This document shows, piece after piece, positions 1-64,000 of a stretch of DNA of 64,000 bases. Both the position numbers and the translations under genes were made by a program. The stretch is from Eledone cirrhosa. Lineage: Eukaryota. Every line of letters starts with the position of its first letter. Within the stretch, counting starts at the first letter, position 1. The DNA is taken from positions 27,900,001 through 27,964,000 of the forward strand of contig OZ024741.1 of assembly GCA_964016885.1 (NCBI GenBank), written 5' to 3'. The notes below the pieces were generated by a model. The model made no database searches. It had not been told where the DNA came from and saw nothing but the letters and a program-made list of their open reading frames with translations.

Positions 1-263
1 TAACAAAGTACCAGTAGCGCGCTGGGATCGATTTAATCGAACTTTTCCCTTCCCCAAAATTGTTGGCCTTGTGCCTAAATCAGAAATAATAATTATTTTT
101 TTATTATTATCGCAATGGTAAATTCTAGACGGAGCGAATATGCGATTCGATTTCGAGAAGGTGGTGAGATAATACGATATACAGAGAGAGAGAGAGAGAG
201 TAGATTGAGGGGACCGGAAAGAGAATGAATGAATGAACAATAAAAAATGGAGTGTGTGTGTGT

Positions 264-296
<33 letters not shown>

Positions 297-784
297 GTTT
301 AACCATCGTCTCAGTGTGTTTGGCGTTTAACGTTTGTTATAGCTCTGGTTCATCTAAACCATTGAGCACTTGCCTCACATCTCGGAGGTTGTTTTTCGTT
401 ATTTCGTGGGCCGAAATGCGAATCTCGATAATTTATGTTTGTATATCTATATATATATATATATATCCGTAGATGGTGCAGAGTAATCCTTCATTTTAAG
501 ATCACATGTAACTTCTGGTAATTTCTGAGACTGAAAATTTATAAACATACTCGTAATGTACGTCCTTGAAATATGCATATTTTGCAGGAATACATTTTCC
601 AAGCAGTAGATTACGATTATGTTTATAATTTTTTTAACTTTGTCATTTTCACTAAACGAAATAACCGGATGTTGTCTGTGGTTTTAAAATGAAGACTTAC
701 CCTGGAGCACTGATTCTCAACTGGGAGGCACTTGGTTCCCGGGTGTGAGAAATCCAAACTGGGAAAGAATAGCGTGTATATGTG

Positions 785-877
<93 letters not shown>

Positions 878-1081
878 AAATATATATATATACACGCTAT
901 TCTTTATATATATATATATACAAAATATATACATCAAATGACATACCAAACGGTAATCGGGTGATCTCGAATTAAACAGTTCACAACAACAAAATTGCTA
1001 CTTCAGGCATTAATACCGAGTGGGACCATGTTTTTTGTAAAAAAACGATATTTATTTCATATATGTGTATATATAGGTGTG

Positions 1082-1119
<38 letters not shown>

Positions 1120-2903
1120 AGAGGTTTGAAATACTTGTTAATATAGTGTTCATGTGAAAAATTACTATATGGGGAGAGAATTGGGAAATCTGGGATTGCA
1201 AAGGGAGAAATGTGGCCTAGGTTTCTGAGAACCACTTACTATATAGAACAAAAAAAAATAATATAAACAAACTATGAGTTTAGTCAAGTGAGACACCACT
1301 ACTACCACCAATACAACAACAACAGTCATAACTACGAATCCCCTAACAATCCAAAATTATCACCACCAAGCAGTACCACAACAAATCACTCACTCGAGCT
1401 AGCAGCCAAATCACCCTCAAATTACACCCTGCCATCTGAAAAAGGGAGAGGGCACGTTGCATAATCTCATGGTGGGTACTCTGAAACAAAAACAACAGGA
1501 GCTGTCTTTGATCATAGAGCTTGTTCGATGAGGGTTGACCTGGAGCCAACCACAACATCAACAAACACAAGTATACCTCAATAATCACCAACCATTACAA
1601 GACGAGGGAGCATCTACTTGGTCGCTAGACATGCTAGAAATAGCAGCCAAATATCTCTCAAATCACACGCTACTGTTTCAGAAAATAAAACGAAATTCAT
1701 TAATAGTGTAGTCCAGAACAGCCTTTAAAAAAGACGTGATAGTCATGGTTGGGATGTATTAGGGCTGATACGAAGCTAAATAACTAACAACAGCAGCAGC
1801 ATCCATAACAACAACTATAATGAAAACCCAATATACACTATACAGTTCGATCGTCTTTCCAATACAATAAACTATCATATGTATACAATATCACTGATAA
1901 ATTACACACACAATGATACAAACACACTGACTCACACACAAACATGACAAACACAATGACACAACAACGCTGACACACACTACACTAAGACACACTATAC
2001 ACACACACAGACACTAAGACGACACAAACACACTGACACACTACACAAACACGCTGACATTTATATACATAACATGTTGGCTTGGTTCGACAGTCGTTAA
2101 ATATTTCGCCTAATTTATAAATGATTAGATTACTTATATAAGTTGATTGGTGGGGAATAGGATTTGGCCCAAGATCATGTACGTACGTGAGAGACAGAGT
2201 TAATAGGCGTATATGCGAAGAATACAGTACTCAATATATATATATATAGTAGAGTGACATATTTGTGTTTGTGTCTGGGATTGTTTCAAATATCGTAGTA
2301 TTTAAAACATTCAAACATCAACTGAGTGAGCGCTTAATACTAGCGGGTAGAGATAAATATATACATATGTATATAGATACATACATACATATGGTGATTA
2401 TATATATATATACACACACACACAGACACACGTGTGTGTGTGTATGGTCTTCTTAAACACTGAACTATATATGTATATTTATATAGACACACAAACTATC
2501 AATACATTACATAAATATTCTGTTAGCGACATATAGGGTGGGAAGAGGTTGAGAATAGATCGATATGCGAATGGATATATTAACTATGTGTATGTATGTG
2601 TATATATATATATTTTCTATACCTTTCATTTATATATATATATATATATATGCATACAGAAACAGACAAAATATGTGAATAGTCGGATATTGCGAGTGAT
2701 CTGAGACAGATATATAGAGAAATATATATATAGACACATACATATATATGGTGTGTTTGTTTGTGTAGCTTGTTATGTATGTATGTATGTATGTATGTAT
2801 GTATATATGGGGTGTGCAGTGTTTATGTGCGGAAAGCTTGTATGTGCGTATCAAGAAAGAGCACCCCGCCCAGCAGACGAACGTATTCTTGTGTTGTACT
2901 CAC

Positions 2904-3225
2904 CGTATATCATAGAAAGTCCAGTTTCGTGCACGAACCGAAAACGTCTGTGTTTAAACAACCAAATAGTGAGAATTGTGAGCAAAAGTAAAGTGAGAAG
3001 CATGAGAATGGTAAGACTGTCCGTTTTGTGTCTGAAGGTAACATAGGCTTCTTCTTGGGCTTCTATAGATGGTGACTGGCGACTTGGTGCATTGGTCACC
3101 ATGGCTAAGCTGCTGGTCGGAACAACAGCCAGCAAAACCCAGCAGAAAACGATGACCTGCAACAATATTAAATGCCAAGAAGAACAACGCAGCGAAGTCA
3201 TGTTGGAGCAGAAGAGTGTCGCCAT
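2904..3225 (-). CDS. First coding exon of an endosomal/organellar Na+/H+ exchanger (SLC9A6/7/9, NHE6-9 subfamily); gene continues leftwards out of the window
   Basis: Signal-peptide-like N-terminus, then [43 protein letters not shown], the hallmark first TM region of NHE6/7/9. Homology stops at a phase-1 donor G|GTGAGT (intron starts at 2903), where vertebrate SLC9A6 exon 1 ends. The paralog cannot be assigned. Confidence 0.92.
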
Positions 3226-4199
3226 GTTGAATCTACTGAAACACCCTCCTTTTGAATGAGTGAAAGGGTGAGTGACAGTAAGTATAGAAGGAGGAGCTAA
3301 AGAGAGAAAATGTGAGAGTTACTATAAAAGGGGGAGTAATAAAGTGAGCGACAGGGACAGACATACAAAGTGAGACTTAGTAAGATAGAGAGGGCGGTGT
3401 AGACCCTACACTGCAGAGCGACAGAGGGAAAGAGAGACACTACGAAAGAGGAGTGGTATAAAGTGTAGCGAGAGAGATAAAGAGAGAAACTTAGTAAGAG
3501 ACAGAGAGGGTAGTGTAGACCCTACTGTGCAGAGAAAGAGAGCAAGAGGGAGAGAGATATACAGAAAGAGTTAATAAGTGAGAGCGGGTTGTGTAGACCC
3601 TACACTGCAAGGAAAGAGAAGGGGAGGGAAAGACACACACTAAAAAAAGAGGGAGTGGTGTAAAGTGTAGGGAAAGATATACACAGAAAGAGATAGTAAG
3701 AGAGAGAAAGGAAGATAGAGAGATTTGGTGCAAGGAAGAAAAACAAGAGTAACTGTGATAAAAACAGAGAAGAGTAAGAAAGATAGTTAGAAAAGGAACC
3801 ACAAGAAATGATAGGGGGGGGGGGGGGGTCAAAGGAGAGTCAATGGAAAATGTGTGATGATAGTTTCTAATTGAGACACAAGCCCAGCATTTTGAAGGGA
3901 TGAGAAAGTTGACCCCAATACTTGACTCGTTGATCTTATCAGGATTTGAACTCAGAACTTTAAAGAACGTGAACAAATGCTGGAAAAAAAAACATTTTCC
4001 TCTGGTGCTCTAACGATTTTGCCAATCCAACACTATTTAGAAAGAGAGGATAATGAAAAGTTAGTAAGAGGATGATGGCAGGGAGAAAGAGATGGAGAGA
4101 AAGTGAGAGTGTGTATGTGTGAGAGAGAGAGAGAATGTGCGTGTATGTATGTTAGAGTAAGTATTTGTTAGTGTGTGGGTGTATAAGTATGTATGTGTG

Positions 4200-4435
4200 T
4201 ATCTGAGGTTGATCTCCGGAATGTTGTGATCTTAAGCAAGGCACTTTATCATTTCATGTCTGGCAAAGGTGGGGGCACTCGTGTCACACACTCTCACGCT
4301 GAATCTTCCTGAGAACTACATTAAGGTTACACATGTCTGTAGAATGCTCAGACACTTGCACGTTAATTTCACAAGTAGGCTGCTCTGTTGTTCAAACAAT
4401 TGAAACACTCATCGTCGGAACTGATAGATGTCCAT
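4200..4435 (+). mobile_element. Degenerate SINE of a second family
   Basis: ttaagcaaggcacttt...gaatcttcctgagaactacattaagg...ttgcacgttaatttcac; recalled as resembling octopus SINEs, not verified by search. Confidence 0.5.
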
Positions 4436-4462
4436 AAACATGTGGTATATATGTGTATGTGC

Positions 4463-4517
<55 letters not shown>

Positions 4518-4579
4518 TGAAGTAATTCCGTCGGAAAAGTCCAGGAAAAAAGAGTGCTCTATGTAGGTAACAGAGCTTA

Positions 4580-4861
4580 ATAGTTATGTAATAAACAACA
4601 TAAGGCAATTATTTCATTTACCAGTGGTTTCTTAAAAGCAAAAAATTTTGCTTTCAATCATCAGAATGAAAAAATCCTGGAGTATTTATTGACGTTGCAA
4701 AAATGCAATCTATATCTATAGATATAGATTGCATTTTTGTTTTTAGAATTCAACGTCAATAAATACTCCAGGATTTTTTCATTCTGATGATTGAAAGCAA
4801 AATTTTTTTGCTTTTAAAAACCACTGGTAAATGAAATAATTGCCTTATGTTGTTTATTACA

Positions 4862-4868
<7 letters not shown>
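4580..4868. repeat. Long inverted repeat (~118-bp arms) enclosing a perfect 42-bp palindrome
   Basis: 4580-4697 is the near-perfect reverse complement of 4751-4868; 4698-4739 caaaaatgcaatctatatcta|tagatatagattgcatttttg is self-complementary. Confidence 0.9.
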
Positions 4869-4897
<29 letters not shown>

Positions 4898-4985
4898 GAG
4901 AGAGAGAGAGAGAGAGTCTGCGGTGTTGAGACAGAGACCACTAATCATGAGAGTACCCAATGCATGAGGAAATGCAGAGTGGGTA

Positions 4986-5082
4986 GAGAGATATGTAAAC
5001 TCCCGACCGCGGCACCAAGCGGTTTCGGTTTGTTACACAAGCTGAAACCTCTTGGCGCAGCGGTCGGCAGTTTACATCTCTC
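4986..5082. repeat. Short GC-rich imperfect hairpin, MITE-like
   Basis: gagatatgtaaactcccgaccgc...gcggtcggcagtttacatctctc are mutually complementary. Confidence 0.6.
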
Positions 5083-5133
5083 TCTCTATATATATATATA
5101 TTTATACAAAATATATATACAAATATATATATA

Positions 5134-5194
<61 letters not shown>

Positions 5195-5203
5195 TATTCT
5201 ATT

Positions 5204-5359
5204 CTAAGGCGGGTAAAATTCCCGAGATCCATGGTCGAGTTCTCTCCAGCGGTCTCTGTCCCTCATTATCGCTGCCATGTCCTGCGTCTCCAACAGACCA
5301 GTGTCTGTCCTTAGGGCATCAACATACGTTAACCTTGGTCTTCCTCTTCTAGTGTGTCC

Positions 5360-5360
<1 letters not shown>
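5204..5360 (-). mobile_element. RTE-clade LINE 3' fragment
   Basis: Translates as HGHTRRGRPRLTYVDALRTDTGL...MRDRDRWREL, the typical RTE ORF C-terminus (RGRP...DR..WR). Confidence 0.7.
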
Positions 5361-5393
<33 letters not shown>

Positions 5394-5498
5394 CGAAGGA
5401 AATGTGGTAAGGAACCAGGTGGACCATAACGCGCCAAAGTACTCAATACTTAGGGTAGTAGAGTGGGTAATAGGAACCAGTAAGACCACTTACTGGTT

Positions 5499-5586
<88 letters not shown>

Positions 5587-5856
5587 GTTCGAGTTTACTG
5601 CTGCGAGGGCGCTGCAGTATATTTAACTGTCTTCTGTCAATGAGTTAATACTTCCGGTTCGTCTGCTTCTAAAATATAAATGTACGTAAATAAGCCATGT
5701 TTACTTGTTCACACACATACATATATACATATATATATATATTTATTCAAGTATATATGTTTACATACACATTTCTCGCAGCTTCCGTTATATGCGGTAC
5801 ATCCTTTGGACAGATATAAATTTATAATATATTTCAACTCTTTAGTGTTCAATATA

Positions 5857-5889
<33 letters not shown>

Positions 5890-6387
5890 TTTTGACCAAA
5901 TTTTGTCTCATTTTTTAAATTGTTTTCCTTTTCTCTCTCTTTTTTTTCTCAATCATTCATTAATCCTTTCTCTCCATCAAACATTCTTTTACTGGCTGCA
6001 GACATGATACAGCGGTTATTCTGAGGAACCACCTTGATTTAGTCGATGATATCACTCCTAGTAATTACTTATTTATTTTTTGCAAATCCTATACTTCTTT
6101 TATCGATCTCTTCTTTGTCGAACCACTAAGTTACAGGACATAAACAAAGACACACACACACATATATGTAAATAAATATAAAGTAAATAAATAAAGGTTC
6201 TTAAAAGACTCCAGTTGCATTTTTAAATTTCTTTCCCTTATATATCATCATCATCATCAGCATACTCTAAAACAATAGCGTAAGGTCTTCGAAATGCTTT
6301 TAATTAAGCATACAGTGTATTGCAAAATACACTATATATATACATTCATATATATATCGCTATTTCAGAGAACCAATTCTAATTTTA

Positions 6388-7079
6388 TATATATATAAGT
6401 ATGTATACGTACATACATATATGTATACAGACGTACAGTAGTGTATATATATATATATACATACATGCACACATATATATATATGTACGTATGGATTTAC
6501 CGAACATTTATTATAATGCTCGGTGTGTTTGTAAACAAACATCCCGAATTAAGCCGTACAGTGTTTAGCAACCATCGTTGCTCTTTTGTTCAACACTGAC
6601 AAAGGAACGATGTACTAGTTTCAAGCTTATTAGCTATCGTCAGCACCGTATACCTTCCTGCCAGATGATTGAACGTCTGAAAGTATATACTTTCCTTATG
6701 CATATAAACGGCTGAGCAGCCTAATTTGCATATCGAGTGAGTTAATCGGCCGGGCGCACCGAAAATGATAAACGGAAAAAATCAAACGGAATTTCATTTC
6801 TCACTCTTAGTACGGCTGTTACTTAAATATAAGTATGTATACGTACATACATATATGTATACAGACGTACAATAGTATGTATATATATATATATACATAC
6901 ATGCACACATATATATATGTACGTATGGATTTACCAAACATTTATTATAATGCTCGATGTGTTTGTAAACAAACATCCCGAATTAAGCCGTACAGTGTCT
7001 AGCAACCATCGTTGTTCTTTTGTTCAACACTGATGTACTAGTTTCAAGCTTATTAGCTATCATCAGCACCGTATACCTT

Positions 7080-7082
<3 letters not shown>
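6388..7082. repeat. Local direct duplication of ~260 bp (6388-6660 and 6826-7082)
   Basis: Near-identical blocks tataagtatgtatacgtacatac...cagcaccgtataccttcct; seen in the ORF track as the two similar MFVYKH ORFs. Confidence 0.85.
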
Positions 7083-7146
<64 letters not shown>

Positions 7147-7188
7147 TGAAATAAAGTGTCTTGCTCAAGGAAACAACACATCACCCGG

Positions 7189-7224
<36 letters not shown>

Positions 7225-7225
<1 letters not shown>

Positions 7226-7894
7226 ATCATTATCATCATCATCATCATCGTTTGCATGGGTTTGGACGGGAATTTTCCCACTTGAGGCAAGATTGGTTGT
7301 TTTGCTCGTAAAGGACTGCCTGGCGGGTTTTCTATGGCTGGATGCCCTTCCTAACACCAACCACGTTTACAGTGTGGACTGGGAGGTTTTTACCATGTTA
7401 ACTACACGGCCACATTACAGCGTGGACTGTGTGTTTTTATTGTCGTGACACCTACACAACCTCATTTATTTCGGACTGGATGTTGTGGTACCAACATAAC
7501 TTTACATCGAAAGGGGTGGTGTGGATGGGGTGGGGCTAGTGGGACGGGGGTGTATTTTTGTTAAGAGGTGCCTACTGACTGTAAGTTTCGCTTTGTACTT
7601 AGGCAAGGCGGGCCTTCTGTATTACTGTGTAGCGCCAAAGATCTCGGTCCAGTGACATTGTCTTGGAGAGATGTAAGTGTGTGAGATCGGAATTTATCAA
7701 GTCGTCCCAGGTTTTTCTGGGTCTGCCTACTCCGTGGCTACCGTCTATTTTTATCGCCCTGCACTTTTTTATACAGCTGTCGTCTTTCATGCGCATCACG
7801 TGACCATACCAACGTAGTCTTCTCTCGAGTAAACAACATCTGATCCCTCTTATTCCTAATTTCTCCCTTAGGTCATTTATGCTTTGCCGTTCAC
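7225..7894 (-). mobile_element. RTE LINE copy A, 5'-truncated (ORF end, 3'UTR, (GAT)n tail)
   Basis: Reverse complement of the 3' part of the element at 12148-13880; (CAT)n tail abuts (TA)n. Confidence 0.9.
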
Positions 7895-8168
7895 ATATAA
7901 TATATATATATATATTTATATAATATATAAGATCAAAAGATGGTTAAAAGAGTTCCATGTTCTTTTGATCTTATATATTATTTATATTCCAGTCCTACAA
8001 ACTGTAGAGTGCTACTTATCCGATATCTGCATTGCTTTATTGTACTACAATAAAACTCACCTCCTACATTATATATATATATATATATATATTACCCACT
8101 CTACTACCCTAAGTATTGAGTACTTTGTGCGTTATGGTCCACCTGGTTCCTTACCACATTTCCTTCGT

Positions 8169-10072
<1,904 letters not shown>

Positions 10073-10140
10073 CGTGTGTAAGAGAATAAATATTGTTTTT
10101 GAATGAAAGAAGTTAATTTTTCCATTGATACTCTTATTTA

Positions 10141-11168
10141 TCATCATCATCATCATCGTTTAACGTCCATATTCCACGCTTGCATGGGTTTGGACGGGAG
10201 TTTTCCCACTTGAGGCAAGAGTGGTTGTCTTGCTCGCATAGGACTGTCTGGCGGGTTTTCTACGGCTGCGGCTGGATGCCCTTCCTAACACCAACCACAT
10301 TTACAGCGTGGAACTGGGAAGTTTTTACCGTGTTACCTACACGGCCACATTACAGCGTGGACTGTGTGTTTTTTTGTCGTGACACCTACACGACCTCATT
10401 TGTTTCGGGCTGGATGTTGTGGTACCAACATAACTTTACATTGAAATGGGTGGTGTGGATGGGGAGGGGGTAGTGGGATGGGGGTGTATTTTGTTAGAGG
10501 TGCCTACTGACTGTAGTAGGTTTCACTTTGTACTTAGGTAAGGCGGGTCTTCTCTATTACTGTGTAGCGCCAAAGATCTCGGTCCAGTTACATTGTCTTG
10601 GAGAGGTGTAAGTGTGTGAGGTCGGAATTTATTAAGTCGTCCCAGGTTTTTCTGGGTCTGCCTACTCCGTGGCTACTGTCTATTTTTATTGCCCTGCACT
10701 TTTTTATACACCTGTCGTCTTTCATGCGCATCACGTGACCATACTAACGTAGTCTTCTCTCGAGTAAACAACATCAGATCCCTCTTATTTCTAATTTTTC
10801 CCTTAGTTCATTTATGCTTTGCCGTTCACGTATATTACTATTACACATCCAGCGGAGCATGCAAGCTTCGTTCCTCTCCAGTCTGCGTATATCCTCTGCA
10901 CACAATGCCCAGGTCTCACTGCCATGCAACATTGCTGTTCGTATGCAGGCATCATACAGCCTGCTTTCCATTTTTAGGGAGAACCCTTTAGCGGCTAATA
11001 GTGGTATAAGCTCTCTGAACTTTTTCCATCCAGTTCTGACTCTAGCTACTGTACTTTCAGAGCACCCTCCCCCACTGCTGATTTTGTCACCCAGGTAACG
11101 GAAGCTGTCCACTATTTCTATAGAATCATCTTTGCAATTGAAAGAGCTAGTATTTTGTGGGCACTTGC
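10141..11168 (-). mobile_element. RTE LINE copy C, 5'-truncated
   Basis: ORF 10774-11199 SIEIVDSFRYLGDKISSGGG...; (CAT)n tail at 10141. Confidence 0.93.
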
Positions 11169-11544
11169 ATCTGATGTGTTGTTTCCTTGAGCAAGACACT
11201 TTATTTCACATTGCTCCAGTTTACTCAGCTGTAGAAATGAGATGATAGGACTAGGGTCCTTATCATTCCACTGCAAAGTGATCGTGGAGGTACCACGGCA
11301 AAAAGCACCCACCACTCACTGTAAATGAGGTTGGTGTTAGGAAGGGCATCCAGCTGTAGAAATCAAGTCAGAATCAGTTCCCGTCCCATCCTTTCAAGCA
11401 GGGAAAAGTGGACATAAAATGATGATGATGATGATATCATTTAATAAAACGCATGAATCATTTGACAATCACTCTGTGCTAGATTTAATTCAGAAATGGT
11501 AATTTAATATTTTCATCATTACCTCACTTTCTCACACACGGTGT

Positions 11545-11800
11545 TGACAAGTTGGTCAGCAGTAAGGTTGAGGAGGGTAAACTCTTCAAATATTGGTCAC
11601 TCTTCGACAAGCTTGCGGTCAAGCTCATAGCAGTAGAAACTTCTGGTGTCCTTGGCCCTAGGACCACCTCCCTACTCACCACCATTGGCACAGAGTTGAC
11701 TATGTGCAGATGTGAGCCTCGTGAGCTGGAATGGCTCTTCCAGCACATCTCCCCCACTATCCTCTGAGGAAACACATTCTCTATTCTGTCCACCTTGGCC
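11545..11800 (+). mobile_element. CRE-clade (RLE-type) non-LTR retrotransposon 3' fragment
   Basis: KY..L......IAVETSGVLGP...LL..IG......EPRE..WLFQHIS: the C-terminal RLE-region motif of CRE-like elements. Confidence 0.7.
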
Positions 11801-12147
11801 ACGGGGCGGCCAGCACGTGGGCCCCCATTTGCTTATAATAGTGAGAGATAGGGAGAGCGGAAGAGATGGAGACAGTGACAGTGGGAGTTTGGTTCTATTG
11901 TGTTTGGACCTGGTCTATATGTATTTATTTACCAACTCCATTAACTATACATTCTACACACAACATTGTATTACTGTCTAGAGCCACCTACCTATGTATC
12001 AATCTACGAAAAATATTAACAATATCTATCTAATTGTCAGTTTGTCTCTCTCTCTCCCAGACTGCCCATCTTTCTATCAATCTATCTAACTGTCTACCTA
12101 CCTTCTTATATATCTATCTTTCTGTGGTGGGGTATATATTAATATAT

Positions 12148-13880
12148 ATAAACCTAGATGAAATGCAGTTCGGGTTTGTGTCAGGCAAAAGTACCACAGA
12201 CGCTCTTTTCATTGTACGACAACTACAGGAGAAGTACCTAGCTAAAAGTAAACCCCTATACTTAGCTTTTGTCGACTTGGAGAAAGCCTTCGACAGAGTC
12301 CCCTGTTCCATTATCTGGTGGGCCCTTATAAAACTAGGTGTCGACGAATGGCTTGTGAGGGCTATACAAGCCATGTATAAAGAAACAGTCAGCAAGGTTA
12401 GAATTAACAACGAATATAGTGAAGAGTTTAGCGTAAAAGTTGGCGTCCATCAGGGCTCTGTTCTCAGCCCCCTACTATTTATTATTGCCCTTCAGGCTAT
12501 AACAGAGGAGTTCAAGACCGGCTGCCCATGGGAACTCCTATACGCAGACGACCTAACACTCATAGCTGAATCAATGGCCGAGCTAGAGAAGAAATTCCAA
12601 ACATGGAAGCACGGCCTAGAATCAAAAGGCCTTAAAATTAATCTGGCTAAGACCAAAGTTCTAGTTTGTAGGAAAGAAAATAAGGTGGCGGTCTCTTCCG
12701 GGAAGTGGCCATGCTCAGTGTGTAGGAAAGGCGTAGGTAGAAACTCCATTTTGTGTCAGAAATGCAAAGTATGGGTGCATAAAAGATGTAGTGGGATCAC
12801 AGGTAAGCTAACTAAGAACATAGATTTCACATGTGGCCGGTGCTCTGGTGCAATAAGTAGCAGCAAGTGCTCACAAAATACTAGCTCTTTCAACTGCGCA
12901 GAGGGCTCTATAGAAATAGTGGACAGCTTCCGTTACCTGGGTGACAAAATCAGCAGTGGGGGAGGGTGCTCTGAAAGTACAGTAGCTAGAGTCAGAACTG
13001 GATGGAAAAAGTTAAGAGAGCTTATACCACTATTAGCCGCTAAAGGGTTCTCCCTAAAAATGAAAGGCAGGTTGTATGATGCCTGCATACGAACAGCAAT
13101 GTTGCATGGCAGTGAGACCTGGGCATTGTGTGCAGAGGATATACGCAGACTAGAGAGGAATGAAGCTTGCATGCTCCGCTGGATGTGTAATAGTAATATA
13201 CGTGAACGGCAAAGCATAAACGAACTAAGGAAAAAATTAAAAATAAGAGGGATCAGATGTTGTTTACTCGAGAGAAGGCTACGTTGGTATGGACACGTGA
13301 TGCGCATGAAAGTCGATAGCTGTATAACAAAGTGCAGGGCAATACAGATAGACGGTAGCCACGGAATAGGCAGACCTAGAAAAACCTGGGACGAGCTGAT
13401 AAACTCCGACCTCACACACTTACACCTCTCCAAGACAATGTCACTGGACCGAGACCTTTGGCGGTACTCAGTAATAGAGAAGACCCGCCTTACCTAAATA
13501 CATAGTAAAACCTACTACAGTCAGTAGGCATCTCTAACAAAATACACCCCCGTCCCACCACCCCCACCCCGTCCTTCTATGTAAAGTTATGTTGGTGCCA
13601 CACCATCCAGGCCGAAACAAATGAGATCGTGTAGGTGTCACGACAAAAAAACACACAGTCCACGCTGTAATGTAGCCGTGTAGGCAACACGGTAAAAACC
13701 TCCCAGACCCACACTGTAAATGTGGTTGGTGTTAGGAAGGGCATCCAACTGTAAAAAACCTGCCAGACAGTCCTATGCGAGCAAGACAATCACTCTTGCC
13801 TCAAGTGGGAAAACCCCCGTCCAAACCCATGCAAGCGTGGAACACGGACGTTAAACGTTGATGATGATGATGATGATGAT
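12148..13880 (+). mobile_element. RTE LINE copy D, 5'-truncated but with an uninterrupted RT ORF (12148-13497), 3'UTR and (GAT)n tail
   Basis: QFGF..GKSTTDA, FVDLEKAFDRV, GVHQGSVLSP, YADD, FRYLG, LRWYGHV, GRPRKTW, DRDLWR; no endonuclease domain present. Confidence 0.97.
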
Positions 13881-14184
13881 AACACCAAAATTTCATCTTT
13901 TTAATTCCATGGCACAGCAAGACTTTGTGAAAAGAGGATGGTAAGAGTGTATGAACATGTTTATGGGGGCAGAGGTAGAGAGAGGGGGAGAAATTACTTT
14001 CATAAAAAATATTGTTTATCCTCAAATTATAAATGAGTAAAATGTTCCATTTTGTTAGTGTCAGTCATTTATTCAATTTATTTTGTTGTGTGTTGCATAT
14101 ATGAAATTAAATACTGTATATATTATTTGTGCTTATAGAAACTCCCTTGTTAGCTTATAGATACTTTAATGACCAAAAGAATAT

Positions 14185-14555
14185 GATTGTAAATACAAGC
14201 GGCCGAAATGGGATGCTTCCAAAGGGTCTTTGGAGATGCGTTGCTTGATAGAGTGCATAGCTCGGATATCAGAAAGTCACTCCAGGGAGAGCCACTACTT
14301 CTCCGAATTGAGAGTTCACAGCTCCAATACTATGGACATGTGGTTAGAAACTCTCAGGAAAGAATCGCTGGACAGATCTTACAGGCAAAACCAACAGGCA
14401 CAGGAGACCCAGGGGTAGACCCCTAGCAAGATGGTTGAATAATATCCATGAGCTTGACTGGTCTCCCTTGGGGATCCAGCCAGATTAGTTGGAGACAGTT
14501 ACCTCTGACAGGACCTGCTGGAAGGTGTATTTGACGACTCTGCCGCCACGACCTA
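14185..14555 (+). mobile_element. Degenerate fragment of a second RTE family (related copy at ~22210-22695)
   Basis: RVHSSDIRKSLQGEPLLLRIESSQLQYYGHVVR; shares the 3' end tctgacaggacc.gctggaagg with 22610-22695, 39430-39510 and 58850-58933. Confidence 0.75.
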
Positions 14556-15163
14556 TATGCTATATTAACCTTTAATATTTGGTGGTTGTTTGAAATTAAA
14601 CTGTCAGCTAGTTTTAATTATTTACATGCTTTTACCCACACTGGTAAAGAAGAAGAACAAGAAGAACAACAACAGCAATAACCTTTTAAAATGGGTAGTT
14701 TTGTTTTATAGGACCTGAGCTGGTTTTGGTCAAGTTGGTATTAAAAGTGTTAAATTATTTGAAGTTTATGATTTACTAAAGAAACAAATCAATAAAATGA
14801 ACAAAAAAGAATAAAGAAAAGTGTCTGACAGACAGTAGACTTATTTATCAAATTAATGATGTTGAAGATTGACAAATATGTAGGTTAAGTTTGCTGGATA
14901 CACCATTTCAAGTGTGCTGACAGGATTCCATCATGGAATATATATTTATACAACTGTCAAGGATTTAGAGCTAAACTCAACTAAAGTATCTTTAAGCTAA
15001 CAAGGGAGTTTCTATGACCTGCTAAATTCAGAAGCTCAATTTCTCTGAAACTATAACTGTCACTCACAATCAAGTATGAATTGACAGTGCATAAAATGCA
15101 TTCACTAAAGATCTCAGGTAGTCATGCAGTCATTAGTAGACAGACACACACATTCTCTCTTCT

Positions 15164-15621
<458 letters not shown>

Positions 15622-17228
15622 AAATATACTCCGGAATAAACAGACCCACCTGCACACTTCATTGAGTGCTCTACCCTGCATACTGACATGTCGGTGATTA
15701 ACCAACACATACTCTAATTTATATATATATATATATGGTTTATCAATGGATAGAACTGGTCATTCTGTTTAGTCAACCATGATGTAATAGTAGGAAAAGC
15801 ACTCTACACTATGCAACTCATCTATTGTTGATGTTGACTTCCATGATTGATGCAGGAACAGAGTTAAATATAAATTTGATTAGAATAACAGGAGGCCATT
15901 GAAATATATATAGTGTTTTTTGCAACAATAAAACTTTAAAAGGATATCTCCAGTTCGACCTCAATTCCGCCCTGCCCATCCCTTCAATCTTTCTAATTTC
16001 TTATGCTTTCTTCTGATGAAGGACTAGAGTCCAAAACGTTAAGACCCTCTTCCTGCTATTTCACGCATGGAAGGAACTAATATATTCCTTCCATATACTG
16101 TACCGATTGTGTTGTTATTTCTGTTTACCTTATATATATATATATATATATATCATCATCATCATCATCACCGTGTAACATTCGTTTTTCCATGCTTGCA
16201 TGGTTCAGACAGGTCATCTGCGTTGAGAGACAAGGATTGGACATGTCGAACCTTGCTCTGACAGGACTGTAAATTTGGCCGGGATTTTCACAGCTGGATT
16301 CCCTTCCTAACACCATATATACCCTCCATTCCATGATCCAGTAAAACATCCAAGATGTGACAACTGGAAGGAGAGAAGACTGAACTACGCCTACAAAAAG
16401 TACAAGATGACCACACCCAAAATACCTGTGGTAATAGGTGTGCTTGGTCATGACTGACTTAGGTTTAAACAATAACTACAATTACAACTATGTATCAACT
16501 CAGGTACTCTAGCCTCACTCACTCTCTTCCTCTCATCACCTATATTGTGTCCAACAGTATCCAGGCCCATTCTTTCATCCCCAAAATTCTATCCCTCAGA
16601 ACTCTCTCCTTGCATATGTCATTTCTGCAGGAGTCAGCCTGCAACAATTTATACTAAATATCAACATCAATTTCATCAGTCTCCATGTACCTGCAAAGGT
16701 CATGAATATATCACCTTCCCCAAAATACATACAAAGGTCATGAACAGAGCATCTTCCTTCAAATACCTGCAATGGTCAAAGGTCATCAACACATTACTTT
16801 GACCTTTGTAGGTATTTGGGGGAAAGTGATGTGTGCATGACCTTTGACCTCGGTATGTATTTGGGGGAAGGTGATGTGTTCATGACCTTTGACCTTTGCA
16901 AGGGCCATAAGTCTATGTTGCGAAGGAGGGTGTCCAACGCTCTACCAATACTGCCAATCCACTGCCCTTAAATACCAACTTAATAATTAGAAAGTTATAT
17001 TACTAAATTTCACCAAATTCTAGATTATTTTCAAAATTACTTCCAAGTTAGAAATATCTGTAATGAAACAACTAACAGCTAACAAAAGAGCTTCCATGTG
17101 GTTTTCTTGACGTTCAAGAAATATAGTCAAATCTCTCTCAAATAACAACTAACTGTCTTAATACTTTGATACCAACCCACCTGAAACTGTGAGTCCAACA
17201 AATCAGATGCACATCATTAATAAATAAT

Positions 17229-17442
17229 GGTTTCTTATATAGGCACAAGGCCAACAATTTTGGGGGAGGGAAATTCGATTAAATCGAGCCCAGTGCATGA
17301 CTGGTACTTTATTTTATCGACCCCATAAGGCTGAAAGGCAAAGTTAACCTTGGCGGGATTTGAACTCAGAATGGCAAGGGCCGTAACTCTATACTGCAAA
17401 GCATGGCGTCCAGCCTTCTACCGATACTGCCAATCCACCGCC
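17229..17442 (-). mobile_element. tRNA-derived SINE, near full length
   Basis: Reverse complement of ggcggtggattggcagtatcggtag...gagttcaaatccc...gcctttcatcct...gtcgataaaataaagtaccagt...gccttgtgcct; A/B-box-like head. Confidence 0.85.
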
Positions 17443-17504
17443 CTATATCACTAATAAATAATGAGAAACAACATTAATCCTTTTGAGATCAATCTACCTA
17501 AAAC

Positions 17505-19204
17505 TGTCCCTGGTTCTATCATATGTCCCTAGTTCTATCATATATCCCTGGTTCTATCATATGTCCCTGGTTCTATCATATGTCCCTGGTTCTATCATAT
17601 GTCCCTGGTTCTATCATATGTCCCTGGTTCTATCATATGTCCCTAGTTCTATCATATGTCCCTGGTACTATCATATGTCCCTAGTTCTATCATATGTCCC
17701 TAGTTCTATCATATGTCCCTGGTTCTATCATATGTCCCTGGTTCTATCATATGTCCCTGGTACTATCATATGTCCCTGGTACTATCATATGTCCCTAGTT
17801 CTATCATGTCTCTGGTTCTATCATGTCCCTGGTTCTATCATATGTCCCTGGTACTATCATATGTCCTTGGTTCTATCATATGTCCCTGGTTCTATCATAT
17901 GTCCCTGGTTCTATCATATGTCCCTAGTTCTATCATATGTCCCTGGTACTATCATATGTCCCTAGTTCTATCATATGTCCCTGGTTCTATCATATGTCCC
18001 TAGTTCTATCATATATCCCTAGTTCTATCATATGTCCCTGGTACTATCATATGTCCCTGGTTCTATCATATGTCCCTAGTTCTATCATATGTCCCTAGTT
18101 CTATCATATGTCCCTAGTTCTATCATATGTCACTAGTTCTATCATATGTCCCTGGTACTATCATATGTCCCTAGTTCTATCATATGTCCCTAGTTCTATC
18201 ATATGTCCCTGGTACTATCATGTCCCTGGTTCTATCATATGTCACTGGTACTATCATATGTCCTTGGTTCTATCATATGTCCCTGGTTCTATCATATGTC
18301 CCTGGTACTATCATATGTCCCTGGTACTATCATATGTCCCTAGTTCTATCATATGTCTCTGGTTCTATCATATGTCCCTGGTTCTATCATATGTCCCTGG
18401 TACTATCATATGTCCCTGGTTCTATCATATGTCCCTAGTTCTATCATATGTCCCTGGTACTATCATATGTCCCTAGTTCTATCATATGTCCCTGGTACTA
18501 TCATGTCCCTGGTTCTATCATATGTCCCTGGTTCTATCATATGTCCCTGGTACTATCATATGTCCCTGGTACTATCATGTCCCTGGTTCTATCATATGTC
18601 CCTGGTTCTATCATATGTCCCTGGTACTATCATATGTCCCTGGTTCTATCATATGTCCCTGGTACTATCATATGTCCCTGGTTCTATCATATGTCCCTGG
18701 TACTATCATATGTCCCTGGTACTATCATATGTCCCTAGTTCTATCATATGTCCCTGGTACTATCATGTCCCTGGTTCTATCATATGTCCCTGGTTCTATC
18801 ATATGTCCCTGGTACTATCATATGTCCCTGGTTCTATCATATGTCCCTGGTACTATCATATGTCCCTGGTTCTATCATATGTCCCTGGTTCTATCATATG
18901 TCCCTGGTTCTATCATATGTCCCTAGTTCTATCATATTTCCCTGGTTCTATCATATGTCCCTGGTTCTATCATATGTCCCTAGTTCTATCATATGTCCCT
19001 GGTACTATCATATGTCCCTGGTACTATCATATGTCTCTGGTTCTATCATATGTCCCTGGTTCTATCATATGTCCCTAGTTCTATCATATGTCCCTGGTAC
19101 TATCATATGTCCCTGGTACTATCATATGTCCCTAGTTCTATCATATGTCCCTGGTACTATCATATGTCCCTAGTTCTATCATATGTCCCTGGTACTATCA
19201 TATG
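17505..19204. repeat. 19-bp minisatellite, consensus TGTCCCTGGTTCTATCATA, roughly 90 units
   Basis: Head-to-tail units with no spacers; recurrent variants TAG for TGG, TAC for TTC, and 17-bp units. Confidence 0.97.
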
Positions 19205-19505
19205 CTAGTGTCCATTCTGGCGGCAGTGGCAGTGGTGGTGGTGTAATGTATTTAAGGCCCGCAATCTCCAGCAATGGATATATGTTTAAAAAGTAAATAT
19301 GTAGCAAAAGATAAAATAAGTAAATTTCAAATAGCAAAATAAAAAATTTATGTAAGAAATTCCTTTCGTTATATAGAAGTCTCAAAAGAAAATAAATCCC
19401 AAAATACATGACTAAAATTTGACCTATATTCCATTGTTGAAAGTTATTTGGCATGTAACGCGTGAATAAATAGTAGAAAATTAGTTACTAACTTATATAT
19501 GTATA

Positions 19506-20152
19506 TAAAGGTCGGCTGAGAAGTTCATAGGCTGATTACAAAAGAGTGATGCTAGAGATGTGAAATCTTGCATGCATTAATTTCAACCCATTTTATTAAT
19601 AACTGCATTGTTTCTTTCCAGGGACTATGTTGAAAAATAAACCTCATTTGGTCATTCCCTGAGAGTATCTTGGTCATAAGCTGACTATGAGGGAGTGGTG
19701 TTAGAGCTGTGAAATCTTGCATGATTTAATTTCAACTCTTTTTATTAATAACTGCATTGTTTTTTCCAGGGACTATGTTGCAAAATAAACCTCATTTGAT
19801 CATTCCATGAAAGTATCTTAAGCTGACTACGAAGGGGTGATGTTAGAGCTGTGAAATCTTGCCTTCATTAATTTCAATTATTCTTATTGATAACTGCATT
19901 GTTTCTTTCCAGGGACTATGTTGAAAAATAAACTTCATTTGGTCATTCTGTGAGAGTATCTTGGTCATAAGCTGACTGTGAAGGAATGGTGCTAGCGCTG
20001 CGAAATCTTGCATGGATTAATTTCCCACTATTTTTATTGATTGTTTCTTTCCAGGGACTATGTTGAAAAATAAACCTCATTCAGTCATTCCATGAGAGTA
20101 TCTTGGTTAGCTTATTAACTTTTCAGACTATGAACTTTATCTGACCCTCATA
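19506..20152. mobile_element. Tc1/mariner-like MITE whose interior is amplified into ~4 tandem units of ~145 bp; single-unit relative in reverse orientation at ~20333-20510
   Basis: Ends ggtcggctgagaagttcataggctga / ...tatgaactttatctgaccctcata; repeated unit gtgaaatcttgcatg...ccagggactatgttgaaaaataaacctcattt. Confidence 0.7.
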
Positions 20153-20538
20153 ACATGTGAATATATATAGAAGTAAATTAGCTACTTATATCTGTATATG
20201 AGGGTCGGCTGAAAAGATCCATCCAACCCATGCAAGCATTCAAAAGTAGATGCAAAATACAATTGCAAAATAAACTTCTTAAGTACTTGGTCATTGGTAA
20301 ATATAGGCACTAATTGATATCCCTAGATAGACAGGGGATTGGCTGAAAAGTTCATAGGCTGACCAAGATACTCTCATGGAATGACCAAATGAGGTTTATT
20401 TTTCTACAGTCCCTGGAAATAAAAAATGACGTTTAATGCATCCAAGATATCACAGCTCTAACATCACACCTTCATAGTCAGCCTATGAACATTTCAGCCT
20501 AACCTTGAATGTATATATCTATGTGTGTATAAATATTT

Positions 20539-22127
20539 ATCATCATCATCATCATCAACGTTTAACGTCCGTGTTTCACGCTTGCATGGGTTTGGACGGG
20601 GGTATTCCCACTTGAGGCAAGAGTGATTGTCTTGCTCGCATAGGACTGTCTGGCAGGTTTTCTACAGTTGGATGCCCTTCCTAACACCAACCACATTTAC
20701 AGTGTGGGACTGGGAGGTTTTTACCGTGTTGCCTACACGGCCACATTACAGCGTGGACTGTGTGTTTTTTTGTCGTGACACCTACACGATCTCATTTGTT
20801 TCGGCCTGGATGTTGTGGCACCAACATAACTTTACATTGAAAGGGGCGGTGTGGATGGGGTGGGGGTGGTGGGACGGGGGTGTATTTTGTTAGAGATGCC
20901 TACTGGCTGTAGTAGGTTTTACTATGTATTTAGGTAAGGCGGGTCTTCTCTATTACTGAGTACCGCCAAAGGTCTCGGTCCAGTGACATTGTCTTGGAGA
21001 GGTGTAAGTGTGTGAGGTCGGAGTTTATCAGCTCGTCCCAGGATTTTCTAGGTCTGCCTATTCCGTGGCTACCGTCTATCTTTATTGCCCTGCACTTTGT
21101 TAAACAGCTATCGACTTCCATGCGCATCACGTGTCCGTACCAACGTAGCCTTCTCTCGAGTAAACAACATCTGATCCCTCTTATTTCTAATTTTTTCCTT
21201 AGTTCGTTTATGCTTTGCCGTTCACGTATATTACTATTACACATCCAGCGGAGCATGCAAGCTTCGTTCCTCTCTAGTCTGCGTATATCCTCTGCGCACA
21301 ATGCCCAGGTCTCACTGCCATGCAACATAGCTGTTCGTATGCAGGCATCATACAACCTGCCTTTCATTTTTAGGGAGAACCCTTTAGTGGCTAATAGTGG
21401 TATAAGCTCTCTGAACTTTTTCCATCCAGTTCTTACTCTAGCTACTGTACTTTCGAAGCACCCTCCCCCACTGCTGATTTTGTCACCCAGGTAACGGAAG
21501 CTGTCCACTATTTCTATAGAGCCCTCTGCGCAATTGAAAGAGTTAGTATTTTGTGGGCACTCGCTGCTACTTATTGCACCAGAGCACCGCCCACATGTAA
21601 AATCTAAGTTCTTAGTTAGCTTACCTGTGATCCCACTACATCTTTTATGCACCCATACTTTGCATTTGGGACATAAAATGGAGTTTCTACCTACGCCTTT
21701 CCTACACACTGAGCATGGCCATTTCCCGGAAGGGACCGCCGCCTTATTTTCTTTCCTACAAACTAGAACTTTAGTCTTAGCCAGGTTAATTTTAAGGCCT
21801 TTTGATTCTAGGCCGTGCTTCCATGTTTGGAATTTCTTCTCTAGCTTGGCCATTGATTCAGCTATGAGTGTCAGGTCGTCTGCGTATAGGAGTTCCCATG
21901 GGCAGCCGGTCTTGAACTCCTCTGTTATAGCCTGAAGGGCAATAATAAATAGTAGGGGGCTGAGAACAGAGCCCTGATGGACGCCAACTTTTACGCTAAA
22001 CTCTTCACTATATTCGTTGTTAATTCTAACCTTGCTGACTGTTTCTTTATACATGGCTTGTATAGCTCTCACAAGCCATTCGTCGACACCTAGTTTTCTA
22101 AGGGCCCACCAGATAATGGAACGGGGG
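20539..22127 (-). mobile_element. RTE LINE copy E, 5'-truncated, with an open 380-aa RT ORF
   Basis: ORF 20930-22072 is nearly identical to copy D; (CAT)n tail at 20539. Confidence 0.97.
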
Positions 22128-22974
22128 AAATATGTCTCACTTATTAGAGTGCAGCCATACTGAGGTACCGGCTTTTTTAGCTAATCATATCAACCTCAGT
22201 ATTCATTTTCAGTAATGAGAAGGAAGGTAGGCGTAAAAGCCAAACTCGCTATCTTCCAATCAGTATTTATGCCAGCCCTTACCTATGGTCATGAATCTTG
22301 GATAATGACTGAAAGAATACAACGACGAATACAAGCGGCCAAAATGTGATCCTCCAGAAGGATATTTGGAGTAGCGTTACTCGATAAAGTGCATAACTCA
22401 GAGATCAGAGAGTCACTCAAGGTAGAGCCACTACTTCTCCGAATTGAGAGGTCGAAGCACTGATGTTATGAGCATATGGTTAGAATGTCTCAGGAAAGAA
22501 TCCCTGGACAGATTTTACAGGCAAAAGCAACTGACAAGAGACCCAGAACAAGATCCATGAGCTTGGCTGGTCTCACTTGGGGATCCAGTCAGATCAGTTG
22601 GAGACAGTTGCTTCTGACAGGACCCGCTGGAAGGAGTGTTTGAGGATTCTTCCCCCATGATTCTCTCAGGAATATGTGGGCGAAGAAGAAGAAGAATTTG
22701 GTACTTACTTTACTGTTATTTTTTAGTCAAACAACCAAGTATAGACATCCTCCTCCTCATCATCTTTTAACGCCCATCTCCTCTGCTAGCAAGGGTTGGA
22801 TATGTCTTCACGGACTAAGTCATCACTCAAGTAGAGCTACTGACCTCTCACATGAGCCAATGAGTCTGCATCTAACTTACATATGTTTCTGCACTCTAGG
22901 CAGGTTATTGGAGGTGGGGGAGAGGCCATCTTGCTTACATATGTTCCCTATGCTCTACCAATTGCATCTTATTG

Positions 22975-23460
22975 TGAGTATATCTTGGATGTGTAATAGT
23001 AATATACATGAATGGCAAAGCATAAACTGAAAGAGAAACTGGGCATAAGAGGGATCAGATGCAGTGAGCAGGAGAGGAGATGATAATGGTATGGACATGT
23101 CATGTGTTTGAAGATGATAGCTGTATAAAAAGGTACAGAATGCTCAAAATTGATGGTAACTATGGAATAGGAAGACCTTGGGATGAGGTGATAAAGGCTG
23201 ACATTGCACAATTGCATCTCTCAAGAGTGATGACACAGGACCGAGATCTCTGGTGTTATGCAGTAATACAGAAGACCCACCTCATATGCTCATGTTGAAG
23301 CATACATTCAGTATACACCACTTTCCCCTACCCCCACCCCTAGATCTACTTGTCCCATCCCCATGCACCTTCTCCACCCCAACCTCTAGTCCATACTGTA
23401 AGGTGGTCATGTTAATGACACAACAAAAAGCGCCCAGTTCACACTATAAAGACATCTGGT
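22975..23460 (+). mobile_element. Older, diverged copy of the same RTE 3' region
   Basis: DDSCIKRYRMLKIDGNYGIGRPWDE...DRDLWCYAVIQKT. Confidence 0.75.
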
Positions 23461-23947
23461 TATTTGGTCAGTCCATTGTGACCAGTGATGTATAAGGACA
23501 TCGGGTCATTCGATTGTGGCCAGTGATGTATAAAGACATCTGATAGTCTGGTCAGTCCATTATGAGTAGTCATGTATATAAGGACATCTGATAGTCTGGT
23601 CAATCCAAACATGTTAAGAAACAATCTAAAATGAAAAGGAATTCTTCAAGAGTTAATTCCCTTGTAAAAAAAACACCATTATATGTTATAACTTTATGAT
23701 CTGAGTTCAAATCCCGCCGAGGTTGACTTTGCCTTTCATCCTTACAGGGTCGATAAAATAAAGTACCAGTAATGCACTGGGTATTTGCTGGCCTGGTGCC
23801 TAAAGTAGAAACAATTATTATTATTATTGTTATAGAAACCTTCTCGAATTCTGTGAGAAATAAGTATTTACCCTCGTTTATTTTTTTCGTGTTATATCAA
23901 CTATAGGCGGCGAATTGGCTAGAATGCCTTGCGGTATTCGTTTGGAC

Positions 23948-24236
23948 CAGAGGTTCTTAAAGTGGGTGCGATCCCCCGGGGGGGAAGTAGAGTCTAAGTA
24001 CAGATTATATAATAGCATATTAAAGATCAAATGATACATACTATATAGTAAAATAAAAAATATATTACTTTTATTTATACATAGTGTATATTATATTATT
24101 TATTATATATAAATTAACGATTTTATTTACAATTTGTGTGTAGGCAAGTCTCTCTGGAAATAGGGGTGGGGGCGTTGAGGTTATTACGTAGCCGTGAGTG
24201 AGGAGGTTAGTAGCCCAAAAAATTTGAGAAGCTCTG
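23948..24236. mobile_element. hAT-like MITE (related copies at ~27395-27860, interrupted by a SINE, and 32199-32545)
   Basis: Termini cagaggttcttaaa / tttgagaagctctg and a shared AT-rich interior among the three copies. Confidence 0.6.
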
Positions 24237-24329
24237 GTTTAAGAATAAAAAAACGTTCTTGATATTAAATAAAGAATTAATTTCAATATTAGTATATTAA
24301 AATTAATATTCTGTTCTTTGTTTATTTTA

Positions 24330-24492
24330 CGGGGTGAGCGCGAACGCAGACCCCACACTTAGAAATAGCGCACCCGAGTCGCCCACATTTGGGGCGATCG
24401 CAAAGGTCAACCCAACCGGAGTGCAATGGAAGGGCCTCACTCTGGGAGAACCACCTAGCTGATCATGGTTAACCCCTGTGCCAGGTAAGTAT
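24330..24492 (-). ncRNA. U1: U1 spliceosomal snRNA gene, copy 1 (variant type)
   Basis: Reverse complement reads ATACTTACCTGGCACAGGGGTTAACCATGATC...CCATTGCACTCCGG...TGCGTTCGCGCTCACCCCG; 163 nt; U1 5' end, U1A loop, SL4 UUCG tetraloop. Confidence 0.97.
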
Positions 24493-24544
24493 GCTTAATT
24501 CAATACTTACTATACTTATATAAAATTAAACTTGCGATAGATCT

Positions 24545-24553
24545 ACTGATTTT
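24545..24553 (-). promoter_or_regulatory. Candidate PSE core AAAATCAGT of U1 copy 1 (copy 2: 28355-28363)
   Basis: Same 9-mer at -61..-52 in all four U1 genes despite divergent flanks. Confidence 0.75.
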
Positions 24554-24740
24554 ACCCCAACCACAACTACTGCAAATTTAATTACCCAATATAAAAATCC
24601 ATAAAACTTCCAAATTGTTCTATTTGTGCAACTATTTACTACTCTCTACTTTCAAAATTATTTTCCTTTATAAAAAGAATCTCAATTTAACAACTAAAAT
24701 ATTTTTAATTACTGTTCCAACTCTAGTATCTTGTATTACT

Positions 24741-24756
24741 CAAGGGAGATAATTCA
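24741..24756 (-). promoter_or_regulatory. Candidate distal element ATTATCTCCCTTG of U1 copy 1 (copy 2: 28551-28566)
   Basis: ATTAYCTCCCTTG lies ~250-270 nt upstream of all four U1 genes. Confidence 0.7.
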
Positions 24757-25189
24757 ACTTTTTTTTCAGCATTAACTACAATCACAAACTTGTAGAAAAG
24801 TGCTTATCAATATTTTCTCTTCCTCCTTCCAGGAAAGTAAGTTGGGAGAAATATCAACGTTGTTTCAAGCAGATCGATGAATCATGCAAATTGATATTCG
24901 TGTGTGCGAGAGTGTTTGTATATGTATGCGTGTCTATATACTATATTACGGTTTATCTAGCTAGATATTACACAATAACATACATATCTACTATATCAGA
25001 GTTATCTAGCTGTATCTTATACACATCACCAATATACTTTAATGAAGACGGTTTAACTGTTTTAAGAAATGTTTATATATTAATCAAGTTTAATACTGAG
25101 AACTGGATAATTAAGATAATAAAATTTGACATCCAAGTGACACTAAAACAATCTCTGTGTATCTGTCGGCTAACTACAATTTTCAGTCT

Positions 25190-26165
25190 GTGGCGTTCCA
25201 GACGTTTGGGGGAATCGGGTTACTGATTGCGATGTTCCTATCTTGACTGGCGGCTCACCTAACAGAGGTAACTGGTGTTGTTCATAAGGGAACTTGGCTG
25301 TTCCAGCATATCAGCCTCGCCATCACCCGAGGTAATGCGGCGAGCGTGCTGGCGTGCCTCAATAATTATTAGAGAGGTTTCCTAGTGCTTCTTGCGATAC
25401 TGTTATCTTCTGTTCTGGCAGCGGTTCGTTTGTCCATCCCTTTCGCCTGACTTTTGTTGTATGTAGTCATAGATGTATTACTAGCTTGTGTGATTTCTTT
25501 TCTTTCTCTCTTCTTTTTTCTTTCTATTTGTACTATTATGTTGACGGTTACGTCTTAATAAAATGAATATTTATTTAGTCATTTGCTAGTAATATATACA
25601 TATATATGTGTGTGTGTGTGTGTGTGTTCGGTGAAATAAATTATATGATGTAGTGATTTGTAAATGTAGATTTCCAAACCTTTGGAGTAACGTTACTTGA
25701 TGGGGTGCGTAGCTTGGAGATAAGGGAGTCGCTACAGATAGAGCAGCCAATTTTCCGAATCAGAAGATCACGACTCTGGTACTACGAATGTGTGTTTACA
25801 AAGTAAAAAATCTTTTATTCACAATTGTACAAAAAAACATAATAATATAATTGTTACTGAACGAAAACACAAACACATATAATATATACAAAGCAGGTAA
25901 TACATACACCTATGACCACATACAACAAAAGGGAGACGAAAGTATTGGGCAAACGACTCGCAACCAAAGCAAAAGATAACAGTATCGCGAGGAGCACTGG
26001 AAAACCTCTCTAAAAAGGTTTTAGGCAAGCCAAAACACTCGCAGCATCACTATGGGTGATGGCGAGGTTGATGTGCTGGAACAACCAAGTTCCCTTATAA
26101 ACAACACCAGTTACCTCTGTTAGGCGAGCCGCCAGTGAAGATAACCTCGCAATCAGTAGCCCGGG
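25190..26165. mobile_element. Tail-to-tail pair of CRE-like retroelement 3' ends (25190-25570 +, 25810-26165 -)
   Basis: AFQTFGGIG...WLFQHISLAITRGNAASVLAC on the plus strand, then its reverse complement. Confidence 0.7.
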
Positions 26166-26699
26166 AAAGAATAACTAGAGATTTTACAGGTAAAGCCAAT
26201 AAGCAGGTGACCCAAGGCTAGATGGTTGGATAACATCCATGAGTTCGGTTGTGGGTCTATCCAGATCATTTGGAGACGGCTTCTTCTGATAGAACCCTCT
26301 TCCATGTCCGAACATCAAAGTTATAGTTTAGATGTCCATTGGTATGATGAAATATATAATAAGAGTGAAAATGTAACTTTTCTTTCTCCATATAGTGTAG
26401 GTTATATGTTTGCGTGAGAGTAGGGTGAAGTTGAGGTAAATTTGACTGTTGTTTCTATGAGGTCGATTAATTACATGTATGATAGTCGGTTGAGCGTATA
26501 TTGTTAGAGAAGTGTAAAAGCTAACAGTGAATTGAAGTGTAATAGCAATTAGTTGAAGTAAAATGAAGGTAATTGTGAGAAATTTTATTTATGGAATATA
26601 TCATATAAATACAGTTTAATAGAAAAAGAAAAGAAATAAAATTTAGATTGAGAAGAATACAATGTAAAATAGGAAAATATAGAGAAAAAACAGGAATGG

Positions 26700-27330
26700 C
26701 AAGGACTCTAGTGTCACGGTAGAATGGGAGGGTGAGGATGATTGTATTCTTGGCGCGGTGGTTGAGTGGCTGCGGCCAGCGACACCCGCTGCAACAGCAA
26801 CCCCACCGCGCGAGGTTCCCTCCTCAGACGGGCCGCTGACGTTCCGATCTTGCGGAGGAGCTCGACTGTTGGTGGTTCAAGTACGCCTGGGGTCTCCACG
26901 GCGACTGATGCGAAGAGGAAACGGTCGGACAATCCCCGAAATTCGTTTATTTTCTGCAAGGCGGGCCGCGGTACCAGGGTTTGTGGCCGAAGTGACTAAG
27001 TTGGAGGCGGATAACGTGTCGCAACATGTGGCGTTCCAGATGAGGGATCTACCTCCTTTGAATGGGAAGAGGGTGATAACAACGGGACAATTGCCGTCTC
27101 CGCGGTCTAGGCGAGCTGGCTCCGGTGGTGATGGAAAGCCAGCTGCATCCAGGCTCCTTCTCAGTATGTCGTTGAGAGCGATGTGTCGGGGTAACCGGCT
27201 TGCGCTCTGGCGGCAAGACAGAGGCTGCAGGCCGAACTTGTCAACAACCGCCCTGCAACGGCATTTATGTTGCTCACGCACGCAGAGGCCGAGGCATTGG
27301 TTGTATAATGAGGGACAGAGGAGCATGTTA
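26700..27330 (-). mobile_element. CRE-clade non-LTR retrotransposon fragment (zinc knuckle plus restriction-like endonuclease), frameshifted
   Basis: CRC..VVDKFG..PLSC...RH..LNDILRRSL..AG....EP..LDRGDG..P....L.PF..G..LIW..T..DT, continuing in another frame VAVETPGVL...LLQRVSLA. Confidence 0.85.
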
Positions 27331-27563
27331 CATAAAGGACTTGGCAGTAGAAATAAATAAGGAAGGGTAAGTTATATGAGGGAAAGTGTAAAACAAGGTT
27401 CTCGAAGTGGCTGCAAGTGCCCCCAGGGAGGCATTGAGAGGGTCCAGAGGTACGCTGGAGCCTAAGGGGTAGTAAAGATGATACATATATATATAGTAAA
27501 ATAAAAAATATATATTTACTTATACACAGTATATATTGTATTATTTATTATATATTATATATA

Positions 27564-27752
27564 GGGCGGTGGATTGGCAGTATCGGTAGAGGGTCGGACG
27601 CCTTGCTTTCCAGCATAGTTACGTCCCTTTACGATCTGAGTTCAAATCCCGCCGAGGTTGACTTTGCCTTTCATCCTTACGGGGTCGATAAAATAAAGTA
27701 CCAGTAATGCACTGGATTTTTGCTGGCCTTGTGCCTAAAGTAGAAACAATTA
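27564..27752 (+). mobile_element. tRNA-derived SINE (further copies at about 1-90, 3880-4030, 23690-23820, 27895-28080, 29175-29340, 30072-30295, 30481-30665, 32560-32650, 35135-35270, 36320-36540, 36590-36730)
   Basis: Shared core gagttcaaatcccgccgaggttgactttgcctttcatccttacggggtcgataaaataaagtaccagt. Confidence 0.88.
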
Positions 27753-28139
27753 TTTATTATATATTATTTACAATTTGCGTGTAGGTAAATCTCTCTGGAA
27801 ATAGGGGTTGGGGACGCTAAAATATTACGTTGACGTGAGAGTGCGGTGGCCCAAAATCTGTTGTGAAAGAAATTAGAAAAAATAGCTATTGATAATAATT
27901 GTTTCTACTTTTGGCACAAGGACAGCAAAACACTCAGTGTATTATTGGTACTTTATTTTATCGACCCCGTAAGGATGTAAGTTAACCTCGGCGGAATTTG
28001 AACTCAGAATGAGAACGGCCGTAACTCTTTGCGTCAAAGCATGGCGTCCCACGCTATACCGATACTGCCAATCCACCGCCATTTTATTGATACTAATAAA
28101 GGATTAAATTCATTATCAGTCTGTTCTTTGTTCATTTTA

Positions 28140-28302
28140 CGGGGTGAGCGCGAACGCAGACCCCACACTTAGAAATAGCGCACCCGAGTCGCCCACATTT
28201 GGGGCGATCGCAAAGGTCAACCCAACCGGAGTGCAATGGAAGGGCCTCACTCTGGGAGAACCACCTAGCTGATCATGGTTAACCCCTGTGCCAGGTAAGT
28301 AT
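28140..28302 (-). ncRNA. U1: U1 snRNA gene, copy 2 (variant type)
   Basis: Coding region identical to copy 1; ~500 bp of upstream flank is also nearly identical (offset 3810). Confidence 0.97.
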
Positions 28303-28742
28303 GCTTAATTCAATACTCACTATACTTATATAAAATTAAACTTACGATAGATCAACTGATTTTACCCCAACCACAACTACTGCAAATTTAATTACCCAAT
28401 ATAAAAATCCATAAAACTTCCAAATTGTTCTATTTGTGCAACTATTTACTACTCTCTACTTTCAAAATTATTTTCCTTTATAAAAAGAATCTCAATTTAT
28501 CAACTAAAATATTTTTAATTACTGTTCCAACTCTAGTATCTTGTATTACTCAAGGGAGATAATTCAACTTTTTTTTCAGCATTAACTACAATCACAAACT
28601 TGTAGAAAAGTGCTTATCAATGTTTTCTCTTCCTCCTTCCAGGAAAGTAAGTTGGGAGAAATATCAACGTTGTTTCAAGTAGATCGATGAATCACGCATA
28701 TTGATATTTGTGTGTGTGTGTGCGTGAGTGTTTGTATATATA

Positions 28743-28777
<35 letters not shown>

Positions 28778-29584
28778 ATGTATGTGTCCCGAGTGCCTAT
28801 CTACTATATCATGGTTTATCTAGCTAGATATTAGGAAGAGGCTATGTAACCGGTCCCGGTAAAAGAAACTGCCAGGCTATGTAGCCGGTAAGAGTGTCAC
28901 ACACCATCAGTTGTGGCATTTTACGGTCTGTGTTAAAATCTTTTCCACCATCAATTGTTAAAAAACAAGTTAAAATCACTTAGTCATCCAGTCGTAACGT
29001 ACTTTTACGCTTTAGTTACATACACACATCTACACGTAAATACACAAAGAGATAGAGACAACAGAAGTGCACACCCACATATATACACGTAAATACATAA
29101 ACAGATACAGACAATAGAAGTGCAAACCCACACATCTACTCATACATATTCATAAATAGACACATTATCTATTCGTAGGTCGGACGCCATGCTTTCCAGC
29201 ATAGTTACGTCCCTTTACGATCTGAGTTCAAATCCCGCCGAGGTTGACTTTGCCTTTCATCCTTACAGGGTCGATAAAATAAAGTACCAGTAATGAACTG
29301 GATGATTGCTGGCCTTGTGCCTAAAGTAGAAACAATTATCTATTCGTAGATATTACACAAGAATATATCTACTATATCAGAGTTTATCTAGCTGCATGTT
29401 ATACACACACACATTCACTAATATCATTCTTTAGGCAGGATTCACTGCTTGCTGAGACGCAAACTTTCACTTTTGACAGACAATAAGAAACCAGTGCCAA
29501 TTCTTTAATGAAGATGGTTTGTTTTAATAAATGTTTCTATATTAATTTAGTTTAATACTGAGAACTCGATAATTAAGGTAACTA

Positions 29585-30060
29585 GTGATGCTCGTGAGGG
29601 CGCTTGGTTGTTCCAGCGCATCGGTCTCGCCATCAACCTGGGTAACGCTGCGAGGGTACTGGCTTGCCTCAAAAATTATTAGAGAAGTTTCCCAATGTTC
29701 CCCGCGATACTGTTATCTTTTGCTCCGGCAGCGGTTCGTTTGTCCACCCCTTTCGTCTCGTCTCCCTTTTGTTGTGTGTGGTCCTTCGAGACGTTCGGTG
29801 GAGTTGGGCCGCTGACAGTGAAGTTCTGGTGGCTCACCATACTGAGGTGTCAAGTGATGCCCGTGAAGGTGCTTGGTTATTTCAGTGCCTTAGCCTCGCC
29901 ATCACCAGTGGTAATGTTGCGAGAGTACTGGCTTGCGTCAAGTGTGTAGTTAACTCTTAAGGTGTGAGGTGCGTCCGATTATCGCACTTGGTGGTGAATT
30001 GCACCCCCCCCCTTTTTTTTCTTTCTTTTATTATTATTGTTCAATGAATTTATATCATTA
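29585..30060 (+). mobile_element. Two stacked CRE-like 3' fragments
   Basis: WLFQRIGLAINLGNAARVLAC followed by SFETFGGVGP...REGAWLFQCLSLAITSGNVARVLAC. Confidence 0.7.
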
Positions 30061-32819
30061 TATTTTTACACGGGCCGTGAATTGGCAGTATCGGTAGAGG
30101 GTCGGACACCATGCTTTCCAGCATAGTTACGTCCCTTCACGGTCTGAGTTCAAATCCAGTTACGTCCCTTTACGGTCTGAGTTCAAATCCCGTCGAGGTT
30201 AACTTTGCCTTTCATCCTTACGGGGTCGATAATATAAAGTACCAGTAATGTACTGGGTAATCGCTGGCCTTGTGCCAAAAAGTAGAAACAATTATATTTT
30301 TATACACGGTTTCAACATATTTGTAATGTCCTTCTGAACGAATCGCGAGCATTTGTAATGTTATTAATGTATATTTGCAATGTTATTCTACTGTAAATTT
30401 ATACAATTGTAAAAAAAAGAAATAAATAAATGTATTACCTGCTTTGTACATATTATACGTGTTTGTTTCCGTTCAGTAACCATTGGCAGTATCGGTAGAG
30501 GGTCGGACGCCATGCTTTCAAGCATAGTTACGTTCCTTTACGATATGAGTTCAAATCCCCCCGAGGTTGACTTTGCCTTTCATCCTTACGGGGTCGATAA
30601 AATAAAGTACCAGTAATGCACTGTGTAATTGCTGGCCTTGTGCCTAAAGTAGAAACAATTATATTATTATATTTTTTGTACAACTGTGAATAAAATTTGA
30701 AATCCAAGTGACACTAAAACAATCTCTGTGATTAACAATACCTCAAAGTTCATTATCATTTCACGTCCTCTTTTCATGTTAGTGTCGGCTGGATTGTTTG
30801 ACAGAGTTCACGGCTTGACCCGTTAGAGATATCTCATGCTCATAAGTTCCATATATAAGTCATTTGTTAGTAATATATGTCTATTTGGGAGTGTTCGGTG
30901 AAATAAATTATTTGTTGTATTGATTTGTAAATGTAAATTTCCAAGCCTTTGGAGTAAACGTTACTTGATAATATGCGTAGCTTGTAGATGAGGGAGACGC
31001 TACAGGTAGAGCAGCCAATTTTCCGAATCAGATCACGACTCTGGTACTACGAATGTGTGTTTACAACGTATAAGGAAAGAGTCACCAGAGAGATTTTACG
31101 GGTAAAGCCAACCAACAGGAGACCCAAGGCTAGACCAGAAGCAGTTCGGTACACTTCTTGATAGAGTAAATATGTAAACTACTGCTTTTTTACAGACCCC
31201 ATGGGGGTCTTGCAGACTCTTACTAACTTTCCTGGTGTTACAGACTCTTACTCTCTCTCTCTTTCACTCAATCTCTATCTCTTAGTCTCTCTCTTAATCA
31301 AGCCAGTGAAGTTCATGAAGTTTTCTTGGTAAATACAATTTAATTCTACTTTTACAAACAAACAAATAACGTCCATAATTCTTGTGTATTTTTCGTATAG
31401 GTTCGGCGTAAGCTATTTTCAATAAATTAATAATATAGCGGTTTGGTGTCATCGTGGTTCATTTATATATATTTATTTTCTGTGTGATCAAGGAACTATC
31501 ACATCATCATTTTAATGAACATTTACTCACTTACCTTCACACATGCAACCTCTAATCACACTATCACACAACAGTGACCACACAACACAGCAAGCTACAA
31601 GTGAGCACACATGCAACAAATGAATCAACACCACAAAACAATCACGACCACCAAATCATCGCTATAGATCAGTTTGGAGACGGCTTCTTCTGATAGAACC
31701 CTCTTCTATGTCCGAATATTGAGGTTATGGTTTAGATGTTCAGTGGTATGATGAAAGATATAATAAGAGTGAAAATGTAACTTTTCTTTCTTCATATAGT
31801 ATAGGTTATATGTTTGCGTGAGAGTAGGGTGAAGTTGAGGTAAATTTGACTGTTGTTTCTATGAGGTCGATTAATTACATGTATGATATTCGGTTGAGTG
31901 TATATTGTTAGTGAAGTATAAAAGCTAAGAGTGAATTGAAGTGTAATAGGAATGATGAAAGTGTGTAGAAATAGTAGGCAAGAGATCCTGAAATATGTTA
32001 GTCTATTGTAAGAGGAAGAGAGTGGATAATGTGGAAGAGCGTTGATGATAGGCCGGCCTGGTGAGTAAGATTTGAGAATAGAGAAAAGTGTTAGATTAGG
32101 TTGGTATAAATAGGAGAATGTTACCTAAAGGAATTGGCAGTAGAAATAAATAAGGAAGGGTAGGTTATATGAGAGAAAGATAAGTGGAGAGTGTAAAACA
32201 AAGGTTCTCAAAATGGGCGTTACTGCCTCCCGGGGGGCATTGAGAAGGTCCAGGGCGTGGTGGTTGGAGTCAAATGAGGTAGTGGAGGGCAGTAGAGATG
32301 ATATAATATTATATTAAATATCAAATGATAATTATATATAAATATAGTAAAATAAAAAAATATATAATACAGATTTATACATAGTATACATATATTATTT
32401 ATTATATATAAATTAACAATTTTATTTGTTATATACTATTTACAATTTATGTGTAGGCAGGTCTCTCTTGAAATAGAGGTGGGAGCGCTAAGGGTATTAC
32501 GTGGCCTTGAGGGGGGCGGTGGTCCCAAAAGTCTGAGCACCTCTGGTATAGACTCTCTGCTCTCCGAGTTTAAATCCCGCCGAAGTCAACTTTGTCTTTC
32601 ATCCATTCGAGGTAGATAAAGAAAGTACCAGTCAAGTACTGCGGTCGATCTTCCTCTATATTTCTTTCTTACTCCCATTCTATCTATCCTTCTCGAGAAG
32701 AAATCTGCTGTATTCACATCTGTAGAGAAGATGGGCTCGGCCAGATTTTAAAATGCCGTATGTCAATACAGCGCCCCTACGACTCTTTCAGGAGTTACTA
32801 GATCAAGCCATGCCATGCA

Positions 32820-33304
32820 TCAACTAATCGAACCTCCGAACATGCCGCAAAGGACCCCTGAAAAAAAAAATGGAGGGGGAGGGGTTGAACTTATCTTTCA
32901 CCACCGGAGTTTTTTTTTTTCGTGATTTATTTTTCATTTTTTAGTTAATTGTATTTTACGACAAATGCCGGAAGGGTTAAGGGTATGGTTTAGGGATTAG
33001 GGTTAGGGTTAGCGTGTTTGGAGGTCAGATACGATGATAACCCACGAAAAAAAGTTTCCCACCAAACGCGAGAGGAGTGCAGATCTGCGAAACTCCGAGG
33101 TTCTTCCTCCCTTTCATTCTGCTTTTTCTACAAAGTTGGTCGTTTCCGACTGGTTTGGGACGTCAGATTCGTTGATAACAAAAAAAAAAAGAAGAAAACT
33201 GTAGACGGGCGGGCGCATCGTGATGTCTAAGGCAAGGATCCTTTCTTCTGTTTCTCAGGAAAGAAATAGTCAATTGCGGCATGTTCGGAGGTCAGATTAG
33301 TTGA
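32820..33304. mobile_element. Non-autonomous TIR element (31-bp TIRs) with internal degenerate (TTAGGG)n
   Basis: tcaactaatcgaacctccgaacatgccgcaa (32820-32850) vs ttgcggcatgttcggaggtcagattagttga (33274-33304), 2 mismatches; gggttaagggtatggtttagggattagggttagggttag at ~32973-33011. Confidence 0.7.
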
Positions 33305-34282
33305 CAGCACACGAAAATAAAGCGAGGAAAATATAATTATTTCCCATTGAAATCGAAAGTGTTGTTCTATAAATTTACCAAAGTTCCAGTGTTTATCTTT
33401 CTATCTCAATAGCTACTCCCGGGTCTCGAATAATGTCCCCTCCCACTCCTCTCTTATCAAATTTTGCTAATCTATCTCCAGCGAAATTTGTTTTAAGTGG
33501 TAGCATTCCTGCGACAATTAATTTTCTTTATACATTAAAAAACATACATGACAGAAAAAGTTCATTACTAGAAATTCCATACGTTATAAAATAAAAAGGA
33601 TGGGTCTAAGTATGTAAACTAAACGACTAATTCTGTTTTTTTTTTAAATCAACGGAGACAACCTAGAAAAATTACCCCCACCCCCTATTATTTGGGACTC
33701 GAGATTACATAGACTCTAGCTCCGCCGATTACGATAAAAATTCCAGTAGTTCGATCAACGGAACAGCCTACTAGTGAATTTAACGTGAAAGTGGCTGAGC
33801 ATTCCATAGACACGTGTACCCTTAACGTAATTCTCAGGGAGATTAAGCGCGACAGTGTGTGATAAGGCTGACTCTTTGAATTACAAGTAGAGTCCATCTG
33901 ACCGGCTTCCTAACAGTTTTTTTTCATCTACCAAATTCCACTCACAAAACATGGGTCGTTCCGCATGCCCATGATGCTATGTTGTGTGATCGAACCCGAG
34001 ACTTAATTATTGTGAAACAAATTCCTAAACTATTCTGCTATGCTGTGTCTCGCTTACGATCCGAATCAGTTTGACGAATCTATGAAACTAGTACACGACT
34101 TGCCGCCAGTTCGTAATTCAATAGCATTTCCCGCTATTTTCCCAACAGAAACACGTGAACATGATTTTATGCACGGAGACAACAATGAAAAAGCGCGTTA
34201 CCTCACACATTATCTTTTAACAATCATAAAAAAAATATATATCAAGTCAGTGGATTCGATTTTAGACTTCATTAACTGTCTC

Positions 34283-34297
34283 TGATTACCTCCCTTG
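34283..34297 (+). promoter_or_regulatory. Candidate distal element TGATTACCTCCCTTG of U1 copy 3
   Basis: At -260..-246; the identical 15-mer precedes copy 4. Confidence 0.72.
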
Positions 34298-34482
34298 TTC
34301 AAGATAAAATATTTACGATTAACTTAAAAAAGATTATAATTGAAGACTTTAAATTCTACAATGGCAAATAAAATTATTGTTTGAATAAAATTATTATTGG
34401 AAATAATGATTTAATTGAAAATAATTAAAAGTAATTTAACTAAAGTTTTAGAAAATTATTATTTTGAAAAGTATTTAGTTGT

Positions 34483-34491
34483 AAAATCAGT
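34483..34491 (+). promoter_or_regulatory. Candidate PSE core AAAATCAGT of U1 copy 3
   Basis: At -60..-52 from the U1 +1. Confidence 0.75.
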
Positions 34492-34542
34492 GATTGTAAA
34501 AGAAAATAAATGTATATAATGTGTGGAGCTATATGAGCAAGC

Positions 34543-34705
34543 ATACTTACCTGGCACAGGGGTTAACCATGATCAGCTAGGTGGTTCCCCCAAAGTGAGG
34601 CCCTTCCATTGCACTCCGGTTGGGTTGACCTTTGCGATCGCCCCAAATGTGGGCGACTCGGGTGCGCTATTTCTAAGTGTGGGGTCTGCGTTCGCGCTCA
34701 CCCCG
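34543..34705 (+). ncRNA. U1: U1 snRNA gene, copy 3 (variant type, two substitutions vs the other copies)
   Basis: ATACTTACCTGG...CACCCCG; differs from the others at 34588 (C vs T) and 34593 (A vs G). Confidence 0.97.
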
Positions 34706-34726
34706 TAAAATAAACAAAAATCAGAA
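34706..34726 (+). terminator. snRNA 3' box-like element
   Basis: TAAAATRAMCAAARAWCAGA follows all four U1 copies and resembles the AAARNNAGA part of the metazoan 3' box. Confidence 0.65.
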
Positions 34727-37258
34727 CTAATCCACTTACATCCTTATTCATATGCCTCACTTTTTACATTCTTTATTATAATGTTGTGTAAGATAACATA
34801 ACGAATGTTATTATCTTAAAAAGGATTAGAGTGAGGTTGCGGTGACGTTAGTTGAAATAATAATTTCTCTTATTCCTATTATTTATACAACTGTGATAAA
34901 GTTACTTTCTCGGATAGAATTATATAAAAACAATTTAATATTTAGTCAAAGAAAACGGAAGTATCACTGCCAAAAGAAAGGGGTGAGTGGTGTTCTGACG
35001 CGATTTTGATTCTATATTTTTAAGTGAAATATTGATGTAATTCATCATCATGGTCCCTTAACTCTTTTCGGGGTCGTTGCACCATCTGCCTCAATTTCTG
35101 GCAGCCATAGGCGAGTGTTTGGGTTATTATTATCAACGTCCCTTTACGGTCTGAGTTCAAATCCCGCCGAGGTTAACTTTGCCTTTCATCCTTACGGGGT
35201 CGATAAAATAAAGTACCAGTAATGTATTGGCTAATTGATGGCCTTGTGCCAAAAGTAGAAAATTATTATCAAATACCGTATATAGTGTGTATACTTTCGT
35301 TATGGAAGAATTATATATAAATTATGTAAATGCAGGGTTATGATGAAGAAGCGTTGAACTTAAATATTTTCCATGCGTCTTTTGTTTAGAACCAGGTAAA
35401 ACCTGATCGAATTTTACACAGACATGTGACGGAATTAACAGTGAGTTGACGATCGAATTTGACCCCCTTTCGATTGATTTATCAAACTAGCTCGCTGCTA
35501 TTCGGGACAGAGTCGACCACTCGACTGATTCGTGCTATTAACGTTGGTCACTATATATAAACACAAGCTGAAAGGATGATTTCATAAGAAATTGTTAATT
35601 AGAAATAGCAGCCAAGCGATCATATCCTTAATACATAAACAGAAAGCTTAATTTTGTTTTAAATCATTTTAATTCGATCTTAGTAAAGGAAACACTTTCC
35701 AGAGGCAAATATATCATCAACATCAAAATATTTTAGTTGTGGAGTTCATGAAGAAGTTTTTAATATTTCCTTTAAAAGTGCCTAATTCTTTCGTTACCGT
35801 ATTTCTAATAAATTCAATTAATTTTGAAAATAATCAAATATTTGGAAGAATTTAATAAAATAAATAAGTTCTTCAATAGTAAGCAAATATTGAGAACTTC
35901 GCAAATATCTCTAAAATAAAATTATGATTTTACTATAAAATGACATTTTATTCAGTTATATAAATAACATTACAAATTGTTCGCAGTTCTTTCAGAATGA
36001 AAATATAAACACATAATTAAATACAATTAACTATTGCTAAGGACCTCCCGAATATAACTTTCCATTTTTTGTTTCCCCTTTCCCTTTTCATATTTGTTTG
36101 TGCTTTCGTTCATTGTATTACTATTTTTTTTTAATACAACAGTGAATAAAAGTCTTTTATCCAAGTACCCACCAAAATATACAATCAAAGCAAGGGAAAG
36201 AAAAAAATAAGGGGGAAAACAGAAACAAAAAAAATGAACAGTTTAATATCGTAGAACCAGGGGCGGTTTGGTAACGAAAGGACAAGAAAACATGGCGAGA
36301 ATTAACAGAAATTATTGCTAAGTGGATTGGCAGTACCGGTAGAAAGTCGGACACCATGCTTTGCAGCATAGAGTTACGGCCCTTTGCGGTCTGAGTTCAA
36401 ATCCCGCCAAGGTTAACTTTGCGGGATAGTTATTCTTACGGGGTCGATATAATAAAGCACCAGTAACGTACTGATCTCGATTTTATCGACTTTCCCCTCC
36501 CCCAAATTACTGGCCTTGTGCCTATACTAGAAATCATTATTGCTAGGAATGTTAGTTACAGATGCAAAATTTTGGGGGTAATAATAATTGTTCATACTTT
36601 TGGCACAAGGTCAGCGATTTGAAAAGAAGGGGAAAGTCGATTAAACTGACCGCAGTACATAACTGGTATTTTATCAACCTCGTATGAATGAAAAGCAAAG
36701 CTAAATCGATGAGATTTGAACTCAGAATGGAACAAATTAGTAAAAAATTAGATTCTGCTAATCCAGCGCCACATAATAATCTCTACTAATAAATGCGAAT
36801 TTTTGTGACCGTGTGCCTTTCTGGCTTCTACAAATAGAACTACTATACTAAAAATTTCTGTTGGCCCTTGTGATGTGCGGTCGATTGTCGCATTTGGTGG
36901 TGAATTGATCGTTTTTGTTTTTCTTTCTCTCGCTTTGATCGCATATTTTGGTGCGTAGTATTTGTGACGTTCACAAGTTAATTGTATTTATTATATATGT
37001 TTATATTTTCATTCTGAAAGACTTGTGAACAGTTTGTAATGTTGTTCATACAACTGTGAATAAATATGATTAAACTACTACTATTTAAGTAAATAAACAA
37101 AAAAAATCAAATATGTTGTTACAAAGTTCCTATCATTTGTACATCAAATATGTAAGTTTACTTTTTCTATATATTCATATACATTGATAGATTAACAGTA
37201 GTACTGGTATAGCGTGATTCATAATAAAGGTGTATATGAAGGCATATACGATTTGTTT

Positions 37259-37555
37259 CTGCTGGGTTCAATATAATCGATTTTGCTGCTTTTGTACCTA
37301 AATTAGAACCATTGTATGTACCAGAAATGCCGCTCTGTGTTTTTGTAATGCATATTTCGTAATGTATCTGGCGCACAGCTTCAAAAACTCACAGCGTGGT
37401 TATGTATAATAAACATAACCACGCTGTGCGCCAGATACATTACGAAATATGCATTACAAAAACACAGAGCGGCATTTCTGGTACATACAATGGTTCTAAT
37501 TTAGGTATAAAATCAGCAATATTGAGAGGAAAGTCAATTATATTGAACCCAGCAG
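37259..37555. repeat. Long hairpin: perfect 85-bp arms (37295-37379 / 37423-37507) with an inner 16-bp hairpin
   Basis: Direct complementarity; inner stem cacagcgtggttatgt (37390-37405) / acataaccacgctgtg (37413-37428); outer 19-bp stem 37259-37277 / 37537-37555. Confidence 0.9.
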
Positions 37556-37972
37556 GATAAAAAGCAAAGTTAACATCGACACGATGTGAAACAGTCCTTA
37601 AACAAATATCTTATAAATTTAACGCACATGCAAGTAAGCGAAGTGCTCTCCCTTGACGCATTCTTTAGCTTGGTGCTGCGTTACCGTGGCGTTCTTAGTG
37701 ATGCATAAATTTTCTCATTTATTTTTTCGTTGCCATCATAAAGAAACATGTGCGCTTAGATCAATTATTGTAAGGCCTCCTTAACTTTATTTCTCATATA
37801 GTACAACGCTTATTTATGACCAGATACTCGTCCTTCGGTAAACACATTTATTTTATACAGAATTTTAAACATAAGTTTGTGTGTGTTTTATCTGAGCTTT
37901 GTCTATTTCTGTTGATTCATGTGTGGGTTAGTGCGTATGTGTGTGTTATGTCTCACTGGACCAGTGTGTGTG

Positions 37973-38039
<67 letters not shown>

Positions 38040-38738
38040 GGTTAGTGCGTATGTGTGTGTTATTATGTCTCTATGGACCAGTGTGTGTATCATATATATA
38101 TATATATATGTGTGTGCTTATGAGTCAATGGATGTGTTCGTGCGTATGGCCTAATATGTGTATGTGTATGCGGGTATGCATGTGTTCGTGTCTTCCGACA
38201 AAAACAATTCATTTAATGTTAATATGTTGACTGTCAGTTGAGTTTTTTTTTACCGTGTTTTCCTGCGTGTAAGATAATTTTTTTCAAATCCCAAAATGTT
38301 GCCCAAATCTTTCTGTACTCTATACACCGAGACTATAATACACCTATGAATATAACAATTATAATATACTATATAAATAGAGCTGCTTACATGTTGTTCC
38401 CGTTTTCTTTCTTATATTTCTTTCTTCTATCTTCCTATTTCTTCTTCCCTCTCTCCCAAACACCGTCTCTTTTTTTCATTCTATGTTCCGATGAAAGATT
38501 AACATCCGAGACATTTAGATTTTTTTCCCCGACAATATGAAGCGTTGACCTAATCATTATTGTATTGTTCACTCGTTTTTTCCCTTGTTGACTTTTCTTA
38601 AGTATGTATGTTTATTTATATGTATGTATATATATTTATATGTATTCCAATATATATGTATGCATATATATGTATGTATATGTTTTTATGTGTGTGTATA
38701 TTTATATGTATGTATGCATATGAATGTATATGTTTGTA

Positions 38739-38773
<35 letters not shown>

Positions 38774-38820
38774 CATCATCATCATTTTATGTCTGCTTTT
38801 CCCTGCTTGCAAGGATGGGA

Positions 38821-38916
<96 letters not shown>

Positions 38917-39539
38917 TATATATGTACGTGTGTCTATACTATAAGTAAAGCTGAATATTATCCTTCTTTTCCCTAAACTGTAATATTCAAAATAAGATTG
39001 CAACTTATATTCCATTTTATTTTGGAATCAGTTTCATAAAAAAACAAAATACTGATATCATCGTTTATCTATCTTCCATGCTATTCATTTAATTTATTTG
39101 GAAACTACATAATTTGATAAGACTCAATATTAATTATTCTGAGTACAATCTCTTGTTTTGTTTTATGAATCCCCAGAGGAACGAAAGGTTACATTGAAAG
39201 TGGCCAATACAATGATAGTAATTAGTTATGTTGTTTTCTTTAGTATGAAAATAAAGTCCAAAGTATGTCTCAAGCCTCCTGGCTTGAGACATACTTTGGT
39301 GCTTATCCCAGTTTTGTGGTGTGAAGTGACAGAGAAAGACTCCCCCCTTGGATATGACGCTAGTCTATCACATGTTTTGTAGTGTGAAGTGACATGAACA
39401 AGTCCCCCCCCCCTTGGATATGAAGGCTACTTCTGACAGGACCTGCTGGAAGGAGTGTTTGAGGGCTCTGTCCCACTACCCTCTCAGGGATAAGTGAGTG
39501 AAGAAGAAAAGACCAACATACAACATTACCAGAGAGGGC

Positions 39540-40060
39540 AGAAGACATGCACAATCAGTCACATGCCATGGCAAGAGTGCTGTAATAATTTGAGGCAAAC
39601 CAACACACAATATTGCCACAGGTGATAGTGAAGCTAAAGTGTTGGAATAAGCAAGTGTTCTGATGGGCATCACCTGATTCATCTTTAAGACAAGCAGCTA
39701 ACGATGACAAGAACTTCAATATCAGTAGCCCTGCTTCATCAAACGTCTCAAACACTATAGGCTGAAAAATTACTGATCATTACTATTATTTTAGAATTTT
39801 ATTTCATTCAACTATGGATGTTGGGATATTCACGTTTAATGAGCATTCAGGTTGTAAGAAGCAGCAAAAGAATCGAGAACTGTGGAATCCCAAATAAGAC
39901 GTCTAGCTTTTAGCCAGGAGCAAAGGGTAAAAATCATCTGGCCCCTTACTATCATCCCTACACAATCTTGTTGGCTCCAGAATTGAAAGGGACATTGTTT
40001 CAAGCCAGGGCCCACATGGTAACTAGGTTCAGCTCGGTATGGCAAGTGAAGTGACCTGCG
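39540..40060 (-). mobile_element. Degenerate CRE-like retroelement fragment
   Basis: RLIWDSTVLDSFAASY and FETFDEAG...CLFQHFSFTITCGN motifs in adjacent frames. Confidence 0.6.
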
Positions 40061-41714
40061 TTAAAATAGAAAGACAACCCATGAAGACCTGATTCAACAA
40101 ACTCCCATGAATTACAGACTGTGTGATGTAGCTTAGAGTTGAAATGTTAGTTAAAATCTCATTTCATCTGAAACACAAAATGAAGATTGGTTTAGTGTTT
40201 ACTAAATTCCTTCTCTCAGTTTTATTTATGGCAAACTCCTCAATACTGGGTGTTTATTTTAGTTTTGAAAGAATCATATTTTACTATTTACATCATCATC
40301 ACCTTCGTTTAACGTCCATCTTCCACGCTAGCATGGGTTAGACGGGAGTTGTCCCACTTGAGGCAAGGTTGGTCGGGTGACCGTGTCTCGCTCATATAGG
40401 TCTATCTGGCAGGTTTTCTATGGCTGGATACCCTTCCTAACACCAACCACATTTACAGTGTGGAACTGGGAACTTTTTACCGTGTTACCTACATGGCCAC
40501 ATTACAGCGTAGACTGTTTTTTTGTTGTGACACCTACACGATCTCGATCTTATTATCTCATTTATTTGGACTGGATGTCATATAAACACAATTTATATAA
40601 GAAATATAATTGATAAAAAAGATATATCAATAAAAATTAGATAAAGATAGATTTAAAAAAATGGAAGAATAGATGCACACTCAACTACACATTACAACAG
40701 GGAATGCTGGTGTTTCGCTCTAAAAACTGTTGAGGCAAGCCAAGACACAGTGAGCATCAACTAAAACTAAGGTGAACTGCTAACAATAGAAGTGTTAAGC
40801 AGTTTAAGATAGAAATCTCTCAGTAAATAGGAAGCTGACACACTGCATTCGAAATAGATAAAATAGTTGTCAGTCGTCCAGGTTTTCTGCTGCAGTGAAC
40901 CTTATCTCCCACTGAGTTAAGTCTTCCTTATTACTGACATACAGGATCGGCGCTACTATTAAGGACAAGTAGGTAGCCGTCTAGGCTGCAGACCTCAGTG
41001 AGGCTCATTCCTGGACTTTAAAGAATCACTGTTTTAAACATATTTGTATAATTAAATTACATATCAATAAATAAAACGCTAATCATCTTTGCTGGCAGTG
41101 TTGCAGAGCTACCCAATGTAGCAGAGAGGGTCGTGTGGTGGTAGGCCTACATACTATAAACATATCAAGTGTATCACACTGATGCCAGTATTGTAATCTC
41201 GATATTTAATTCCTAATTTACTGTAACTAGTTCTGTATATTTGTTATTGTTGGGGATTGGTTTCTGAATTTCATTTCTCCAGAGTTAAAATAAATACCAG
41301 TAATATACTACGGTTAACAAATTATCTTCGATGAAAATCAACTTCGTGTATAGTTTGCAAAAATGAATTAACTAAAAGATCATTCGCAACATATTTGAAT
41401 TCATACTATTGTCAAATTACAAAAATAATGCAGGGCAAGGGAAATAACTCCAACCTAATTATCTAAATAGTATATATTTGGGGCGGGTCACGTTGTCCTA
41501 ATATTGCCCAAAATAGTAAAACGCATTCCCTATTTGATTTGGTTTTCGCTTCAGTATATTTAAAAAAAATATTTCTATGAATAATTTAGCTGGCAATCAA
41601 TATTTATTATTGATTGACCAACAGTTAAAAATATGAATATAGTTTCTCAAAGGATCACTATTTTATACATATTTATTTGTATATACTTTGCAATTCTAAT
41701 GTCAGAATAAGAAT

Positions 41715-42115
41715 AAAATCGGAACGTCAGCAGCCCGTCTGAAGAAGGAGCATCGCAATGTGGGGTGGCTGTTGCAGCACGTGTCGCTGGCCATTGTCCG
41801 CGGAAATGCCTTTGCAGTTTTGTCCGCGGGGTACAGCCGAAACACCGCCCCGACCTAGGCACAGAGTATGTCACCCTCTCCCATTCCCCTTCTCTTTCTC
41901 CCTTGTTCTTTCCCCCTTTTCTTCACATTTACGGCATTTATAGTCCTTTCCTCTAACTTCCTATATAACCAGATCTGCCCTTCTTTACTCTTTCCTCCTT
42001 GTTTTTTCATCACTTAATTTTTTAAAAATCTTTTTTTAAATATTTGTATAACTTCTGTTTGTAAAATATACTTGACATAATAAAACCATAGCTAACCTAA
42101 AAAAAAAAAAAAAAA
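41715..42115 (+). mobile_element. CRE-like retroelement 3' end with poly(A) tail (partial second copy at ~42430-42760)
   Basis: KIGTSAARLKKEHRNVGWLLQHVSLAIVRGNA, the same family as 26700-27330; A-run at 42099-42115. Confidence 0.75.
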
Positions 42116-43662
42116 GAATAGTATATATTTCCCAAATTCAATATCAGAAAGATACAGGCACTAGAAATGAGATGCTACCGCGACATCTTAGACATCAAAA
42201 AATACACAGACCATACCACAGATAAACAGGTCTGCAAAACTATCCAACATCATATTGGCCATCATAAATACCTTGTTATAACAGTAAAAAAAAGAAACTG
42301 AGATGGTATGGCCTTCTAGACCATTCTAGAAGGAACAGTGGAATTTGGGAGAAAAGGAGAAGCAGACAGAGAAAAAGATGGATTGACCTCAAGTATCCTC
42401 GGACCCTATACTGCCGAGCTCCTCTGTAAAATCGGTCGTCACTGGCCATTGTCCGCGGGGCGCAGCCTAAATACCACCCCGCTCTAGGCATAGAGCCTAC
42501 CCCCCCCCCCTTCATCCGTGGCCTCATAGTCTTTTTCCCCTCTCTTTTTTTTTCTCATTTATGGGAATTATAGCATTTTCTACTACTTTCCTCTACAGTC
42601 AGTTCTGTCCTTCTTTACCCCCCCCCCTGTTCGTTGCTTGGTTTTGTTTTTATTCTCTTTTTTCTTTTTCTTTTATATTTCCATCAATATTTGTAATGTT
42701 ATTTATACAATTGAATTGATTTATCAAGCAAATAAGTATATGTTTACTGTTAATTTCATTAAGCAAATTGTTAGAGGAGACCCGAGATCAAGCTCGCAAC
42801 CGCGACAGATAAAGATTAATGTACGGCATGTACCAGGAGGAGTCGAGGGCCTACGATACAATGTGGGATAACTAACTTCTGACAAATGAAGATTGCAGTA
42901 GAGCTTCGATTCTAGACTGATACAAGTTCACTTCATTTTTTGTTTCAAGATTATTATATTGTTATCGATTCCAGATACTATAGATATAAATAACGGTTAA
43001 TAACTCTACGCATGCGCATTCTCATAGAATTTCTAAATTAGGCGATATCCAATTTTAGCGGACTAAATGCCGCTTACTTCAATGTATGAGGCTATTCCAA
43101 CAAATTTACATTTCCCTTTTTTTAGCCGTTAAAAGAAATATAGATTTATTTATTGTTTTTTTTTTGCGATTTATTTGCCACTGGGGCATAGATTTCTTTA
43201 TTTGCCCCTTTTTTGTTTGTTTGTTGTTTTGCGATTTATTAGCCTTTTGGGGTCACAGACACCCCCGTAGAAAGTGTGCGACTTTTCTGCCAGGGAGCAC
43301 AGAGAGAGGGGGGTGTTCCCTTCTTCTCTTACCTGTACAAGCCGATATAGAGAGATGGCCCACTTACACGGGCCATTATTGCTACTTTCACCCATCTTTC
43401 ATGGAATTGGCTGGGACTGAGTGCCTTTTTCTCCACCTTGATCCTTCTTTCGAAGTGGTATCGGAAGAAGAGGACCATTTGTTGGCCGGCGACATATCCC
43501 CACAGTTTCCTCGTTGCAAACGCATCTGGGACATTTCTTTTCCAAGGGGTTTCCGTCCCGGAATCCGTGTCTGTAGAGCCTTTCCCGAACGGGCAGGGCC
43601 CCTCGGTATAATAGTAAGTATTAGTGGTTGTAATAAAAATGCAATCAAAATGTAATAAATAC

Positions 43663-43798
43663 CTTCACTGATTTCTTTCCTTATATTATCAACAGAAGTT
43701 GGTATGTCACCCAAAGTTCGCTTTGTATGTTCCCGAATAGCAGTGAATTTTGATAAAACTGTTTCTAATTCCTTCTCCACAGTAAGACAAATATCCAT
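43663..43798 (-). pseudogene. RMND5: RMND5 (Gid2, CTLH E3 ligase subunit) first coding exon, isolated copy 1
   Basis: MDICLTVEKELETVLSKF resembles human RMND5A MDQCVTVERELEKVLHKF; homology ends at a phase-1 donor GAAG|GTATTT; no further RMND5 exons recognised in the window. Confidence 0.8.
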
Positions 43799-43971
43799 GT
43801 GTAGTTGAAGAGGATAAGTATGAAAGAACAGTCATTTAAATTTACAGATGGACAGATGAGGTGTTTGGCATGGTTTGAGATATATAGAAAAATAATTATT
43901 TACAGAAAAAGAAAATAATAATAAAGAATTATTATAATTTTTTAAAAGATTTATATCTTTTTGGACTACAC

Positions 43972-44107
43972 ATGGATATTTGTCTTACTGTGGAGAAGGA
44001 ATTAGAAACAGTTTTATCAAAATTCACTGCTATCCGGGAACATGCAAAGCGAACTTTGGGTGACATACCAACTTCTGTTGATAATATAAGGAAAGAAATC
44101 AGTGAAG
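43972..44107 (+). pseudogene. RMND5: RMND5 first coding exon, isolated copy 2
   Basis: As copy 1 (EHAK instead of EHTK); donor GT at 44108. Confidence 0.8.
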
Positions 44108-44163
44108 GTATTTATTACATTTTGATTGCATTTTTATTACAACCACTAATACTTACTATTAAA

Positions 44164-44570
44164 CCGAGGGGCCCTGCCCGTTCGGGAAAGGCTCTACAGA
44201 CACGAATTCCGGGACGGAAACCCCTTGGAAAAGAAATGTCCCAGATGCGTTTGCAACGAGGAAACTGTGGGGATATGTCGCCGGCCAACAAATGGTCCTC
44301 TTCTTCCGATACCACTTCGAAAGAAGGATCAAGGTGGAGAAAAAGGCACTCAGTCCCAGCCAATTCCATGAAAGATGGGTGAAAGTAGCAATAATGGCCC
44401 GTGTAAGTGGGCCATCTCTCTATATCGGCTTGTACAGGTAAGAGAAGAAGAGAACCTCCCCTCTCTCTGTGCTCCCTGGCAGAAAGGTCGCACACTTTCT
44501 ACGGGGGTGTGTGTGACCCCAAAAGGCTAATAAATCGCAAAAAAACAAACAAACAAACAAAAAAGGGGCA
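44164..44570 (+). mobile_element. Tx1/L1-type LINE 3' end with an internal deletion, present in each of the four arms
   Basis: Alternative frames read RGALPVRERLYRH...KKCPRCVCNEETV (zf-RVT-like) and LFFRYHFERRIKVEKKALSPSQFHERWVKVA...* (stop 44439-44441); AATAAA at 44529 and an A-rich tail. Confidence 0.75.
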
Positions 44571-45215
44571 AAGGCGATATCCAATTTTAGCTGTCTAAAT
44601 GCCGCTTACTTGCTGCAGTTACTGCTTACTTCAATGTATGAGGCTATTCCAACAAATTTACATTCCCCCTTTTTTTAGCCGTTAAAAGAAATATAGATTT
44701 ATTTATTGTTTTTTTTTTGCGATTTATTTGCCACTGGGGCATAGATTTCTTTATTTGCCCCTTTTTTGTTTGTTTGTTGTTTTGCGATTTATTAGCCTTT
44801 TGGGGTCACAGACACCCCCGTAGAAAGTGTGCGACTTTTCTGCCAGGGAGCACAGAGAGAGGGGGGTGTTCCCTTCTTCTCTTACCTGTACAAGCCGATA
44901 TAGAGAGATGGCCCACTTACACGGGCCATTATTGCTACTTTCACCCATCTTTCATGGAATTGGCTGGGACTGAGTGCCTTTTTCTCCACCTTGATCCTTC
45001 TTTCGAAGTGGTATCGGAAGAAGAGGACCATTTGTTGGCCGGCGACATATCCCCACAGTTTCCTCGTTGCAAACGCATCTGGGACATTTCTTTTCCAAGG
45101 GGTTTCCGTCCCGGAATCCGTGTCTGTAGAGCCTTTCCCGAACGGGCAGGGCCCCTCGGTATAATAGTAAGTATTAGTGGTTGTAATAAAAATGCAATCA
45201 AAATGTAATAAATAC

Positions 45216-45351
45216 CTTCACTGATTTCTTTCCTTATATTATCAACAGAAGTTGGTATGTCACCCAAAGTTCGCTTTGTATGTTCCCGAATAGCAGTGAA
45301 TTTTGATAAAACTGTTTCTAATTCCTTCTCCACAGTAAGACAAATATCCAT
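45216..45351 (-). pseudogene. RMND5: RMND5 first coding exon, isolated copy 3
   Basis: Same translation as copy 1, offset 1553. Confidence 0.8.
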
Positions 45352-45524
45352 GTGTAGTTGAAGAGGATAAGTATGAAAGAACAGTCATTTAAATTTACAG
45401 ATGGACAGATGAGGTGTTTGGCATGGTTTGAGATATATAGAAAAATAATTATTTACAGAAAAAGAAAATAATAATAAAGAATTATTATAATTTTTTAAAA
45501 GATTTATATCTTTTTGGACTACAC

Positions 45525-45660
45525 ATGGATATTTGTCTTACTGTGGAGAAGGAATTAGAAACAGTTTTATCAAAATTCACTGCTATCCGGGAACATGCAA
45601 AGCGAACTTTGGGTGACATACCAACTTCTGTTGATAATATAAGGAAAGAAATCAGTGAAG
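45525..45660 (+). pseudogene. RMND5: RMND5 first coding exon, isolated copy 4
   Basis: Same translation as copy 2, offset 1553; donor GT at 45661. Confidence 0.8.
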
Positions 45661-46728
45661 GTATTTATTACATTTTGATTGCATTTTTATTACAACCACT
45701 AATACTTACTATTATACCGAGGGGCCCTGCCCGTTCGGGAAAGGCTCTACAGACACGAATTCCGGGACGGAAACCCCTTGGAAAAGAAATGTCCCAGATG
45801 CGTTTGCAACGAGGAAACTGTGGGGATATGTCGCCGGCCAACAAATGGTCCTCTTCTTCCGATACCACTTCGAAAGAAGGATCAAGGTGGAGAAAAAGGC
45901 ACTCAGTCCCAGCCAATTCCATGAAAGATGGGTGAAAGTAGCAATAATGGCCCGTGTAAGTGGGCCATCTCTCTATATCGGCTTGTACAGGTAAGAGAAG
46001 AAGAGAACCTCCCCTCTCTCTGTGCTCCCTGGCAGAAAGGTCGCACACTTTCTACGGGGGTGTGTGTGACCCCAAAAGGCTAATAAATCGCAAAAAAACA
46101 AACAAAAAAGGGGAAAATAAAGAAATCTATGCCCCAGTGGCAAATAAATCGCAAAAAAATAAAAATAAATAAATCTATATTTCTTTTAACGGCTAAAAAA
46201 AAGGGGAATGTAAATTTGTTGGAATAGCCTCATACATTGAAGTAAGCAGCAAGTAAGCAGCATTTAGACAGCTAAAATTGGATATCGCCGTAAACAAACA
46301 AACAAACAAAAAAAGGGGCAAATAAAGAAATCTATGCCCCAGTGGCAAATAAATCGCCAAAAAAAACCCAATAAATAAATCTATATTTATTTTAACGGCT
46401 AAAAAAGGGGGAATGTAAATTTGTTGGAATAGCCTCATACATTGAAGTAAGCAGCAACTACAGCAAGTAAGCGGCATTTAGGCCGCTAAAATTGGATATC
46501 GCCTCTAATTGAAATAGGCATTCTTATCGTTAACTTTGAATATTTTAATATTTCGTTTAATAAAATGAAAAATAACTTGTTGTTATACTTGGGGAGGGTC
46601 ATATTGTTGTAATAATATTGCCAGAAATAATAACAGAACACACTCACTGTTTGGTTGGTTGAATAACTTGAAACAACATAAAATATTATATTCAGAACGA
46701 CTTAACGAAAATATTTGAATGGATTAAT

Positions 46729-46743
46729 TGATTACCTCCCTTG
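46729..46743 (+). promoter_or_regulatory. Candidate distal element TGATTACCTCCCTTG of U1 copy 4
   Basis: At -273..-259. Confidence 0.72.
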
Positions 46744-46941
46744 ATATAGCTTCTGCAGGAGTTATGGAGGTGAAGTGGAACAATAAAATCTATTAAATTA
46801 CACATTTTATAAAAGATTATCTAAGTAAATAGTTAAATAAAAAAAATTAAAAGTTTTAGTATAATTAGTTATATGTAAATGTTTTAAAAATATAATGGCA
46901 ACACTATTGAAAAATTAGCTTTTCAGAAAAGTTGCAGTCGG

Positions 46942-46950
46942 AAAATCAGT
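46942..46950 (+). promoter_or_regulatory. Candidate PSE core AAAATCAGT of U1 copy 4
   Basis: At -60..-52. Confidence 0.75.
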
Positions 46951-47001
46951 CAGTTTAGAATGCAAAGAATATATATAATAAATAGCCCCATTTGTTCAAG
47001 C

Positions 47002-47164
47002 ATACTTACCTGGCACAGGGGTTAACCATGATCAGCTAGGTGGTTCTCCCAGAGTGAGGCCCTTCCATTGCACTCCGGTTGGGTTGACCTTTGCGATCGC
47101 CCCAAATGTGGGCGACTCGGGTGCGCTATTTCTAAGTGTGGGGTCTGCGTTCGCGCTCACCCCG
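47002..47164 (+). ncRNA. U1: U1 snRNA gene, copy 4 (variant type)
   Basis: Coding region identical to copies 1 and 2, in divergent flanks. Confidence 0.97.
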
Positions 47165-47439
47165 TAAAATAACCAAAAATCAGATTATTGCTATTTCCTA
47201 TTTTTCTCCTAATGATTTCTACCTTCATCTTCTCTAATAGTATTTTATCTTAGAGTGAGCTCGTGACCCTGTGTGGTGTGCGACCAATTGAAATACTTTG
47301 TGTTGAATTGGTAAGGCCTTTCTTTATAATGTTCTTTTTTTTCCATTATCCCATGTATAATGTTTTTTAGAGTATAAAGAAAATTAATTGTCGCAGGAAT
47401 GTTACCACTTAAAATATAATTTTGCAGGAAATGGATTAG

Positions 47440-47670
<231 letters not shown>

Positions 47671-48064
47671 TGATATTTATCTCATTGGCTCAACTTTCTT
47701 TTCTTATTCCTTCTCCATTTGTAATTTCTTGTAATATATTGAGTAATGAGAGATTTCCACCCAGCATGGTTATGAGGTCTGTTCCTATGCCAGGCCCTCA
47801 ACCAGTTCTTGGCAGATCTGGCTTCCACATCTCGTTGTAGCTGAACACTTTCTGTTACCGTATGGTGACGATATCCTGTGGATTACTGAGCCTAGCTCTT
47901 TCAATGACATCTTCATTGGTGTGGTTACACCAAGATATGTGGAAGACATCTGCAGTTATATAGATTCTGTTGGGTTTTTCTCCACATCTTGCAAGCATAT
48001 GTTGCTGTTAGCACAAGTGTTGAACTATACAGGTGGGGTTGGTTGATGAAGGAGTTGTGCTATA

Positions 48065-48280
48065 CAGATGGAGTTTGGTACTTCAGTTAATGAGGTTAGA
48101 CTATGTAAGTGGAGTTTGGTACCTCAGTTAATAGAGATAGACCATATAGGTGGAGTTTGGTACCTCATGTAATAGAGATAGACCATGTAGGTGGAGTTTG
48201 GTACCTCAGTTAATAGAGATAGACTATGTAGGTGGAGTTTGGTACCTCAGTTAATGAAGGAGTTAGACCATATAGGTGGC
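48065..48280. repeat. ~41-bp tandem repeat, ~5 units
   Basis: gtggagtttggtacctcagttaatagagatagaccatatag repeated. Confidence 0.85.
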
Positions 48281-49049
48281 GTTTGTTGCCTTGGTTGATG
48301 ATGAGTTGGAAGACAGCTGTAGCTATGCCCTCCACATCAGTTTCTGAGTTGCCATCGTTAGTGCTCAGATATGCAAATGAATCTGGCTCTCTAGCTAAAC
48401 AGGTTGCTATTCTACCTCCCCAACAATCATAATGTTTTTAGGGTGCTATTAACGTGGCATATTTTAATAAAAATCTATGGGTTTTCAATTCAATTCTATA
48501 ATTTGTATTTTTTAAATTTCTTTTTTTTCTTTACCACTACCAGGAGTTTAAATTTGTATAGTATGAAACAGCTGATAGACATGTTTGTCTCTCTCTGTCT
48601 GCTTTCTCTCTCTCTTTATTTCACTGTCTACTCTCTCTCCCTTTGATTATCTCTCTTTTTGTCTGTTGGTCTGTTTTTGTTTCTGAGAAGAGTTGAACTT
48701 AGTACAGTCAGCTGACTCACTTAGCAATTACTTTAGCTTCTCTTGGGTAGCTCTTAGGTACTCTAAAATAAAAATGGTAGCTCTACAGCAGAGGTTGAGA
48801 ACATAGGGCACTTTAGCTTCTCTTGGGTGGTCCTCTTTTTCTTTTTTAGGTAGTCTAAAATAAAAATAAAAATTACGACCAGGCCATCAAAACAATTTCA
48901 GATAAGATTCAAAGCCAAAAATCACATTGAGTAAGAACTATATTAACTAAATTCCTGTTCTCTTGTATGTATTTTTGTTTATAATAAATTATAGTTCTCA
49001 TAATTAGCTAAAATTTGTCTCTTTGGATGAAAAAGTTTCCCCATTTCTG

Positions 49050-49275
49050 CTCCACATGATTGATGAAAGTGTGTGGCCTAGTGGTTAGTGTTTGACTCCA
49101 CATGTGAGGTGAAAGTGTGTGGTCTAGTGGTTAGTGTTGGACTCCACATGTGAGGTGAAAGTGTGTGGTCTAGTGGTTAGTGTTGGACTCCACATGTGAG
49201 GTGAAAGTGTGTGGCCTAGTGGTTAGTGTTGGACTCCACATGTGAGGTGAAAGTGTGTGGCCTAGTGGTTAGCAT
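49050..49275. repeat. 46-bp tandem repeat, ~5 units, containing a tRNA A-box-like SINE head
   Basis: ctccacatgtgaggtgaaagtgtgtggtctagtggttagtgttgga repeated. Confidence 0.85.
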
Positions 49276-49395
49276 TTCTTTCCCACATGATAGTTATCAT
49301 AGAACATTGAGAGCTAAACATCTTTGGTCAATAACCAAATAGAACTCACTGACCATTTGGCTGCTAGACTGACCAAATGGTTTTGTGGACTGTAA

Positions 49396-49554
<159 letters not shown>

Positions 49555-49744
49555 TAATATGTTAAGAATATCATCAACATCATCCTCGTTTAATGTCTAT
49601 CTTCCACGCTAGCATGGGTTAGACTGGCTGTCCTATTTGAGGCAAGTCTTGCTCATACAGAAATGCTTCTGGCCTGGTTTCTACGGCTGGATGGCCTTCC
49701 TAATGCCAACTACATTTACAGTGTGTACTGGGCGCTTTTTGTCG

Positions 49745-49955
49745 TGGCACCAAAATGACCACTTTATAGTGTGGGCTGGGTGGTTTTTGTCATGACACCA
49801 ACATGACCACTTTACAGTGTGGGCTGGGTGGTTTTTGTCATGACACCAACATGACCACTTTACAGTGTGGGCTGGGTGGTTTTTGTCATGACACCAACAT
49901 GACCACTTTACAGTGTGGACTGGGTGCTTTTTGTTGTGGCACCAACATGACCACT
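49745..49955. repeat. 48-bp tandem repeat inside an RTE 3'UTR relic (~49570-49955)
   Basis: caccaacatgaccactttacagtgtgggctgggtggtttttgtcatga x ~4. Confidence 0.8.
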
Positions 49956-50469
49956 ATGTATATATCATCAATGTCTCATCTCATCTCAGCCAATCTTCCA
50001 GTTGAACCTGGGATTTAAACTCATGCCTGACATCTCACTTCTCAATCTTTGTTTGTATTTCTGATAAAGTTTGATCTGGTGTCTCTTTGATATTGTCTCT
50101 CACAGTTTATCTGTTCATACATTGGCTGCCATTATACCAGACATGAGACCATTTCTTCAGAGTTTCACACACTGACCTGCTAACCACACTCTTTACTGAG
50201 CTATCTTTTCAATCAGTGTAATCAATTAGTAATATAAACTAGATTTTGTCCATTTCAAGCAGTTTCTGTCTCTCTCTCTCACACACACATACACATGCAT
50301 ACACACACACACACAAATATGAATGTATATGTACTTCAAGGTTAAAAAGAAAACCAATTACCCAGATTTGTATTAGTTTCAAGTTTGTGATAAAAGGAAA
50401 AAGAATGTCTCAATGTATCAGATGTTAATCTTTCATCAGGAAAGAGTAAAGTTAAGAAAGGTTGGAAGG

Positions 50470-50523
<54 letters not shown>

Positions 50524-50680
50524 AAAGGTAAACAGAAATAACAAAAATAAACGGCATAGTACATGGAAGAAGTATATTAGTTTAATGCTTGAAATAACAG
50601 GAAGAGAGTAAGATAGTTATAAATAGAAAGTAAAGAGTGATGAGTGGATATGTATGAATTATATAAACTTCTATTATCAG

Positions 50681-50820
50681 GTGGCAGCTTGGAGAAACTT
50701 ATTTCTCAAGATAAACATCTTCCTGAATACTCCATTCGAAAATTTGGTGTTGATCTCATCAGGGGCCTTCATTTCCTTCATTCTCTTAACATAATCTTCT
50801 GTGATCTTCGTCCTTCCAAG
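50681..50820 (+). CDS. ULK4: ULK4 coding exon 3
   Basis: cag|(G)GSLEKLISQDKHLPEYSIRKFGVDLIRGLHFLHSLNIIFCDLRPSK|gtcagt; 140 nt. Confidence 0.95.
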
Positions 50821-53164
50821 GTCAGTTGAACAAATTTGTTACTTTCAAGTAAGAACTTTTTTGTAATAACCTTTTTGAATTCCATGTATCTAACACTGTT
50901 GGACATGCTTACAGAATCAGAAAACAGTACAGCTCCCATGACTTTCGGAAACATTTTTTCACACTCAGAGTTGCTGAAGCATGGAACAAATCACCTGTAT
51001 CAGTTGTTAGCTGTCAGGACGGTGCATCCTTCAAAACCTTCATGCTTCCCAAAATTTGCCAACACTACACCTGATATTCCACCTCTATACACACACATGC
51101 ATGTGTGAATGTATCTGTGTGTATATCATGCCTTGTACATTGTTCACTTTCCTGACATTTGTACATTATTCTAAGTACTATACATGCATCTTTGATGAGT
51201 TGTAGTGCACCTGAGCATTGTACACAATAATTTTCATTATTATTATTTACTATTCAACATCTGTTTTTCATGCTTGCTTGGGTTTGACAGGTTGTCATGT
51301 TCTGGGGTTAGACAAGTCAGGTGACCATGTCTTGATAATACATTACATTTTTGGCTTCAGTTCTACAGTTGAATGCTCTGCCTAATGCCAACTACTTTAG
51401 AAAATGTACTGGGTACTTTTTATCGTAACTCCAGGACTACCACTTTACAGGGTGGACTTGGTGTGTTTTTGGTGTAGACCAACACTACGACTTTACAAAA
51501 TGGATTGTGTGCTTTTTGGTTTGGCACCAGCACTACCATCTTGCAATAGTTGATATAGTGTGTATAGTTTGTAAATTTGCAGCTTGAATCTGTTGAATTG
51601 CATGCAGTGCAGACACATACAATCACTCTCAAATGGACATATATAGACTTGCTTGCACATTTGAAAAAAATAATTTTTCTTATTTTTTTCTTATTGATTT
51701 AGTCTGCAGCCCCCACTCCCTAGAATGAGATTTGCTTAGTGGACAGGAAATGGTTGGACATTACTGTTCACTTTCAACATATACATATACACAAGTAACC
51801 AATGTACAACACGGAAGTTAATGTATACATAGAAAATTAATGGTGTGTACAATAATATGCAGCAAAAGCACAAGTATTTTAGGGTTAATTTCCTCACCTG
51901 TGGGTCCCATGACAGGCTTTATATTCATTATGGGAACAGCTTTAAAGCAATGTTTTATAACACGATGCCCTTCCTGGTGCCAGACCATTTAGTTGCCTCT
52001 TATGACACACAGGTATGATGTAATTAGTCTAAACTGGATAAATACAGCAAGTGTAAAAATAATTCTACATAACATACATATAAAGCAAACATACTTTTGT
52101 CAGAGTGAAAAATATTTGCACCACATAAGATTTATTGGTACATTGAATATTAAATATTAGAGGAAACACTTTTAGACAGTGTGTTAGTTTACTTCAACAC
52201 AGTGTGGCAAGATAGGTTTATTTCACCAATATAGTTAGACAGGTTTGCTCTTCCAGTGTAGTTAGACAAGTTTTCATCAGTTGATACCTTTGTGTAACCT
52301 TGAATTGGTAGAATCATTAGAACATCAGTATTTACTCTGGTTCTCTGAACTCTGAGTTCAAACATTGACTTTCATCATTTATGGGGAGTTTGATAAAGTT
52401 CCTGTCCAAGGTTGGTGGATTGACTGGTACAGAGTCAGATGAGATATTTGCAGTGTTTGATTTGGCTCTTTGTATTTGGAGTTCAAATCCGACCTCCTTC
52501 TGCTAGGAATTGTGACCAACAGACAGTATCAGCAATGTAAAGATCAAAGAAAACATTGTTTCTTTGGTTTGATCTAATGATTAGCTTCTGATGTATATCG
52601 TGTATTTTTGGCTTGGTTTTTATGACTAGAAGCCTTTCTTATCACCAACCACTTTGCAGCATTGACTGGGTGTATTATACTACTGTCATTAGAGAGGTTG
52701 TACACATCAGAACTAAAGCATCCCCTCATAACTGATCACTTTTTGTTCACAGCTTTTTGAGTCCACATCTTTATTTTATTATTTTTTTTTTTATTCATCC
52801 TCTGAATGTGTCATTGTACTGGTGAATTATTATCAATGTACACACATTTAACTCTTTGATATCAAACAACCTGATATCACCCTTGGTTCTATTGTTTTGA
52901 ACTGTTCATATTTACTTAAAAAGCTTCAATCATAATTCTATTTAAGAACCTTTGTTAAGATATGTTCTAAACACCAACTTAATATTGAGAAACTTTGTTT
53001 TAACACTAAATCTTGTCAAATTCTTGATTATTTAAAAAATTATTTGAAAATTATAGGTAACATCTTAGATTAGAAATATGTTAATAAAATGGTTAAATGA
53101 AATTTATAACAGATCTCCATTACCGAAAAAGTAGCATAACTCCATTGACTATTTTTTTTTTCAG

Positions 53165-53318
53165 CTTTTATTTGATTGTTATGGCAAACTAAAATATGCT
53201 GACTTTGGTCTGTCTAGAACTGAAGAAGAAAACCTGGAAGTAGTCTTTCAAAATTTTCTTGAAATTAGTGACATTGATTCAAAAGATGAAGAACTTATCA
53301 AGAAACAACCAACAAAAG
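53165..53318 (+). CDS. ULK4: ULK4 coding exon 4
   Basis: (t)n cag|LLFDCYGKLKYADFGLSRTEEENLEVVFQNF...KQPTK(G)|gt; 154 nt, phases consistent with its neighbours. Confidence 0.93.
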
Positions 53319-53719
53319 GTTTCTTTCTTTATTTATTTGTTATCCTGACAGATAATCCCTCTAGTACTGGGGTCACAATAAAGTCACTAAGTCCATGCTG
53401 TAATGTGGTTGATGATAGGAAGGGCTTCCAGCCAGAAAACCCTCAAGACTAGCATATCCTGACAGATAATCCCTCTAGTACTGGGGTCACAATAAAGTCA
53501 CTAAGTCCATGGTGTAATGTGGTTGATGATAGGAAGGGCCTCCAGCTAGAAAACCCTCAAGACTAGCACAACTCACAAGATAAACACTTAATATATATAT
53601 TGCAAGAAATGTTATGAATAAAGAGAAGTTGTGCTGAGACAGACTCATCCAACCAATACAAGCATAGAAAAATAGATGAAAAATGATGAAAGAAATCTTC
53701 ATCATCATCATGTTCCTGC

Positions 53720-54190
53720 AACTGGTGCAGCCAGTCATTGTGGTGCCACTCTATGTGCCACTGGTGCAGCCAGTCATTGTGGTGCCACTCTAGATGTGCC
53801 ACTGGTGCAGCCAATCGTTGCGGTGTCACTGGTGCAGCCAGTCGTTGGGGTTCCACTCTAGATGTGCCACTGGTGCAGCCAGTTGTTGGGGTGCTACTGG
53901 TGCAGCCAGTCGTTGGGGTGCCACTCTAGATGTGCCAGTCGTTGGGGTGCCACTCTAGATGTGCCAGTCGTTGGGGTGCCACTCTAGATGTGCCAGTTGT
54001 TGGGATGCCACTCTAGATGTGCCAGTTGTTGGGATGCCACTCTAGATGTGCCAGTTGTTGGGATGCCACTCTAGATGTGCCAGTTGTTGGGATGCCACTC
54101 TAGATGTGCCAGTTGTTGGGAAATGCCACTCTAGATGTGTCACTGGTGCAGCCACTTGTTTGGGTTCCACTCTAGATGTGCCACTTTAGA
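53720..54190. repeat. ~29-bp minisatellite (gccagttgttgggatgccactctagatgt and variants) abutting an RTE fragment (54190-54420, minus)
   Basis: Direct reading; the adjacent ORF VKRQKLAWYGYI...ILQGTIKGRQRGGRHRKSW is RTE C-terminal. Confidence 0.85.
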
Positions 54191-54618
54191 TGCTTTTGCA
54201 GTCAGTTGTCCCCACTGGTCTCTATTCTCTGTCAAGCGTAGAAGGGTCTCAGTGTTGTGACCAATCGAGTCTTTGGTGTTGTCGGACCAGGATTTTCTGT
54301 GTCTTCCTCCTCTTTGCCTTCCTTTGATTGTGCCCTGGAGGATGGTTTTAGACAACGAGTAGTGGCAGGATATATAACCATACCAGGCAAGCTTCTGTCT
54401 TTTCACTCTCACAACGAGTAGGTCCGTCTGCCATCATATTTGTTAACTTGCTGCCTGACAAGGCTCTACAATGTATACCTGTATATCTAGCACCTTAGGT
54501 TAGCTCTACAATATATACATGGATATTTAACACCTTAGGTTAGCTCTACAATGTGTACCTGGATATTTTGCACCTTAGGTTAGCTCTACAATGTATACTT
54601 GTATATCTAGCACCTTAA

Positions 54619-54837
54619 CCCTTTAGCATTCACATTACTCTATAAATACTATTATATTTTCATGGTAAAGGCTTTACCTCACATAATATCTCAAATAATA
54701 TCGAATCTATGAGATTTTGAAAGAATTTATTTTGAGAACAATACCTTAACATCAGTTTAAGCGACCAGTTACAGCCAGTTTCAACATAAAGAGGTAGAGA
54801 ATTCTAGCCGGTTTTGGCTGGTTTGAACATTAAAGGG
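54619..54837. mobile_element. piggyBac-like MITE with TTAA target duplication
   Basis: TTAA|ccctttag...taaaggg|TTAA, inserted in a 40-bp tandem repeat (54460-54860). Confidence 0.75.
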
Positions 54838-54841
54838 TTAA

Positions 54842-55126
<285 letters not shown>

Positions 55127-55688
55127 TAGCACAAGTAATTGGAATTGAAAAGTTATACATACAGGTATTAAATTTTAAAAAATCTAACCATCCTAATATA
55201 TATGATATTTTTCACATGTGAAAGTATTATAGTTTCATTGCATTTACAATACATGCATTCATATCTCTGTTAAAGTTTGATGAAGAAACCAAATCTTATT
55301 TATTTTGTCTGTAAAACAATGGCTTTTGAACTAATCATTATAAGGATAAAACATGTGATTTAAAGCTGACACCTGTGTAGATTTAGCTGGCCTTTTATGA
55401 GGTTGTATCATATAGGAGGTTTCTTGGGTGTTGTAACGATAGGAATCCCAGTCCTATTATGTTGTTGTTACAGCTTACACCTATGTAGGTTTAGCTGGCC
55501 TCCTACCAGGTTGTAATGATATTATGAAAAGTAAATTAAAATGAAGTTACTTGCTAAATAACACAATGTATTGCCAGGTTCAGGAATCAAACCCATGATC
55601 TTATAATTATAAGTCCAACAACCTAACAACTAGGCCACCACTTACACAGTCAAGACAAGTGTAATCTTTTGTTTCATTACATTTGCAG

Positions 55689-55772
55689 GTCATCAACCTT
55701 TTCGAGCAGAAACATTTCAGGAACTTGTTGATCAAATAACAAAGGAAGATTACCCACCTCCTAAGGTTATAG
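55689..55772 (+). CDS. ULK4: ULK4 coding exon 6
   Basis: cag|(G)HQPFRAETFQELVDQITKEDYPPPKVI(G)|gtaat; 84 nt. Confidence 0.92.
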
Positions 55773-56422
55773 GTAATGTTTGTAAATTGTTGAAATATGA
55801 TGATCAGGTTTCCTTTGTTCATTTTGTGAATTTACATGTAAGTGGCTGAACATATATATATGTATATATTTATATCATCATTTAACGTCCATATATATAT
55901 ATACATATATACAGTCCTATACGAGTGATACATGGTTACCTGATCAATCTTGCCTCAAGTGGGACAATTCTCGTCTAACCCATGCTAATGTGGAAGATAG
56001 ACGTTAAATGATGATGATATATATACACATATATACATACATACACACACACACATATTACCAAACAAAAGGGTCAAGAGGATCCTCAGTTGTGTCAATG
56101 ACATGACAGCTTCTCCTGTGTACTTGGTCAAGCAACGAAAAGAAGAGAGAGAGAAAAAGTAAGAGACAGAAAATGCCTGAGAGTGCGATAAATAACTATT
56201 TAATAAAAGAAAATAAAACATTTTCTTTCATTGCCAACCGTTGTTGCCAGCTTGTGTGTTCGTTATTCAAAACACACTTCGTCAACTGAGATGGTTTATG
56301 TTTGGAAAAATTGTTCATGCACCAATTTGTTTGTGATGTGAGGTGTTTGTGAACCAAGGTTCCACTGTATATATAAATTAATGTATAAAATACATTTTTA
56401 TAGACTTTTTCTTTTGATCTAG

Positions 56423-56501
56423 GTTCCCGACCATCCTTAAAACCTTCATCTGAGTTCCTTGATCTTTTGAAAAAACTGCTGGAAAAGGACCCTTCTAAGA
56501 G
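56423..56501 (+). CDS. ULK4: ULK4 coding exon 7
   Basis: tag|(G)SRPSLKPSSEFLDLLKKLLEKDPSK(R)|gtata; 79 nt, kinase subdomain XI. Confidence 0.92.
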
Positions 56502-57454
56502 GTATAACAACTTGATATAATTTTATATTTGAAAGATATATTCTCTGTCAGGTTAAAGTGCTTGGCCACTCGTCAGAGTGAGTTTTGATGTTTGTGTTGT
56601 TGTAAGTGTGGGTTCCTAAACAAGTTACATAATCTCATGACAATTAATTTTCTTTATTCATTAAAAAACATTATACATGACCTCAAAAAATACATTACTA
56701 GAAACCCCATATATTATAAAATAAATAGGATGGGTTGAGGGCCTCAATATGTAAACTAAACGACTAATTCTGTTTTTTTAAAAAAATCAATGGAGACAAC
56801 CTAGAAATTTTACCCCCCCCCCCTCCCATTATTCAAGACCCAAGAATACATGACAAATGTTGACAAATAAGCAAACATATACTGTGAACACACACATGCA
56901 TACATACGTTGTAATCACCCAACCCACATCATAACACCCCACCCCTAGATCTACCTCCCCAATCTCCATGCATCTCCCCTATCCAAGTCCCCAATCCACA
57001 CTATAAAGTGGTCATCTTGGTGCCAACAATGAGCGCCCAGTCCACACAGTAAATGTGGTTGGCATTAAGAAGGGCATCCAGCTGTAGAAACCAAGCCCAA
57101 ATCAGTTCTGTATAAGCAAGAGATGATGATCTGATCTGGCTTGACTCACAATGGGACAGCTCATCTGACCCATGCTATCATGGAAAATGGATGTTAAACG
57201 ACGATGATGATGATGACATGTATTTATATATGACAGGCTTCCTTGCAGTTGCTGTCTACCAGATTCACTGAGAAGACATTGAGTAGCTCAAGGCGATAGT
57301 AGAAGATACTTGCTTAAGGTGTCATGCAGTGAGATAAAACCCCAAACTATTGTGGAGCCAACATTTTCACCACTTTAGACTTTATCTTCATATAATGTTG
57401 ACTGTAGCTCAGTAGAATAAACTGTTGATATATAAGTAGTTTAGTTGGTAGAAA

Positions 57455-57775
57455 GATGGTGGTGGTGGAGTAGTGTTTTGGTGGTGGTGGAGGTGGAGTA
57501 GTGATGGTGTGGTGGTGGTGGAGTAGTGATGGTGGTGGTGGTGGTGGTGTAGTGTTGATGGTGGTGGTGGTGGAGTAGTGATGGTGGTGGTGGAGTAGTG
57601 TTGGTGGTGGTAGAGTAGTGTTGGTGGTGGTGGTGTAGTGTTGGTGGTGGTGGTGTAGTGTTGATGGTGGTGGTGGAGTAGTGATGGTGGTGGTGGAATA
57701 GTGTTGGTGGAGGTGGTGGTGGAGTAGTGATGGTGGTAGTGGAATAGTGTTGGTGGTGGTGGTGGTGCAGCAATG
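57455..57775. repeat. (GGT)n-based compound microsatellite
   Basis: Direct reading. Confidence 0.92.
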
Positions 57776-57806
57776 ATGGGATATAAACCATGAAGTATTT
57801 CATCAA

Positions 57807-58858
57807 TGACAGGACCCTCTCCTGACAGGACCCTCTCTTCTAACAGGACTCTCTTCTGACAGGACTCTCTCTTCTGACAGGACCCTCTCTTCTAACAGGA
57901 CCCTCTCTCCTGACAGGACCCTCTCTTCTGACAGGACTCTCTCTCCTGACAGGACCCTCTCTTCCCACAGGACCTTCTTCTGACAGGACCCTCTACAGGA
58001 CCCTCTCTTCTGACAGGACCCTCTCTCCTGACAGGACCCTCTCTTCTAACAGGACCCTCTCTTCTGACAGGACCCTCTTTCCTGACAGGACCCTCTCTTC
58101 TGACAGGACCCTGTCTTCTAACAGGACCCTCTCTCCTGACAGGACCCTCTCTCCTGACAGGACCTTCTCTTCTGACAGGACCCTCTCTCCTGACAGGACC
58201 CTCTCTTCTAACAGGACCCTCTCTTCTGACAGGACCCTCTCTTCTGACAGGACCCTGTCTTCTAACAGAACCCTCTCTTCTAACAGGACCCTCTCTCCTG
58301 ACAGGACCCTCTCTCCTGACAGGACCCTCTCTCCTGACAGGACCCTCTCTTCTAACAGGACCCTCTCTTCTAACAGGACCCTCTCTCCTGACAGGACCCT
58401 TTCTCGTGACAGGACCCTCTCTTCTAACAGGACCCTCTCCTGACAGGACCCTCTTTTCTGACAGGATCCTCTCTTCTAACAGACCCTCTCCCCTGACAGG
58501 ACCCTCTCTTCTAACAGGACCCTCTCTTCTGACAGGATCCTCTCTTCTAACAGACCCTCTCCCCTGACAGGACCCTCTCTTCTAACAGGACCCTCTCTTC
58601 TGACAGGATCCTCTCTTCTAACAGACCCTCTCTCCTGACAGGACCCTCTCTTCTAACAGGACCCTCTCTTCTAACAGGACCCTCTATCCTGACAGGACCC
58701 TCTCTTCTGACAGGACCCTCTCTTCTGACAGGACCCTCTCTTCTAACAGGGCCCTCTCTCCTGACAGGACCCTCTCTTCTAACAGGGCCCTCTCTCCTGA
58801 CAGGACCCTCTCTTCTAACAGGACCCTCTCTCCTGATAGGACCCTCTTCTGACAGGAC
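57807..58858. repeat. 18-bp minisatellite, consensus TGACAGGACCCTCTCTTC, roughly 58 units, running into an RTE 3' tail (to ~58933)
   Basis: Direct reading; the last unit continues as tctgacaggaccagatggaaggagtg...ggaataagcgggtgaagaggagaagaag. Confidence 0.95.
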
Positions 58859-59034
58859 CAGATGGAAGGAGTGTGTGAGGACTCTGCCCCCACGACCCTC
58901 CCAGGAATAAGCGGGTGAAGAGGAGAAGAAGACTATTTCATCTCGATATCAACTCCTCCTCCTCCTCCTCCTCCTCCCCCTCTCTAAATAAATAACTAAA
59001 ACATTTTATTTTCATATTTGTGAATATTTTACAG

Positions 59035-59306
59035 AATAATTTGGTTTGATCTTATACATCATCCATTTTGGGAAGGAGAGATGGAAAGTTTGTTGAAGGT
59101 GTCTACTGATATTACGTTAAATAGGACCGATGCGTTGAATGGTGAAGGATTAAATGACAGTCAGTTGTCTTCAGGCAGTAACCATAGCAACAGTATACAA
59201 GAAGACATCTCTTTAGCTCCAACTTTTGAAGAAGAACAAACTATGTCTCGGTCAACAACATCAACCCATGATTATGATGTGTCTGTTGCTGATGAAGTAC
59301 ATACTT
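59035..59306 (+). CDS. ULK4: ULK4 coding exon 8 (3' boundary uncertain); gene continues beyond
   Basis: cag|(R)IIWFDLIHHPFWEGEMESLLK... completes the kinase fold in the phase set by exon 7; probable donor GTATGT at 59307, with other GTs possible. Confidence 0.82.
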
Positions 59307-59312
59307 GTATGT

Positions 59313-59851
59313 ATTGTTGTTATTGACGTTGTTGTGGTTGTTGTGGTTGTTGTTGTGGTTGTTGTTGTTGGTGTTGACATTGTTGTGGTTGTTGTGGTTG
59401 TTGTTGTGGTTGTTGTGGTTGTTGACATTGTTGTGGTTGTTATTGTGGTTGGATTGGTTGTGGTTGTTGTGGTTGTTGTTGTGGTTGTTGTTGTTATTGA
59501 CGTTGTTGTGGTTGTGGTTGTTGTGGTTGTTGTTGTTGTTGTGGTTGTGGTTGTTGTTGTGGTTGTTGTTGTTGTTGTGGTTGTTGTGGTTGTTGTTGTT
59601 GTTGTTGTTGTGGTTGTTGTTGTGGTTGTTGTGATTGTTGTGGTTGTTGTTGTTGTGGTTGTTGTTGTTGTTGACATTGTTGTGGTTGTTGTTGTTATTG
59701 GCGTTGTTGTGGTTGTTGTTGTTATTGACGTTGTGGTTGTTATTGTTGTTGTGGCTGTTGTGGTTGCTGTGGTTGTTGTTGTGGTTGTTGAAGTTGTTGA
59801 TGATGTTTGTGTTGATGTTGTTGTGGTTGTTGTTGTTGTGGTTGTTGTTGT

Positions 59852-59882
<31 letters not shown>

Positions 59883-59980
59883 GCTGATGTTGATGTGATT
59901 AATGTTGTTCATGTAGTTGTCATTGATGTTGTTGATATCGATGTTGTTGTTAGTTTTGGTGCTATTGGTGTTGTTGTTGT
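59313..59980. repeat. (GTT)n/(GTG) trinucleotide microsatellite
   Basis: Direct reading; source of the poly-V/N/T/L ORFs. Confidence 0.95.
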
Positions 59981-61669
59981 CATTTAGCTCCATGTCAGCC
60001 ATGATTCAAGTGATCTATGATCAAATGCAGTCTAATCATATCATGTTTTTACTCCATATACTACAGCCTACACATATGCAGGGGTTTAGCTGGCCTCCAA
60101 TGAGGTTATAGAAGTTCCTTGGGTCTTTTAATGATTGGGGTCCTTGTCCTCTCATGTGTGTGTGTGTGTGTGCATAAATGTTATTACAACTCTCATCTAT
60201 ATAGGTTTAGTCTCCTACCAGGTTGTATTTCATAAGAGGTTTCTAGGGTGTTTTATAATAGGGGTCCCAGTCCTATCATGAAAAACAACATGAAAGGAAG
60301 CATTTTGCTCAAGAACACAACACACCACCTGGTCCAAGAATCAGACCTATTATTTTAAGATCATGAATCCAACACCCTAACCACTAGACCATCTGCCTTC
60401 ATTCTATCAATACTACAGCTTCAACTAAATTATCAAATGTGTCCATTTTTTAAAGACATTAAACTGTCACATGAGGGAGATTTGCTTGCTATTTCTAGGC
60501 AGTCAAGTGACTATGTAGGGGCTCCTTCATTTGCTTGGTTTTGTTGAAGTTGTTGTTTGTGGTACAGAAGCAGAAACATTAAAGTTCCCTGTTGCATCTC
60601 TTTTTTTTTTAATGATTAGTCCTGGCTGGATCATTTTCAGGGTTTCCAATACTCTCCTCCCATGACCCTCTCAGGAATAAGTGGGCAAAGAAGAAGAAAT
60701 AGAAGACTAGACAAGTCACAGTAACCTCATCTTGCTTGTATATTCTATGTTTAACATGGTCTCTATGGCTGGATGCCCTTACTAATTCCAGCCACCTTAC
60801 AGAGTGTACTGGGTGCATTTTATCATGGTACCAGCACTAGCGAGGTAGCTGGATGTTTGGTCAACCTGAGGAGTCCTCTCTCCCCTATATTGTGTCCATT
60901 TCATTGCCAACCATTTTCTAGAGTCTACTGGTTATGTTTCATGTCACCAACACTAGAGAAGTCAGGTACACAACAGTACAAGAGGGTCTTCTCTACAAGC
61001 TGTATTGTCTTGGTCTCTTCATCCACAACTTTATGAAGTGTATTCTGTTGTGACACTTCCATTGGTAATTTGTTAGTAGCTTTCATTGAATCTTCTTTGT
61101 TATTTCATCACAGCAATAATGTCTTCACCTGTCATAGACATGAATACTTTCAAACCAAAAACACATACAGCTGGGGAAACCAGTTTAGGAGAAGGTCTCT
61201 TCACCTTGAGGTTTGTATGGTTTCATATTGGTTTCTTACATTCAGCCACCCATGAGCCTTTAACTCCTTATGGAATAGTAGGGGAACCTTTAATCAGATA
61301 TGTACACAGTAGTTATTGAAATATTACATATAAAAGTATCACTCTTAAATAGCTGCTAAGAGAGACTATCTTATGCAATCACATTTTTAAGACATTTCAA
61401 CATTTCAAATTGACACCTTCAACAGTATGTAAATAAGAAAATAGCCCCCATATATAGAACTACAAGTAGACAACATACAAGCTACACCATATATACTCAG
61501 ACTTTAGCAACATATCACATAACTTCCTAGTATCAACACTAATGGTCAAATGTTTAACACTCAACTCAATTTAATAATTAATAATGAACTAGTTAATAAT
61601 GCATAATAACAAACCACACTGTAACTTCACTATTAGATCACTGCATATATTAAATAAATGTATAAATGT

Positions 61670-63040
61670 GATTGTGCCTGGGAAAAGTACAACAGATACC
61701 CTCTTCTTAATGAGACAACTACAAGAGAGGTTCTTAGAGAAGAATAAGCCACTATATTTAGCTTTTGTTGACTTAGAGAAGGCCTTTGATAGGGTACCCC
61801 GATCTGTCATCTGGTGGTCCCTAAGGAAGTTAGGTGTTGAGGAATGGCTTGTGAGGACAGTGCAAGCTTTGTACAGAGGTGCTGTCAGTAAAGTGAGGGT
61901 AGGAATGGAGTTTTGTGAGGAATTTCAGATACAAGTAGGAGTACATCAGGGTTCGGTCCTCAGCCCGCTCTTGTTCATTATAGTCCTCCAAGCCATAATA
62001 GAGGAGTTTAAGACTGGCTGTCCATGGGAACTTCTCTATGCTGACGATCTGGTTCTTATAGCAGAATCAGTAGAGGAGCTATAAGAACCAGAATATAAAT
62101 TCTGGCTATGGAAACAGCAGTTGGACTCAAGAGGACTGCGAGTGAACCTAGCTAAGACAAAAGTGTTGATGAGTAGAAACGAGGACAAAACTCTGATTCC
62201 GTCAGGGAAATGGCCATGTTCGATATGCAGAAAAGGAACTGGCATAAATTCTATAAAATGTACACAATGCAGATCTTGGGTACACAAGACATGTAGCGGG
62301 ATAGCAGGCAAACTAACAGGTAGGGAGAAATATGTATGCAGCAGATGTACAGGGAAATTTGACAGTAGAAGTCGCATTGATAGACACATTTTTCAAATGC
62401 AGGTGGGTGCTATAGAAGTGGTGGATAGCTTCCGGTACCTAGGAGATCAGATTAGCATAGGAGGGGGGGGGTTTGCAAGGCCATAGTATCTAGAATAAGG
62501 ACGGGTTGGAAGAAGTTTAGGGAGCTGCTTCCTCTGCTGACGAAGAAGGGTTTCTTCCTGCATATGAAAGGCGGGTTATATGATGCCTGTGTGAGGTGCG
62601 CGATGCTGCATGGTAGTGAGACATGGGCAGCAACTGCAGAGGATATGCGACCGCTGGAGAGAAATGAGGCAAACATGTTCCGTTGGATGTGCATTGTCAA
62701 CGTACATGAATGACCGAGCATGGATGTGTTGATAGAGAAACTGTGTCTGAGAGAGATAAATTGTAGTGTGTGGGAGAGGAGACTGCGATGGTATGGACAT
62801 GTGATGCGTATGGAGGATGACCGCTGGGTAAAGAAGTTCCAGGAAATGCCAGTTGAAGGAAGACATAGTAGAGGAAGATCACGAAAAACAAGGGCAGAGG
62901 TGGTGAGAGCAGACCTCAGATTGTTGAAACTCACGGAGCAGAAGACGAAGGACTGTGACAAGTAGAGAAATGCTGTGCTGAATAGGATCCGTCCCACCCT
63001 TGCAAGCAGGGAAAAGCGGACGTAAAATGATGATGATGAT
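61670..63040 (+). mobile_element. Diverged RTE LINE (sister subfamily), disrupted, with (GAT)n tail
   Basis: GKSTTDT, FVDLEKAFDRV, GVHQGSVLSP, YADD, WPCSIC...WVHKTC...CSRC, FRYLG, LRWYGHV; stops and frameshifts. Confidence 0.93.
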
Positions 63041-63231
63041 ACAAGGGGGTTCTGAAAAGTTCCTGGCTTTGGGTAAAAGAAAATACAGGAGGATCAGTTA
63101 AATATGATATTCAACATATTCCCCTCTCAGGTTTACACACTTATTGCAACGGTCTTACCTCCGCTGTAAAGGTAACAGCTCTGCCCTTTCATGATACCCT
63201 TGGAGCCAAGTTCTTTTCAGCAACCCCGGTA
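63040..63231. mobile_element. Mariner-like MITE
   Basis: ta-caagggggttctgaaaagttcctggct ... agccaagttcttttcagcaaccccgg-ta. Confidence 0.6.
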
Positions 63232-63442
63232 TTTGTATTAACACTATTTACATAATAATTAGTCGATAAATAATTATAATTAAGGTAAATATCAATCAAT
63301 CAAGATATGTTGACAACACCTGTACAATTAAATATTAGATATTAAAATTCTAAGCTACCTTTCTCACCTACCCTACTATTCCACCACCAAGTCACCCTCC
63401 TCCTTGGAGCCCTGCTCCAGCCACAGATCTTGTCTGTAGCCT

Positions 63443-63835
63443 TCAGCAGATTACTGTTCCTCTATATTGTAAGTCTGTATCTCCTCTTACTGTTAAAAGC
63501 ATCAAGTGAGACACCTCTAAATTTGTTACTGAGTGCTCCCTGGACTTCCCTGTCCTTCTCCTCAAAGTTGCCCTCTCAGTCCACATTAGTTTAGTTCTAA
63601 CTTTAAAGTTGCTAACTACTAGATGTTGAGAGGCACATTCCTCACCAGGAAGGGACTTTGTGCTTACAACCATCAATCTATTTTGTCTTTTGGTGAAAAT
63701 AAAATCTATTGGACTAGTGTGCTCACCTGATCTGTAGATGATCAAGTGGTTGGCTGGTTTTCTGAAGTTTGTGTTACAGAATTCCAGGAGCTTTGACCCT
63801 TCCTCATTTCTCGTAGCAAACTCAAAGCCTTCCAT
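63443..63835 (-). mobile_element. AP-endonuclease fragment of an RTE LINE
   Basis: RNEEGSKLLEFC, NTNFRK...HLI.YRSG...S.IDFI, EEC.SQH.LVV motifs of RTE APE domains. Confidence 0.85.
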
Positions 63836-64000
63836 GTAAATGAAATATAGACGTATATCTAACTTTATATGGCTTGCACTTGAACTAAAACAACAAAAAA
63901 CTACAACCCTTACTTGCTTACAAACCCAGTGACCATATCAAATGACAACTGAAAATTTATAATATTACGGTACGACAAACATCCCACATTCAGTTTCTAT

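Follow-up and report, generated by a model that had tools for sequence, protein, structure and literature searches.

Non-consensus Sm sites are found in U7, whose snRNP has an Lsm10/Lsm11 ring, and in trypanosome U2 and U4 with their variant Sm cores, and in these systems the deviant sites go with dedicated replacement subunits. The human U1 snRNP (RF00003; PDB 4PJO and 4PKD; Kondo et al. 2015, PMC4383343) is the closest described counterpart of the octopod genes reported here, which share with it a full-length family match, the 5' splice-site-pairing end, four stem-loops, loop II (AUUGCAC), the UUCG loop of SL4, loop I bases G28-A32 and A36-G37, and the Sm core A-U-U-U-x-U; the same partner proteins are present, with their contact residues kept except in loop 3 of U1-70K. 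The octopod system differs from the human one in that loop I positions 33-35 read GCU, with A32 also replaced by C in 36 of 42 genes, in that U and A occupy positions 1 and 8 of the Sm nonamer, and in that U1-70K loop 3 reads KSVKMRG before RNP1 where the human protein has KRSGKPRG. Human variant U1s (vU1; PMC10870369) and developmental snRNA isoforms (PMC4291461) likewise represent multigene families with sequence subtypes, and vU1s with Sm-site changes have been reported to be still Sm-bound (PMC10870369). However, the vU1 genes form a minor set next to canonical U1, whereas the deviant octopod sites occur in every copy found. No description of a cephalopod or mollusc U1 was found in the literature searched, the scope of which left out most subscription journals.

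The window analysed, a 64,000-nt stretch of the Eledone cirrhosa genome (contig OZ024741.1), contains four full-length U1 genes (Table 1), which score 128.8-133.1 bits in Infernal against an RF00003 gathering score of 69.5 and in every case cover model positions 1-166 of 166. Their length is 164 nt by Infernal, compared to the 163 nt given originally. The 5' end AUACUUACCUG, for 5' splice-site pairing, is exact in all four, and each has loop I GAUCAGCUAG, loop II AUUGCACUCC, the Sm stretch UAUUUCUAAG (34668-34677 in copy 3) and the SL4 UUCG loop, confirming the original prediction of four U1 genes with these motifs. When aligned, the four copies vary at only two positions, both of which set copy 3 apart. 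Their flanks have diverged, save that the upstream flank of copy 2 is almost identical to that of copy 1; near-identical copies inside diverged flanks bear out the earlier view that these genes are not in random decay. Free folding of the U1 RNA does not produce the four-way junction and is no better than that of shuffled sequences (z of −0.42), which says little about an RNA normally held by protein.

A YCAGY core is located at −55 to −58 upstream of all four window genes. Of the 18 distinct upstream regions of intact snRNA genes compared, 16 have this core at a fixed position, against a background of 5.7% per 21-nt stretch; the position is common to U1, U2, U4, U5 and U12 of this genome, and the one decayed U1 is without the core. 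This distribution supports the annotation of the core as a putative promoter element common to snRNA genes; the promoters described earlier as intact do contain a shared element, although its presence does not imply transcription. Words resembling AAAAATCAGA, which from the vertebrate consensus we presume to be 3'-box-like, occur downstream of U1, U2, U4 and U5 genes in the genome.

Table 1. Features of the four U1 snRNA genes in the window.
Feature	Position	Strand	Basis or remark
U1 snRNA gene, copy 1	24329-24492	−	RF00003 128.8 bits and alignment
Copy 1 loop I	24455-24464	−	
Copy 1 Sm nonamer	24359-24367	−	
Putative PSE-like core TCAGT, copy 1 (−57)	24545-24549	−	Role suggested by position shared across snRNA families
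U1 snRNA gene, copy 2	28139-28302	−	RF00003 128.8 bits and alignment
Copy 2 loop I	28265-28274	−	
Copy 2 Sm nonamer	28169-28177	−	
Putative PSE-like core TCAGT, copy 2 (−57)	28355-28359	−	As for copy 1
U1 snRNA gene, copy 3	34543-34706	+	RF00003 133.1 bits and alignment
Copy 3 loop I GAUCAGCUAG	34571-34580	+	Human positions 28-37
Copy 3 Sm nonamer UAUUUCUAA	34668-34676	+	Register from PMC4383343, PMC4756616
Putative PSE-like core TCAGT, copy 3 (−56)	34487-34491	+	As for copy 1
Putative 3'-box-like element AAAAATCAGA	34716-34725	+	Role presumed from vertebrate consensus
U1 snRNA gene, copy 4	47002-47165	+	RF00003 128.8 bits and alignment
Copy 4 loop I	47030-47039	+	
Copy 4 Sm nonamer	47127-47135	+	
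Putative PSE-like core TCAGT, copy 4 (−56)	46946-46950	+	As for copy 1

A genome-wide search with Infernal and RF00003 identified 42 full-length U1 genes, all with the loop I sequence GAUC(A/C)GCUAG and all with U and A at Sm positions 1 and 8, respectively. The Sm stretch UAUUUCUAAG is present in 41 of these, and 41 of 42 keep the Sm core A-U-U-U-x-U (positions 2-7). Two subtypes can be distinguished, six genes with A32 and 36 with C32, and the Sm site is common to both. A U1 gene with canonical sites, the coexistence of which had been suggested as a check, was sought across the whole assembly by covariance model and with an independent pattern that ignored both loop I and the Sm site, and was found in 0 of 42 genes, with the proviso that tandem arrays can drop out of an assembly. 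The site-blind pattern returned 45 matches, comprising the same 42 U1 genes and three non-U1 sequences, against six for the reversed control. Two further 12-mer clusters proved to be repeats, one palindromic and one in tandem, and scattered 12-mer matches were left out. The window genes are copies of the sole U1 type found in the genome and not a special class, in agreement with the last option of the original prediction, a lineage-wide U1.

Collapse of snRNA arrays in assemblies is common, and 19 of the 42 U1 genes sit on one unplaced 52-kb contig, which would fit the alternative that the genes identified here are pseudogenes and that the functional U1 array is missing from the assembly. Near-identical coding regions within diverged flanks, a shared promoter core, the absence of any trace of another U1 type from the site-blind search of the genome, and compensated stems in other organisms all speak against this, and we consider it extremely improbable. 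In contigs from four other organisms, five listed stem positions differ, and the list of differences includes none at loop I or at the Sm site; three of the five belong to stem I pairs that are compensated or consistent, one partner strand having been read from a loose-end consensus and the RNA status of the contigs being a guess. Six RNA-labelled runs with shares of 0.27-0.55 form no part of this evidence. The U1 loop I and Sm site thus appear, from the contigs, to be lineage-wide and under selection.

The Sm site was earlier interpreted as having lost the terminal G of a heptad AUUUGUG. This register is outdated, as the heptad held in the Sm pockets is AAUUUGU (PMC4383343, PMC4756616), and the "terminal G" (position 8) therefore lies outside the seven pockets. 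In the octopod U1 nonamer, position 1 is U, the core is A-U-U-U-C-U, and positions 8 and 9 are both A. Other U1 Sm sites show A at position 8 in 0 of 102 cases and U at position 1 in four of 102, indicating that most sampled eukaryotes constrain these positions. The change is not confined to U1, a point missed in the original prediction: among the genes read, position 8 is A in 15 and G in five of 20 U2 genes, G in none of the 16 U4 genes parsed (18 read), G in six and C in eight of 14 U5 genes, A in both U11 genes, and G in U12 and U4atac, while U is found at position 1 of U1, U5 and U12. Positions 1 and 8 vary both between and within the snRNA families of this genome, the Sm-site edges drifting in U1, U2, U4, U5, U11 and U12, and the lineage has likely relaxed a rule to which most eukaryotes adhere.

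Coleoid cephalopods edit their RNA heavily, and ADAR might edit the genomic A8 to inosine, which would restore a G-like base and give back the O6 contact to SmD1 R66; a G-to-A change does occur at this same position in U1, most U2, and some U4 and U11. The U or C present at position 8 in the U4 and U5 arrays is, however, inexplicable by editing, and no A>G is seen at 34675 in contigs of three putative-RNA runs, a weak point as contigs show majorities and may represent precursors or DNA. We regard such editing of A8 as very unlikely. The Sm pocket at position 8 has been termed non-specific by crystallographers, and A, unlike G and U, has no O6/O4 acceptor for SmD1 R66 (PMC4756616). The SmF pocket prefers purines (PMC4756616), and binding of human Gemin5 is weaker when the Sm-site A of the SmF pocket is changed to C (PMC5131779), suggesting that some further factor may have changed. 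In the octopod Gemin5, the exon corresponding to human residues 395-430 by coordinate mapping keeps W422 and reads T at position 403, this being a single exon matched to human with no outgroup for comparison; a second Gemin5 exon gave no match to the human protein, and counterparts of W14, Y15, R335, M357 and R359 were not found among these exons.

The Sm proteins themselves look ordinary. SmD1 and SmD2 each have one locus, no second locus that would represent a dedicated paralog being found in the genome, and SmB, D3, E and F were each found at one locus among 25 LSM matches, a lower bound given the exon-wise search. The residues contacting Sm positions 1 and 8, namely SmD1 K20 and R66, SmD2 R47 and SmF Y39, are all kept, and no changed base-pocket residue was found at these four sites. 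Four SmG matches proved to be not paralogs but a 16.87-kb unit, 99.96% alike between copies and containing exons 2-3 only, exon 1 occurring a single time within 72 kb; these repeats are possibly an assembly artefact or a recent duplication. Two candidate compensating changes were also rejected: SmD2 G54A is unremarkable, being present in two other PDB chains, and SmE D82E agrees with the loop consensus and is common to two Octopus species and one further protein. A search for U7 gave a best score of 29.7 bits against a cut-off of 34, and 11 of 14 control genomes also gave matches. A putative Lsm10-like gene, so named from its motifs, is present in the genome. This gene, the existence of two U1 subtypes (six and 36 genes) and an Sm site outside the sample of 102 could be accommodated by a U1 snRNP of a specialised kind, built with a paralog of U1-70K or a variant Sm/Lsm ring and operating beside a canonical U1, as offered in the original prediction. 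That proposal is largely refuted and now seems most improbable: no canonical class coexists among the 42 genes, both subtypes carry one Sm site, U1-70K, SmD1 and SmD2 have one locus each, the Sm residues contacting positions 1 and 8 are kept, and the SmG matches are the exon 2-3 repeats described above. Unlike the case of U7 and the trypanosome RNAs, no extra SmD1 or SmD2 locus was found here, and it is the edge positions of several snRNAs that have changed and not the ring of one RNA.

With the human loop I contacts to U1-70K taken from PMC4383343, the bases read by this protein (G28, the A29.A36 pair, U30, C31 and A32) are unchanged in all four window genes; GAUCAGCUAG also keeps G37, and its changes relative to human are C33G, G34C and A35U. 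Among 110 other eukaryote U1s, 13 have the human loop I sequence and one has the octopod loop exactly, G33-C34 is found in seven and C32 in nine, and positions 33-35 are the most variable of the loop. The octopod loop I is within normal eukaryote variation, and its description as rewired, while correct in that bases 33-35 are changed, was overstated given the variability of these positions and the identical loop in another organism. The genome has one U1-70K locus above the cut-off for PF12220, and the U1-70K RRM exon matched only itself and, at 47%, one sequence that looks like the U11/U12 35K protein. Residues F106, Y112, F148, R172, L175, D177, R190, R191, L196 and R200 are kept, as are the other RNA contacts save those of loop 3, which embraces the altered bases 33-34. 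Of the places where compensating substitutions might be sought, the Sm contact residues are kept and U1-70K loop 3 is altered, a feature that the original prediction also missed: K138V (in five of 131 homologs), G141V (one of 131) and P143M (0 of 131). Of 149 homologs with RNP1, 148 have proline at position 143 and none has methionine; among the 16 informative cluster representatives, proline is present in 15 and methionine again in none, 16 of the 149 being long enough to show loop 3; this set leans to insects and non-cephalopod molluscs, with no named cephalopod U1-70K among the matches listed.

An unusual loop 3 leaves room for co-adaptation of U1-70K to the changed loop I, which these alignments suggest is possible. 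The stronger form of this idea, partly compatible with the explanation that we favour below, is active co-evolution, in which loop 3 has been remodelled to a U1A-like KMRG that reads the new loop I with shifted specificity and not mere tolerance. The changes at 138, 141 and 143 adjoin bases 33-34 and include the near-invariant proline, and KSVKMRG aligns to RSLKMRG, the loop 3 of U1A/SNF RRM1 (PDB 4PKD chain B). In addition, human U1-70K binds the combination A32C + G34U with a Kd ~200-fold higher, and the majority U1 class (36 of 42) is changed at both positions where changes weaken human binding (PMC9371917). However, residues 133-141 vary widely among U1-70K homologs regardless, the rest of the octopod protein is orthodox, the KMRG likeness may be due to chance, the other U1s with G33-C34 or C32 have U1-70K sequences that lay outside the comparison, and the homolog set is biased as noted. 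A single lineage also constitutes a single event, precluding a covariation statistic for loop I and U1-70K. We entertain active co-evolution only tentatively.

The octopod genes probably encode an ordinary U1 snRNP, with a single U1-70K and the standard seven-protein Sm ring, in which the outer Sm-site positions have been relaxed lineage-wide. By analogy with the human structures, A126-U131 would fill the SmE-G-D3-B-D1-D2 pockets as usual, the U at position 1 would sit loosely in SmF, and A8 would stack between SmD1 K20 and SmD2 R47 at the cost of one hydrogen bond to SmD1 R66, the outer positions having likely been freed from constraint across the snRNAs of the lineage. U1-70K would recognise G28-A32 and the A29-A36 pair in the normal way, would grip bases 33-34 mainly via stacking and phosphate contacts, and would likely accommodate the change in loop I through its altered loop 3.

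In most snRNA genes of this animal lineage, another base now stands where G normally follows the U-tract, while the Sm pocket residues have been kept, and as such the lineage represents a natural experiment. The pocket at position 8 is termed non-specific, yet A8 is absent from the 102 other U1s; the octopod snRNAs thus make it testable whether G8 is normally held by ring stability, by SMN/Gemin5 selection or by precursor folding. U1-70K P143M, beside the altered loop bases, makes this protein a candidate for a core splicing factor that has co-evolved with its RNA. It is conceivable, though we would not presume it, that octopods, and perhaps all coleoid cephalopods, have loosened the Sm-site rule at both edges across U1, U2, U4, U5, U11 and U12, and that their single U1-70K has traded a near-invariant proline for a U1A-like KMRG loop co-adapted to the new loop I, leaving a U1 RNA and a U1-70K that could no longer be exchanged for those of other animals. 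If true, these loosened edges and co-adapted U1-70K would provide a natural test of what selects the edges of the Sm site.

Rfam matches in the window comprise exactly four RNAs, each a full-length U1 (128.8-133.1 bits), assigned by sequence to the U1 family, and in which the motifs quoted in the original prediction lie where it placed them. In alignment, the four coding regions differ at 2/164 positions, and the flanks have diverged except for short upstream and downstream islands. A YCAGY core precedes each of the four copies (at -55 to -58) and is shared by 16 of the 18 different intact upstream regions of U1, U2, U4, U5, U11, U12 and U4atac genes, the two without it being U11 and U4atac (background rate 5.7% per 21-nt stretch); it is absent from a decayed U1 copy, and is a putative proximal promoter element of snRNA genes. 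It is very unlikely that the four genes are pseudogenes. The window also contains a direct duplication just upstream of U1 copy 4 and a LINE-like retroelement in several inverted copies, 94-97% alike (see table).

The 3.0-Gb genome (G000, 1796 contigs) holds 42 U1 genes by covariance model, with only the best candidates scored, and a pattern built solely on the U1 5' end and loop II gave 45 matches, the same 42 and three non-U1 sequences (6 in the reversed control). A 43rd copy, with an internal deletion that begins in loop II and an intact promoter core, escaped the covariance search. Loop I reads GAUCAGCUAG in a minority of 6/42 genes, the A32 subtype to which the window's four belong, and GAUCCGCUAG in 36/42; 28 of the latter, arranged in tandem arrays, combine loop I A32C with AUUGCACUGC in loop II. 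The two subtypes are possible stage-specific isoforms. The Sm stretch is UAUUUCUAAG in 41/42, the exception being a decayed copy in which position 1 is nonetheless U and position 8 is A. No canonical U1 sites, and hence no coexisting canonical class of the kind the original prediction asked after, were found among the 42 genes, all read, by covariance model or by the pattern ignoring loop I and the Sm site. Since this holds for 42/42, the window genes would be this organism's U1, provided that the assembly has not lost an array. The specialised U1 particle first proposed is accordingly very unlikely: no canonical U1 was found beside the window genes, unlike the case of the vU1-like minor class as portrayed in parts of PMC10870369 and PMC4291461, and the U1 of this genome also differs from variant Sm ring systems in their defining properties.

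Locations of features in genome G000 (C, contigs; L, loci) or in the window
Feature	Location	Strand	Loci
U1 copies 1 and 2	window 24329-24492; 28139-28302	-	
U1 copies 3 and 4	window 34543-34706; 47002-47165	+	
28 near-identical U1 genes, 2.67-kb tandem units	C2:180.97-181.0 Mb; C1128		L011-L030, L046-L053
43rd U1 copy	C2:169424001		L043
U2 class, canonical Sm site GAUUUUUGG, small cluster	C13:36.17-36.18 Mb		L299-L303
U2 class, Sm site GAUUUUUAG, larger sets	C3:307.3-307.5 Mb; 321.6 Mb		L064-L073, L304-L308
U7 candidate	C3:314686447-314686503	minus	L295:1501-1557
U1-70K loop 3, KSVKMRG	C15:31881560-31881641	minus	L037:1561-1641
SmG exons 2-3, repeated four times	C2:330.23-330.29 Mb		L090-L093, L119-L123, L266-L268
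Sole SmF gene found	C519:62.5-66.6 kb (67-kb unplaced contig)		L115
1553-bp direct duplication, nested 508-bp inverted repeats 98% complementary	window 43114-46252		
ORFs with reverse-transcriptase + PHD-finger	window 12034-13497; 20930-22180	+; -	
Inverted LINE-like copies	window 8198-22128		

A metagenome scan gave 127 U1 loci from 5 of 64 collection parts, 120 of them unique and 110 kept after removal of 10 low scorers against the set's own profile; this mixture of plants, protists and animals, in which 18/18 spot-checked sequences passed the Rfam U1 cut-off, carries no information at loop positions 28-31, as the scan pattern fixed GAUC. The human loop I occurs in 13/110, and the window genes depart from it at positions 33, 34 and 35 and no others. 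Because these positions vary (33, A47/U30/C22/G11; 34, G75/C24/U7/A4; 35, A85/G14/C7/U4) and G33-C34 occurs in 7/110, the window loop I is within ordinary U1 variation; its exact form recurs once, in metagenome locus L211. The Sm site is truly unusual: where the nonamer was readable (102 sequences; unreadable in 8), position 1 was A89/C8/U4/G1 and position 8 G84/U12/C6/A0. In metagenome U1 locus L227, Sm position 1 is U and position 8 is not G; L227 and L211 are two unrelated U1s with states parallel to the window genes.

The terminal G had been taken as the end of the Sm heptad, but structural passages of PMC4383343 and PMC4756616 place it outside the seven pockets, which AAUUUGU fills. There the position-8 G stacks between SmD1 K20 and SmD2 R47 and forms a single hydrogen bond with SmD1 R66; the authors regard this pocket as non-specific for G. 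No other base can replace the second A, and position 1 favours purines. Gemin5, in the portion of Jin 2016 (PMC5131779) dealing with these bases, makes no contact with position 8 and binds more weakly with C at position 1; the gene is present here and, by coordinate mapping, keeps W422. Rfam consensus lines of U1, U2, U4, U5, U11 and U12 have G at position 8. In this genome the position is A in 15 and G in 5 of 20 U2 genes read (of 48 listed), the latter forming a separate cluster. Among the 16 U4 genes parsed (42 listed, 18 of them read), 13 have U, 3 have A and none has G. The 14 U5 genes read (of 43) divide into 6 with G and 8 with C, and every one has U at position 1. The base is A in 2/2 U11 genes and G in U12, which has U at position 1. 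The U4atac site is canonical. The Sm-site change is thus not U1-specific and appears to extend across the lineage's snRNAs, and with all four bases in use at position 8, relaxed constraint fits better than a specificity switch to A. Restoration of position 8 by ADAR editing is most improbable, given no A>G at window position 34675 in the compared run contigs. A sub-threshold U7 candidate (29.7 bits) combines a hairpin and a U7-like Sm site with a UCUCUUU stretch, but has no YCAGY core at -57.

Searches for the partner proteins gave no sign of the paralogs once suspected. U1-70K occupies one locus by both N-terminal family search and RRM exon search, its first eight exons having GT-AG borders and an open frame. 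An LSM family search gave 25 matches, among which SmB, D1, D2, D3, E and F, assigned partly by motifs we take to be diagnostic, have one locus each; protein search confirmed SmD1 and SmD2 as single-copy, and the RNA contacts SmD1 K20 and R66, SmD2 R47 and SmF Y39 are kept. The SmE exon best matches Octopus vulgaris and O. bimaculoides (93%, the query including intron letters), and its readable stretches agree with those proteins, so the genome is probably an octopod's. Four SmG matches were rejected as paralogs, being partial repeats of exons 2-3 only; the repeat unit is 16.87 kb and 99.96% alike, exon 1 was found once, and the copies end in DRLS except for the first, which has DRVS.

Compared with 131 of the 221 homologs fetched, U1-70K retains F106, Y112, F148, R172, L175, D177, R190, R191, L196 and R200, and carries V138 (5/131), V141 (1/131) and M143 (0/131); M143 was likewise found in 0/149 sequences with RNP1 and 0/16 informative representatives of these. 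As residues 133-141 vary much, P143M is the sole striking substitution. Part of PMC4383343 describes G28, A29.A36, U30, C31 and A32 as the bases read, with C33 and G34 embraced by loop 3; K138 and R191 sandwich these two bases and bind their phosphates. Loop 3 here resembles RSLKMRG of U1A loop 3. That loop 3 was altered so as to recognise the new loop I is a tentative and rather doubtful proposal, on which one lineage cannot decide. In a section of Gopan 2022 (PMC9371917), A32C + G34U raises the Kd of human U1-70K about 200-fold, which with the Jin 2016 data counts against a purely neutral view of the changed sites. Quite probably, this is a normal U1 snRNP: a standard Sm ring would bind through the conserved Sm core and tolerate the changed edges, and the single U1-70K would bind through conserved contacts, with room for the altered bases in its loop 3. 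The sequence features are observed; that this species expresses the RNA, and that the particle assembles and binds in this way, we infer.

The U1 stretch is present in 20/24 runs listed, which represent nine coded organisms along with some metagenomes. Four of the 20, from four organisms, were compared in detail with the window U1 and share five listed differences from it, all of them outside loop I and the Sm site; coverage in one begins right beside loop I. Three are stem I pair partners (A-U to G-C, C-G to G-C, and G-C or G-U to A-U), the partner strand being taken from the loose end of one contig. Loop I and Sm site common to a clade with differing stems point to selection on U1 structure; the sequences compared are contigs, the RNA status of three being a guess, and do not amount to proof of transcription. 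In organism F (run X6, against window 34440-34800), the 3' two-thirds of U1 is matched by 1408 contigs that have common flanks and show CpG-type decay; these probably represent a large repeat family derived from U1, and in G000 no such family was seen.

The U1 sequences described here may already be present in earlier surveys comparing snRNAs across metazoans, or in Rfam full alignments. Literature searches listed no paper dealing with U1 Sm sites in cephalopods or molluscs, and the main text of PMC10584915 mentions neither octopus nor molluscs. The two coexisting U2 classes provide a built-in control for what Sm position 8 does, and P143M is a testable substitution beside the altered loop I bases. 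This is an undramatic U1 gene family with one real oddity, spread over the lineage's snRNAs.

Follow-up and report, generated by a model that had tools for sequence, protein, structure and literature searches.

The segment 43041..46503 of the window, by which the whole analysed 64-kb stretch of likely octopus DNA is meant, is built from four arms of 608-786 nt around two 159-nt spacers and is not a plain tandem duplication. Every arm carries the first RMND5 exon together with 55 nt of its intron and a LINE-like 3' end. We favour, with moderate confidence, an origin as a non-autonomous foldback-type DNA transposon which carries a captured RMND5-LINE piece and was later inserted into the right arm of a sister copy. 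The structure is confirmed in the sequence; the doubling is known from one assembly. The locus is composed of the following parts:

43041..43805, minus strand: arm A1 (765 nt), the outer unit's left arm, starting with the shared end motif
43806..43964, no strand: outer-unit spacer, 159 nt, AT-rich, central 137 nt identical to the second spacer
43965..44572, plus strand: arm A2 (608 nt), inner part of the right arm of the outer unit, broken at 44572 by the inner unit
44543..44572, plus strand: A-rich 30-nt stretch, repeated beyond the inner unit (30 matches and one gap against 46292-46322)
44573..45358, minus strand: arm A3 (786 nt), the inner unit's left arm, starting with the shared end motif
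45359..45517, no strand: inner-unit spacer, 159 nt
45518..46289, plus strand: arm A4 (772 nt), the inner unit's right arm, closing with the shared end motif
46292..46503, plus strand: end piece of 212 nt, the rest of the outer unit's right arm, following a 2-nt filler and closing with the shared end motif

The units are offset by 1553 nt and their spacers are equal (43806-43964 = 45359-45517). With the inner unit left out, the outer pair of arms is complete (765/789 nt, 750 matches), and the inner pair comprises 786/772 nt with 760 matches; long inverted repeats, the mark of a foldback or long-TIR element, are thus present at both ends of each unit. Arm cores of the same orientation differ at 0-1 of 560 nt, those of opposite orientation at 7-8 of 560 nt plus one indel. 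Compared unit against unit, four difference events fall into the first 75 nt and one into the next 1438 nt (Fisher P 3e-5), which does not agree with an even divergence after one tandem duplication. The end-specific differences together with the 212-nt end piece point to one unit nested in the other. An initial annotation had described two tandem units, formed by an inversion and a subsequent tandem duplication. Its coordinates, four arms, offset, outward-facing ATGs, spacer length and 55 nt of intron were all recovered, and the precedence of the inversion over the doubling agrees with the core differences, but the end piece and the transposon-like ends had been missed and the doubling looks like a nested insertion rather than a tandem event. 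Long palindromes are difficult to assemble, and unit interiors differing at a single position in 1438 nt might suggest that assembly or amplification created the doubling, or even the whole palindrome, e.g., by stitching together two haplotypes of one palindrome. We consider this quite unlikely: both units repeat the same differences between opposite arms, a pattern that no read chimera would yield, the flanks are not mirrored, the four ends in full are four different sequences, and no flank DNA lies between the units.

The arms contain these features:

43663..43798, minus strand: RMND5 exon-1 copy 1 with 136 coding nt; residue 25 is T, and 6 of 45 residues depart from Octopus RMND5
43972..44107, plus strand: RMND5 exon-1 copy 2, A at residue 25, 7 of 45 residues different, phase-1 donor GT at 44108
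45216..45351, minus strand: RMND5 exon-1 copy 3, identical to copy 1
45525..45660, plus strand: RMND5 exon-1 copy 4, identical to copy 2
45661..45715, plus strand: 55 nt after the donor site, read as RMND5 intron 1, the same in all arms
45716..46087, plus strand: LINE-like 3' end in the sense of the exon, with a frameshifted zinc-knuckle-like coding remnant, a stop, a short 3' region and AATAAA at 46082, the same in all arms
46088..46289, plus strand: candidate transposon terminus formed by the arm's outer 200 nt, which contain A tracts, short repeats prone to slippage and an internal repeat of 36 nt

The assignment to RMND5 made in the initial annotation holds. Sixty-three proteins matched the exon at E<=0.001, nearly all of them short frames whose match runs to the same exon end, a named Octopus RMND5A shares 39 of 45 residues, and the closest solved structure is human RMND5A (E 0.11). 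A word-index search of the 46-residue exon against proteins gave nothing among 12 candidates. The parental locus is not in the window, and a metagenome scan for it with the nearest homologue yielded 370 pattern matches and none confirmed, in a collection that may contain no octopus DNA; an exact look-up of fused exon-intron-LINE frames, which had no valid control, found 0 of 3. The ATGs face outward (43798 minus, 43972 plus, 45351 minus, 45525 plus), and residue 25 follows orientation as had been noted before, EHTK on minus and EHAK on plus copies. The intron assignment is supported by a read-through of a homologue with the Octopus exon, which begins alike. Judged by these matches, the arms certainly contain a host gene fragment, and it reads as a drifted copy of RMND5 exon 1: 6-7 of 45 residues are changed at positions identical between Octopus and Argonauta RMND5, each change being one base away, and neither T13 nor P33 is seen in any of 236 database homologues. 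The copies retain their ATG, open frame and phase-1 donor, as they would if one of the four were the real RMND5 first exon of the animal with the other exons outside the window. The chance of this is close to nil, given the changed residues and the surroundings. A functional gene would combine a conserved exon 1 with downstream CTLH/RING exons, yet no later exon was found in the 20 kb on the right of the locus or in the 43 kb on its left, and the right side is occupied by ULK4 on the plus strand. Throughout the 64 kb, tblastn of nine proteins and a 103-sequence profile matched the four copies only, in agreement with the initial annotation, and Octopus RMND5 as query gave the same four with all other matches at E>=2.

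The portion beyond the intron is likely a LINE 3' end. It stands out by a G+C content of 51-53 % versus 20-36 % in neighbouring parts, and it possesses a stop, AATAAA and an A-rich tail; the coding remnant resembles, as we presume, the C-termini of L1/Tx1 ORF2. The pieces (38-111 residues) had no significant match in Pfam, solved structures or Atlas (Atlas scores <=0.89). The LINE label of the initial annotation, confirmed by none of these libraries, is based on the features just named.

The ends of the units speak for a transposon. A single 19-nt motif, GGCGATATCCAATTTTAGC, opens all four full ends from an identical base and is absent elsewhere in the window at <=3 mismatches (4 matches versus 0.01 expected), and a sharp terminal sequence shared by every end (4/4) is what a foldback transposon should display. 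Over the terminal 30 nt the inner ends agree completely, one site separates the two outer ends, and two sites separate inner from outer ends. The flanks of the outer unit offer a candidate degenerate target-site duplication:

43032..43040, plus strand: left 9-nt flank TCTAAATTA, candidate degenerate target-site duplication, 7 of 9 nt matching the right flank
46504..46512, plus strand: right 9-nt flank TCTAATTGA, candidate degenerate target-site duplication

The likeness was equalled by 591 of 169650 local flank pairs (0.35 %) in ungapped comparison and by 3.1 % of 3000 with a flexible score. Compared with the 9-10-nt target duplication of Mutator-like elements (MULE or FB4 type; PMC8277862), this best flank match has 9 nt with two mismatches. 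The 3 nt beside the ends differ at both units; membership in the Harbinger superfamily, the family of Turmoil-1, was rejected on the missing 3-nt target duplication (PMC2572040). The inner unit has no short duplication adjacent to its ends and is bounded instead by a 30/31-nt direct repeat plus the 2-nt filler, and we know of no cut-and-paste insertion that normally leaves such a trace. No transposase is present in the unit, which has no room for one. The other U1 units contain no empty paralogous site. The terminal sequence was found neither elsewhere in the window nor by a metagenome scan with the end motif, again in a collection that may contain no octopus DNA.

Several of these observations would suit an origin without transposase, by which a retro-copied or duplicated RMND5-LINE fragment became a palindrome through fold-back template switching and was doubled by replication slippage or break repair. 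The ends are known in no other copy from window or metagenome scan, the flanks match imperfectly, and the inner 30-nt repeat and its filler resemble a product of template switching; exon and LINE-like part have the same sense, as described for LINE chimeras (PMC11838501). We assign this explanation a minor but real probability. Against it, all four junctions break at the same base of one motif, and the inner ends match each other, not their tandem partners. A fold-back in place should furthermore have left the arms running on into a flank, but the flanks show no likeness to the arms or to RMND5.

For the foldback transposon, the following history can be proposed. RMND5 exon 1 with 55 nt of intron would have become fused to the LINE 3' end, either because reverse transcription switched templates or because a LINE entered a duplicated intron, and the fragment would then have drifted without selection. 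The element may next have acquired it beside one of its terminal repeats. If the opposite end was then repaired from that one, an inverted copy could have arisen, with both arms lengthened to ~780 nt. Finally, a second copy would have been inserted in the right arm, with duplication of 30 nt. To move the element, a transposase from elsewhere would have been needed. As a host fragment within transposon ends the element would qualify as a Pack-TIR, provided that the ends are those of a transposon, as we infer.

Individual traits of the locus recur in known systems. Maize double Ds and Mu killer resemble it as an element within its own copy and as a transposon-made inverted repeat with a possible hairpin RNA, but belong to a plant with a full siRNA pathway, and their arms lack a host exon. 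Turmoil-1 of C. elegans, a member of the Harbinger superfamily, is described with host exons in both 760-bp inverted repeats (PMC2572040). The similarity extends to repeats of ~760-780 nt with host exon and intron in both arms and to the decay of the captured piece; however, Turmoil-1 is reported to have a transposase between its arms and nine genomic copies or fragments (PMC2572040), whereas the octopus locus has a 159-nt middle, no 3-nt target duplication, one known locus and a LINE-like piece aboard. Pack-TIRs and Ssk-FB4 likewise hold an animal host gene fragment within terminal-repeat ends, and FB4 is characterized by 9-10-nt target duplications and ~700-nt repeats. As presented there, their cargo sits once between the repeats, in contrast to the cargo within both arms of the octopus locus, and their parents and transposon families were identified, neither of which has been located for the octopus locus (PMC8277862). 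Galileo terminal repeats are reported to have grown by taking in internal sequence, and some copies combine ends and a middle that differ in origin (PMC3573991). With Galileo and the Tm1 Mutator/Foldback elements the locus shares long, internally repetitive and unequal arms, arms extended from internal sequence, and a different divergence of ends and middle; nested insertions and missing target duplications are described for them as well (PMC3573991, PMC3169594). Both are, however, presented as multi-copy families with a known transposase (PMC3573991, PMC3169594), and the DNA recruited by Galileo is described as the element's own, not a host exon (PMC3573991).

The insertion is located 500 nt upstream of U1, outside two conserved upstream motifs; an element targeting U1, in the manner of Dada and Tx1 types, was dropped for this reason. 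Close to the intron-LINE junction, 8 nt agree with the 5' end of U1, which we put down to chance. Nine sequencing runs were listed for a 6.7-kb stretch, six containing part of it and three at least half (0.71, 0.67 and 0.65, from one sample); no RNA run was among the matches listed. Flank-only words represent 66 % of the distinct 31-mers in this stretch, so these shares say nothing on the presence of the element. A published report of such an element was not found in the open-licence literature.

The initial annotation had interpreted the locus as a candidate source of double-stranded RNA. A crossing transcript is indeed predicted to fold into long dsRNA, with a perfect stem of 245 bp and energies from -1224 (first hairpin) to -1464 kcal/mol, and an AATAAA ends each sense arm, so that, from whichever side it came, a transcript would run through an antisense arm, the loop and a sense arm to a polyadenylation signal. 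Such an RNA might originate nearby, with a U1 gene 0.5 kb and the start of ULK4 1.0 kb to the right, and with a high CpG content in the left flank (1.2, reached by 6 % of 400-nt windows). The long inverted repeat able to fold is a property of Drosophila-type hpRNAs, and the young inverted repeats hp58, hp-ODox1 and hp-ODox2 are described as having arisen from exon fragments or LINE sequence; these were, however, defined by transcripts and Dcr-2-dependent siRNAs (PMC10317233). A working hairpin-RNA gene, the read-through RNA of which is diced or edited and lowers RMND5 or silences the LINE family, is nevertheless very unlikely. Dicer-2 and the siRNA Argonaute, i.e., the Dcr-2 and AGO2 proteins of the fly pathway, are reported absent from molluscs in two surveys (PMC11114477, PMC12479628), and small-RNA libraries including those of O. 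bimaculoides had no siRNA signature, with rare cell types allowed by the authors (PMC12479628). The exon accounts for only 136 of 772 nt (18 %) of an arm, most of which is not RMND5 mRNA. At most 20 of 116 21-mers, an upper bound derived from protein differences and not from parent DNA, could pair perfectly with a parent encoding the conserved protein, and there is no sign of a retained match. The suggested feeding of Dicer and regulation of RMND5 is a weak reading, and the initial interpretation as a whole is partly supported. Editing by ADAR, also suggested, is plausible for such a transcript, but it is generic for young repeats and would not by itself regulate RMND5.

The locus probably does not work as a gene for RNA silencing and most likely plays no part in regulating RMND5, and there is no evidence of function as it stands. 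Read-through RNA, if formed, would mainly be an ADAR substrate and a target of repeat silencing. A speculation less probable still than the hairpin-RNA gene is that an active octopus foldback family spreads RMND5/LINE hairpins and that transcripts of a copy near the promoters of U1 and ULK4 are processed by Dicer-1 or hyper-edited by ADAR, a form of gene-directed silencing after the loss of Dicer-2.

If the transposon reading is true, the locus is a young and clean mollusc case in which both arms of a foldback element have captured a host exon. In 100 animal reference genomes a survey reported no Pack-MULE, in a main text without mention of octopus or molluscs (PMC8277862). The locus shows a way for long hairpins that match a gene to emerge in cephalopod genomes even where silencing is not selected for. 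With its predicted 245-bp stem near active promoters it also represents a natural test substrate that would reveal how the octopus cell handles long endogenous dsRNA, and this bears on whether RNAi with long dsRNA can work in these animals.

Self-comparison of the window resolved the locus at 43041..46503 into four mirrored arms around two AT-rich spacers of 159 nt each, as the initial annotation had described. The outer unit consists of A1, A2 and an end piece, the inner unit of A3 and A4.

43041-43805, minus strand, arm A1
43965-44572, plus strand, arm A2
44573-45358, minus strand, arm A3
45518-46289, plus strand, arm A4
46292-46503, end piece

Outward from the spacer, each arm comprises 7 nt, a coding exon of 136 nt terminating at a phase-1 GT in every arm, 55 nt of AT-rich sequence, a G+C-rich stretch of 372 nt and an AT-rich end of about 200 nt. 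Arms of opposite orientation diverge by about 1.4 %, and the differences are sorted by orientation consistently across both units, as had also been noted. This consistency and the flanks, which are not mirrored, make an assembly or amplification artefact improbable; the four-arm palindromic structure is real in the sequence.

The assignment of the exon to RMND5 exon 1 was borne out by 63 library proteins matching at E<=0.001. Nearly all are short frames with the same exon end followed by unrelated intron read-through; among them is a sand-fly fragment of 177 residues, which hits human RMND5A with an E of 3e-24. The nearest match to the exon is the RMND5A found in Octopus and Argonauta, which marks the window as animal DNA, likely octopod. 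Only the four exon-1 copies were matched by Octopus RMND5, by nine proteins in tblastn and by a profile built from 103 full-length homologues; no further RMND5 exon was found in the 64 kb, in agreement with the earlier reading. RMND5 residues 1-45 are invariant (0/45 differences) in full-length sequences from O. vulgaris, O. bimaculoides and Argonauta hians, whereas the copies differ from them at six positions on the minus arms (K13T, L21I, Q26K, A28T, A33P, K40R) and at seven on the plus arms (additionally T25A), every change being a single-base step. T13 and P33 occur in 0/236 stored homologues (ungapped comparison, near-duplicates included). Judged from these residues, and with other octopods rather than the host species as the reference, the copies have drifted from conserved octopod RMND5; it speaks against drift that four changes lead to residues common in other animals. 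Since about 6 % of the replacement sites are changed, far above the divergence between opposite arms, the fragment likely left the RMND5 gene well before the arms arose or were last homogenised.

The 372-nt stretch was annotated as a LINE 3' end. A frameshifted coding remnant, a stop and AATAAA are indeed present; the family label was not confirmed by any library match (Pfam, solved structures, Atlas) and rests on a likeness to L1/Tx1 C-termini. The exon-intron-LINE join in a single sense resembles reported LINE chimeras carrying first exons (PMC11838501), and a LINE insertion within an intron of a duplicated RMND5 fits as well.

The palindromic unit is doubled as claimed, but the proposed plain tandem duplication is contradicted by the shared end motif, the similarity of the inner ends and the interrupted outer arm. 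All four full ends begin at the identical base of one 19-nt motif absent elsewhere in the window (4 matches vs 0.01 expected). Compared over 30 nt from their starts, the two ends of the inner unit (44573, 46289) show no difference, those of the outer unit (43041, 46503) show one, and two sites separate inner from outer ends. Arm A2 breaks off 30 nt into an A-rich stretch, which recurs at 46292 past a 2-nt filler and is followed by the remaining arm; with the inner unit left out, the outer pair measures 765 and 789 nt (750 matches, 14 mismatches, 5 gaps). The two units differ from each other four times within the initial 75 nt and once over the following 1438 (P 3e-5, which overstates the contrast, since the four include a homopolymer change and a slip of 20 nt between short repeats). 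The doubling is best read as a nesting of one unit inside another.

To the right of the element, the U1 gene at 47002 follows after 0.5 kb and the start codon of ULK4 after 1.0 kb, in a window with four U1 snRNA genes, the ULK4 start and an NHE6-like exon.

2854-3318, minus strand, first coding exon of an NHE6/NHE9-like sodium-proton exchanger, gene running out of the window
17505-19204, minisatellite array, 19-nt period
24329-24492, minus strand, U1 snRNA gene
28139-28302, minus strand, U1 snRNA gene
34543-34706, plus strand, U1 snRNA gene
47002-47165, plus strand, U1 snRNA gene
47509-47646, plus strand, ULK4 exon (ULK4 span 47509-53319)
about 49451-49550, plus strand, ULK4 exon
50681-50821, plus strand, ULK4 exon
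from 53165, plus strand, ULK4 exon
57807-58859, minisatellite array, 18-nt period
59314-59980, minisatellite array, 9-12-nt period

Three U1 genes are identical and one has a 2-nt difference; all four look intact, because both motifs upstream of them, one near -60 and the other between -257 and -270, are kept. The minus-strand pair (24310-24933 and 28120-28749) has 630 nt in common at 97 % identity, which indicates a recent local duplication of gene and promoter. From the U1 gene end to the ULK4 start codon are 343 nt on the same strand (47002-47646). A splice acceptor directly precedes the ULK4 ATG, so a non-coding first exon near U1 or further left is likely. CpG is depleted in the ULK4 gene body (0.16 vs 0.81 in 24.5-47 kb). 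The left flank of the element, 42640-43040, is CpG-rich (observed/expected 1.2) and is a putative promoter; GCATGCGC, present once in the whole window, lies in it at 43010, 30 nt short of the element. A unique 75-nt stretch flanks the element at 41473-41544 and 46584-46660 (74 % identity); as the right copy sits about 400 nt upstream of U1, the left one may have remained from a U1 upstream region since lost. Reverse-transcriptase LINEs are present in several copies of 87-97 % similarity (7000-22200 and 61600-63100); these alternate in orientation within 15 kb and form longer inverted repeats than the RMND5 element. A further likely LINE, which we take to be of the restriction-like endonuclease type, has left related 3' relics that cluster among the U1 genes (26774-27371, 41715-41990, 42438-42620).

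Folding prediction agrees with the expectation that a transcript crossing the locus would fold into long dsRNA and gives a strong structure, with spacer-centred hairpins of 695-815 pairs and a 245-bp perfect stem. AATAAA closes each sense arm, hence RNA read into the locus from the left or the right would be laid out like a hairpin RNA. The regulation of the parental RMND5 gene suggested on this basis is very improbable. Fly hpRNAs are described as recognised by Dcr-2-dependent siRNAs (PMC10317233), whereas two surveys report molluscs without Dicer-2 and siRNA Argonaute (PMC11114477, PMC12479628), one also reporting no siRNA signature in its libraries, O. bimaculoides included, with rare cell types allowed for. 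Furthermore, the exon occupies only 136 of 772 nt of the arm, the LINE-like part 372, and of the 116 exon 21-mers no more than 20 could match the parental gene if this encodes the conserved protein. Editing at the locus would be ordinary, since editing across animals is reported to target mostly young repeats, octopus being in the survey (PMC9989829).

The outer flanks agree at 7/9 nt. Ungapped agreement is equally good in 591 of 169650 local pairs, and on a flexible score (gaps, other lengths, 1-nt shift) 3.1 % of 3000 do as well; no short duplication was found at the ends of the inner unit. A non-autonomous foldback-type DNA transposon, the reading we moderately favour, would account for the sharply defined ends in common, the long arms of unequal length, the short repeats inside them and the 9-nt near-duplication. 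A palindrome made by repair, without transposase, is unlikely, if less so than an artefact; it draws on the failure to find the element at another locus, a transposase for it or a perfect target duplication within the 64-kb window. For the foldback transposon, precedents are described: in C. elegans, both 760-bp repeats of Turmoil-1 hold host exons plus an intron (PMC2572040), a likeness to the exon and intron sequence in both arms here. Galileo repeats grow when internal sequence at one end is copied to the opposite end, and some copies have a middle and ends that differ in origin (PMC3573991). Tm1 shows 9-nt duplications, nested insertions and some copies without duplications (PMC3169594), and in flies a gene was captured by elements of the FB4 type, whose duplications are 9-10 nt long (PMC8277862). 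The main texts of the open-licence literature on RMND5 in octopus, octopus foldback/MULE or Pack-TIR work yielded no description of this element. The locus is likely a decayed exon carried in a nested foldback element; every ingredient has precedent, and their joint occurrence in a cephalopod is new within the reach of the open-licence literature.
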